From positions 143,158,001-143,222,000 of the forward strand of contig OZ024740.1 in NCBI GenBank assembly GCA_964016885.1: 64,000 nucleotides of DNA, written 5' to 3'. Origin of the DNA: Eledone cirrhosa (taxonomy: Eukaryota). Below the pieces are notes generated by a model. That model saw nothing but the letters and a program-made list of their open reading frames with translations, did not search any database and was not told where the DNA came from. Positions within the stretch are counted from its first letter, which is position 1. Every line of letters starts with the position of its first letter. The position numbers and the translations under genes were made by a program. Positions 1 to 64,000 of the stretch are shown here, in pieces.

Positions 1-3000
1 GGATCTTCTTTTGTCTTAAAACTGAGATTAGTTGGGGGTATTTTGTCTTCTGTTGTTTTCAGTATGTTCTGGTCAGTTCTTTTCCCACTTACTTCATGTT
101 CAGTAATATATGTAAAAGACAAATTCTTAGCAACTGTTTGAGTTCCTTCAGTTGTTTCTATCAAAAGTGTTTTTGGTTTCAGGAATGAATCCCCCTCCAA
201 AAAATCTAATTCTGATACTTCTGTTCTTCCAGTGATTCTCTTCCTTTCTTTATCTATATCTGTTCCTTTAAAAAACATCTGCCTGTTAGTGTCACTTGTT
301 GGTGCCGTCTCTTCTTTCAATGTTTCAGAAATGTTAACATGCTTTTCCGTGCTCTTTAAAGCAGTTGTTGATTGAGGAATGGTTGGTTTGTGTGAGATAT
401 CAGGTTCTTCAACCAGAATATCAGGCAAGATCTGATGTAGTTGATGGATGCCTCTGTTAATTGGAGAAGCACCCAAATGATGCTGATATTCACTGTATTC
501 ATCTTCTGGTGTAAGGTGTATCTTTTTATCCTCCAACTGAGGTAATGACTCTCCAAGTTCTATCTCGCCTAGTAGATGTTCACCCTCATCCACATACGAT
601 GCTTGGGATATTATCAGATCCTTTTCGGTGTCTTTCTTTAAAATATCAATGTTTCTATCATCAGCCTGTGATATTGTTGGTTTAACTGTATGTCCACCCA
701 GTCCCCATTTCCCTATAGTTCCTTCAATGTATACAGAACTGTTTATTCTATCATCATGCATTTTTTCTATAGTTTCAGTACTGTTCTTTTTATCTCTCCA
801 GGTTTCCTCAGGCAGCAGATTATAAGAATTCTCATCGTATATCAAAAATGCATTTGCTGAGGTTAGCTTTGGAATTTCTGTGGCATTTGCATCATCAGTC
901 TGTAGCATTTCCCCTAAAAATGTTGGTTCTTTATACGTTTGGCTTGAATTGAAATCAATAATAGGAATTCCTTCTAAATTAGCCAAACTGCCTTTTGATA
1001 CCTGTTGGTCTTCCTTACCAAATGTAAGCAATCTTTGGTGAGTGCTGTCTTTACTTATTTTGACAGATGTATTATCTAAATCTGAATAAGATGGCTCCAA
1101 AGAAATTCCATAAAAAAATGAAGACTGATTTGGTTCAGTTTCAATCTCTTCTGTAGTATTATCTATCTCTTTTAATTGACTTTCCATTCCTTTTATGTCA
1201 ATATCTTTTGATGTTTTAGAGATATTCAGAAATTGTGGTGAGTGTGTTGAGGTGAGTGGAACATCTGTATCAACAAGTCGTTCTTTTGTTTCTGTGAAAG
1301 AAACATTTTGAATCATATTTCCCTTACTGGGATAAGACCATTTGCGAACAATATCTTTTATGTTGGTTACTAAGCTAGGCTGAAATGAGTTAAAGATTTT
1401 CTTTGGAGTTACAGAAAAAATGTTATGATCAGTTTCTTTAAGATCTATTTTCTTGGCATCAGTTTTGTTTTCAACAGTGGTTTTATTTTGATATATAATT
1501 GTTGCAGATGTTGATAAGATATTACTTGGGGATACCTGAAATTTATTTGGTAAGTCTTTTTCTGTTACACCCAGCGGTTGACCAATGAAATCAGAATAGT
1601 AGCTGCTTCCAGAAGAATAATGTTTCACATCACCATCATCAACATCTTCTACTAATTCATTATCATTGGGCTTGGCAATGTCTATTTCTTGTGTTCTACT
1701 ATCATCTTCATCATCATTAATATCTCTTTGGCTTTGTAAGAGCTTTGTATCACCATGGCTATCTTGAAATAACTTTGCTTCTCTGTGGCTGTGTTTTGAG
1801 TGTTTCCCTTCCCAAAGACTATCATGTGAGGGGTTCTTATCTCCAAGGCTATCTTGCGATTGCTTTCCTTTCCATAGATTAGAACGTAAGTGTTTTTTCT
1901 CTCCATTGATACCTTGTAACTCTATTTTTTCTCTAAGATTATCACGTGTGTGTTTTTTTCCTCCATGGCTATCTTGTGAGAGTTTTCCTTCTCCTTGACT
2001 TTCGTACACTTTTTGAAATATATCATGTGATAAATATTTGTCTAATACAACTGAATCAGATTTCTCTTGGAAATCACTGCCAAATAATCTTGGTTTGTCT
2101 ATGTGTGTGTGTTTACTCTTGATCTTCACCTTTTCAGTATCCTTGCCCTCACTAAGGGGGTGTTTCCTTGGACTTAGAGGATCATTTAAATTCATTTCAT
2201 CGTTATATTGTGTTAATAAATCTGAATTGTCTTTCATTAACTTATGCTTTGGTAATTTTCTATTTGTTAAACCTGAAGAATCTAAATGGTTTCTTTGATT
2301 ATCAAATTTAACAAGTACACCATCTGGAGCACTGTTATAAGGAACCTGAAAAGCATTTTCAACAGGATCCATGTGGCTGATATCTACTTCCCCTAAGTAA
2401 TCATATGGATCATATACACTCCCATGGTAATTATATACATTTTCATATTGGTGATTTTCAATAATATCATTGAGTGGATGTCCATTCTCAGTAGGATACT
2501 GAACACTGCCTTGATTAGTAGGATCAAGGTCTTTTCCATTTCGTCCTTGAGAATTTATATTAATATTGTGTTTCTGGTGATCATTATTTACTTCTTGTTG
2601 AACACTGAAATCAATTCCACCCTCATAGAGTCGAGGAATATTTTCATCAAAGTAATTTTTAAATTGTGTTTTACCTAATTGTTCATTGACTAATGGATAA
2701 CTGTTTTCGCTACCCTGACCAGCTAAGTCATAATTAGAAAAGCTTTGGTGTAGTTTTTGATAACTAATTTTATTTGTATTGTAATCTTTATCATTTAGTG
2801 ATACATTTTTCTCCAACCCTGATTCCTCATAGGCTAATGTATCGTTCCATCTTGGATTTGAAATGGCGATGTCGAAACTTGTATCTCTCCAATTTTTACT
2901 ATTTTGCTCAAATGTGTTGTTTCCGAAATCTCCAGAAATATTTTCATCTTCCAACAGTCTGCCACCTATTTCTGGTGTCTCCAAACCATTATTATCAATG

Positions 3001-6000
3001 TCTAAACTATTCTTCAAGTAGACACCTTCCAAGGCAACCTGTGTGTCATCATGAACATCAATTACATTTGGTTTTCCTTTATTCTTTTGCCTCACTAGGT
3101 CAATGTCAATTACTTCTTTATCAGTTTTCTTCTTATGCTCATTTCTGTTAAGAAGTTCTACTTCATTTTTGTCATCCCACAGTGGAGAACTACTTGATCT
3201 GTTCATTACTTTTATATTAAATTTGTTAAAAGCTTTATTTGGATCTGAAAAGTTTTCATGGACATAGGTTTTATGTATTTTATGGATGTCTGAATGTGAA
3301 GATTTATTGACAATCTTATCCATTTCATCTTTTAAGTGATAATATAATCTTTTGTATTTTTCTGGCAAATTTCCTTCCTTTAAAAGTTTATAAATCCGCC
3401 AATACTGACGAGGTATATTTTGAGTTTCTAACCCATGTAAAGAACTTTTCCAGTTTCTATTTTTCCTCCATAACATTTCTGAGCTATGAGAATCTCTAGG
3501 CAAATAGATTTCCTGGTTTTCTTCTCGTCTGCCTTCTCCAAAAATTTGACCCTTTCTCCCATAGGTTCTATAAAATTCTTGACCTGATCGAACTCCTTCT
3601 AAAGACCGGAGGGAGGCATCATCTGTCATCTTGTCACGATTACGTAAATGACTTTTGAAAAGGCTGGAAGTTTTCTTTTTCATGGCATTTTTCAGACGAT
3701 TCTCATTTAATGTCCGTTTGCTTTCAGTGGAGCCTAATAAGTTATGAGAGTCAGCGGCTGTGACAAGTATTTTGTTATGTAAACTGTGTGAACTTAACTT
3801 CCATTTTTTGTTTGGATAGTTTAGTTCATCTGCCATACTATTGGAGTCTAATTGGCTATCCTCAACTGAATCAAATGTATCATCGTGGTTTAATGGAGAC
3901 TGCCCATAGAGAGCACTTATTGAATTGTGTGACATAAGTGGGATATTTGATTTATTTGGCTTCACTTCAGCATTACCCAACACATATAAATTGTTCAGGT
4001 TATTTGGGTTATTTCTCTTTATTGTGTTTACTATATCTGATGTAGAATGTGTATCTTCATTATCATGTGGTATCCTATTATTATCATGTTTAGAAAAATG
4101 TTTCTTGTACATTATATCTTTGTACATCACTGGCAATTCTTCATTTTCATCATCTGAATCGATTCCATATAATTTGTCCTCTTGATATATTCCAGTGGGA
4201 AGCTGTATCTTCGTTTTCAATTTATCAAATTTTGGATAGTGATAGTCATCAATGATATGATCACTTTCAATATCGGGGAATTCTTCTTGTGACCCACTTA
4301 TTTCTCCATAAACAGGAGACATCTTTTCATGATTTAGTTGAATACGAGATACAGTCTTATACGAATCGTCTCTGCCTCTTGCTAATAGTGAATGAAATGC
4401 TGGTTGTTTATTAGTGTATTCCATATTTTCTTGCACTTCTCTTTCTTCATCTGCGCCCTCATTGAAGTCATCTTTATCTTCATTCTGTTTGTCTACAAAA
4501 CTTCGGATATCTTTTAAAGTGTTTAAATAGACAGGATTTAAAGAATCAACATGTTGCCTATCTATATTTGGGGGTTTATATTTAATTGTATTGATCACTA
4601 AATTATGATTTGACTGACTGTGTTCACCAGAATCGTCATCATCATCATCTTTCACACTAGAAACCACAGTGAACACATTTGGAATTCCATGTAAGGGATC
4701 TTGTCTGTAATCATCAACACTTTTTGGATATTCCAAGGGTATTTTTCTATATTTATTGTCATCCTCAATCGACTGGGAGTCACTTTTCTGGGAATCCAAT
4801 GGATCTGTTTTAATGGTATGAAGGTTTGAATGAATACCCCGGATTGCATTATGATTTGGGGGGAATCTTTCTAGAAAATTATCCCGAGGGAAATCATCAG
4901 ATTTATTCTCAGCTGATTTTGATTTCTTCAATGATTTAATGTTATCTCTTTCCAAATTTGATCCATTTAATGTCCAGTCAATATCAGGAATTTCTACTAC
5001 TTCTCTAACACGGTTACCAAACAGCTCAGTATCAGCTTGGAAGTGAATATTTGGGTATAATTTCCGAAATCTTTTCCTTCTAGGAATGTTATTATTCCCA
5101 GTACGACGAGCTTTTTTGAAAGGATGGCCAATATTTTTGTATCTAAATTTATTTTTCATTTTACGAGCATTGCTTTTATATCGGTTTGTGGCAGGGCGGG
5201 ATTTGTTATTAAGTCGAAAACGCTGGTCTTTTCTGAGAGTTTTGCTTTCTGATATTCCTCTGTGGTAATCTTCAACATGTTTACTAATTCCTCTACTGGA
5301 TGCACGGATGTTGAAAATGTTTTCTTTAGTTCCTAATTCAATCAAAAGATTATTCAAAGAACTTTTCTTTTCACTTAATTGCTGCAGCGGTTTGAAAGAT
5401 GTCCGATAAAGTTGGTTAGAGCTGTTTACACTAAAAGATGGTCGATGAAGCTTATCAGAGCTATTTAAACTAAAGGAGATATCGTTTATAGAAATTGAAG
5501 TTTTGGTGGAATTGTTACGGGTGTTTTTTGTTATTTCATTGTTCTTCGTGATATTTGAAGGTGCCAACAAATGTTTTTTATTTGTCTCATTTAAAGGTGC
5601 ATATGAATTTTTTCTTGGAGTGTCATTTAGAGGTGCATATGAGCTTTTGTTAGACATCTGTTGAAAACTAGAATCCTTATTAGTATTCATATTGACTGCT
5701 TTAACAAATTGTTTGTGTTTGTCTTCAGGAAACTTTTCACTTTGCTCCACTGCTGGAGTGGGCTTGATAGTGCTTACTGGTTTTTCACCATCATTATCTA
5801 GTATAACTAATATTCCATTTGAGTATGAGTGATCAGCCTTCATTATTGGACTAGCCTTTTTGCCTTCAACAAAATCCTCTGAAGAGGATTGCTTGAGCTG
5901 TTTTTGTTCTTCATTATCAACATTTTTCTTTGTCTTTGAATCATTATCTAAGACTATTAGGAGGGTATCAGGTGAATCATGGTTTTTGTGTATATTTTCT

Positions 6001-8107
6001 GGCAGTCGTTTTTGATTATCTTGTTCTTCTGATGTTTCTTCTACTGCATTCTCTGAAGAATTAATATTGTCATCTTGGTCATCATCATCTTGATCCTGTT
6101 TCAACTGACCCAAAGGTACAATTGTACTTTCACCATAAAAATGATTTACTTCATTTACTCTGCCTGTATCAAGGGCAACATCTGATCCATGCATATCTAC
6201 ATATGAAGGTGGTTCTTGATAATCTGTCTCATCTCCTTGCTCTTGCTCTGTAGAAGTGTTTTCATCAGAGCTGTCTTCGTTATTATCATCAACATGTATA
6301 TTGGGATATTGCTGATAATAATCCACTTTCCCTTGATCTAGTTGATCATTACCAGTATAAGGATGATAGTTATATTGAAAACCCCCAGCAATATCCATTG
6401 AATTTAGACCTGGATTCAATGAGTGGTAGTATGAGGGTGAAAATTGACTTTGATCACTTTCTGATGTATCTTCTGAAGAATCTTGATCTTCTGTTCGGGG
6501 AGCTGGCATATCTTTTCTATGGTCACTTGAAATCATGACAAACTGAGAAGGCTGACCAATATTTGCACGGAAATTAGACCAAGGTGGTGTTTTTCTGAGC
6601 ATGCCATATCGGTTTGGTCGTCGATTTACTCTGAACTGATTTCTAAAAGTCTTAAGAGGAAGTTTGGTTGAAGGCAAATGAAGTTTTCGTCTTTGGATTA
6701 ATCGTCTTTGCTTTTGACGCAAATTAAATTGTTGAGTAAAGTCATATCGAGGTGTCCGAAAATTTGGTTTCATATCATTGTAATTTTTAGTTCGTATTGT
6801 AAATGTGGAAGGAAGTCGTGTTTGGGTCTGGTGGGGAGAATCATAGTTATCTTTATCTTCTGCAGATGACATCATAATCTCATTATCTATATCATCTTTC
6901 TTGTCTAGTTTCTCATCTTTTTGTCTTTTCTCATTGTCTTCATCTATTTTGATTTCAGATGAATTTTCATCTTCTTTCTTTGTTTTGATATCAGGTTGTG
7001 ATGTGACAGGAATATCTCTTAGATATTGCATATTAGTTTTGAAGCCAAAAGATTTCTGATGTTCAAATTCAGGATAAATCGTTTGATAAGAAGAGCCTCT
7101 ATAATGGACAATATCACCATTATGATTAAACATAAATGCATTTGGTTGATGTGTTCCAGAATCAATCATATTAGGAGATGTCATGGCAAGAAATGGTTGT
7201 TTATTCTTCCCTTTCACAAGTTTTTGTTGCACAACTTGTTCCTTCTTATATTTCTGTGATCTTTGATTTTCTTCCATAGAATATTTATAGTCTTTCTTAT
7301 AGGGTTTTAAGGGAGATGTGTTTCGATGGCTAGGATCATTCTTTAAAGGAACATGTTTCTCATTGTATTTCCCATCTGACCAAGTATTCAACAATGTGGT
7401 ATTCCTGGAAGTTGGAGTATTAAGATATCTATTTGAACTTTCAGTTGTTACTTTTTCAGGAGCACGACTGAGTCCAGTCACATGACTTGTCTCAGCTACT
7501 TGAGTTTGTTCTGGTACACGATTTATCTGATAAGCATGGTTCTGTTCATTTTTGAATTTAGCCATTTTGCGGTTTTTAAGCATTAAATGTTGAATAAGCT
7601 GACGTTGCTTAACTTTTCCTAATGTTCTAAACTTTTCCATTTGTCCAGTCTTTAAAAGTAGTTGTCTGTACATCTGCAAGGTATCAGTCTTCTTGTTATG
7701 CACGTTTGACCAGTCATTTTTGTTTAAACTCATCATTTTCATCGGTCTTTTGTAGTTTTTTGTGTTTTGCTCTTTTCGACTAACATCTTTCTCTGTTGAA
7801 TTTCTGCCATTTACTATTTGTTTATCTTTATTATTCCGCTTTCTTGTACTTCGCAGAGAATTCATTGTGTTATAATAATGTCTCTTGTTGGATTCTTGTG
7901 AGCTGTCAGCACTCTCAGTATGGGCTGAGGCTGAATTTTTAAAGAATGATCTCTTCATTGGTTTATGACCATCCCTCTTGCTCTGGGACCCTTGAAATAC
8001 CTTCATCCGATAGTTTAAGTCATAAGGAATAAATTCTTGTGTAGCAACACTTGAATCTTTTGAATCTTTCTCAAATTCAGAGTTACTCCAATTTCTTCCA
8101 TCTCCAC
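1..8107 (-). CDS. Giant coding exon (at least 8.1 kb, at least 2,700 codons, runs off the left edge) of an uncharacterised low-complexity, probably secreted protein
   Basis: The minus frame whose plus-strand triplets start at multiples of 3 had no stop in every segment I translated (3-780, 1683-1860, 3003-3060, 4623-4680, 5043-5280, 6243-6300, 7143-7260, 8070-8105). The ORF track lists no terminated ORF in this frame, as expected if it stays open to the edge. Acceptor tttgcag|GT at 8108/8107. The exon starts (G)GDGRNWSNSEFEKDSKD. No transposons or microsatellites interrupt it. Confidence 0.92.
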
Positions 8108-8744
8108 CTGCAAATCAATCAGAGCAAGATCTTAATCATAAAACTATAGAATGGTTTGTATTATTACAATTGGAATTTACACAGATTAATTATATTGTTA
8201 CTGATTCCTTGACCAATATTCTGATAACCCACTAGCTCAGCATAGATGATTTGATTGTTTAGTAGTGACGCAGATATAATAAAAACAGTATGGATCCTCA
8301 CCTGGAAAGTTTCTCTCTCAGGCATTGTCCTGAGCATGGTTGTTTCTATGGAAGACCAGCTGCTGTTCAACATGCAAGTCCCCACTCTCTATACCAACAA
8401 TGTTATTCAAAGAAAAGGTAAGAGGTGATATAATTTGGGATGAGTGTCAAGGCATCTCTTCTTAGGCTTTAGCAATTCTGCCAAGCCACCAGCATAAAAG
8501 GCAAAGTTGAATTTGCCAGAATAATACAAAAGTGTAAAATAGAATAATAAGACAAATGAGGAATAAAACTGAAAAAAATAAGATTACTAATTTTACTGCA
8601 GTCTCTCCTCCTCATAAATCTTCTGAACAATTTGCTAAGATATTGTATATATCAACATTTTAGGCACTAAGGAAGAGAGCAGCACAGAAAGGGAGAGGAG
8701 GAGAAATGTTTGGAACAGTCAATTGTAAAGTCAAACGATTAAGA

Positions 8745-9900
8745 TTTTCAGGCTGCGTTGCCCAAGCAATTTAGGGGTCTTGGTCTCCGTAAGTGTTCGT
8801 CCCTCTCTCTCCCCTGCTTCCTTTCTTCCACCCACGCTTGCTCCACCCTGGTGAGCAGCATCCTCTCCTCTCCAGCATGGACTAGTTCCAACAGGGAGTT
8901 GGGTGAAGCACTCCAGCAATGGAGTGAGTTGGGCTTGTCTCTTCCTGAGAAGGTGGAGGACAGTCGAAGTCAGAGAACTTGGGACAATATAAGTTCGAAG
9001 GCCACCTTCGACTCCCTCTTCGTCCAGTCAGATCAGTTTGCAAGGTGCCGCTTACTATCTGCCAGCACCAAATACTCAAGCGACTGGGTTAATGCCCTAC
9101 CCATGGCCAATGTTGGTGGCCTACTCAGCCTGGATGAACTTCATGTCTCCATCGCTCTCAGAGTGGGAGCTGAGGTCTGCATGGGTTTGAGGTGCCGATG
9201 CAGCAAACTCCTCGACTCCACAGGCCTCCATGGTCTTTCTTGCCGCCTGAATGCTGGCCACTTCGCGCGTCACATGGAGCTAAATCTTATTCTCAAGAGA
9301 GTTTGGCCTGGGCGAACATCCCCTCAGTCTTGGAACCATCTGGGTTGTCCAAAAGTGATGGCAAAAGACCTGACGGCCTTACCCTGTGCCCCTGGTCGAG
9401 AGGCAGGTGCCTTGTCTGGGACATCACTATTAGTGACTCTTTAGTAAAAGGCGAAAGATTTATCCGCTCGGGGTGAGGAGAAACCAGAGTTATTAGTGAC
9501 TCTTTTGCTCTTTCCCTCATCCTGGATGCTGCGGTTAGGATGAGAGCCACAGCTTCCACAGCCGAGTAAGACCCTCAAATACTCTGATCAGTCGGCAGCT
9601 ACATTTTTCAGCCCGTGGCTTTCAAGACATTTGGGGGGAGTCGGGCCACTGACTGCGAGGTTCCTCTCTTCACTGGCAGCTCGCCTAATAGAGGTAACTG
9701 GCGAATCTCACGAGGGCGCTTGGTTGTTCCAGCGCATTAGCCTCGCCATCACCAGAGGCAACACTGCGAGTGTGCTGGGTTGCCTCAAAAGTCATTAGAG
9801 AGGTTTCCCAGTACCCCTCACTGCTGTCTTTTGCTCTGGTGTTGGCTCGGTTGTTCACCTCTCCCTTTACATTTTCTTTAATATTGTAACATTAAAAGAA
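8745..9900 (+). mobile_element. 5'-truncated non-LTR retrotransposon 3' end with restriction-like endonuclease (CRE-like)
   Basis: GLGLR; zinc knuckle CRC..D..GLH..SC....GHFARH; LEPSGL..DGKRPDGLTLCPWSRGRCLVWDIT; C-terminal FQPVAF..G..G...WLFQRISLAITRGNTASVLG. Frameshift near 9297. Confidence 0.8.
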
Positions 9901-10712
9901 TATATCTTTCTGAAAGAATCGCGAGCAATTTATAATGTTATCTAAGCATTTGTAATGTTATTTATGTATATATTTAAAACATATTTGTTATGTTATTCTA
10001 CTGTAAATTTATTTATATGCTCTGTTTATATTTTCATTCTGAAAGAATTACAAATTGAAAATGGATTTTTCAAAAGAAAAAAAAAGTACAGACGTAAAAT
10101 TGTTGAATGTTTAAAAAAAAAATCATAGGTGTCTGTAATTATAACATACTTATAACATATGTCTCAGACATAAGGTGGGAGAGCTACACTTATTGGTCTA
10201 TCTATATATTGTTATCTAACAAATGGTTAAACAAATTTTAGTGTTTGAAATCTGCTGTGAATGCAAATAGAAAGCAGTTCAGAATATTTATTAATGTGAA
10301 GAATTTAAAAAACAATATTTCATAACTGTTTGAAGTGAACAACAAACTGATTGTAGTCTGGTAAAGTATATTAATTTCTGTTTGATTTCAAAATTTACAT
10401 TGTTATGTTTGAAACTTCACATGAAATTTGACAAGCTAGTGTCATTTGTTCAAAGTTGGTCTCGGAATGAACAAAAAGGCTGAGAGTAGTGATTTTTAAA
10501 CGAATTTGAATTCAATCTCATATGTGATTTGGAAACAGTACTTGTATTCACAGAAGCAAAGTATCTTTAATAGTACATTGATGGTCTAGTGAATATTCAT
10601 TGTATAATTACAATTTGGGGACTGTTGAGTAGTAGTGGAATCATATAGCTTGGATCTATTCATATCAGATAATGATTGTCCAAAATTATATAGGTTTTTT
10701 TCTTTAAATCTT

Positions 10713-11034
10713 ATAATAATTGTTTCTACTTTTTGGCACAAGGCCAGCAATTACCCAGTGCATTACTGGTACTTTATTTTATCGACCCCGTAAGGATGAA
10801 AGGCAAAGTTAACCTCGGCGGGATTTGAACTCATTTGAACTTATAATAATTGTTTCTACTTTAGCCACAAGGCCAGCAATTACCCAGTGCATTACTGGTA
10901 CTTTATTTTATCGACCCCGTAAGGGTGAAAGGCAAAGTCAACCTCGGCGGGATTTGAACTCAGATCGTAAAGGGACGTAACTATGCTGGAAAGCATGGCG
11001 TCCGACACTCTACCGATACTGCCAATCCACCGCC
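10713..11034 (-). mobile_element. tRNA-derived SINE family A: a full copy (10843-11034) in tandem with a 5'-truncated copy (10713-10833)
   Basis: A-box TGGCAGTATCGG, B-box GAGTTCAAATCC, body CTTTGCCTTTCATCCTTACGGGGTCGATAAAATAAAGTACC and an (ATT) tail. The same sequence recurs elsewhere in the window. Confidence 0.8.
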
Positions 11035-11684
11035 TATAATAATAATTATAGATTAGGAGGAGAAATGCTTTTGCAACAATTTAAAGAAAACTTTTGCTAT
11101 GATGGTCATAACCCTTTTGGTTGAAGGGAGGGTTCACCTAAGTTATATTTCTTCTTCTAGTTTTTCTTCTAACACTATTAAGAGCTGGGTTATCTCTTGT
11201 CAGTAAAACTATTATGTTGTAAAGCATCACTGTAATATTTAGATGCATTATGAAATACAACTTCATTAGAAAATAGATTGAAGATACATAAAGATATATA
11301 TTTAAAAAGATTATCTATGATATTTTTGGAGTGAGTCATTCGGTTTCCTGAAAGGTGAGAATTGTGGCTCATTAAGGTTAAACATTTCATCAAGCTGGCT
11401 GATTATCATATAATTTGATTTAGTTAAATTCTTTGGAAATTTTATGAAGTTCTTTTCTGAATCTTTCACTTATTTATGATGAAAGTTTCTGAGTATCAAC
11501 AAACTACCATCTGGGTTTGATGAAATAAAGTAGCAGTAATTTGCTGAAAGCTAAGGTAACTGACGATACCATTCCTTTATAAATATTTGATCTTGTGTCA
11601 ATGTAAGAAATTATTATCTGTATTACAAAATTAATATTGAGGAATACCACCTCCATATATATATGTATATATATATATATACAC

Positions 11685-12474
11685 ACACAAAGGTCATCTG
11701 AAAAGTTCTTAGGCAGACCAAAATACTCTCATGGGATGTGACCAAATGAGGTTTATTTTTCAACATAGTCCTCCTTGCAGTCCACACACTTCTTCCATCG
11801 GTGTGGCAGTGCTTGGAGCCCATTGGTGAAGAAGCTCTCATCCTGTTGGTCAAAACATCAAGGAAACCAGCTGGATCTGCCTCAAACAGATTTTCCTGTG
11901 ATGTGATCAACCTGGTGTGCTTTTGATCAGGTTTCAGAAGACGTGGCACCTACCAAGCAAAAATCTTCATCATGCCAAGTATATTGAGCAGAATATTCTC
12001 AACTCTCTCACAGGATATTTGATTTATAGTCAATTGCATGTCATCAATCACCATATGGTGAACATGATCAATGTTTTCCTTGGTAGTGGCAGTTGCAGGA
12101 CGTCCAGATCTTGGGTCATCTTCAAGACTCCTTCTTCCCATCTTAAATTCAGCTACTCACTTTTTCACTGCTGATAAAGCTGGAGTGTCATCCCTTAATG
12201 TAAATATCATGTCAGCATGAATGCCCTTGGGGGCTAAGCCCTTTTTCTGCATGTAATTGTTAACACCATGATGCCAAATTTGGTCCATTTTCAAGAGAAG
12301 TCACTACTAGTTACTTTTGAAGTCTTCTTTGAACAGTTAGATGTCAGTTTATTTTGAAAAAAACAATAGTTATTAATAAGAAAAGTTAAAATTAATGCAT
12401 GCAAGATTTCACACACAACTCTAGTATCACTGGTTCATAGTCAGCCTATTAACTTTTCAGCCCATCCTCATGTA
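11685..12474 (-). mobile_element. Internally deleted mariner (Tc1/mariner) relic
   Basis: GRRSLEDDPRSGRPATATTKENI and (W)VPRLLKPDQK motifs. Imperfect TIRs with core ctgaaaagtt(c/a)(t/a)taggc at both ends. TA flanks. Confidence 0.8.
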
Positions 12475-12489
12475 TATATACATATATAT

Positions 12490-12810
12490 CATCATTATCA
12501 TCACCATTTAACGCCCATGTTTCCATGCAGGCATGTGTTAGATGAGTTATTCTGTTGTAAGCAATGACAGGTCAGGTGACCATGTTTTGCTCATACAGAA
12601 CCAATTTTGGCTTGGTTTCTACAGCTGGATGCCCTTCCTTGTGCCAACCTCATTTACAGTGAGTACTGGGTGCTTTATGTTGTGATACCTACATGACCAC
12701 TTTACAGTATGGACTGGGTGCTTTTTGTCATGACACCTACATAACCACTTTACAGTGTGGACTGGGTACTTTTTGCTGTGTCGCCATCACAACCACTTTA
12801 CAGTGTGGGC
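12490..12810 (-). mobile_element. Short non-coding RTE-tail element with 3-4 copies of the 47-bp unit
   Basis: (ATG)n tail, the gttaggaagggcatccagctgtagaaa module, and repeated accactttacagtgtggactgggtg units. Confidence 0.65.
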
Positions 12811-12818
12811 TATATATA

Positions 12819-15028
12819 TCATCATCATCATCATCGTTTAACATCCATCTTCCACGCTAGCATGGGTTAGACAGTTTTGTTCTGTTTGATGCGGGAATGG
12901 TCGGGAGACCATGTCTCGCTCACACGGAAGCGTCTCTGGCAGTTTTTTTTACAGCTGGATGCCCTTCCTAACACCAACCACATTTACTGTGTGGACTGGG
13001 AGATTTTTCACTGTGTCTCCTACACAACCACCGTACAGCGTGGACTGTTGTGTCATCGACACAGTGGACAGAATGGGAGAGGGAAGATGGGGTAGGGTGT
13101 ACGGTGGGGTGTACATTGAATTAAGAGGTGCCTACTGACTGTAGGTTTGTATGCAATGGTAGTCGGGTCTTCTGTACAACTGCATGGCACCAAAGGTCTC
13201 GATCCAGTGTCATTGTCTTAGGTGGGCAAGGTCAGTTTTTATCACCTCGTCCCAGGTTTTTCTTGGTCTACCCACTCCGCAGCTTCCATCAATTTTCATT
13301 GCTCTGCACTTTTTTATACAGCTGTCGTCCATCATATGCATCACATGTCCATACCAACACAATCTGCTCTCCAGAACACAACATTTGATACCTCTTATGC
13401 TTAGTCTCCCTCTTAGTTTGTTTATGCTTCGCCTTTCACGCACGTTACTATTACACATCCATCGGAGCATGCAAGCTTCATTGCTTTCTAATCTACGCAG
13501 GTCTTCAGCACACAGTGCCCAAGTCTCACTACCATGTAATATCATCGTTCAAATACATGCATCATACAATCTGCCTTTCATTTTCAGAGAAAAACCCCTT
13601 GTGGCCAACAGCGGTATTAGCTCTCTGAACTTTTTCCATCCCGTTCTAACTCTGGCTACTACACTTTCAGAGCACCCTCCTCCACTGCTGATTTTGTCAC
13701 CCAGGTAATGGAAGATGTCTACTATTTCTATAGAACCATCAAGGAGATATCGTCCAGTGGGTCCTTGCTACTTACTGCACCTGAGCATCGGCCACATATA
13801 AAATCTGCATTCTTAGATAGCTTACCTCTGATCCCACTACATATTTTATGTACACATGTTTTGCATTTGGGACATAGAATGAAATTTCTGCCTACTCCTT
13901 TCTTACACACTGAGCATGGCCATTTCCCAGAGGGTACCTGTGCCCTATTCTCCTTTCTGCATACTAGAACCTTAGTCTTAGACATGTTGACTCTAAGGCC
14001 TTTTGATTCAAGGCCATGCTTCCATGTTTGGAACTTCCTCTATAGTTCAGCCATAGATTCAGCTATGAGAGTTAGATCATCTGCATATAGAAGTTCCCAT
14101 GGGCAGCCAGTCTTAAACCCCTCTGTTATAGCCTGTAGGATAATTATAAACAGGAGGGGGCTAAGAACGGAGCCCTGGTGTACCCCTACCATTACGCTAA
14201 AGTCATCACTATATTCTTTGTTAATTCTAACCTTGCTGACTGTTCCTCTATACATGGCTTGTATAGCTCTCACAAGCCAGTTTTCTAAGAGCCCACCAGA
14301 TTAAGGTGCATGGGACTCTGTCAGGTCAGCAAAAGCTAAGTAGAGGGGTTTACTGTTAGCCAGGCACTTCTACTGTAGTTGCCGTACTAGGAAAAGAGCA
14401 TCTGTGGTACTTTTATCTGTCACAAACCCAAATTGCATTTCATCTAGATCAATTTGGTCTCTGATCAGTTGAGTAATAACTCTTTCTGTGACTTTCATGA
14501 CCTGGTCAACGAATTTAATGCCCCTATAGTTTTCTCTATCCAGGGTGTCTCCTTTTCCCTTGTAACAGTTGATGATGATACTGCTACGCCAATCATTTGG
14601 TATGACCCCATTCTGTATTACTTGGTTTACTATCCGGGTGACCATAGTATGTCCCACCATTCCAGATACCTTCAACATTTCAGCAACTATCCCCGAAGGC
14701 CCAGCTGCCTTGCCTGTCTTCATATTTTTGATTGCCTTACTTATTACACTACCATCAGCTTGCACAGCTGCTCCTTCTATTGGATCAATGTGGGGCAGAC
14801 AATCTTTATTCCATTCATTCTCCACATTCAGTAGTTTCTCTCTCGTAGTGACACTTCCAAGCTACCTTCTTATCCCTATCAGTGAGGGCAAGTACACCAT
14901 CGTCATTACGGACACACGTCTCCCTGAAATATCACAGTTCTCCTTGACACATTGCCTCGCAATCCTGAATATCTCACGTCTTTGGTCCTCCCGTTGTAGA
15001 ATATGCTTGAACTTACTATCCTCTGCTT
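12819..15028 (-). mobile_element. RTE-clade LINE, family A, 5'-truncated and decayed
   Basis: KAAGP, YRGI, QFGF, GVHQGSVLSPLLF, LLYADDL and GRPRKTW spread over several frames. (ATG)n tail and (TA)n flanks. Confidence 0.9.
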
Positions 15029-15063
15029 ATATATATATATAATGAATATGACGATCATGATTA

Positions 15064-15095
<32 letters not shown>

Positions 15096-15387
15096 AATGA
15101 AGAGGTCAGTTTATTTGAAACTTACAGCATTTCAGTGATTACTTTTTTATTGTTATACATATTTCAGAAGCCTTATTTAGTAGATTGGGAGAGTTTGATG
15201 TGTAGTAGCTGGCAATGTCCAACTATATGAAACTAGTCCTACTTTTTTTAGGTAAGTATATAAACCATTCTATGTCTCCTGTCCCGAACCACAGTTGTAA
15301 TTTAGTCCTGTTCCTTTTATATATATATATATATATATATACATATATAAATACATATATATATATATATATATAAAATATTTAAAA

Positions 15388-15580
15388 AATAATTGTTTCT
15401 ACTTTTTGGCACAAGGCCAGAAATTACCCAGTGCATTACTGGTACTTTATTTTATCGACCCCGTAAGGATGAAAGGCAAAGTTAACCTCGGCGGGATTTG
15501 AACTCAGAATGGAAAGGGCCGCAACTCTATCCTGCAAAGCATGGCGTCAGACCCTCTACCGATACTGCCAATTCACCGCC
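15388..15580 (-). mobile_element. SINE family A, full copy
   Basis: Close match to 10843-11034, with A and B boxes. Confidence 0.8.
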
Positions 15581-15826
15581 CTGAATAAAAAATAATGAAT
15601 AAACAAAGAAACAGTTCCTTATATTAAACAAAAAAAGTTCATTATTTTACGATCGTTTCTAGGACATATATGTGTTAGAATTGGTATGCATATTCAAAAG
15701 ATCTATGTACAAAATTATACAAACTATCAAAGAGAATATACATACCTTCACATATATATGCTGTCTTCTGAGTCCAGAATTAGCCGTCGAAACGGCTTGA
15801 GCTCAGCCGTCGGGGTCTTACTGGTT

Positions 15827-15875
<49 letters not shown>

Positions 15876-16750
15876 CAGTAGGAGGAAAAACAACCAAATT
15901 CTTGAAAAAGTATTTATTTGTTTACAATTGTTTCAAGAATTTGGTTGTTTTTTCTCCTAATGTAATTTTTACATTTACACTCTCCTTATATACTTATTGT
16001 ATGGCTTATATTTCTCTTGCTTGCTTTTGCTACACACTTGTCTTGCATCATATATGCATTGAACAGACTGCCCTCTTCCCTACTGGCTTATAATTCTCAC
16101 AAATTCTCTACTCTCTCCCTCTTGATTGGATTGTACACTTAAATTTTATATATATATATATATTCACATGTCATCACACAGAGAAAACAAAGCAGCTCTT
16201 ACAACCACTTATGACATTACAAGAATCCATAAAGAAACCCAATATAGTGACACATGGGTATTCATCAGTATTTACTTTAACATCCATAAGTCTTTAGCGT
16301 CAACAAAAGACTTGTCATGTCATGCAAATATTTTCTTGTATGTTTTTCATTTCAATAGATTTTGCTTCATTACTATTCTTTTATTCTTTTACTAGTTTCA
16401 ATCATTTAACTGTGAGCTCGCTGGTGCAGCAACTTAAAGTCAGTCGTATTGTCCCCACCACACCCCCACCACACCCTGGTTTGATTTCTACACCTGGATG
16501 TCCTTCTTAATGCTAAATATATACATATATATATATATATATATTCATTTAAGTTTGGTAGTTCACCACTGGACAGAACTGGTCATTCTGTATAGCCACC
16601 ATGATGTAATATTAGGAAAAGTACTCAACATATGCAACTCATCCATCTTTGACGTTGAATCTTGCTGGTGGTGCAAGAATGGAGTTAATTATTATTGAGT
16701 AAAATGACAGGAGGCCGGACTGGTGAAATTCCTTGAAAGATTTATTTTAG

Positions 16751-16813
16751 CAAACACTATGTACATTTCAGTGGCCAGGTTACGTAAGATCCTGGTGACA
16801 TCATCAGGTGTTT
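16751..16813 (-). ncRNA. Minimal type I hammerhead ribozyme motif (Penelope-type)
   Basis: aaacac-CUGAUGA-(ccagg/ccugg stem II)-GAAA-U-GUAC-A-UA-guguuu. Stem I pairs and the stem III loop is palindromic. Confidence 0.7.
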
Positions 16814-17276
16814 ATTGCATAATAGTTATATAATAAAGGAATAATGGTAAACACAATCCAAGAGACTATAAGGAGAGAAAGCAGATAAAAAAAACAGAGA
16901 AAAATGTTTTTGACTCAAAGGCGATGAAGAGGGTCAGTTGTTGCCAGTTTGGCTGACCACCTTCAAGTGAGAATTCTCATCAATTTTGTCTTACCTGTTT
17001 GGTCAGGAGGTTGTATGCTTAGTATGCTTGTTACTACCACATGGCAGGGTGGTAGTAACAAGCATACTAAGCATACAACCTCCTGACCAAACAGGTAAGA
17101 CAAAATTGATGAGAATTCTCACTCGAAGGTGGTCAGCCAAACTGGCAACAACTGACCCTCTTCATCGCCTTTGAGTCAAAAACATTTTTCTCTGTTTTTT
17201 TTTATCTGCTTTCTCTCCTTATAGTCTCTTGGATTGTGTTTACCATTATTCCTTTATTATATAACTATTATGCAAT

Positions 17277-17339
17277 AAACACCTGATGATGTCACCAGGA
17301 TCTTACGTAACCTGGCCACTGAAATGTACACAGTGTTTG
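17277..17339 (+). ncRNA. Mirror hammerhead copy with a mutated cleavage triplet (ACA instead of AUA)
   Basis: Same motif in the right arm, with C at 17331 replacing the conserved U. Confidence 0.55.
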
Positions 17340-18528
17340 CTAAAATAAATCATTTTCCTCATTAATATATATATAGGGCCCCGTCATTTAGTCTGAGAGA
17401 GAACTAAGCATAATAGTAATCAGATGTAATGTGCAGAGGAGGAGATTGCATTGGTATGGACATGTGATGCATATGAAGGATGACAGTTGAATAAAAAGAT
17501 ACAGAAAAGTCAAAGTTAATGGAAGCTATAGAGTAAGAAGACTTGGGATGAGGTGATAAAGCTGACCTTGCACAATTGGACCTCTCAAAGGCAATGACAC
17601 AGGACTGGGATCTCTGGTATTATGTAGTAATACAGGAGACCCGCCTTCCCATGAGTGCAGGCTGAAGCATACGTATAGTTTTCAGCTCCAACCCCTTTCC
17701 ATACACTTCCCATGAGCATAGGCTGAAGCATACATCTGGTATGCACCACCTCCACCTTAATCCCCACTTCCATACACCTCCCACTCCGCCCATATACCCA
17801 CCTCCCTAATCCCCACACACCCTTCCCACCAAAGCCTCCAGCCCACACATTAAAGTGATCGTGATGGTGACACGTCAAAAAGCGCCCAATGCACTTTGTA
17901 AGGTGGTTGTGTAGGTGTCAAAACAAAAAGCACCCAGTACACATCATTGTAAATGTGGTTGGTGTTAGGAAGGGCATCCAGCCATAGAAACCAAGACAAA
18001 ATCAGGTCTGTAAGCCCTGATTTACCTCAAATAGGACAACCCGTCTAACCCATGCTAGTGTGGAAAATTGACGTTAAATGGTGATGATGATGATATATCT
18101 ATACATACTAGCATATTACTCATAAAAAATGAAACAGGCTTTTAGTAATAAGTATTTAATCTAATAATTCTTTAATCAATTACTATAATATTCCTCCATA
18201 TCAAACATATATCCACTAAATTTTCATGACTTTGTTCTACCTATGTATCTTCAGATGGCTATTAGGATTTATGTTTTATGTTGTCATTGTTTTTTCTTGT
18301 CCAAAGATAGTTACATTATTAAATATACATAAAGAAATAACTATAGATTGACAATGAGACAAACAGAGAGGTTGGTAGGTAGGTTGGTAGATAGATAGTC
18401 AGTTGGGTATATAGGTGGATAGTTATAGATTGGTACTGTTTTACCACTGACCACCTTGTCAACATTGTATGAGAGAGAAAGAGGCAAGAAGAAAGTGTTC
18501 AAATAACCATTTCACAGACAAATCTAGC

Positions 18529-18637
<109 letters not shown>

Positions 18638-18712
18638 ATAATAATAAATGTGTTTCAAAAGATCCTGTTAAGGGTGAAAGTAGCGATTCTTTGCTTAAAC
18701 TTTAATCTGTTA

Positions 18713-18763
<51 letters not shown>

Positions 18764-18974
18764 GACAGGGCTTCTACAGTTTCTTTCTACCAAATTTCAT
18801 TCACACAAGTTATTCGTCAACCCAGTGTTAAAGTAGAAATCACTTGCTCATGATTCAGAAAAGCGGGATTGAAACAGAAACTGTATGATTGGGAAGTAAA
18901 CTCCTTAAGCCCACATCCATGCTTTTTCTCATTATTATTTTTGAAGATGTCTTTTTTTTAATTTTTATCACTCC

Positions 18975-19047
<73 letters not shown>

Positions 19048-20107
19048 CCTCCTTAACACATACACACATTTTAACTTATCCCATAAGACACATGCAACAT
19101 GCAAAACAAATGAAAATAACAAAAAAAAACTAAAGCAGGTTATGAAATCACCAACTTAAGCATTGTAATGTTGTGATAGATAATAGAACTTATCAGTGCA
19201 AGCCAGCTGTTCAAAGCTGTTCATACCACTACTGTATGGGAGCACAGTTCTCGTCCAGTGTCTTGAAAGACATCTTGTAAGCTGTCAGCTCAGAACATAA
19301 GAGAACCGCTGAATGAATAAGAGGGGATGACATTTTGAGCAAAAGACAAAGTCTCAAGTGACAAAGACATCGCTAAAGAAAGAGAGGTGCTGCTAAACCG
19401 GCTTGCTAACTCCTTAGTTTAATTATGTCGCAAAAACGATTTGCGCTTAAAAAATAATTTCCAATGTTTGAGACAATCCATTTAGTTGATACATGTATAA
19501 ATATTTTGAAAGCAAGTGGAATAACTTGTTTTGTTACCACAAATAATAACTTTCTGGAAATTCTTGTTTAGTCAAAAGTTTGTTTAGAAAAAAGTAATTA
19601 AATAAATTCAAGAAAAGGTGAACTAAAAAGTTAACAAAAGAGCTTGTATGGGGAAGAATTAGTTAACTTCAGGTGAGATGACAAAGGTATTGAAAGTTAT
19701 ATAAAATGAGGTGTGAATTCCACATCAACAACCATGCACACATACATACACACATACACAAACACACACCTATATATAGGTATATACAAATACACACACG
19801 CATATATGTATATATATATATATGTGTGTGTATGAATATATATGTATATATATATGTATTTTATATATATATATATATATATTCAAGTTAAGGAGGTATC
19901 GTTTAAGGCAATCCAAGTATAGGTTATGAGTACTCTGTATCAAGGATAGTGTTAACGTTCGGCGTTGTTTGATTCAACAAGAAGTTTATTTAGTTGTGAT
20001 GTTAAGGCAGCTGATTCCTAGGTAAGCGGTTCCTACAGTATTAATAATAAAGGAGTGAAGAATAACACGGATCGGCTGTACAATAGGGTTTATTCGAAGT
20101 ATTAACA

Positions 20108-20292
20108 AATGTTTATTAGTCCGGTGTGTCTAAAAACCACTATTCACAGTATGTTGTGGAACTCGATTATAATTACAATCGACACCCAAATCAGTATTTT
20201 GAAAATTTGGTCGGTGTCGATTGTAATTAAAATCGAGTGCTGCAACATACAGCAAATAGTTGTTTTTAGACACACCGGACTAATGAAACATT
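20108..20292. repeat. Imperfect palindrome (about 85-bp arms), foldback or MITE-like
   Basis: attagtccggtgtgtctaaaaac...aattacaatcgacacc is mirrored by ggtgtcgattgtaatt...gtttttagacacaccggactaat. Confidence 0.85.
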
Positions 20293-20435
20293 ATATATAT
20301 ATATATATATATACATATATATAGTGTGTAGATAAATCTACCAAAAGTTTACAGTAGTGTCCAATCCGTATGAAGAACTCAATGTAATCTGGATATCATG
20401 AAAAGAGAAGATGCATTCAAAAACTACTTTCGATG

Positions 20436-20511
<76 letters not shown>

Positions 20512-20525
20512 TTTTTTACACATAT

Positions 20526-20842
20526 GGAGGTACATGGCTTAGTGGTTAGAGCATTGGCCTTGCAATCGAAAGGTTGTGAGTTCAATTCTCAGCCCGGGTG
20601 TTGTGTTGTTTCCTTGAGCAAGACACTTTATTTCACATTGCTCCAGTTTACTCAGCTGTAGATTCCACTGTAAAGTGGTCGTGAAGGTGCCATGGCAAAA
20701 AAGCACCCAGCACTCACTGTAAATGAGGTTGGTGTTAGGAAGAGAATCCAGCTGTAGAAATCAAGCCAGAATCAGTTCCCGTCCCACCCTTGCAAGCAGG
20801 GAAAAACGGACGTAAAAATGATGATGATGATGATGAAGATGA
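20526..20842 (+). mobile_element. tRNA-derived SINE family B with RTE-derived body and tail
   Basis: A-box TGGCTTAGTGG, B-box GAGTTCAATTC, CORE-like ccttgagcaagacactt, and tail cccacccttgcaagcagggaaaaacggacgtaaaa(atg)n. Confidence 0.85.
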
Positions 20843-20927
20843 TATATATATATATATATTATATATATATATATATATACATTATATTATATATATATAT
20901 ACTTTATAATATATATATATATATATA

Positions 20928-23541
20928 CATCGTTATGCTAGCAGGGGACTTCAATGGTCATGTTGGACAGCTCCAGGATGGTTACACTGGGGTACACGGT
21001 TACGGCTCAAAAAATGAAGAAGGCGTGAGACTTCTTGAATTTTGTGATGCAAGTGCACTAACTATTTGCAACACAAACTTCCAGAAACCACCTAATAACC
21101 TACAAATCTGGCAAGCACATAAGCCAGATTGACTTCTTACTAGTTAGGCAGCGGGACAGGCAGATAGTGTATAATACCAAGGCATACCCTGGGGAAGAAT
21201 GTACCCCACAGCATAGATTAGTCGCTAGTGATATCTCAGTAAGCAAGAGATGGAATGAGGCATACAGGAAGGTGTGGAGAAGAAATGTCTGGAAGCTAAA
21301 AGACCTTTCACTAAAATACAAATTTAGGAAAGCCCTTCAAGATGTGTATGACGAAAAAAAGACGATTTAGAGACGTATGACATAGATAATAACTGGAATT
21401 TCTTACGTGACAACTTACTGCAGGCTACTGATAAAACTTGTGGCTGGAGCAGAGCTCCAACCAGACAGAGAGGGACCTGGTGGTGGAACAGCACAGTAGA
21501 TAAGGCCATTAGAGACAAAAGACTAGCATGGAAGGCTTGGAAAAAGGGTGGAAGTAGGGAAGAATATACAGCCGCTAAGAGAGAAGCTAGACGTCAGGTG
21601 TACTTAGCACGCAAGGAGGCTTGCCAATGTTCCGCGACGGGAAGATCAGAGGCGTGCGGTGTTCCACATTGCAAGGCAGTGTGTCAATGCAAATCAGGAT
21701 GTTGTTGGAGATAAATGTGTCCGGAATGATGCCGGTGTACTTAGTGTCACGAATGATCAGAAAAAGGAGGCCTTGAAATGTCATTATGAGAGACTGATGA
21801 ATGTGGAGAATGAATGGGAGAGAGAGAAATTACCCTCAGTGGATCCGACAGAGGGACCAGCTATTGAGATTGACGAATATAGGGTCCAAGAGGCGATTAA
21901 GGAAATGAAAAATGGTAAGGCTGCTGGACCATCGGGAATAGTTGCTGAGATGCTGAAGGCATCAGGGGATGTAGGCACTAAACTGGTTGCACGCATCATC
22001 AATCAGGCTATATATGGTGGTGTCATACCCAAAGACTGGTGCAGCAGTATTCTCATAAATTGCTACAAAGGTAAAGGGAATGCTCTGAAGAGGAGCAATT
22101 ATAGGGGTATAAAACTGATGGATCAGGTTATGAAAGTGGCAGAAAGGATATTAGCACAACTAATTAGAGAAAGGGTCAAACTAGATGAGATGCAGTTTGG
22201 TTTTGTGCCTGGGAAAAGTACAACAGATGCCCTCTTCTTGGTGAGACAATTGCAAGAGAGGTTCTTAGAGAAAAATAAGCCACTATACTTATCCTTTGTT
22301 GACCTAGAGAAGGCTTTTGATACGGTACCCCGATCTGTCATCTGGTGGTCCCTAAGGAAACTAGGTGTTGAGGAATGGCTTGTGAGAACAGTGCAAACTT
22401 TGTACAGAGGTACTGTCAGTAAAGTCAGGGTAGGAATGGAGTTTAGTGAGGAATTCCAGATACAAGTAGGAGTACATCAAGGTTCGGTCCTCAGCCCCCT
22501 CTTGTTCATTATAGTCCTCCAAGCCATAACAGGAGTTTAAGACTGGCTATCTATGGGAACTTCTCTATGCTGATGATCTGGTTCTTATAGCAGAATCAGT
22601 AGAGGAGCTAGAGAATAAATTCTGGCTATGGAAACAGCAGTTGGAATCAAGAGGACTGAGAGTGAACCTAGCTAAGACAAAAGTGTTGATGAGTAGAAAA
22701 GAGGACAAACTCTGATTCCGTCAGGGAAATGGCCATGTTCGATATGCAGAAAAGGAACTGGCATAAATTCTATAAAATGCACACAATGCAGATCCTGGGT
22801 ACACAAGAGATGTAGCAGGCAAACTAACAGGTAGGGAGAAATATGTATGCAGTAGATGTACAGGGAAATTAGACAGTATAAGTCGCATTGTTAGACACAT
22901 TTTTCAAATGCAGGCGGGTGCTATAGAAGTGGTGGATAGCTTCAGGTACCTAGGAGATCAGATTAGCATGGGAGGGGGGGGTGTTCCGAGGCCATAGTAT
23001 CTATAATAAGGACGGGTTGGAAGAAGTTTAGGGAGCTGCTTCCTTTGCTGACGAAGAAGGGTTTCTCCCTGCATACGAAAGGCCGGTTATATGATGCCTG
23101 TGTGAGGAGCGCGATGCTGCATGGTAGTGAGACATGGGCAGCAACTGCAGAGGATATGCGATGGCTGGAGAGAAATGAGGCAAGCATGCTCCGTTGGATG
23201 TGCAATGTCAATGTGCGTGAACGACCCAGCATGAATGTGTTGAGAGAGGGATAGAATGTAGTGTACGGGAGAGGAGACTGAGGTAGTATGGACATGTGAT
23301 GCACATGGAGGATGACCGATGGGTGAAGAAGTGCCAGGAAATGCCAGTTGAAGGAAGACGTGGTAGGGGTAGACCACGAAAAACATGGGCGGAGGTGGTG
23401 AGAACAGACCTCAGATCGCTGAAGCTCATAGTAGAGATGACGAAGGACTGTGACAAGTGGAGAGATGCTGTGCTGAATAAGACCCATCCCACCCTTGCAA
23501 GCAGGGAAGAGCGGACGTAAAATGATGATGATGATGATGAA
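20928..23541 (+). mobile_element. RTE-clade LINE, family B, 5'-truncated and frameshifted
   Basis: GDFNGH endonuclease motif, RT motifs FVDLEKAFD, QGSVLSPLLF and YADD, then GRPRKTW. (ATG)n tail and (TA)n flanks. Confidence 0.92.
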
Positions 23542-23611
23542 GATGATGATGATGATGATGATACATATATATATATATTATATGCATATATTATATATAT
23601 ATATATATATA

Positions 23612-23687
<76 letters not shown>

Positions 23688-23841
23688 ATTATATATATAT
23701 TAAAGTGTTAAACAATATTCAATGATTATGTCAAAGAATGAGTTTTACAGTAGATTGGAAGCACTCAACGTAAAAAAATAATTTTCTGGAGTTATTAATA
23801 TTAAAATATAAGTATTAATAAAATAGATGTTCTTTTGATCA

Positions 23842-23905
23842 ATTGCATTTTATTATACATATTTCGGATGTACAACAGTACGTCCTCATCAGACAAAATA
23901 TAATG
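23842..23905 (-). ncRNA. Minimal hammerhead ribozyme motif
   Basis: uuuugu-CUGAUGA-ggacguac/guacaucc-GAAA-U-AUGU-A-UA-auaaaa, with an extended stem I. Confidence 0.7.
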
Positions 23906-24327
23906 ATACATGACATACCCTGAGATGTTATATGGTTAAGATTTAATCAAGGTAGTGATTAACCCGAGAGAAAATTTTACTTATATCCTATTTATGAGAA
24001 AATGCGAAAACGTAATAAATTCATTAGAGAAAGTGTGAGTAATAAAGAACGTTGCATACTGTAACTGTTCTAAAAGTTTTAAAGTGTATGATACTACGAT
24101 ATATCTAGGAAAACATCTCATGAATCATAACAGCCAGTGATAGCCACTGGAAAAGGATTTATATATATAATATCTTACACCACCACACCCTAACAATCTA
24201 ACAATCCTTTTCCCTCATCCATATCCCTCCCCTTCTTGTTCCTCCCATGTCCTAACACTCCATCCATTTCTGAACACCCTGCCGCCCTCACACATGCATT
24301 AGCTCTACCCCCCACCAGTCTCTGGCT

Positions 24328-24920
24328 CACACTGTAAAGTGGTCATGTAGGTGACACAACAAAAGCACCCAGCCCACACTGTAAAGTGGTCTTGTAGGTG
24401 ACACAACAAAAGCACCCAGCCCACACTGTAAAGTGGTCATGTAGGTGACACAACAAAAGCTCCCAGCTCACACTGTAAAGTGGTCATGTAGGTGACACAA
24501 CAAAAGCACCCAGCCCACACTGTAAAGTGGTCATGTAGGTGACACAACAAAAATCACCCAGCCCACACTGTAAAGTGGTCATGTAGGTGACACAACAAAA
24601 GATCCCAGCCCACACTGTAAAATGGTAATGTAGGTGACACAACAAAAGTCACCCAGCCCACACTGTAAAGTGGTCATGTAGGTGACACAACAAAAGCTCC
24701 CAGCTCACACTGTAAAGTGGTCATGTAGGTGACACAACAAAAATCACCCAGCCCACACTGTAAAGTGGTCATGTAGGTGACACAACAAAAGCTCCCAGCC
24801 CACACTGTAAAGTGGTCATGTAGGTGACACAACAAAAATCACCCAGCCCACACTGTAAAGTGGTCATGTAGGTGACACAACAAAAGCTCCCAGCTCACAC
24901 TGTAAAGTGTTCATGTAGGG
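24328..24920 (+). repeat. Minisatellite, about 12.5 copies of a 47-48-bp unit derived from an RTE/SINE module
   Basis: Unit cacactgtaaagtggtcatgtaggtgacacaacaaaagcacccagcc, period measured as 47. Confidence 0.95.
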
Positions 24921-24924
24921 CAGC

Positions 24925-27370
24925 ACCAGAATGGTTACACTTGAATGCAAAGGGGCTATGAATATGGCTTGAAAAATGAAGAAGGGTCAAGTCTCCTAGA
25001 ACTCAGTGATACAAATGACCAGCCTCTTTGCCACACTAACTTCAGAGGACCAGCCAACTACTTGATCACCTATTAATATGGTGAGCCAACCCTTACCTAT
25101 GGATCTTGGGTTAATGACAGAAAGAATATGATTGCGAATACAAGTGGCAGGAAGTATGGAAGCTAGAGAACAACTCTTTTAAATATAAATTTGGAAAAGT
25201 TCTATATGACCATACACTGAGAGAAGGGAAGGAATAGATACATATAACATAGAGGGCAATTAGAAGTTTCTGCAAGACAACCTGCTTCAGGCTACTGATG
25301 ATGTCTATGGTAGGAGCAAGGTACCAGCCAAACAAAAGGTGACCTGGTGATGGAAAAGGACTATAGATAGAGCTATTAACACTGTGGAACAGTCATGGAA
25401 AGACTGAAAAATGGGAGTAGGAAAGAACAATATCAAGTAGCTATAAGAGAAGCTAGATGATAGGCTTAGATAGCACAGAGAGAAGCTGAAAGTAAGAGCT
25501 TTACCAATGTGCTGTGAGGATCAGATATATGAAGTGTTCCACATTGTGAATCAATGTATTTGTGCAAATCAGGATGACTTTGGAGAGAAGCATATTTGTA
25601 ATGACACTGATGCTCAACAGAAAGATGCCTGGAAATGCTACTACGAGAGGTTGGTGAATGAGGAGAAGGAAGATGGACTACCTCCAGTTGACTCTACAGA
25701 TGAACCAGCTATCAAAATTAACAGTTATAGAGTAAAAGAACTAATCAAACAGATGAAAAATTGTAGTGCAGCTGGACCATCAAAGATGGTTTCAGAGAAG
25801 TTGAGAACTTGAATTAGTCACTTGCATAGCCAATCAAGTAATACAGGATGGTGTTAATATCTAATGACTGACATAGCAGCACAATCATTTACTGCTACAA
25901 AGGAAAAACTGATGTTCTAAAATATAACAACACCAGATGCATAAAAAGATGGATCAAGTTATGAACGTGGTAAAAAGAGTGTTGGCACAACTAATTAGGA
26001 AAAAATCAGCAAAAATTAGCAAAATCAGTTTAGTAAGTAGAAAAAGGACAAGACTTTGAATTCATCAGGGATATGGTCATACTTGATATGTAGAAATGGG
26101 GCTGGTAGAAACTTTATATGATGTATAAAATATAAAGTATGAGTACACAAGAGGTGTAGTGGAATTGTAAGTAGACTTACAAAAAAGACAGATATTGCAT
26201 GTGGCCGATGCACCAGAATAGTGTGCGGTAAGAACAGCTGTGAAACCTTTTCCAATCCCAAGAGTGTACAATAGAAGTAGTTGATGGTTTCTGTTTCTTA
26301 TGTAACCAAATTAGTAGTAGAGGAGAATGTTCTGAAAACATAATAACTAGAATAAGAACAGGAGGAAAAATTTTCAGGAAGCTACTACCTCTGTTGACAA
26401 CAAAATGATTTTCTCTCCAAGCAAAGTGAAGATTGTATGATACCTGCATAAAAAAAAGCAATGTAGCATAGCAGTGAAACATGGGCGGTAAATGCAGAGT
26501 CTGGAGAAAATAAAGCAAGTGCTCTCTTTTGGATTTACAATTTTAGTGTGCATGAAAGATGAGGTGCAGATGAACTGAAAGAAAAACTGAATATAAGAGA
26601 AATCAAATATAGTGTGCAACAAAGAAACCTGTGCTGGTATGGACATGTGATGCATATGGATGATGTTCACTGGCAAACAATTACCAGGAGATGCTAGTGG
26701 AATGAAGCTACAGTAGAGAAATACTGAGGGAAATCTGGATAAAGACGATTAGATCCAATCTCAAAACATTGAATCTCACAGAGGAGATGATTAAGGAATG
26801 CAACAAGTAGATGGAGGCTGGGCTAAAAAGGACCTATCTGACCCATGCAAGCGTGGAAAAATCGATGTAAAGGGATGATGATGATAATATATATATATGC
26901 AGATAATACATTAAGCTTGATAAGATGCAGCTCAGCTTTATGCTAGCTAAAGATACTACTGATGCCCTTTTCTTTGTGAGACAACTGCAGAACTACTTAG
27001 CAACAGGCAAACCTCTGTCCTTATCACTTGTTGATCTGGAGAAGGTATCCAAACACAACTCTGCACTCTGTAATCCAATGGGAACTTAGGGAGCTAGGTG
27101 TAAACAAATGACTCATGGGGACTGTGTAAACCAGGTATAGAGGTGCATCCAGCAAGATTAAAAATGGCTGAGTACAGTGACAAATTTGAAGTGCTGATTC
27201 AGTCTTCAGTCCACTTACTATTGTCCTCCAGACTACAACAAAAGAGTTTATGACTGGCTGTCCATGGAATTACTGTATGTTGATGACCCCGTCCTGCAAA
27301 ATTCCAGATATGGAAGTAAAACATACAGAGGCCTGAAAGTAAACTTAACAAAGACTAAATAAGAAACAAA
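24925..27370 (+). mobile_element. Old, heavily decayed and rearranged RTE LINE fragments
   Basis: AWKCYYERLVNEE and AAGPS remnants with many stops. (ATG)n tail near 26880, followed by a further RT fragment. Confidence 0.75.
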
Positions 27371-28484
27371 GTTCCAGCCTTGGATTTTAGGCAACAACAG
27401 TGAAAAGTTACATGGCTGGTTAAATGCTCCAACTCTCTGCACTCTGAGTTCAAATTCTCTTGAGGTCAACTTTGCATTGCTTTTCATCCTTTTGAGTTGT
27501 TATTAGAGTACCAATCCAGAGATGGTGGATTGGCAGAAGTGTTAAAGAGCCAGATGAGATGCTTTGTGATACCTGTTCTGGCTATATGCATTCTGAATTA
27601 AAATTTTGCCACCTGCCACAGAGAAAGCAGTGGTACTACCCTTTCCCAGTAAGGCTGACCTCTTTTGAAAAGTAATTGACCTTAAAGAACAAGTATTTCT
27701 CAAATGTCAATCAAAATATGTTCATGACAATTTGTACTCTGCTGTATGTGGAAATAATGACAGGAAGCAGAATAATCTTGCATCTGTGATTATAAATAGC
27801 TAGAGAACACTATGTATTTAGCAACATTATGTGAAAAACAATGTAACTAATCTACGATGATGGAGTTAAGACTATTGAACATACTGAATAAATGACAAGT
27901 ATGTAACAATTATTCATGATTACATAATATTGTATATGGGACAACTGCATGTAACTGATAAATAAGTAGAGGAGAAATGCAAGACATGGTGAGGAATATT
28001 AATATCCTTGGTTTGGCAAGTCTGTTCTTAATAGTGTGGGCTATAAAACATGACACTAATGAGAATAACATTCTTCTTAGGATTATAATAAGTGCATTTT
28101 AGCAGACTTGTTCTAATAAAAATTCCATTGTGTTAATTAGAGTTAACATTTTACATCAGTTTTTACATACTTGCACAAGCTGGATGAAGCCTGTAGCTTA
28201 TGCCACTTTCATGGATGCTAAGCTGATACTCACTTTCATTTGAGTGAACTGGAGAAATGTAAATTGAAATACCTTGCTGAAGGATACAATGTGTCACTTA
28301 GTCTGGGAATCAAACCCACAATCTTAAATTAGTGAGTCCAATACCTTAATCACTAGGCAACACACCTATTCTGCTAATTAAGTTACCTTATTGACCAATG
28401 CCTTGTGAGTCAAATTAGGGAGACAGAAATTATGAAGTAAACCATTATATATATTTATTTATCTATCTATCTATCTATCTATCT

Positions 28485-28860
28485 TTTTTTCAAATACCAC
28501 TTTGGAAGAAGAATCAGGATGGAGAGAGAGAGGTGCTGTACCCCAGCAAGTTTTATGAAAGGTGGGTGAAAGTGGCGAGAATGGCCCGAGTGAATGGGCC
28601 TTCTCTCTATATCAGCCTGTAGGTTGAGGAAAAGGAGGAGGAGAGGAAAGGAGTACAAGCTCTTCGTACTCCTGGAGATGAGGGTTGCACATTTTTTTCG
28701 GGGGTCTGTGTTACCCATATAAACTGTCTCCCTCTATTGGGGAAAATCGACTAACTTTTAAATTCCATCTGTGATAACATTTTACACGTTTTTATTGTAT
28801 GTAAACTTCCCCCTTTGTATTTGTCCCCTTCTTTTGTGCCCCTGTGGCTAATAAAGAAAT
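28485..28860 (+). mobile_element. 3' end of an L1/Tx1-like retrotransposon inserted in (TATC)n
   Basis: FFKYHFGRRIRMEREVLYPSKFYERWVK resembles a Tx1/L1 ORF2 C-terminus. The 3' UTR ends in AATAAAG, with (TATC)n on both sides. Confidence 0.5.
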
Positions 28861-28916
28861 ATATCTATCTATCCGTCTGTCTATTTATCTATCTACCTCT
28901 CTCTCTCGGTATATAT

Positions 28917-29306
28917 CATCATTTCATCATTTCATTTTACGTCCGCTTTTCCCTGCTTGCAAAGGTGGGACGGGAACTGATTCTGGCTTGATTTCTACAG
29001 CTGGATGCCCTTCCTAACACCAACCTCATTTACAGTGAGTGCTGGGTGCTTTTTTACCGTGGCGCCTACACGTCCACTTTACAGTGTGGGCTGGGTGCTT
29101 TTTTTCCATGGCACCTCCACGACCACTTTACAGTGGAATGATAGGGACCTCAGTCCCTATAATCTCATTTCTACAGCTGAGTAAACTGGAGCAATGTGAA
29201 ATAAAGTGTCTTGCTCAAGGAAACAACACATCACCCGGTCTGAGAATTGAACTCACAACCTTTCAATTGTAAGGCCAATGCTCTAACCACTAAGCCATGT
29301 GCCTTC
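28917..29306 (-). mobile_element. SINE family B, full copy
   Basis: Reverse complement of the 20526 element, with an extra 47-bp unit. Confidence 0.85.
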
Positions 29307-30102
29307 ATATATACATATATATAAATACATACATACATGGAATAGAATGAAACGAAATTTCATTTCTCACTCTTAGTTCGGCACTTACTTAAATGTAAGT
29401 ATGTAAGTTTACAAACAAACAAACCGAGCATTATAATAAATGTTCGGTGAACCGATACGTGCATATATATATGTGTGCATGTGTGTACATATATACATAC
29501 TACTGTACGTCTGTCTACATATATGTATGTACGTATACATACATACATACATACTTATATAAATACATATATATATAAATACATATATATAAATACATAC
29601 ATATATACATACATAAATACATATATATATAAATACATATATATATAAATACATACGTATCATCATCATCATATATGTATATATATATATACTAGCTGGC
29701 CTGTCCGGCTAGCATCCGGCTAGCACCCGGCTACCATTGGTGTCTCCTACGGCATCCAGATATATATATATTGCTGACGTACCTAGCTTCGCTTGGATAA
29801 ACAAACGGTAAGCCATCTGTGTAGTATAGTATTACTGTTGGAAATATATAGTACTAGCAGAATGGCCCGGCGTTGCTCAGGATTTGCTCTAGAGTTCTTA
29901 AATATTTGATATATATTTATCCTTATCGAGCCTCGTGAAATAAATATGTTTGTTTATATTTTGTTATTGTGTATGCAAAAATATCTGTACAGGAATATAT
30001 AATTATATATATATATATATAACGAAGGAAATGTGGTAAGGAACCAGGTGGACCATAACGCACCAAAGTACTCAATACTTAGGGTAGTAGAGTGGGTAAT
30101 AG

Positions 30103-30142
<40 letters not shown>

Positions 30143-30202
30143 GTGAGGTTTTTTTTACAAAATGAAAAATAACCGAGGTGTCCTACACGAGTGAAAGTAT
30201 AA

Positions 30203-30503
30203 AGAAAAAAAGATGAAATCGAAAATGCAACTGGAGTCTTATTTTTAAAAAAATATATATATTTATTTGGTTCCTTTACCGGTTTCGCAGTTCTGCTTTT
30301 CAAAAGTAGAGTTGAGATGGAGGGTCTGTGGTTTTTCTCACATCTGAGAAAAACCACAGATATGAGAAAAACCACAGACCCTCCATCTCAACTCTACTTT
30401 TGAAAAGCAGAAGAACTGCGAAACCGGTAAAGGAACCAAATAAATATATATATTTTTTTAAAAATAAGACTCCAGTTGCATTTTCGATTTCATCTTTTTT
30501 TCT
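30203..30503. repeat. About 300-bp palindrome with a duplicated 16-bp centre and a degenerate hammerhead-like motif in each arm
   Basis: Arms 30203-30340 and 30363-30503. tgagaaaaaccacaga occurs twice at the centre. Motif ttgaaaa-gcag..ctgc-GAAA-CCGG-TA. Confidence 0.9.
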
Positions 30504-30518
30504 ATATATATATATATA

Positions 30519-33500
30519 TCATCATCATCATCATCATCATCAACGTTTAACGTCCGTGTTCCACGCTTGCATGGGTTTGGACGGGGGTAGTCCCACTTGA
30601 GGCAAGAGTGATTGTCTTGCTCGCATAGGACTGTCTGGCAGGTTTTCTACAGTTGGATGCCCTTCCTAACACCAACCACATTTACAGTGTGGGTCTGGGA
30701 GGTTTTTACCGTGTTGCCTACACGGCCACATTACAGCGTGGACTGTGTGTTTTTTTGTCGTGACACCTACACGATCTCGTTTGTTTCGGCCTGGATGGCG
30801 CGGCACCAACATAACTTTACATGGAACGGGGTGGTGTGGATGGGGTGGGGGTGGTGGCGGGACGGGGTGTAGTTTGTTAGAGATGCCTACTGGCAAGGCG
30901 GGTCTTCTCTGTTACTGAGTACCGCCAAAGGTCACGGTCCAGTGACATTGTCTTGGAGAGGTGTAAGTGTGTGAGGTCGGAGTTTATCAGCTCATCCCAT
31001 GTTTTTCTAGATCTGCCTATTCCGTGGCTACCGTCTATCTTTATTGCCCTGCACTTTGTAATACAGCTATCGACTTTCATGCGCATCACGTGTCCATACC
31101 AACGCAGCCTTCTCTCGAGTAAACAACATCTGATCCCTCTTATCTCTAATTTTTTCCTTAGTTCGTTTATGCTTTGCCGTTCACGTATATTACTGTTACA
31201 CATCCAGCGGAGCATGCAAGCTTCGTTCCTCTCTAGTCTGCGTATATCCTCTGCACACAATGCCCAGGTCTCACTACCATGCAACATTGCTGTTCGTATG
31301 CAGGCATCGTACAACCTGCCTTTCATTTTTAGGGAGAACCCTTTAGCAGCTAATAGTGGTATAAGCTCTCTGAACTTTTTCCAACCAGTTCTGACTCTAG
31401 CTACAGTACTTTCAGAGCACCCTCCCCCACTGCTGATTTTATCGCCCAGGTAACGGAAGCTGTCCACTATTTCTATAGAACCCTCTGCGCAATTGAAAGA
31501 GCTAGTATTTTGTGGGCACTTGCTGCTACTTATTGCACCAGAACACCGGCCACATGTAAAGTCTATGTTCTTAGTTAGCTTACCTGTGATCCCACTACAT
31601 CTTTTATGCACCCATACTTTGCATTTAGGACATAAGATGGAGTTTCTACCTACGCCTTTCCTACATACCGAGCACGACCATTTCCCAGAAGGGACCGCCG
31701 CCTTGTTTTCTTTCCTACAAACTAGAACTTTGGTCTTAGCCAGGTTAATTTTAAGTCCTTTTGACTCTAGGCCGTGCTTCCATGTTTGGAATTTCTTCTC
31801 TAGCTCGGCCATTGATTCCGCTATGAGTGTCAGGTCGTCTGCGTATAGGAGTTCCCATGGGCAGCCTGTCTTGAACTCCTCTGTTATAGCCTGAAGGGCA
31901 ATAATAAATAGTAGGGGGCTGAGAACAGAGCCCTGATGGACGCCAACTTTTACACTAAACTCTTCACTATATTCGTTGTTAATTCTAACCTTGCTGACTG
32001 TTTCTTTATACATGGCTTGTATAGCCCTCACAAGCCATTCGTCAACGCCTAGTTTTCTAAGAGCCCACCAGATAATGGAGCGGGGGACTCTGTCGAAGGC
32101 TTTCTCCAGGTCGACAAAAGCTAAGTAGAGGGGTTTACCTTTAGCTAGGTACTTCTCCTGTAGTTGTCGTACTATGAAAAGAGCGTCTGTGGTGCTTTTG
32201 CCTGACACAAACCCGAACTGCATTTCATCTAGATCAATTCTCTCTCTGATTAGTTGCGCTATTACTTTTTCCGTGACCTTCATGACCTGGTCGATTAATT
32301 TAATGCCTCTATAGTTACTCCTATCTAGGGCGTCTCCTTTACCCTTATAACAGTTAACGATGATGCTGCTATGCCAGTCCTTCGGAACAACCCCATTCTG
32401 TACGACTTGGTTAACTATGCGGGTGACCATGGTGTGTCCCACCGTGCCAGATGCCTTCAGCATCTCAGCAACTATTTCCGAAGGCCCAGCCGCCTTACCA
32501 GTCTTCATATCCTTGATTGCCTTACTTATTATACTCCCCTCGACTAACACTGCTGGTCCCTCTATCGGGTCGATATGGGGGAGACTGTCTTTCTCCCATT
32601 TATTCTCCTCATTTAGTAGCCTTTCATAGTGACACTTCCAAGCTACCTTCTTATCAGTGTCGGTGATGGCAAGTATGCCATCATCGTTAAGTACACACTT
32701 CTCCCCGACAATATCACGGTTTTCCTTGACGCATTGCCTGGCAATCCTGAACACCTCACGTTTTTGGTCATCGCGTTGTAGAACATGCTTGAACTTTCTT
32801 TCCTCAGCTTCCCTTCTTGCTAAGTACACTTCTCTCCTAGCTTCCCTCCTGGCCACTTGATAGTCTACTCTACTTCCCCCATCCCGCCATACTTTCCAAG
32901 CCTGCTTTTTGGCCTTAATTGACCCCTCCACCCTATTGTTCCACCACCATGTTACTCTCCTCCTGCCTACAGGCCTGCTCCAGCCACAGACCTCGTCTGT
33001 CGCCAACAGCAGGTTTGCTTTCAGAAATTTCCACTGTCCCTCTATATTGTCCGATTCTAGATGCTCTTCCTTACTGTCGAAAGCATCAAGTAATATGCTT
33101 TGAAATTTATTTCTGGCTGTGGGGTCCTTTAGTTTCCATATTTTCCTCCTGAGGATAGTCCTCTTCTGCTGTCGGGTACGTCTCGTCCTGACTATGAGGT
33201 CGCTAATTATCAGTCTATGTTGGGAGGTGCATTCTTCATGGGGGAGGGATTTAGTGTTTACAACAGACACTCTGTCACGTCTTCTGGTAAGGATATAATC
33301 TACCTGGCTTGTGTGTTCCCCGGATCTATAGGTAATCAGGTGATTGTCACGTTTTTTGAAGTTAGTGTTACAGATAGTTAGGTTATTTGCATCACAGTAT
33401 TCCAGGATTCTGGAGCCTTCCTCATTTCTAGTACCAAACCCATAGCCTCCATGGATTTCGTCGTAGCCGTCACAATGTTGTCCAACGTGACCATTTAGGT

Positions 33501-33695
33501 CGCCTGCAATAATTATATAGTCACTGTCAGATATTTGGGAGGTAGTTAGCAACAGTGTCTCATAGAATCTGTCTTTTATAGTGCCGGGCAGTCCGGATTG
33601 GGGTGCGTACGCAGATATTACTGTCACCGTAGTTCTATTGAGGACAAGTCTTATTTTAATTATTCTGTCGTTCACTCTATTTACGTCTATTATCT
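30519..33695 (-). mobile_element. Young RTE-clade LINE, family A, 5'-truncated inside the AP endonuclease
   Basis: Uninterrupted 932-aa ORF, about 350-bp 3' UTR, (ATG)n tail and (TA)n on both flanks. Confidence 0.95.
30877..33675 (-). CDS. RTE polyprotein: partial AP endonuclease, reverse transcriptase and PHD-type finger
   Basis: SAYAPQ, GDLNGH, QVDY, FVDLEKAFD, QGSVLSPLLF, YADD, CSVC-x10-CPKC-x4-H-x2-C-x14-CGRC and FRYLG. Lacks the endonuclease N-terminus seen at 35602. Confidence 0.9.
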   Translation of the reverse strand: MNDRIIKIRLVLNRTTVTVISAYAPQSGLPGTIKDRFYETLLLTTSQISDSDYIIIAGDLNGHVGQHCDGYDEIHGGYGFGTRNEEGSRILEYCDANNLTICNTNFKKRDNHLITYRSGEHTSQVDYILTRRRDRVSVVNTKSLPHEECTSQHRLIISDLIVRTRRTRQQKRTILRRKIWKLKDPTARNKFQSILLDAFDSKEEHLESDNIEGQWKFLKANLLLATDEVCGWSRPVGRRRVTWWWNNRVEGSIKAKKQAWKVWRDGGSRVDYQVARREARREVYLARREAEERKFKHVLQRDDQKREVFRIARQCVKENRDIVGEKCVLNDDGILAITDTDKKVAWKCHYERLLNEENKWEKDSLPHIDPIEGPAVLVEGSIISKAIKDMKTGKAAGPSEIVAEMLKASGTVGHTMVTRIVNQVVQNGVVPKDWHSSIIVNCYKGKGDALDRSNYRGIKLIDQVMKVTEKVIAQLIRERIDLDEMQFGFVSGKSTTDALFIVRQLQEKYLAKGKPLYLAFVDLEKAFDRVPRSIIWWALRKLGVDEWLVRAIQAMYKETVSKVRINNEYSEEFSVKVGVHQGSVLSPLLFIIALQAITEEFKTGCPWELLYADDLTLIAESMAELEKKFQTWKHGLESKGLKINLAKTKVLVCRKENKAAVPSGKWSCSVCRKGVGRNSILCPKCKVWVHKRCSGITGKLTKNIDFTCGRCSGAISSSKCPQNTSSFNCAEGSIEIVDSFRYLGDKISSGGGCSESTVARVRTGWKKFRELIPLLAAKGFSLKMKGRLYDACIRTAMLHGSETWALCAEDIRRLERNEACMLRWMCNSNIRERQSINELRKKLEIRGIRCCLLERRLRWYGHVMRMKVDSCITKCRAIKIDGSHGIGRSRKTWDELINSDLTHLHLSKTMSLDRDLWRYSVTEKTRLASRHL

Positions 33696-33901
33696 ATATA
33701 TATATATATATATAACAGTACAAAGAAGTACGGAATACCTCGGCCTAGGGATGGTGTCTACATTTTGTGCTTATAAAAAAAATTCGTCGTACATTACCAG
33801 TGTTTTTTTCCGTGCGAAGAAAATCAATACCTAATCGCGAAATAAATACTTTTGTTTATATTTTGTTATTGTGTATGCAAAAATATCTGTACACGAATAT
33901 A

Positions 33902-33947
<46 letters not shown>

Positions 33948-34063
33948 TAACAGATTAAAGTATAAGCAAAGAATCGCTGCTTTCACTCTTAACGGGATCT
34001 TCTGAAACTAAAATAAAAAATCAATCTGTGAACGCAGAAGTAAATATTTTGAAAAACGTTACA

Positions 34064-34105
<42 letters not shown>

Positions 34106-34424
34106 TATATATACATACATACACACACACACACAGCTATGTCATAATGTCGTAATGCAGACAGCCAGACATACAGACAGATATTATAAAGGCGCAACGT
34201 TATATCTATGTATCTATCTAAAAAGAGAAAAACTAAGAGTTATAGAGAGAGGTCGCTAAATCGCCTAATGCATTGAACATTTGAAATTTTCTTTGCTCAG
34301 AACACTCACAGGACCATAAGTATTACATGTGTAAAGTTTGAAAACAATCGGTTGGGTGGTTCTCGAGTTTTAGTGATTGGACAGACAGACAGACAGACAG
34401 ACATTCTCTGTGTTAGATATATAG

Positions 34425-34825
34425 ATAGTATAGTATGATTGTTGAAAACATATAGTATTACTGTTGAAAATATATAGTATAGTATAGTATGACTGTTGAA
34501 AATATATAGTATAGTATTACTGTTGAAAATATATAGTATAGTATTACTGTTGAAAATATATAGTATAGTATTACTGTTGAAAATATATAGTATAGTATTA
34601 CTGTTGAAAATATATAGTATAGTACAGTATTACTGTTGAAAATATATAGTACAGTATTACTGTTGAAAATATATAGTATAGTACAGTATTACTGTTGAAA
34701 ATATATAGTACAGTATTACTGTTGAAAATATATAGTATAGTACAGTATTACTGTTGAAAATATATAGTACAGTATTACTGTTGAAAATATATAGTATAGT
34801 ACAGTATTACTGTTGAAAATATGTA
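34425..34825 (+). repeat. Minisatellite of 27- and 32-bp units forming a 59-bp higher-order repeat
   Basis: Unit tattactgttgaaaatatatagtatag with optional tacag. Successive 60-nt lines shift by one base. Confidence 0.92.
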
Positions 34826-35559
34826 CACGAATATATATATATATACAATTAATTAAAAGTTGGTTAGAAGCGAAGTCAATGCAGACAGGTAGACATACAG
34901 ACAGATATTATAAGTGCGCAACGTTATAGCTATGTATCTATCTAAAAAGACAGAGTAAGAAAGAGAGAAGAATGTCATATTATATATATTATTTATAATA
35001 AAGTACCAGTAATGTACTCCTCACTTTCTTCCTCGGAAAAAGTTACATCTATGGTGCAAATTTGGTGCCGTTTGGTCCAGCCGTTTTGCCAAAAGTTTGT
35101 TACATACATACAGCCGTCAGCTTTATTAATATATATATATATATATATATTATCATCATCCCCATCACCATTTAACGTCTATTTTTAATTCTTGCATTTT
35201 TAATGCTTTGCATGGGGACATAGAAATAATTGGGCTGGATAACTGATCGCGCAGTTAAACCACTGGGAGTAAAGGACCCCTAGCCCTTGTCAGAGCATTC
35301 TTCTAGGAGAAGGCATCTCAGGAAACTGGGTTAACTCCGACATAAAACCTGCGGCTCAGTAGTTACCGATGATGTTGATCTTTTCTTCTTTTCAGGTTAT
35401 AGCTACTGTCACTCAGAGAGTGGGATTGGCTCAGTGCACAGTCTTTCATCACTTTAAAAATATTCTTCACGCACAGGCATTGCACGATTGCATTAATTAA
35501 TAATTATTAATAGTGTTATTATTATTGTTATTATTGTTATGACCATGCTGTAAAATGGA

Positions 35560-38495
35560 GGGGTAGAGAGGGCTCATGAGTCCAGTAAGACATCTTCTCT
35601 AATGCTGGTGGCACGAATAAAAGCACCCAGTCCATGCTGTAAAGTGGCACTGGTGTTAGGAAGGGCATCCAACCAGTATACCAATGCCAAAACAATTATG
35701 AGCACAGCAACAAATATATATCGCAATAACTGCGTAAACAGCAATAGCACTAACCATGTTAGGGCTGCGCACGGTAGTGGAGTGGCTGGTGCGGCCATGT
35801 GCGAGAACCCCCCGACCGTCTTCAAGCAATCACACTACAGGAAAAGGAACAAAAATATGAAGACGTCGCATCTCAGAGTTGCAACACTTAATGTTGGCAC
35901 TCTCATAGGTAGATCTGGTGAAATAGCGGAGATGCTGGAGAGCAGGCATGTGGATGTGTGCTGCATGCAAGAGGTGAGATGGAGAGGTGCCTTTGTGAGA
36001 CTAGTCGTAGGTAAACATCTTAGCTATAAGCTTTTCTGGGTAGGTAAGGATGATGGGTTAGGAGGAGTAGGCCTTTTCCTGGCTGAGAGATGGATCGATA
36101 AGACAATAGAGGTAGTTCAAGTTAATAATAGAATAATAAAGCTTAGATTAGTTGTAGGTAGGAGACTACTGACAATCATCTCGGTCTATGCTCCCCAAGC
36201 AGGCCTAGGTAAAGAAGAGAAAGACTGCTTTTATGAGCAACTTTTACAAACAGCCGCAATGACAGAGGACAGAGACATCGTTATGCTAGCAGGGGACTTC
36301 AATGGTCATGTTGGACAGCTCCAGGATGGTTACACTGGGGTACATGGTGGGCACGGTTATGGCTCAAGAAATGAGGAAGGAGTGAGACTTCTTGAATTTT
36401 GTGATGCAAGTACACTAACCATTTGCAACACTAACTTCCAGAAACCTGCCAACCACCTAATAACCTACAAATCAGGCATGCACATAAGCCAGATTGACTT
36501 CTTACTAATTAGGCAGCAGGACAGGCAGATGGTGTCAAATACCAAGGCATACCCTGGGGAAGAATGTACCCCACAGCATAGGTTAGTCGTTAGTGATATC
36601 TCAATAAGCAAGAGATGGAATGAGACATACAGGAAGGTGTGGAGAAGAAAGGTCTGGAAGCTAAAAGACCTTTCACTAAAATACAAATTTAGGAAAGCCC
36701 TTCAAGATGTGTATGATGAAAAAAAATGTTGTTTAAGAGTCGTATGACATAGATGATAACTGGAATTTCTTACGTGACAGCTTACTGCAGGCTACTGATG
36801 ACGCTTGTGGCTGGAGTAGAGCTCCAACCAGACAGAGAGTGACCTGGTGGTGGAACAGCACGGTAGATAGGGCCATTAAAGACAAAAGACTAGCATGAAA
36901 GGCTTGGAAAAAGGGTGGGAGTAGGGAAGGATATACAGTTGCTAAGAGAGAAGCTAGACGTCAGGTGTACTTAGCACGCAGGGAGGCTGAGAGTAGGAGG
37001 TTTGCCAATGTTCTGCGATGGGAAGATCAGAGGCGTGCGGTGTTCCACATTGCAAGGCAGTGTGTCAATGCAAATCAGGATGTTGTTTGAGATAAATGTG
37101 TCCAGAATGATGCCGGTGTACTTAGTGTCACGAATGATCAGAAAAAGGAGGCCTGGAAATGTCATTATGAGAGACTGATGAATGTGGAGAACGAATGGTA
37201 GAGAGAGAGAGAAATTACCCTCAGTAGATCCGACAGAGGGACCAGCTATTGAGATTGACGAATATAGGGTCCAAGAGGAGATTAAGGAAATGAAAAATAG
37301 TAAGGCCACTGGACCATCGGGGATAGTTGCTGGGATGCTGAAGGCATCAGGAGACGTAGTCACTAAACTGGTTGCACGCATCATCAATCAGGCTATATAA
37401 GACTGGTGCAGCAGTATTCTCATAAATTTCTACAAAGGTAAAGGGGATGCTCTGGAGAGGAGCAATTATAGGGGTATAAAACTGATGGATCAGGTTATGA
37501 AAGTGGCAGAAAGGATATTAACACAACTAATTAGAGAAAGGGTCAAACTAGATGAGATGCAATTACAAGAGAGGTTCTTAGAGAAGGATAAGCCACTATA
37601 CTTAACCTTTGTTGACCTAGAGAAGGCCTTTGATAGGGTACCCCGATCTGTCATCTGGTGGTCCCTAAGGAAACTAGGTGTTGAGGCTTGTGAGGCTTGT
37701 GAGGACAGTGCAAACTTTGTTAAGAGGTGCTGTCAGTAAAGTGAGGGTAGGAATGGAGTTTACTGAGGAATTCCAGATACAAGTAGGGGTGCATCAGGGT
37801 TTGGTCCTCAGCTCGCTCTTGTTCATTATAGTCCTCCAAGCCATAACAGAGGAGTTTAAGACTGGCTGTCCATGGGAACTTCTCTATGCTGACAATCTGG
37901 TTCTTATAGTAGAATTAGTAGAAGAGTTAGAGAATAAATTCTGGCTATGGAAACAGCAGTTGGAATCAAAAGGACTGAGAGTGAACCTAGCTAAGACAAA
38001 AGTGTTGATGAGTAGAAAAGAGGGCAAAACTGTGATTCCGTCAGGGAAATGGCCATGTTCGATTTGCAGAAAAGGAACTGGCATAAATTCTATAAAGTGC
38101 ACACAATGCAGATCTTGGGTACACAAGAGATGTAGTGGGATAGCAGGCAAACTAACAGGTAGGGAGAAATACGTATGCAGTAGATGTACAGTAGAAGTTG
38201 CATTGATAGACACATTTTTCAAATGCAGGTGGGTGCTATAGAAGTGGTGGATAGCTTCCGGTACCTAGGAGATCAGATTAGAATGGGAGGAGGGGGTGTT
38301 CTGAGGCCATAGTATCTAGAATAAGGATGGGTTGGAAGAAGTTTAGGGAGCTGCTTCCTCTGCTGACAAAGAAGGGTTTCTCCCTGCGTACGAAAGGCAG
38401 GTTATATGATGCCTGTGTGAGGAGCTCGATGCTGCATGGTAGTGAGACATGGGCAGCAACTGCACAGGATATACGACGGCTAGAGAGAAATGAGC
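35560..38495 (+). mobile_element. RTE-clade LINE, family B, with complete endonuclease, disrupted RT and no 3' end
   Basis: ATLNV, CMQEVRW, GGVG, SVYAP, GDFNGH, QIDF and QHRL in the 381-aa ORF. Frameshifts and deletions follow. Confidence 0.92.
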
Positions 38496-38639
38496 AGGAG
38501 GGAGTAAGCAAGTTTGACATGGATGAGGCGTATAGGATATTTAGTTGGTGAGGACAGAGTATTAAGACTGGGGAGGGGGATTGAGGAGGGGGTGAAGAGA
38601 AGATTGGTGCAGACGTGTGTCCTCCTCATATTTGTTTCA

Positions 38640-38950
38640 TTCTGTGTATATAGGATGGTGGGTCTTCTGCCGTACAGCATAACACCAGAGATTTTGATCC
38701 TGTATCATCTCCTTTATGTGGTTTAATTGAGCAAAATCAGCTTTTATCACTTCATCCCAAGTTTTCCTAGGTCTTCTTTTTCCATAATGTTCATTAACTT
38801 TGAGTACTCTGTGCCTTTTGAAATAGCTGTCATCCTCCATACACATCACATGTCCATGCCACAGCAATCTCCTCTCCTGCACGCTGCATCTGACTCCTTA
38901 TATGCTTAGTTTCTCACTCAGTTAACTGACACTCTGTCGTTCATGCACAC
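38640..38950 (-). mobile_element. RTE C-terminal fragment
   Basis: ERRLLWHGHVMCM...RPRKTWDEVI. Confidence 0.75.
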
Positions 38951-39045
38951 TATTTTTTTGTGGCAATAAAACTACTATCTAACAGGATGGACTGGGTACT
39001 TTTGTTGTTGTAGGTGGAACTGGATCAGTATGGCACCAGATCAGC

Positions 39046-39080
<35 letters not shown>

Positions 39081-39083
39081 TAT

Positions 39084-39210
39084 ATATGAAAAGATTCAGG
39101 ACCCCGATGGCTCAGTGCCAGCCGTTTCGACAGCTAGATCCAAACTCTCTTCGAATCTAGCTGTCGGAACGGCCAGAGCTCAGCCGTTGGGGTCCTGAAT
39201 CTTTTCATAT
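39084..39210. repeat. 127-bp imperfect palindrome, MITE-like
   Basis: atatgaaaagattcaggacccc / ggggtcctgaatcttttcatat termini and gccgtttcgacagctagat / atctagctgtcggaacggc inner arms. Confidence 0.85.
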
Positions 39211-39504
39211 TACCCACTCTACTACCCCAAATATCGAGTACTCTGGTGGGTTTTAGTCTACCTGGTTTTTACCACACCCTACCTGATATATATATATATA
39301 TATAGTCAAGGGTTGTGGAAAAGTGTTTATTAATAATTATTGGTAATCCTGACACGTGTTTCAATACATTAGGTAATATCATATCCAATATGAAATCTGG
39401 ATTATTAGACAATCGATTACTTCATACTGCCAGGGAATATCGTAACTGCATCTCTTCAGAGAAAATATAAGAATAATTAGTTGAGGAAAATAAATATATA
39501 TGAT

Positions 39505-39800
39505 AAAAGAGTACCCAGTCCACCCTTTAAGGTTTTTATGCAAGTGACATGACAAATAACCACCCAGTCCCCTTTGTACGATGGTCATGTTAGTGATACA
39601 ACAAAAAGCACCCAGCCAATCTTGTAAAGTGGTCATGTTGGTGACATGACAAAAAGTACCTGGTCCACCCTGTAAGGTTGTGCTTGTGACATGATGAAAA
39701 AGTACCTAGTCTAACCTGTTAGTCGGTCATTTTAATGCTATGATAAAAAGAACCCAGTCCATGCTGTAAATTTGGTTGCTGTTAGAAAGGCATCCACAGC
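39505..39800 (+). repeat. Degenerate array of about 6 copies of the 47-bp unit
   Basis: Recurrent aaaag(c/t)acccagtcca..ctgtaaag..gtcatg, ending in gttagaaaggcatcc. Confidence 0.7.
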
Positions 39801-40614
39801 ATGCTCAGGGAGCCTTTTATGGTAGCACTCGTGTTATTTCATTATAATAGGAGTGTGTCTTCTCACAATAGAAGATAGGAAGGGTGAGTAAGCACCTGGT
39901 TGTTGAGGTGGCCATGAAGAGAATGAGTGATGTCTGGCTGTATATTGTGGGATGTGTCTGGGTTTTCATGCTGGCATGGGTTTGACAAGGTAGAAGAATC
40001 ATGGATGAGTGAAAGGGAGTAGCACAATGTAGGGGTGCATTATCTTTCCATGCTGGCATGTGTTGGATGAATGAGGGGGATGACAGATGTGAATAGCACT
40101 TTTCCTCTTCCACATGTTCTATAGACTGAGTGTCCTTCAATTCTTTATGCAGTTGTCATCCATATGCATCAAGTGTCCATAGCGGAAGTCTTCTCTATTG
40201 TACACTGTATCTAATCCCTCTTATGCATAGATTTTCTTTTAGTTTGCTATCACTTCACAGTTCAAGCACACTATCATGGTTGCTTAATTTCTTAAAAATC
40301 TTCACAGATCCTTTACATTCTAGGTACATGTCTCAGTTCCATGTAACACTGCATGGTATAGGTATAGTTAATAACAAATGTGTTAATTGTGAAGTGAGTA
40401 TTTATTTATTAAATGTCTAATCGCTTACTATCTTTCTAAGTCTCCTGCCTAGTTGTATATAATTTGTTACAAGATGTTAAATATTGTTGTTTCCATAACA
40501 ATATCATTTAGAGTATGCATTAATGTTTTTTCACTCCTAATTTTATTGAGCTGTTATGGTACAAAAGACCAAAATGATTGTATTTCGGTCTAAATTTATG
40601 TTTTATATATATAT

Positions 40615-41035
40615 ATTTTGAAAGAATTTTTTAAGTTTTAAGAATTCTTTAAATTTTGAAGAAAATTTTTTTTAATTTCCCACCACAAAGGGACCTGCGA
40701 CAGACATGTTGAAACCCCCCCCCCCCCCCACCTCCACACATGTGTGTATTGTTATATATATACACACACACCACAAAATAAGAGAAAATTACTCATTCCA
40801 GAAGTTCCTGTCTGAGAGCCACTACTGATACCCTGCGGTGGTTTTTTTTTTTATTTTGAAAGAATTTTTCAAGTTTTAAGAATTTTTTAGATTTTGAAGA
40901 AAAATTTTTTTAATTTCCCACCACAAAGGAGCTTGTGACAGACAGACTGAAAAAAAACATACATACACACACACATACAACTCCCCCCCCCCCCCCACAC
41001 ACACACCCGTGTGTATATTGTTATATATACACCTT
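40615..41035 (+). repeat. Diverged direct duplication (about 160-180 bp, copies start 238 bp apart)
   Basis: attttgaaagaatttt..aatttcccaccacaaagg..gacagac..poly-C..tattgttatatatac occurs at 40615 and 40853. Confidence 0.8.
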
Positions 41036-41638
41036 TACACTATACACACACTCCCTAAAACCATATTCCAATAATAGAATTTCTTTTACAATCCTACTGC
41101 TGCCATAGAATTTGTCTCTAGCTTACAATCCCCCCCCCCATTTGAACTCTTGACCAGTCAATTAACACAATTAGATATACACACACATATTTACAGAATA
41201 TTTCCTTTGCCCCCAAAAAACAATTTTGTTCTGTGAAGAAACACAACTACCAACACAACTGCTACTATCATGCCTATACACCTGTGTATACACAAAAATT
41301 AATCCTCCAGTCCACTTCTGAGCAAGGAAGATGGGAAAAAAAACCTACTCCAACACTCAATTTAGTTTTTAATTCCTATTAATTCTTTTTAATTGTAATA
41401 CTCAACATTTGATAAGATGAAATTTAATAATACATCGAAACCGGTAATATTTTATATACTTTATATACATTATAAAACTTTTTTTTGTCCTTCTCATTTT
41501 TTCAATAATGTCATCTTTTCAATAATGTCACTTTGAGGAATCAAAGAAAGGAAAAAAAAGGAAAACAGACCCTAAAATATATTTTCTGTGCTATTTCCAG
41601 CTTCACCTTTTCTCTCTCTTTCTCTGTCTCTCTCTTTC

Positions 41639-41687
<49 letters not shown>

Positions 41688-41839
41688 ATCTATATATATA
41701 TATATATATACACATATGCTACTGATGCCTTGAGAAAACTAGAAAACAACACCAAATTTCAGCACTAAGCATATACAAAATTCGAAATAACAGAAGTAAG
41801 CTTTATTCCATCATTTTGTTTTTATATTTTATGTTTTTA

Positions 41840-41954
41840 TGTTCAAATCTCGCCAAGGTTAACTTTGCCTTTCATCCTTACGGGGTCGATAAAATAAAGT
41901 ACCAGTAATGCACTGGGATAATTGCTGGCCTTGTGCCAAAAGTAGAAACAATTA
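41840..41954 (+). mobile_element. SINE family A, 5'-truncated
   Basis: Runs from the B-box through the tail and matches the other copies. Further fragments at 49730-49810, 57923-57990 and 58613-58710. Confidence 0.75.
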
Positions 41955-41985
41955 TGTTTTTCTGTTTTTTTCTGTCCAAATTCTA

Positions 41986-42044
41986 GCTGTCTGATGAGGT
42001 CATAGCTGTTGCATAATAGTTATCACTGAAATATATATAACAGC
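41986..42044 (+). ncRNA. Minimal hammerhead ribozyme motif with intact core
   Basis: gcugu-CUGAUGA-ggucauagcu..aguuaucacu-GAAA-U-AUAU-A-UA-acagc. Confidence 0.75.
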
Positions 42045-42299
42045 GACTATGAATAAACAAAGTTAATTCTAACCTGTTGACTTACACTTATTTTATATGT
42101 ATATATGAATGTATATGAATTGAGTTTTGAGGTATTTTTTGAAGGCATTGTGACAATACAATCATTTTAAATGATTAGAAACCCAGATGCGCATAAGGAA
42201 TTAAAACAGTGTTTTATTCAAAATTTTCAGTCTTAAAAGACATCCATCAGTGAAAAAAAAGACCTTATAGTGATAAGGTCTTTTTTTTTTCATGCTAAG

Positions 42300-42640
42300 A
42301 ACTTTTTAGTGTTGGTTAATGAAACATGGGCCTTCACTGCAGAAGACTTGTGGAGACTAGAAAGAAATGAGTTGAGTATGCTCCGATGGATATGTGTGCA
42401 TGAGCAGCATAGCATAAGCAAACTGAGAGAAAAACTTGGCATAAGAGCAACTGGTTGTAGTATGCAAGAGAGAACGCTGCATTGGTATGGACATGTGGTG
42501 TGCATTGAAGATAACAGCTGCATAAAGAAATGCTGAGAAACCCCAGTGGAAAAGGTAGATCCAGGAAGATATGGGATGAGTTTGTGAAGGCTGACCTTAA
42601 GAAACTAAATCTCACAACAGAAATGATTAAAGAGTGTTAG
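42300..42640 (+). mobile_element. RTE C-terminal fragment
   Basis: ETWAFTAEDLWRLERNELSMLRWIC...WYGHV. Confidence 0.75.
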
Positions 42641-43029
42641 GGCTGGGGATTTTGCCTGCCCTTCCCCCCTCCACCACAGCTCACCAACAGCTATACCTGA
42701 CACCATTATAACCCTCACTGCATACACCCCATGCTCCCTCCCAATACATGCGTCTAGCAGCTGTCCCCTTGTGAAGTGATTGGTGATGGGAAGAGCCTCC
42801 AGCAGTGGAAGGCCTGCCAGACAAAGGGTCAGGTGGACCCTTCAGTCATGCCAAGGCATGACAGCTACCCTAGTGTAAGTGATCTACATGATAATCACAC
42901 TCAGTACATGCTGTAAAGTGGTTGGTGATAGGAAGGGCATTGAACCATAAAAAGCTTACCAAACAAAAGGTTGGGAAGACCTCAGTTGTGTCAAAGACAT
43001 GACAACCCCCCCTGTGCATGACTGTACAT

Positions 43030-43800
43030 AAGTGAGACAACAGATCCCTGGCCTGTGTGAGAGATCAGTAGACACCATTTTAGTATTGACTATGTAGACC
43101 CATCCAACCTGTAGGCTACATATTTACAGTTTCTCTTGAACCATACATTGTCAGTTCTATCTTGTGGTGCAAGAAAATTGTTAGTGTCACTGTTACATTA
43201 TGGATGAGTTCTATACTATTTGTGAAACAAAGATCTAGGACATTTTCATCCCTTGTTGGGTGAAATTTTACTTGTACTATGAACAGCATTTTTGTAAGGT
43301 TAAGCAGTGATATTCCTGAGAGAAATTGGCCTTTGGGCCATTTCACACTGGAGAGGTTAAAGTTTCCCCCAGAAGACATATGTTTATGCTTTAATATAGT
43401 TAGGTCAGCACTTCTATTTTTTTTAGGCCATCTTCATGATTTGGGATATCTGGTGGATGATATATGGGGAATATTACCCTTTTTAATTTGCTTTATGTGT
43501 ATTACTGCTGTCTCACAAACTGAGTTGGAATATGGCAGCATGAGTAGAGTCAAGCATCCTCACAGTTACACATTGCAACTCCATCATGAATTCTTTCTCT
43601 CCTAGTATGAAAGTACCTAATATGAAAGTATGTTACTTTGGTATGTGTTTTCTGCATCTGCTAGTTAGTTGATAGGTGCGCTTCTGTAAGTGCTATGCAT
43701 GTTACTCAATTGTATGTAGCAGGGCTTCTCAGATAAGTGATTTTACATATGTTGTTGATTTTTACAAGGCCTCTGGATTTCAGAAGTAGCACTGATGTGG
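43030..43800 (-). mobile_element. Decayed CR1/L2-like LINE endonuclease region
   Basis: GNFNLSSVKW...HPTRDENVLDLCFTN. Confidence 0.6.
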
Positions 43801-44512
43801 ATTTTGAGTGGCATTTGGGGAAGGGGTAATGGTGCCCACCCTAGATCTATTTCTTGCAATGATTTTAAATGCTGGTGTGCATTATTTTGGTTTTATGTCT
43901 GATGCAACAAGGCCAACTGTCTTATAATCTTCTGTGCCATACTTTAAAATTATTGTTGCTCACCTTTTGCAGTCTATACTGCATTTACATATTGTGTCTT
44001 CCTTATATGCAAAATCAGTTATCAGGTTGTTACCTTGGCCAACATTGAAATAGAGAGGGGAAATGGCAGGGAATATATATGTCATCATCATCATTTCATT
44101 TTACCTCCACTTTTCCATGCTTGCAAGGGTGGGACGGGAACTGATTTATATATATATATATATATACAGAGAGAGAGAGAGAGAGGGGGGGGGGATTATT
44201 ATTTTACACCTAATATAATTTGATTCCTCGAAATCAAATACAACCCCTTTAATAGGAATTTTGTACTTTATCTACACAGACATTGTGAAGGTACATGACC
44301 TAGTGATTATGGTTTTACTCTTAGACCAGAAGGCACATTTTGTTCTTGAGCAAGATGCTTCATTTCACCTTACTTTTCATGATAGGAAATCAGTAAAACA
44401 CCTGAGAAACCTCCTATGAGATGCAACCTCATAGGCTGGCAGCTAAACCTGCATAGGTGTAAGCTGCAATTTCTTTTCATTTTACTTTATCCACACCTCC
44501 ATTATACTCTTT

Positions 44513-44513
44513 A

Positions 44514-44566
<53 letters not shown>
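44513..44566. repeat. (GAT)n microsatellite
   Basis: Read directly from the sequence. Confidence 0.95.
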
Positions 44567-44888
44567 ATCTTAAAAGAAAACATGCTGTTTATTGTAGAAT
44601 TGAGTAATGGGGGTATGGTGGGGGGGGGGGGTAAATCAAATCAATTCAAGCAACAAAATGTTTACAAAAGAAATTCTTTTATTTATTTACTGGTTTCAGT
44701 CATTAGGCCACAGCCATGCTGAGGCATCATCTTAAAAGGATTTTGTTGGTCAAATCAACCCCAGTATTTATCTTTTCAAGTCTGGTACTTATTTTATCAA
44801 TCTCTTTATGTCAAACTGTTAAATTACAGGGCATAAACTCACACACACACACACACACATGCACACATGCACACACATGCACACACAT

Positions 44889-44945
<57 letters not shown>

Positions 44946-46741
44946 CAATGATATTAAATAAATGGTAACTATATTTATAAAACCATATTTATTTTATTAT
45001 ATATATTTCAAGGGTACCAAGACACATTGGTATGCTTTCCTCAGATAAAATACAAAGTTTGTTTTATAGAGACATACCCATGAAAATCTAAGAAATTAAA
45101 TACCCCTTCTACTTATATATATATATATATATAACAGCTTTCTGCAGTTTCCATCTACCAAATTTCACTCATGTGTCTATAGTAGAAAACACAGGAGGAG
45201 TGAACCCAAAACCCAGTAGCTGAGAAGTGAACTTCTCAACAATATACCTATAAATGACTAAAACCTAAAGCCAATGTAATAGCTAATGGAGAAGTAAAAA
45301 TATATTGCACAAATCTGATAATCCTAATGAACAGTAATCAAAATATATCTTACATGATAAATACTTTCATGTGATGCATGCTCCACATACAGTTATAAGA
45401 AGTTATCTTTTGCCAGATATAGCCTATATAGCCTTTTTTGAGTGACACTTGAATGGTCTGAAATTGTTATTTTATTAAATTTGTAATCTTGTATTAAAAT
45501 AAAAGCCTCAATTTATGACTCAGACATTGAAACAATTTCAGATAAGATTAAATGCCAGAGTAAGAAAAAGGTTATCTCATGTTTGCTTAAGCTTTCCTCA
45601 AACAATCATAACTACAAATATATATAACGTCTTAAGCACAACCTATTAAAGACTGATCCTTATGATATTCTTACTAGCTACCTCTTATCGTAAAAATGAT
45701 AAGGCAAAGATTACATAGCACTTTAATAAAGACTAATTTGTTACAACAAACTTAGTATTATTTTCTATGATAATAGTGACTTAATATTTGGCAATATGAT
45801 AAATAACAAGAATTGTAATGTTGTATAGAAGATAACACAAAATTAGCTAAAGATTTAAAATTATATTATAGCATGGAAGAAATTTATTTGTAGTTGACTG
45901 TAAACATAACAGCAAGTGCCAATTCTCGATAATAGAAACAAAAGAGCCACCAGTTATTATTAGGATTAGTGCAATTGGTCACCTTAACCCTTTAGCATTT
46001 AAACCAGCTGTATCCAGCTATAACTCTCTCACCTCTTTCTGTTCAAACTGGCTGTAACTGGCCACTCATACTGCTGTTAAGTTATTGTTCTCAAAATAAA
46101 TAATATCAAAATCTCATAGATCCAATATTATGTGAGATAATTATGTAAGATAAAACCTTTACCATGAAAATATAATAGGACATATAGAGAAATGTAAATG
46201 CTAAATGGTTAAATGTTTGATAAATTTGTTCCAAGCTGTTATTTATTGTTTTTAGTAAAAGAAAAGAAATTTAAATCAGGAAACCTCACATTTTAAACTA
46301 TTGACCCTTTCATGTAATCATTGACCCCCTCCCCACCAAACATATACCAAAATAAATAAACAAGTAAATCAGTAAACAGAATACAAAATAAATAAACAAT
46401 AAACACTAATTGGGTATAAGTCAGAAACCTATAGAAGCAAATTGTATTTTATTGTATTTTCATTTCTTATTCAGGTTTTAGTCCAAAAGTTCAATCTACC
46501 ACTCTGGATAGTCCCATTGACTCCCAGGGGGTCAACATAGACCACTTTGGGGACACCCTGCACTAGATGTACATTACAAATTATTGATGATTCATTAAAT
46601 AAATTAAATAATGACAGTAGTAATTACAAACCAACAGAAACAACAACATTGAAAATATGAAAAAAACTAAAATAAATAATTTTGGATTGTTTTCTGAAAA
46701 AAATGAAACATGAATGATGAAATAATTATCGCATTACTCAC

Positions 46742-46820
46742 CACTAAGATGGAGAATTGCAGCTTGAGTAAATAGTAAGAAAAGATGAATCTTCATGCTG
46801 TAGTTATGTTGTAGAAGAAC
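46742..46820 (-). CDS. 79-nt coding exon (VLLQHNYSMKIHLFLLFTQAAILHLS+G), signal-peptide-like
   Basis: Acceptor ttttgcag|G at 46821/46820 and donor G|gtgagt at 46742/46741. The phase-1 end supplies the G that completes GGT with the GT starting the 8107 exon. ATG at 46796 has A at -3. Confidence 0.82.
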
Positions 46821-47983
46821 CTGCAAAACTTTGTAGTATTGGTGGTGGGAGAAATACTAGCACCAGCAATTAATGGTAAGGAGACAGTATTGTTAACCAA
46901 TGACAATAGTATAGTTCTTACTTTTGAAATAAGTTGTAAGTACATCCTTCCATGATTTTGGTAGTTGTGTGCGAAGTCAGGGAGTTAAACATTTGATGGA
47001 TTGACATGGGAAAAGTTAGAAAGACAGATGATATATAGAGTAGAATACAAAGTGAACAATAAAAAGATTTAGAAACAGATTGGTAGATCAAAAGAGAGAA
47101 AGTGTGATGAAATAAATGGAGATATAGTTGTAAATATTTATCCTTAAAATGAAACAAAATTTGAAGAATGTAGATTTTCGACTGTCAGTTGATTTTCTTG
47201 TTAAGAACTTTTAGCAGGTAATATTAAGGTATGATGTTGAACAATGAATTATAAATCACTACTTTCTGGTATGGTAATATCGTTCAAATATTTTGAGAAT
47301 TCATTTATGTCCAAAATATTACTCAGAGGGGACTTTAAGAATAGAATTTCAGTTTTTGTTTTGTTTTGTTTTTGTTTTTTTTAAAATTATTATTACTGGA
47401 CAAAATCTTTACTGCAAATGAAAATTGTATAGCACCTAAAATCAATATAAAAGAGTTTCAACGAATGATTTTAGTTAGAAGGCTGAATTGAACAAGTATC
47501 ACAGAACAGCACTCATGTTGAATTGACACGTTTCTGTTATTTTTCTGCCACAAAGTAAAAAGACGTCTTTTCCTTGTGTCAAATTCTCGGTGTACTTTAA
47601 AAACAAAAGTCAGGGCGTTTTAAATTATAGAAAACATTTTTTTAAAATAATAGTTTTCATTTTATTATTCTTAAAATAATAAAATCATGTGTCCATGTAA
47701 TAAAACAATTTATAAGTCTTTTCTTTTTTTGTTATAAAAAATCATCAAAGTTGAACCTCCATTTCAGTAAAATCACATTTTCCTTGCGGGGAGGATTCTT
47801 TTCAACAAATTTAAATTTAAAAATGAAAAATCATTCAGATCTCATCAGTTCATGTATGCTTCTTAGTCTCCTCTAATGAAAAATGTAAAATGTCAAATGC
47901 AAACACATTTCCGCAGTGTTCTCCGGCTTGCAAAAGACCACTGTCTAATGCCTGTTAATTTATACATAATTTATTCAACTTAC

Positions 47984-48058
47984 AAGCATTGCTATCAATA
48001 CCAATAAAGGAACCAGATTGGCAGACATGCGGAATGCTGAGGTGGACCATTTCTGCAT
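47984..48058 (-). CDS. Putative first coding exon (MQKWSTSAFRMSANLVPLLVLIAML)
   Basis: ATG in aaaATG context, 25 codons, donor CTT|gtaagt in phase 0. It joins in frame to the 46820 exon and forms a continuous hydrophobic run LVPLLVLIAMLVLL. Confidence 0.65.
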
Positions 48059-48250
48059 TTTATTTTTTTCTTTGCCTTCTTTCTTTACTTATATTGTTAT
48101 TATTTTCTTTTTACCAGTTGCTTGTCATTTTCGACCCCTAGCCACTATACATACTCTGTTTTTAATTGTCGACTTGACATGGACAATATCCTGTGCCCTG
48201 TTCTTGCTAATCACGCACTGACTGCAACATGCACACGCGGTTCAATAAAA
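48059..48250 (-). promoter_or_regulatory. Candidate 5' UTR and core promoter of the large gene
   Basis: Unique sequence between the ATG and a long TA tract. Initiator-like TCAGT at 48221-48217 and three short upstream ORFs. No canonical TATA box seen. Confidence 0.3.
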
Positions 48251-48287
48251 TGTAAACTTTGACAAAAATATAGTGGGACATAGAAAA

Positions 48288-48835
<548 letters not shown>

Positions 48836-50439
48836 GTAACAGAAAAGAGAAAATAAATTTAAAGTAACTGGGGTAGGCGACATTATAAAAGAAAAAATAC
48901 TTGAAATAAATGCTCTCACCTGATTTAATCATTTACATTCTTGGGAAGTCTTTTAGCGTTACTTTACAAATAGTTGCATGGATGCAAGCATGGCTAAGCT
49001 GTTAAGAAATTTGCTTCACAATTAGGAGGTCTCAGGTTCAATCCCACTATGTGGAATCTTGAGAAAGTGTGTTTCCATAGACTCAGATCAAAGAAAGACT
49101 TGTAAGTAAAATTGGGTAGAGGGGGAATTGTGTAGAAGTTTATTGGATGGATTATACCTCTAATTCAAAGGTCCAGCCTTGTCATACACTGTGTTACACT
49201 GATTCATATTGAGAATTATATCAGGGATACATGTGTATGTGGAGTTCTCAACTCTTTACATTAGGATACAATATAGACTGCATCTGTAATACAAAGGTCC
49301 CAGTTTTGTCACTTATTGTGTCATTTTAATTTGGCTTCAGAATTACACTAAGGATGCACATGTTTGGCATACTCAACCATTTACATGTAAATTCACATAA
49401 ATTGATTGAGCAATTGAATGCTCATAGTCAAAACTGGTGAAGGCTCCATGAGTAATTGTTAATATATTTGAATTCCTTACTTATAGCCTGAAATATAATT
49501 TAATGATATAGATGATCAATTCTGCTTCTGAATATAATTGGCTTCTGTTTTATTGACACAACAGAAATATAAGATGTTAAATGTGGAATGATTTGAACTC
49601 AATGATGGTCCCAGTGACAAGCATTCAGTGTTTTGATCAACTGTATGTCAAACTAGGGAATTAATATGTAAGTTTTTGAGTATTATGCAGGCATGTGAAG
49701 AAAACTGTTCTTGAGTCATTGGTCGATATCCTTACGGGGTCGATAAAATAAAGTACCAGTAATGCATGAGATAATTGCTGGCCTTGTGCCAAAAGTAGAA
49801 ACAATTATTTATCTGCAGAATGATCAAATTCTGTCCAAGATTGAGAAGCATCTTTCATTTGAAGCCAAAGTAGCTGGGATAGTTAGGAAAAATTAAATTG
49901 GTCAAACAGTTTTAGACATAGCATATTAGGGAATAAAATCCCTTCATCGAAAATTCAAAAAATGGCAGCTTAAGAGTGACAATAAATATACAGCTCCAAA
50001 CTAGTTTCTTTTATTAATCTTTTGAGGAAGGGATTTTATCCTGAAATATAAGGAACTATAAAGAACTGCAAGGTAACATCCCAACTTCATTATTATCATA
50101 TTTTAAACATTTACTACATTGTGGTAGATTTCAAACAAAACACTATTTTCTACTATTTTTTCTTCTCATGTCTTATATGTTACTACTACTTATGTTAGAG
50201 ATGACAGATCAAAGATGAATTTCAAATGTTCTTACTTTGGGAAACATTTGATCAGAATCTTTTTTGCAGCCCTTCACACATTGTTACCTGCCATTGTATG
50301 AATTTGAGTTTCAGTTATTTCATAAAAGTTTCTTTATATAACATATAAGCAGCAAACTTTGTTTAAATCAACAGGCCTATCATCTCAAAAACTGGCAATG
50401 GGCCTGCAACCTGTCCTGGGATTGCATGTCCCAAGACCC

Positions 50440-51378
50440 CAAAGAAAGTTTAGAAGGGAGAAAATCTTGACAATTGGAACCTAAAACATCACAACCCTTA
50501 CAGGTAAGGAGCAGGAACTAATTCAGGAGGCTGATGCTACCAGCTAGATATAGTCGAGGTTTCCTCAACATAATTTTGTGGCTCTGACACTGTAGATGTG
50601 GATTGAGGATGGAAACTCTACTATTCAGGTGTGGCACCAGAAACGACTACACAGGCAAGAGTGGGGATACTCACCAGCTCCTGGCTGTCAAAATGTATTA
50701 TGGAGTGGATCTCATTAGGAGGGAAGATTTGCTTCTTGAAGCTTGGGCTGAAAGATAGGTCTCTATGGGTGGTGCAAGTTTATGCACCAAAGTAGGAGTT
50801 CAAATACAGATCCTTCCTTCATGAAGTCCCAGCAGTAGTTAAGACTAAGTTATATACCCTGATGGGAGACTTCATTGCACACGTTGGCACTGACCAACTC
50901 ACATGGAAAAGAGTGATTGGAAGGAATAGTGATCTTGATCTAAATACGAATGGAGAGGCCTTATTAGACTTCTCCTCTAGCAATGGACTCTCTATTATGA
51001 ACATCTCCTTCCATCACAGATATATCCATAAAAATACATGGTATAAGGGGAATCAGGGACAGAGATCAATAATTGATTTTGTTATTGTCTCTGATGTTCA
51101 TGTTAAGAGAGGTGCTAAGCTGTCAACTGGCCACCATCTAGTTACCTGCAACTAGTGACTACCTAAAGTCAAAGAAGCCCACAAAACTGGCAGGTCCAGA
51201 GCGATCTACAGGATAAAGTGCAAAGTATTGGTGGATAAAGAAGTCAGGACCAGGTATGCAGATATTGTTGCATCTAAATTCAGAGAACTCCCTGAGCAAA
51301 TGAAGGATGTTGAGACAGAGTGGAGATTGATCAGCTCATCAGTTCCTGTGCCAACTGTCAAATGCTGTGGACAAAAGT
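50440..51378 (+). mobile_element. Decayed AP endonuclease region of a third RTE-like LINE
   Basis: QVYAP, MGDFIAHVG, NGEALLDF, TWY...SIIDFVIVS and STGHHLV. Confidence 0.75.
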
Positions 51379-52126
51379 GTGATCAACATGAGTTTGATTT
51401 TGGACATTGACTGTCTTGTTTTCTTTGGCCTCAGAGACTCTGGACTCATCCACTGAAGGCTCTGATGCTTGATCGTCGAATCGAACTCAAAGATCTATGA
51501 CTCATCACTGGTGATGACTCCTCCCAGAAAATCTGGTTTGTTTTCAAGATGCTCAAGGATCTTCTGACACACCTGGTCATCATTGAGCAGCTTTGGCATC
51601 ATCTTCCCACAGATCTTCCACATGTCCAAATCTTCGGTGATAATCTTCTAAATGCTGTCATGGCTCATGCCCAGCTCACTTGCAATCAGTTGAACAGTCA
51701 GCTGATAATCATCATGCATCACCTGCTTCACTCACACACTAAAAGCCTTCTGCTCCTGAGGTCATCTTTCATATCCTCGTGTCCCTCTTTGAACCTTTTG
51801 TCCAACTCAAAAATCCATGAGCATGACATTGTCTCAGCTCCGTACATTTGTTGCAGTATCCCAAGTGATTCTGATGGAGTTTTCCTCAGCTAGACCAGAA
51901 ATTTCAGTTTGGTTTGTTACTCTGTGCCCATCATTTGACAGCCTAAAATTGAAGAGCTGTTAATAAAAGCATGTGAAAAAACATAGAATGGCTGTAGAGA
52001 GATGAGTTCGCAGTTATATACTCCTTGGATATTACGCCAATCAGTGACTCAGCTGGCTAATCCCTACCATACTCATATGTCTTGCAGCACACAAAATCCT
52101 GTTACTTTTCTGACACACCTCATACA
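51379..52126 (-). mobile_element. Mariner relic, 5' half
   Basis: Minus strand reads QWMSPESLRPKKTRQSMSKIKLMLI and VTSDES. TIR-like tatgaggtgtgtcagaaaagtaacag at the right end. Confidence 0.7.
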
Positions 52127-52524
52127 TAATGGCTGTATCTTGATTTCAAAAAATGCTTCCACCTGATCCCCCTCACATGACTCTTTAGCCCTTCCAAGGA
52201 TTTACATTCCTTTCTGCATATGCTGCAGTAATGTATATTACTATCATTTTAGTTCCGTTTTGTTTTGGTGAGTTTTCAAATGACAAAAAAAAAAATCTCA
52301 CAGACATACACACGTAACCAGTGTGCACACTTCGACTTTATAAGACTCTAGGGCACTCACATGGCCACATACACACATAGACAGAAGCCATGTACATCTA
52401 CCAATTTCTTCCCTTCGACACACGCACAACCACACCCATGCCACCCCAGTACCCTCCATCCTGGCTCCCCCAGGCTGGACCTTTTATCCACCTCCCCCTA
52501 CCATTCTTTCTCCTCCCAACCCCC

Positions 52525-54240
52525 TTTTATCGTATGGTGGGAAAGGAGACTCAAAGATCTCCTTGAAGAGAGCTCCATAGACCTTGTCAAGTACTCTCGT
52601 TACGTAGACGATATTAATATAGTAATAAGAACACCCCACAAGAGAGTACTAATGAACATGATTTAGAATATAGCACAATGGAAAGCATCCAGCAGATTGC
52701 TAACTCCATACACCAGAGTATAACTGTAACTGTTGACTACCCTTCCAAACACCCTAGCAATAGACTACCTGTATTAGACATGGAACTCTGGATTAACACT
52801 ATAGACGAGAGGGCCCAAATTCTCCACTCACATTATGCTAAACTCATGGCCTCCAAATACCTGATATTCAAATACTCAGCAATGTCCAGTAGTGCTAAGT
52901 TTAATATTCTGATCACAGACTTGGTACGAGTGATGAAGAACATGTCCCGCATGTGCGACCTAACTGAAAGGGAAAGATACATCCAACACTTCATCAACTG
53001 CATGCAATTCTCTGGCTACAACCAAAGAGACAGAATCAGAGTATACAAAGGAGCCACGGAGAAGTATAAGACCCTCATAGAAATGGACATGAAAGGAATT
53101 TGCCCATTATACAGGAGCAAATCATGGAATAGCTTAGATAGGACTAAACATAAGATAGGGAAAGCCACTTCATGGTACAACAACCAGAGATACCAGAATG
53201 TCATGTTCGTGGATGCTACCCCTGGGGGGAAATTAGCTAACTAATGTAGAAAGGCCCTAAGAAAGACCCACTTAAAGATTAAAGTGGTAGAAAAGCCAGG
53301 AACTACCATAAAATTCCTGATCAGCAAAACATACCCCTTTAAGAAAACCCACTGTACTAATAAGAAATGTGTTATATGTAAAGTGAACCCCCAGATAAAC
53401 TGTAAAACTAGAAACGTAGTCTATAGCATAAGATGTATAGAGGGTACTTGCAGAAACATGATAACAACATACATAGGCGAGACAGCTCGTAGCATAGGAG
53501 AAAGAATAGACCAACATTGGGGGGAATTAAAAGGACAAAAAAACAGTTCAGTACTATACGAACATGCCAGACAAAGACATGACGGTAATATAGACAACAT
53601 AGAAATTAAAATAATATCTAAACATAGAAATGACCCAACAAGTAGGCAAATCAGAGAAGCAAGTGAAATAGAGCTTAGAAAACCAAAGTTAAACAGAAAA
53701 AACGAATGGAATAACAACAACAACAACCATACCCAAACAAACAATACTGACTTAAGGGAAATATAAATAAATAAATAAATATATACACAAGTACAATAAC
53801 AACAAACCCATATAAACACACACTAGTAAACAAAGATAGAATACAAAAACCAAAACAAATACACTCAAACGCGAACACACACCAAACATTATACACACAT
53901 GCAAACGCATGCGCAGAGACGAGGACAAAAATGAATAAATAAATAAACATAAAATAAAATAAAATAAAAATGGTGTAAACATTACAATACAATAGGAGGG
54001 AACATGATAATAGTACCACTGATGATGTTGCAGATGTGCAACGAAAGAACTTTGTTAGACTATATATACATATATTTATATTTGCATTTTTAACCGTTGG
54101 TTGGTCAATGATAAACATTGATTACCAAATAAATTAACTATGAAGATATACAGAAGCGAAAACCAACCAAACAGTGAGTGTGTTCTGTTATTATTTCTGG
54201 CAATATTATTACAACAATATGACCCTCCCCAAGTATAACA
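52525..54240 (+). mobile_element. 5'-truncated Penelope-like element (RT C-terminus, GIY-YIG endonuclease, terminal repeat region)
   Basis: RYVDDI, DYPSKHPSNRLPVLD, C..KKCVIC, NVVYSIRC...YIGETARSIGERIDQH and E..I...KPKLN. One frameshift near 52635 and one in-frame TAA at 53242-53244. Confidence 0.9.
54011..54062 (+). ncRNA. Hammerhead-like motif downstream of the Penelope ORF, with degenerate stems I and III
   Basis: CUGAUGA-u-guugca-gaug-ugcaac-GAAA at the position expected for a Penelope terminal repeat. Confidence 0.55.
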
Positions 54241-54330
54241 ATATATATATATATATATACATATATATATGTACATATATATATACATATATATGTACAT
54301 ATATATATATATATACATATATATGTACAT

Positions 54331-54654
54331 ATCATTTTCATCATTTCATTTTACGTTCACTTTTTCCCTGCTTGCAAGGGGGGGATGGAAACTGATGCTG
54401 GCTTGATTTCTACAGCTGGATGCCCTTCCTAACACCAACTTCCTGCTTTTTTGCCGTGGCACCTGCACGACCAATTTGCAGTGGAATGATATGGACCCCA
54501 GTCCCTATCATCTCATTTCTACAGCTGAGTAAAGTGGAGCAATGTGAAATAAAGTGTCTTGCTCAAGGAAACAACACATCACCCGGTCTGAGAATTGAAC
54601 TCACAACCTTTCGATTGCAAGGCCAGTGCTCTAACCACTAAGCCATGTACCTCC
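54331..54654 (-). mobile_element. SINE family B, full copy
   Basis: Matches 28917-29306 and 20526-20842. Confidence 0.85.
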
Positions 54655-55830
54655 ATATATATATATATATATATGTTTATATGTACATATATATAAACAT
54701 ATATATGTACATTTATATATATACATATATATATACATATATATGTACATTTATATATATATACATATATATGTACATATATATGTGTGTGTGTGTGTGT
54801 GTCTGTGTTTGTATGTATGCATGTATGTATGTAAACATAGGTCTAACAATATACACCTAGACATGTGTATGTTTGTATATATTGGTATATATGTTTTTTT
54901 TTCATATCTTTATACTATGTATGTACTTGTGTGTGGTATGAGTGAAAGGATATAATAGAAGTCCATTAACATATGCCAAAATGTTTTCCATTTAGAAAAC
55001 TATCTAAAAATTAATCAAGACTTGCATGGTTCATTCCCCAGTCAAAGGCGATTCATGTAATTATTATATCTAGCCTTGTCACCAATGTTACACAAAACGT
55101 CTTTCAAACTGTTTTTTCCACTTTTTCTTCAATTATACCTATTACACAACATGTCATTAGTTTTACACAGACCTTTTGTAATTAACAAACTCTTGGCTAT
55201 TGGCCACACACTTAGTCTGCTCAAATGGCGCTAGGCTGAGATATTTTAAGCTCCATAAAAAACATGTTCTTTTACTTTTTTCCTTCAAATCTGATGTTGA
55301 CCAATTTTAATTATATTTTAATTTGTTTCCAAATAGACATTTTTCTATGTAAATTATATCCAATTTCCGCAATCCAGCGTGTTTTAAACATGTGTGATTG
55401 TGTGTGGGTATGCAGCTTGTATATGTGTTCATATGAGAAAGTGGATTGTTATTTAGTATATAAAAAAAGATGTGTGTTAGTTTTAAAAAAGTCCCAAACA
55501 CCTGAGATGTGTCACTTCACAAGGGAGGTGAGAAATGAGCAATGAACTAAATTACATCACTGATTCTTAAACAGTGGCTCATAAACAACAACCATTACAT
55601 CTGACTTCAGCCCCTCTAAAAAGATTATTTCATATCATAGATATTATGTAACTATTACTAAGAAGTTATTCTTCATTGGATTTATAACTAACTAGTACAT
55701 AACCCCTTGTTATATGGATGGAATACAGTAATGTTCGTTTTCTTCCCCAAACTTTAATCAAGCTATATTTGAGAATATATGTACACACCCACACCTACAC
55801 ACTCACACACACACACACACATATAAATAT

Positions 55831-57378
55831 ATCATCATCATCATCATCATTATCGTTTAACGTCCATCTTCCACGCTAGCATGGGTTTGGACGGGAATTT
55901 TCCCACTTGAGGCAAGATTTGTTGTCTTGCTCGCATAGGACTGTCTGACGGGTTTTATACAGCTGGATGCCTTTCCTAACACCAACCACGTTTACAGTGT
56001 GGACTGGGAGCTTTTTACCGTGTTACTTACACGACCACATTACAGCGTGGACTGTGTTTTTTTGTTGTGACACCTACACGCCCTCATTTGTTTCGGACTG
56101 GATGCTGTGGTACCAACATAACTTTACATTGGAAGAGGTGGTGTGGATGGGGTGGGGGTAGTGGGGCCGGGGTGTATTTTGTTAGAGGTGCCTACTGACT
56201 GTAGGTTTCGCTTTGTACTTAGGCAAGGCGGGTCTTCTGTATTACTGTGTATCGCCAAAGATCTAAGTCCAGTGACATTGTCTTGGAGAGGTGTAAGTGT
56301 GTGAGGTCGGAATTTATCAAGTCGTCCCAGGTTTTTCTGGGTCTGCCTACTCCGTGGCTACCGTCTATTTTTATCGCCCTGCACTTTTTTTATACAGCTG
56401 TCGTCTTTCATGCGCATCACGTGACCGTACCAACGTAGTCTTCTCTCGAGTAAACAACATCTGATCCCTCTTATTCCTAATTTCTCCCTTAGTTCGTTTA
56501 TGCTTTGCCGTTCACGTATATTACTATTACACATCCAGCGGAGCATGCAAGCTTCGTTCCTCTCCAGTCTGCGTATATCCTCTGCACACAATGCCCAGGT
56601 CTCACTGCCATGCAACATTGCTGTTCGTATGCAGGCATCATACAGCCTGCCTTTCATTTTTAGTGAGAACCCTTTAGCGGCCAATAGTGGTATAAGCTCT
56701 CTGAACTTTTTCCATCCCGTTCTGACTCTAGCTACTGTACTTTCGGAGCACCCTCCACCACTGCTGATTTTGTCACCCAGGTAACGGAAGGTGTCCACTA
56801 TTTCTATACAACCATCTGTGCAATGGAAAGAGCTAGTATTCTGTGGGCACTTGCTGCTACTTATTGCACCAGAGCACTGGCCACATATAAAATCTATATT
56901 CTTAGTTAGCTTACTTGTGATCCCACTACATATTTTATGCACCCATACTTTGCATTTCGGACATAAAATGAAGTTTCTGCCTACTCCTTTCCTACACACT
57001 GAGCATGGCCATTTCCCAGATGGGACTGGTGCCCTATTTTCCTTCCTACAAACTAGAACTTTAGTCTTAGACAGGTTAATTTTAAGGCCTTTTGATTCTA
57101 GGCCATACTTCCATATTTGGAATTTCTTCTCTAGTTCGGCCATTGATTCAGCTATGAGCGTTAGATCATCTGCGTATAGGAGTTCCCATGGGCAGCCGGT
57201 CTTGAACTCCTCTGTTATAGCCTGAAGGGCAATAATAAATAGAAGGGGGCTAAGGACGGAGCCCTGATGAACACCAACCTTTACGCTAAACTCTTCACTA
57301 TATTCGTTGTTAATTCTAACCTTGCTGACTGTTTCTTTATACATGGCTTGTATAGCTCTCACAAGCCATTCATCAGCA
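55831..57378 (-). mobile_element. RTE family A, 5'-truncated within RT
   Basis: 345-aa ORF nearly identical to the C-terminal part of the 932-aa ORF. (ATG)n tail and (TA)n flank. Confidence 0.93.
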
Positions 57379-57381
57379 TAA

Positions 57382-57408
<27 letters not shown>

Positions 57409-57412
<4 letters not shown>

Positions 57413-57985
57413 ATCATCATCATCATCACCATTTTACGTCCATTCTTCCACGCTAGCATGGGGTAGATGGGTTGTCTTGTCGTGGGCAGTGCCCAGTCGG
57501 CTGACCTTGTCTTGCCCATACAGGAACTCATCATCATCATCATCATCAACGTTTAACGTCCGTGTTCCACGCTTGCATGGGTTTGGACGGGGGTAGTCCC
57601 ACTTGAGGCAAGAGTGATTGTCTTGCTCGCATAGGACTGTCTGGCAGGTTTTCTACAGTTGGATGCCCTTCCTAACACCAACCACATTTACAGTGTGGGT
57701 CTGGGAGGTTTTTACCGTGTTGCCTACACGGCCACATTACAGCGTGGACTGTGTGTTTTTTTGTCGTGACACCTACACGATCTCATTTGTTTCGGCTTGG
57801 ATGACTATATATAAATATCCAAAACATGAACCTCATAACACTAATTGTTTTTGTATCTCTGTGTTTGTCATTTTTTATTATTTATATATATATATATCGA
57901 TAAAATTATTTATATATATATAGATAAAATAAAGTACCAGTAATACATTGGGTAATTGCTGGCTTTGTGCCAAAAGTAGAAACAA

Positions 57986-58017
<32 letters not shown>

Positions 58018-58350
58018 CATCATCATCATCATTGTTTAACGTCCGTTTTTCACGCTAGCATGTGCTAGGCAAGTTGTCCCATTGTGAGTCAAGTCACCTC
58101 AGATGACTGTGTCTTGCTCATACAGAACTGTTTCTGGCTTGGTTTCTATGGTTGGATGCCCTTCCTAATGCCAACCACATTTACTGTGTGGACTGGGTGC
58201 CTTTTATTGTAGCACCAAAATGACCACTTTTCAATGTGGATTAGGTTCTTTTATCCTATTACCTGGAGCACGGGGGGGGGGGTCTAGGTGCTCTTTTGTC
58301 ATGGCACCAGCATGAGGTTTTGTTGTGTCACCATGACTGTTTTCAGGGAG
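57409..58350 (-). mobile_element. Cluster of RTE 3'-tail stubs (57409-57527, 57528-57803, 58017-58350)
   Basis: Each begins with (CAT)n followed by ttt(a)acgtcc on the plus strand. 57528-57803 nearly duplicates 30519-30797. Confidence 0.8.
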
Positions 58351-58464
58351 GACTGATAGCTATTAGCCATTAGCCATTTCAGCAGCAATATATATATATA
58401 TATGTGTGGGTGTGGGTGTTTGTGTGTGTGTGTGTGTACATATGTATACAATTAGTTATGACAG

Positions 58465-58525
58465 TGACATGTTCATGTACTTAAGTTTCGTTGGGTTAGC
58501 CATCCCAACTCATTCAGCCTGTCAT
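58465..58525 (-). ncRNA. Hammerhead-like motif with one extra core base
   Basis: cagg-CUGAAUGA-guuggg/cccaac-GAAA-C-UUAA-G-UA-caug. Confidence 0.5.
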
Positions 58526-58779
58526 ATAATTAAAAATGGCTTCTCACCATGGAGATTTTAGAAAGTATAGGAGAGTTCTATAGGTAGGCAATCCCGAATT
58601 TATCTATAAATAGATAATTGTTTCTACTTTAGGCACAAGGCCAGCAATTACCCAGTGCATTACTGGTACTTTATTTTATCGACCCCGTAAGGATGAAAGG
58701 CAAAGTCAATGTAAGTGAAAAGGGAAGTAACAAGTAAAAACACCAAGGTAAGCAACTTGGGCTTAAGTTGAAAAGTCGA

Positions 58780-59380
58780 AGAAAATAAGTTGAATTAATC
58801 TGGTTTAAACCATTTTTTTCAGAACAAATTTTACTGCATGAGGACAGCCACTGATGTAGTTGAGGCATGTATTTAAATGGTGTTTCCCTGAAGCCAGTTG
58901 CAAGAGTATATTCCATTTCTCTGAATTACACAGCTGGAAAAATCTCATCCATTGATATAGGTGGGGTTCCAGTATCCTATTTTTTGTGGTTCCACACACG
59001 GTTTGCGAGCTGAGTAGTATGTTTTTTGTCAGAATGTCTCAAGGCTGTTTTGTGGTTCAGGAAATGGCTCTCAGGCATTCCTATATAAGCCCAGGCTGCA
59101 GTTTGGTGGTTCTGGTTGGTGGAGGTCACTTCTGCTTGATATATCACTGCTGGAGTATTGCACTGTTGATCCAAGGGGTATGCCTCTGTTCTTCTGCATG
59201 AGCATCCATAAGGTGGAAGGCTTTTGCATTTGTTGGTGATATGTTATTGGTATAAGAGTAGACTATTTTTGCTGTATAATGGTTGAATATTTAGCCGGAT
59301 TTATGGCCTCCAAGGAATTGAAAATCTTTCATTCGGATATTAGTAGGCTGTCCCCAAATTGGTCCACTATTTTATTTTAT
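58780..59380 (-). mobile_element. Decayed Penelope-like GIY-YIG fragment
   Basis: C.TPAVIYQAEVT...WAYIGMPE..F.NHKTALRH.DKKHTTQLANRVWNHK. Confidence 0.75.
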
Positions 59381-60029
59381 TTTCTTCTTCTTCTTCTTTT
59401 TCACCCACTTATTCCTGAGAGGATTGTTGGGGCAGAGTCCTCAAACACTCCTTTCAGCAGGTCCTGTCAGAAGCAACCATCTCCAACTGATCCAGCTGGT
59501 TTTGCCATTAAAATCTGTCACTTGTGTTCATGATTGTATTCTTTTGGTCATTACCCAAGATTTGTGACCATTTGTATAGAGACATCAGGGCAGCAAGGAG
59601 ATGACCATCGATCCCATACTCCTGCAGAACCTTCCACAGTAGGTCCTAAGGTACACAGTCATATGCCTTTTCAATCTCCTATCTTCTATTCTATGTTTGG
59701 GTTTAACATAATCCTGTTACATAATTCTGCAAATAACACCTGATGAAATTGTCTAGTCTTGCATCATAATCGGATGATAGAGTTGGGCCATCGAAATATG
59801 TTTAGCGCTTTTGCGGAATTAAAAGAATATCTCAGGACTTTAGAGGGGGAACAGTTAGGGAGTGGCAGTGGACAGGGAATGGGTGGGTTGACATGGACAA
59901 GGTGGAGAGAGTAGCTACTATGGTGCTGTAGAGAATGTATCTAAGGACTTTAGAGCATGAAGGAGGTATAGCTAAGAAGTGATACTGAGGATGTGCAGTG
60001 AAGAGCCTTGTCACATTTATGCTGGTGGT

Positions 60030-61000
60030 TGGATCTTCATCAACATAGTGGTTCTTTGTCATCTCTTTTGTGAGGTTTAGCTTCTTAAGGTGAGTCTTCA
60101 CTATCTTATCCCAAGTCTCACTGGATCTGACTCTTTCATAGGTCCCGGCCAATGGGATTTCATTTCTTTATGCAGCTATCTTCCATCTACATTACATGTC
60201 CTTACTAATGCAATCTTCTCTCTTGCACACTACATCCAATTCCTCTTATGCCAAATTTTTCCCTCAGTTTGCTTATACAATGTCATTCATGAACACTGAC
60301 ATTATACATCCATCAGAGCATACACGCTTCATTTCACAGGTCTTCTGGATTCAAGGGCCATGATTCAGTCATATAGCATTGCAGTTTGTTATCGGTAGAG
60401 GTACCAGCTCCCTAAATGTCTTCCAGCTATCCTAGCTATCATACTTTGAGAACATCCCCTCCCCACTGCTGATTTGGTTATCTAGGTAATGAAAGCTGTC
60501 AACAATTTCTAAGGAGCCTCCCTGGTAACTGAAGGTATTTATTTCACATGCTCTTAGTGCTTACTTCTCCTGTGCATCTGCTGCATACCTGCCTGCAATC
60601 CAACTCCATCTTTTGTGCGTCCATAGATTACACTGAGTGCACCTTATGGAATTTCTGTCCACCCCTTTTTAACATATTGAACAAGGTCACTTCTTTGATG
60701 GTATCAGCCTCTTGCTCTCTTTCCTACTTATTAAGACATTCGTCTTTGCTAAGTTTACTTTTAGGCCTTTTGACACTTGCTTGAAATTTTGCCTTTAACT
60801 GTTAAGCAGTACTATGTCATCTGTAAATTTCAGCTGACTGATCCTATGCTCACCAATCCTAATACCACTTCCAGCCTGGATGCATGTGTCAATCCTATTC
60901 ATGAAGATTATGAACAGGAAATGTAATAGTACAACCCTTGGGGTCCTATATACACATTGAATGATTTCATCTTAGCACCATTTATCTGAGCACAAAAATA
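60030..61000 (-). mobile_element. Old RTE fragments
   Basis: SETWDKIVKTHLKKLNL and EIVDSFHYL remnants, plus an LFIIFMNRI-type RT fragment. Confidence 0.6.
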
Positions 61001-62040
61001 CTAGGGCATTTATATAGAGACTTTAGGGCAACAAGAAGCAATCAATAAAAAAAACACCTTTGAGTATCCCATATACCTTCATTTTGAATGCCCCAGCTGT
61101 ATCAAAGTGCGCCACTCTGCAGGTGGGCTAACACAGTACCACAAAGCATGCCATGCCAAACAAACTCAAACATGCAGGAAACTTACCTACTCACTTTGTG
61201 GTATGATATGTAAATCACTTCCTGGTTTGATGAGCCATCTAAGGCAGCATCATAGACAGCAACATCAATAGCAAGTTTTTGTCAATGATTGTTTTTTTTT
61301 TGTTTGTTTGTCATTTTTGTTCTAAGAAGTGGCCATGCTTGGACAAATGAGTTGGCTTCCTCTATATGGGTGCGTATATATGTAGATATGTATGTATATG
61401 TGTATGTATGTATGTATGTATGTATGTATGTATGTATGTATGTATGTATGTATGCATGTATGCATGTATATATGTATATATCTATGTATGTGTGTGTGTA
61501 TGTGTGTGAATATGTGGAGGTGAGTCAGTTCATGTGTGTACATACACAAACATAGACACATATATGTGGGTGTGTATGAGAGAGAGAAGGGAGATAAAGA
61601 GGAAGGAGAGAGAGGTGGAGAGACTCTTCTTTATTCCATGGCAATATATGTGTGTGGGTTTGTAGGTGTGTGAGAGAGAGAGAGGGAGACAAAGATAGAG
61701 ACATAAAAACAGACAGACTTCCTTTATCTCACACTAATCTCATGTGTGTGTGTGTGTGTTTGTGTGAGAGAGAGGGGAAGGGAGAGGATGAGAGGGGGGA
61801 AGGGCAGAGAGAGATATACATAGGGAGAGACAGATAGAGAAAGGAAGAGAGAAAGTCAATACATAGGAAGCAACTATATTGTATATGAACAACACTATGA
61901 ACTCTGATTAAAGATAAACCAAAGCAACAATACCTGTTGTCACCTTAACATGAAATTTAATCAATGGAAAGTCAGAAATCCTGACATTAGTTGCTTATAT
62001 TTCCACGTAAACATTTATCTATCTATCTTTCTGTTTCTTG

Positions 62041-62100
<60 letters not shown>

Positions 62101-62599
62101 CATATCTATCTATCTATTGAATTTACCTTTCTCACCTAATTTTATTTTTATTGTCTTTGTTTGGTTTGTTACTGTCTGTGTAACTACTTTGCTTTATAAT
62201 GTTATGACATAGTTTGTCTAATCCACATATGGCAACGTTCTATGATATTAATTAGCCAGAAGTCAACATACTTTCAACTATAAAAGTGAACAAATTACAT
62301 ATAAAACATAAAATAAATGCAAATAAAAACATAAAATAGATGTAGATAGGTGCAGGCATGGCTGGAGATTACTTCACAATCACAAGGTTTCTGGTTCAGT
62401 TCAACAGCATGGCACCTTAGACAAATCTCCTCTATCATGATCTCTATATATATTAACATAATGATCTTCTGCACCCATGAACATGGCCACAAGATACTCA
62501 AACTTCTTGATTTGCTTCAGTGGAACTCCATTTATATGAAGAGTTCACTGTACAGGCTTCCTTGAGAGGAAGAGTGTCTCAGATTTTGCAGAACTGATT

Positions 62600-63420
62600 T
62601 TCATTCCAGCCATGCACCACTCACCATTAAATCAATCAAGTGAAAGTCAGAGATCACCTTCTGTCGAGTTAAGTAATACTATGTCATCAGCACATTCCAG
62701 CTGACTGATTCTACACTTTCCAGTCATGATACCAATTCCAGCCTGACTGCGCCTAATCCTGTTCATGAAAATAATGAACAGGAGAGGTGACAGTATGCAC
62801 CCTTGGCAGAGTCCAACTTCCACATTGAATGGTTTTGATTTAGGATCATTTATCCAAACACAAATACTCAGACATTTGTATAGAGTGATGGAAGACAGGA
62901 GGCTGAATTAAGTGCAAGAATGGCAGGAGCTGGTGCAGTAATGTGCCAGCTCCACATTCGGTAATCAGAAGAAGGGAAGTAGGTGTAAAAGCGAAACTCA
63001 CTATCTCAATTCGGTATTTGTGCCAACTCTTACCTATCATGAATCTTGGGTAATGGCCAAAAGAATATGATCGCAAACACAAGCAGCCAAAATGGGGTTC
63101 CTCTGAAGGATTTTTGGAGTAACATTACTCAATAGAGTGAGTAGCCTGGAGATTGAGAGATCTCAGCTCTGATACTATGGGTATGTAGCTAGAATATCTT
63201 GGGAAAGAATTGCTGGACAGATTTTACAGGCAAAGACCAACCGGCAGGAAACCCAGGGGTTGTCTCTGAACAAGATGGTTGGATAAGATTCATGAGTTCA
63301 GCTGGTCTCACTTGCAGATCAGTTGGAAATGATTGCTTCTGACAGGACCCACTGGAAGGAATGTTTGAGGACTATACCCCCACAACCCTTTCAGGAATAA
63401 GTAGGCACAGGAGAAGATCT
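62600..63420. mobile_element. Old RTE-like fragments in both orientations
   Basis: Minus 62650-62830 reads VGLCQGCILSPLLFIIFMNRI. Plus 63000-63400 is C-terminal-like. Confidence 0.55.
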
Positions 63421-64000
63421 TCTGCATTTACTAACTACATAATGTTCCTCGTAAATCATTGATCAATATATATATATGTGTGTGTGTGTGTAGATTTATA
63501 CACACATACACACATAATATATATATATATATATATCATCATCATCATAACCATTTTACATCCATTCTTCCACACTAGCATGGGTTAGACGGGTTGTCCT
63601 GTTGTGGGCAATGCCAGGTCAGGTGACCATGTCTTGCTCATATAGAACTGATTTGGGTTTGATTTCTACAGTTGGATGCACTTCCTAACACCAATCTCAT
63701 TTACAGTGAGTTCTGGGTGCTTTTTACCATAGTGCCTACACAACCACTTTACAGACATATATATAAATATATATGTATATAAATCTTTTCAACTAGTTCA
63801 CCTCTGAGGGTTGCATTGATGAACATTACACTCTGGTATTTATTGTTGTCATACCATGACTTACAGATTTAGAAGGGCTCTAGACAAACTGAAATTAAAT
63901 ATTAAGATTAGTAGAACATACCCTTTTGAGAAAACCCCTGCACTGATACAAAATGTATTGTCTGTAAATAAACCCACAAAACTGGAATGTAGTATATAGC

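Follow-up and report, generated by a model that had tools for sequence, protein, structure and literature searches.

Does the minus strand of this locus in the octopus Eledone cirrhosa encode one very large secreted protein, and what lies at its C-terminus? The window is the whole stretch of 64,000 nts that was analysed. We use window coordinates, in which negative numbers lie past the left edge and to which 143158000 is added to obtain contig coordinates (G000:C1); all exons below are on the minus strand. We arrive at a model with 13 exons, stop-free over 5,782 aa and with AG/GT at all 12 introns. Judged from the sequence, the 13 exons are likely spliced into one mRNA.

A giant exon without cysteines

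A sequence-only reading of the window had claimed a stop-free minus frame from an acceptor at 8107 to the window edge. In the translated reverse complement, we find 2,701 codons from 8105 to 3 with no stop and no Cys. The remaining two minus frames across this part of the exon (1..8107), in which basic and acidic blocks alternate, have 168 and 375 stops. The reading proposed an exon of more than 8 kb. It was right that there is one giant exon, but the roughly 8 kb grow to 14,715 nt once the whole exon is followed. The frame crosses the window edge as a single exon, here exon 3, running from the acceptor at 8107 to a GTGAGT phase-1 donor at -6607 (143151393-143166107 of G000:C1) and encoding 4,904 residues, again with no Cys, where the reading had anticipated few. 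At the local base composition, 4,904 open codons have a chance probability of p ~1e-170. Of the residues in the window part, 54% are S/T/N/D/E/K/R, in which the product was said to be rich.

The exon had also been described as free of transposons amid repeats, and we observe the same: repeated 15-mers amount to 0.3% of its window part vs 31% in the adjoining intron, and contig depth is single-copy (9-15) across window positions 1-8500 and climbs to thousands beyond. Positions 1-8803 are spanned by one 10,589-nt short-read contig in three of three DNA runs (one sample, possibly that of the assembly itself); its differences from the window amount to 1-2 substitutions and a single insertion of 3 nt. 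Exon 3 is a real, selected, single-copy coding exon. Among allelic differences, 3/6 are synonymous (27% expected), with no sign of selection at six sites, too few to inform. In these runs (X1-X3) introns are covered like exons, as in DNA from one sample, and because of this coverage the runs are uninformative on splicing.

The sole homologue found for exon 3 is A0A0L8GLG0, an 'Uncharacterized protein' of 4,519 aa from Octopus bimaculoides in UniRef, with 2,885 of 4,253 aligned columns identical (68%) and the donor at the same position. Translation in this record opens at an internal Met, equivalent to model aa 133, and continues past the donor into the intron; the record has neither a signal peptide nor any Cys-rich domain, and Pfam finds no family in it. 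The fragmentation by automated annotation that the first reading predicted is real, because A0A0L8GLG0 is annotated from exon 3 alone. The donor itself is marked by a change in the sequence. There are no Cys in the 4,904 exon codons and three within the next 24 read-through codons; all three Cys of A0A0L8GLG0 fall past the equivalent point, where both species have CEYKCFF.

Searches agree with the lineage specificity claimed for this gene, which is confined to octopods in the databases searched. A full HMMER scan queried with the C-terminal 1,200 aa encoded by exon 3 gives one hit in 1.84 billion representatives, and a word search for residues 250-1450 of the window translation retains 1 of 2,781 candidates; both are A0A0L8GLG0. 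None of 169 candidates among proteins of 4,728-5,000 aa is a homologue (a weak negative). Two exon 3 segments have no usable match in the ESM Atlas and no paralogue in the same genome. No paper found carries the accession A0A0L8GLG0, and none of those listed describes the gene in its title or abstract opening.

Candidate N-terminal exons

Two small candidate exons precede exon 3. Exon 1 (47984..48058) has an ATG, 25 codons with a hydrophobic run at the end, and a GTAAGT donor in phase 0. Exon 2 (46742..46820) is 79 nt long, phase 0 in and phase 1 out, and is separated from exon 3 by an intron of 38,634 nt (8108..46741) abundant in LINE fragments and simple repeats. The phases noticed earlier, 0 and then 1, do keep the frame, and the ends of candidate exons 1, 2 and 3 are canonical AG/GT. 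Exon 2 has its own ATG at 46796 opening a complete 18-residue signal-like peptide, so that the coding status of exon 1 is in doubt; it is a candidate that may be untranslated or skipped.

A lenient signal-like filter passes five distinct phase-0 donors on the minus strand over 155 kb, exon 1 among them; the four competitors are microsatellite or GT-rich read-throughs. Exon 2 is one of 10 distinct phase-1 donors that pass on the minus strand (two pass on the opposite strand). Four of the 10 are microsatellite read-throughs, and exon 2 is the one whose acceptor and upstream partner exon were examined. Two points count against the model: the exon 2-to-3 join spans 38.6 kb, and with this filter, phase-1 exons of the signal-like kind are no rarity.

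Hydropathy and splice phases fit a cleaved signal peptide on the predicted spliced mRNA. The ten most hydrophobic 19-residue windows of the model (down to 1.62) all fall within aa 7-34, and no C-terminal membrane segment stands out. A membrane-tethered spacer would fit that profile: in translation from the exon 1 ATG, whose surroundings are A-rich, exons 1 and 2 contribute a pair of hydrophobic segments, of which the first follows a short, basic N-terminal stretch and scores 2.19 on the Kyte-Doolittle scale over 19 residues. The N-terminus would then stay uncleaved as a signal anchor, and the disordered chain would keep the VWD/VWA head well away from the cell surface, like a transmembrane mucin of reversed polarity. 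We find this unlikely, since exon 2 by itself reads as a textbook cleavable signal peptide with small residues at its end, the first hydrophobic core has only about 14 residues, and exon 1 may not be translated at all.

A conserved chain with charge blocks

The disorder claimed for the product extends, by prediction, to 87% of the 4,904-residue exon 3 chain. Its charge variance per 50 aa is 24.7, vs 13.7 +/- 2.0 in 300 shuffles (shuffle maximum 19.9), with basic (pI ~10) and acidic (pI ~4.4) blocks alternating over the first 1,300 residues and similar charge blocks in the O. bimaculoides orthologue. The net pI is ~6.2, with Asp+Glu at 15%. About 94% of the long region lies outside near-identical repeats and is conserved. 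The exon 3 region is a conserved, charge-blocked polyampholyte. Different tandem repeats have expanded in each species. Ten near-identical 30-aa repeats (-1750..-2649, model aa 3338-3637) are mostly missing from O. bimaculoides, and a decayed 60-nt repeat of 3.5 copies within exon 3 (1786..1993) sits where O. bimaculoides repeats a 10-aa His/Asp unit ~12 times.

Residue conservation in the orthologue alignment is highest for Tyr (0.81), Asp (0.78) and Glu (0.77), and lowest for Ala (0.46). The best-conserved part (5706..6905, model aa 453-852), with 84-89% identity, is acidic and has DSSE-type and Tyr-rich stretches. A 40-residue invariant island (4959..5078, model aa 1062-1101) begins at a basic cluster and has no match in Pfam, the ESM Atlas or elsewhere in the genome. 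Of short motifs, N-glycosylation sequons number 63 vs 48.4 +/- 5.9, with 2/300 shuffles as high (one of eight patterns tested), and their Asn are no better kept than other Asn (0.64 vs 0.70). For S-x-E sites, neither enrichment (45 vs 36.2, p 0.08) nor better conservation (p 0.16) is clear; the Ser in S-x-D/E is kept at 0.80 vs 0.67 (p 0.04, uncorrected). GRGDS occurs at the same place in both octopus species, a weak signal. Pfam reports two families in the second half of exon 3, TORC_C (E 1.2e-7, above its cut-off, with no stretch passing), which sits on the tandem repeat, and End3; we dismiss both as artefacts of repeats or composition.

The earlier suggestion of a granin-like precursor fails on dibasic pairs, which number 84 vs 88.5 +/- 7.5 in shuffles and so are not enriched, while R-x-x-R sites are fewer than expected (6 vs a shuffle mean of 9.8). 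The broader idea of a cleaved precursor, granin or egg-capsule style, in which basic clusters would be cut, basic and acidic blocks would co-condense and the D-domain head would be freed like the VWF propeptide, draws on one R-x-K/R-R site at aa 1061, immediately before the invariant island, and on the 19 alignable KR/RR sites, about 7 of which remain dibasic in the orthologue (mainly in the first 1,100 aa, counted by eye). The orthologue has Met in place of the P4 Arg of the 1061 site, and no repeated peptide or amidation pattern is seen; together with the dibasic counts, this makes cleavage unlikely.

The C-terminal domain exons

Past the window edge, where the C-terminus was to be sought, the frame continues and ten exons located 10-50 kb away join in frame with canonical AG/GT. 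They encode the ~826 C-terminal residues in the order C8-TIL-E-EGF-EGF-VWD-C8-TIL-E-EGF-VWA. Exon 4 (-10158..-10406), an internal phase-1 exon 3.5 kb past the exon 3 donor, is a C8 with no VWD ahead (Pfam 6.7e-6). It is followed by exon 5 (-24883..-25085), a TIL (3.1e-8); exon 6 (-26186..-26336), E/EGF-like with a weak EGF_3 match (0.021); and exon 7 (-30291..-30392), EGF-like by its six-Cys pattern alone, with no Pfam family. VWD is split between exon 8 (-34385..-34644; 0.0068) and exon 9 (-40480..-40760; 1.2e-7). A second C8 (exon 10, -42031..-42296; 1.8e-12), a second TIL (exon 11, -43528..-43724; 7.4e-5) and E+EGF (exon 12, -45517..-45724; EGF 2.3e-4) lead to exon 13 (-49077..-49639), a VWA with a MIDAS motif (5.5e-36) and then TGA, with polyadenylation-type hexamers 120 and 145 nt further on. 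The 'no domain' verdict of the sequence-only reading therefore stands for the window part of exon 3, with no Pfam family, and falls for the modelled gene as a whole.

The MIDAS motif consists of D-x-S-x-S plus a downstream T and D. Here D-x-S-x-S lies at aa 5609, and the downstream T and D are identified by eye from alignments with collagen VI and the mussel byssus protein PTMP1, the closest solved VWAs. By sequence this is a MIDAS-type VWA, with predicted metal binding.

No hidden VWD exon appears in the 38-kb intron or upstream, and between +160 kb and -190 kb no other exon for a VWD C-half is seen. Non-repeat frames of at least 45 codons give no further domain exon to ~-120 kb (by eye; small exons could escape). 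An 84-nt phase-1/1 candidate at -8315..-8398 has the look of a VWD tail by eye and falls outside the top 12 of 11,064 frames in a paralogue-tail profile; it is excluded from the model.

The first C8 without a VWD partner would fit if there were two genes, with exon 3 terminal, ending at its own stop at -6679, and the C8...VWA exons a separate or relic gene. The sole database record is built that way, and the 3.5-kb intron between exons 3 and 4 contains five AATAAA and nine ATG-to-donor peptides, one of them clearly hydrophobic, with a weak GTAATT donor. The stop is not conserved, however, lying 24 codons past the donor here vs 76 in the orthologue; the read-through peptide at the donor is conserved, the composition shifts at the donor, and all ten domain exons remain intact, in matching phases. 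We regard two genes as very unlikely.

Comparison with known proteins

The cassette VWD-C8-TIL-E-EGF-VWA is shared by octopus and molluscan 'zonadhesin-like / IgGFc-binding-protein-like' proteins, such as O. vulgaris LOC115209190 and LOC115209496, and our gene has the cassette order and exon structure of this octopod family, at 23-57% identity by exon. Paralogues on contigs C2 (two units read) and, less completely, C4 have the exon order VWD-C8-TIL-E/EGF-VWA, the C2 paralogue likewise ending with VWA, and a phase-2 donor candidate closes the VWD C-half exon here and in 13/13 paralogue matches. In contrast, no giant exon accompanies the paralogues over the 80 kb read on C2 and the 120 kb read on C4, whereas the cassette here has 1.5 units preceded by 4,904 disordered residues. 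The supplement of PMC10138644 tabulates the proteome of O. vulgaris skin mucus; compared by eye, peptides there match paralogue-family VWD tails, and none of nine invariant exon 3 peptides is among the 3,654 table rows listed. No single protein with both the disordered chain and the cassette is found in the databases, of which the word-indexed collection ends at 5,000 aa; the VWA exon has no match at E <= 1e-10 among 1,821 candidates of 327-2,000 aa (a weak negative).

In gel-forming mucins, a single exon encodes a very large region poor in Cys, and their PTS domains are defined by S+T >= 40% and P >= 5% per 100 aa. The octopus model shares with them (MUC2/5/6/19, spiggin) a predicted signal peptide, D assemblies and such a very large low-Cys one-exon region. 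It differs in that its D domains are C-terminal and the long region is non-PTS (maximum S+T 34 per 100 aa, no window passing); there is no C-terminal cystine knot, as the model ends in VWA and TGA. A passage of PMC4948705 also sets at least three VWD-C8-TIL units for this class, and the octopus model has one full unit and one without VWD. The FCGBP N-terminal IgGFc-binding domain has no Pfam match on either half of exon 3, and the GDPH autocleavage motif of FCGBP VWDs is absent from the model. So are the MAM domains (by Pfam) and the C-terminal membrane segment of vertebrate zonadhesin. Von Willebrand factor has a D1-D2 propeptide, three VWA, VWC repeats and a cystine knot, and includes the order D'-D3-A1. 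This order the octopus model resembles, with a partial D assembly, a full one and then VWA, but it has EGF modules between, one VWA, and no D1-D2 propeptide, VWC run or cystine knot.

As described in PMC8621496 and PMC11237159, the flatworm glues Mlig-ap1 (5,407 aa) and Mlig-ap2 (14,794 aa) and the frog glue PRIT-Dg are giant secreted proteins in which, as in the octopus model, domains of the VWD/C8/TIL/EGF or FCGBP type accompany extended stretches that are charged or disordered; in the glues, these stretches consist of repeat units (GRK-rich, 221-255 aa or 18 aa). We take the likeness as an analogy of design, with no homology implied.

A proposed secreted scaffold

The acidic, DSSE-type best-conserved 400 aa and the better-kept Ser in S-x-D/E might suggest a mineral-matrix protein of statolith or stylet, whose acidic blocks, with their S-x-E sites, would capture calcium and govern how aragonite grows, with VWA/VWD providing anchorage of the kind found in shell matrix proteins or otogelin/tectorin-type membranes, but the near-neutral pI and modest Asp+Glu content, the lack of a detectable chitin-binding domain and the occurrence of paralogues in mucus make this highly improbable.

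We consider it probable that the gene encodes one secreted scaffold protein of octopus mucus or extracellular matrix, with a signal peptide, a Cys-free chain predicted to lack order and a disulfide-rich C8...VWA head. The predicted product has ~5,750-5,780 residues and ~650 kDa before sugars. The VWA, with its intact MIDAS, and the D-assembly head would tie the chain to other matrix proteins; the long tail would serve as a hydrated spacer, and its charge blocks would give electrostatic or Ca/Mg-dependent cohesion, replacing the mucin O-glycan brush. The giant exon would likely have joined an old VWD-C8-TIL-E-EGF-VWA cassette, taking the place of its first VWD. More tentatively, the protein could be an octopod non-PTS mucin substitute, with a zonadhesin-like head on a 560-kDa non-repetitive conserved polyampholyte whose blocks condense in secretory granules and set to a gel or cement on release, with neither Cys cross-links nor an O-glycan brush; it might then provide the chief structural component of a material peculiar to octopods, for example the cement of egg strings or the cuticle of suckers.

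The C8/TIL/EGF/VWD/VWA cassette itself is ordinary. Identity of 68% (84-89% in places) between two octopods across 4,900 disordered-looking residues points to a sequence-specific function, not filler. The model gives in full length a very large octopod protein present in the searched databases only as a fragment, and because those records are fragmentary, mucus, egg and sucker proteomes searched against them cannot link its two halves. If it is a true glue or gel component, it would represent a new design for underwater cohesion.

A giant cysteine-free exon and its proposed upstream exons

The central observation of the sequence-only reading stands, and the gene is larger than reported. Translating the reverse complement of window 3-8105 gives 2,701 codons with neither a stop nor a Cys; the remaining two minus frames contain 168 and 375 stops. 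The exon (exon 3), put at more than 8 kb, measures 14,715 nt in full. Past the left edge of the window, where coordinates are continued as negative numbers, its frame stays open as far as -6679, where it meets a stop, after passing a GTGAGT donor at -6607. The product has 4,904 whole residues and no Cys, against about 99 expected from base composition. The exon had been described as free of transposons, and repeated 15-mers indeed amount to 0.3% in it versus 31% in the intron. It is single-copy in short-read contigs, and one such contig spans window 1-8803 in all three DNA runs (one sample). Beyond the window, the analysis covered 198 kb of left flank and 99 kb of right flank, in a genome of 3.0 Gb.

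The two small exons proposed upstream, at 48058-47984 and 46820-46742, are bounded by canonical splice sites, as is exon 3 at its acceptor (8107), and their phases (0 then 1, as claimed) keep all three in one frame. An ATG within exon 2 (46796) opens an 18-residue signal-like peptide, and exon 1 contributes a further hydrophobic run and an ATG ahead of that one; a start at either ATG would route the predicted protein into the secretory path. Over 155 kb, 10 distinct phase-1 donors on the gene strand (four are microsatellite read-throughs) and 2 on the opposite strand satisfy a lenient filter, so exon 2 is the favoured candidate, not a proven one. A membrane-anchored spacer, in which an N-terminal anchor stays uncleaved, would draw on the same hydrophobic stretches, and we consider it unlikely.

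Domain exons beyond the window edge

The reading had recognised no domain, which does not hold past the window edge, where the domain exons had been cut off. Between -10158 and -49639, an exon scan with Pfam finds C8, TIL, E/EGF-like, EGF-like, VWD (two exons), C8, TIL, E+EGF and VWA. Pfam E is below 0.01 in eight of these ten exons; for the E/EGF-like exon the match is weak (0.021), and a Cys pattern identifies the EGF-like one at -30291. The predicted 13-exon model has AG/GT joins throughout and a stop-free frame of 5,782 aa over 97.7 kb, with 62 Cys in its last 826 residues. By motif, the MIDAS of the VWA is intact, and the nearest solved structures are collagen VI alpha-3 and mussel PTMP1. 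No VWD precedes the first C8 within +160 to -190 kb, so exon 3 occupies the place where a VWD would be, and we infer that it replaced one. In the interval from exon 3 to the first C8 lies a candidate 84-nt phase-1/1 exon with good splice sites (-8315 to -8398, minus strand; 1502-1585 of the left-flanking stretch L002). If included, it would lengthen the product by 28 residues, two of them Cys; its interpretation as a VWD relic is unsupported.

The octopod orthologue

When the last 1,200 residues of exon 3 are scanned with HMMER against 1.84 billion representatives, one match is returned; a word search that takes residues 250-1450 as query finds the same protein alone among 2,781 candidates. 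This is A0A0L8GLG0 of O. bimaculoides, an 'Uncharacterized protein' of 4,519 aa. It starts at a Met corresponding to model residue 133 and is identical to the rest of exon 3 in 2,885 of 4,253 aligned columns (84-89% at 453-852, mostly 50-60% at 2,850-4,450). It continues through the same donor into the intron. Its three Cys all fall beyond the donor point, as do three in the next 24 codons of E. cirrhosa, and the read-through stop is not common to the two species. Cys confined to sequence past the shared donor point, together with the unshared stop, support the donor at -6607. With its internal Met start and its run into the intron, the entry is an instance of the automated mis-annotation that had been foreseen. 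Repeat expansions differ: ten 30-aa units in E. cirrhosa, about twelve 10-aa units in O. bimaculoides. No homologue outside octopods appears in the collections searched; the word-indexed one covers proteins up to 5,000 aa, and squid and cuttlefish may be thinly represented in both. The exon-3 segments tested have no credible relative in Pfam, the ESM Atlas or the E. cirrhosa genome, and the literature searched yields no description of the gene.

Composition of the long region

The suggested disorder agrees with prediction, FoldIndex being below 0 at 87% of exon 3 positions. By the usual thresholds a mucin PTS domain is ruled out, S+T reaching at most 34 per 100. The long region is charge-blocked: net-charge variance per 50 residues is 24.7 versus 13.7 +/- 2.0, exceeding 300 of 300 shuffles, and pI is 9.9 for residues 53-600, 4.4 for 600-900 and 10.6 for 900-1130. 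Tyr, Asp, Glu and Phe are best kept relative to O. bimaculoides. N-glycosylation sequons are modestly enriched (63 versus 48.4; one of eight patterns tested) and not preferentially conserved; evidence for S-x-E is marginal. GRGDS, the fibronectin-type integrin motif, occurs at model aa 3112-3116 (about -1075); O. bimaculoides has it at the matching alignment position, in a region only about 52% identical. A 40-residue invariant island (window 5078-4959) begins at a basic cluster. The granin-like precursor once suggested finds no favour in the dibasic pairs, 84 versus 88.5 +/- 7.5 in shuffles, and a processed precursor of any kind seems to us as improbable as the anchored spacer.

Paralogues and neighbouring elements

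Genome-wide matches number 22 for VWD, 8 for C8 and at least 150 for VWA (self included). Contig C2, and less completely C4, repeats the exon order VWD-C8-TIL-E/EGF-VWA, on C2 with a stop directly after VWA as in the model; the 200 kb read on the two contigs contain no giant exon. At C2:167.39-167.50 Mb, four VWD-C8-...-VWA units stand 34-36 kb apart; the two read are 96-99% alike, introns included, and appear to be recent tandem gene copies. Three more VWD and VWA exon clusters lie on C4 at 1.28-1.56 Mb, 144.4-144.7 Mb (both with C8 matches) and 319.98-320.9 Mb, an expanded octopod family that merits separate annotation. Contig C107 (10286-152144, plus strand) carries about 65 tandem single-exon VWA units of near-equal score, 1.6-3 kb apart in two blocks; together they may form a single giant poly-VWA gene.

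The skin-mucus table of O. vulgaris (PMC10138644 supplement) contains peptides assigned to 'zonadhesin-like' LOC115209190 and to LOC115209496; compared by eye, they match VWD tails of C2/C4-type paralogues. None of nine invariant exon-3 peptides occurs among the 3,654 rows of the table that the comparison covered. In the O. maya oviducal gland, a transcript annotated as zonadhesin, from one paralogue or another, rises at fertilisation (PMC8976471).

Pfam marks LINE-type retrotransposon frames at window 30880-33693 (-), 35554-36744 (+), 56361-57410 (-), 21608-22537 (+) and 37678-38238 (+). One frame, 938 aa long, encodes an endonuclease and a reverse transcriptase with a PHD finger at the C-terminus; the pairing of RT and PHD recurs in two shorter frames. 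A 47-49-nt tandem unit recurs at 12653-12808, 24328-24919, 29029-29135 and 39500-39769; similar letters at about 2500-3000 of L002 have a summed contig depth near one million, which points to a satellite or SINE-like family of very high copy number. Two long plus-strand frames (-139548 to -138724 and -132974 to -131997) presumably resemble the CUX1/CASP coiled-coil region and are possibly a neighbouring gene or processed copy. Downstream of the gene, Helitron-like Rep/helicase frames (-63854 to -68695, minus) were recognised by eye.

A predicted secreted scaffold

By features drawn partly from PMC4948705 and partly from general knowledge, the model lacks the hallmarks of gel-forming mucins, FCGBP (GDPH included), vertebrate zonadhesin and VWF; its domain exons have the structure of the octopod zonadhesin-like cassette. 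Flatworm Mlig-ap1/ap2, frog PRIT and limpet mucus VWD proteins are of similar design (PMC8621496, PMC11237159, PMC7333891), whereas in E. cirrhosa the long region is conserved and for the most part not repetitive.

The predicted product is probably a secreted scaffold. Sequence establishes the anatomy and conservation described above, and from these we infer the splicing, secretion, binding and material role. Its disulfide-rich head would bind matrix partners via VWA and D assemblies, and its tail would be a hydrated, charge-patterned spacer that may cohere through electrostatics and divalent ions. Two genes, the Cys-free chain in one and the Cys-rich domains in another, are less probable than anchor or precursor. 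A mineral matrix protein is the most doubtful reading.

The gene is real, bigger than first thought and less mysterious. Its domain cassette is ordinary; the conserved 14.7-kb non-PTS exon attached to it is unusual and readily testable.
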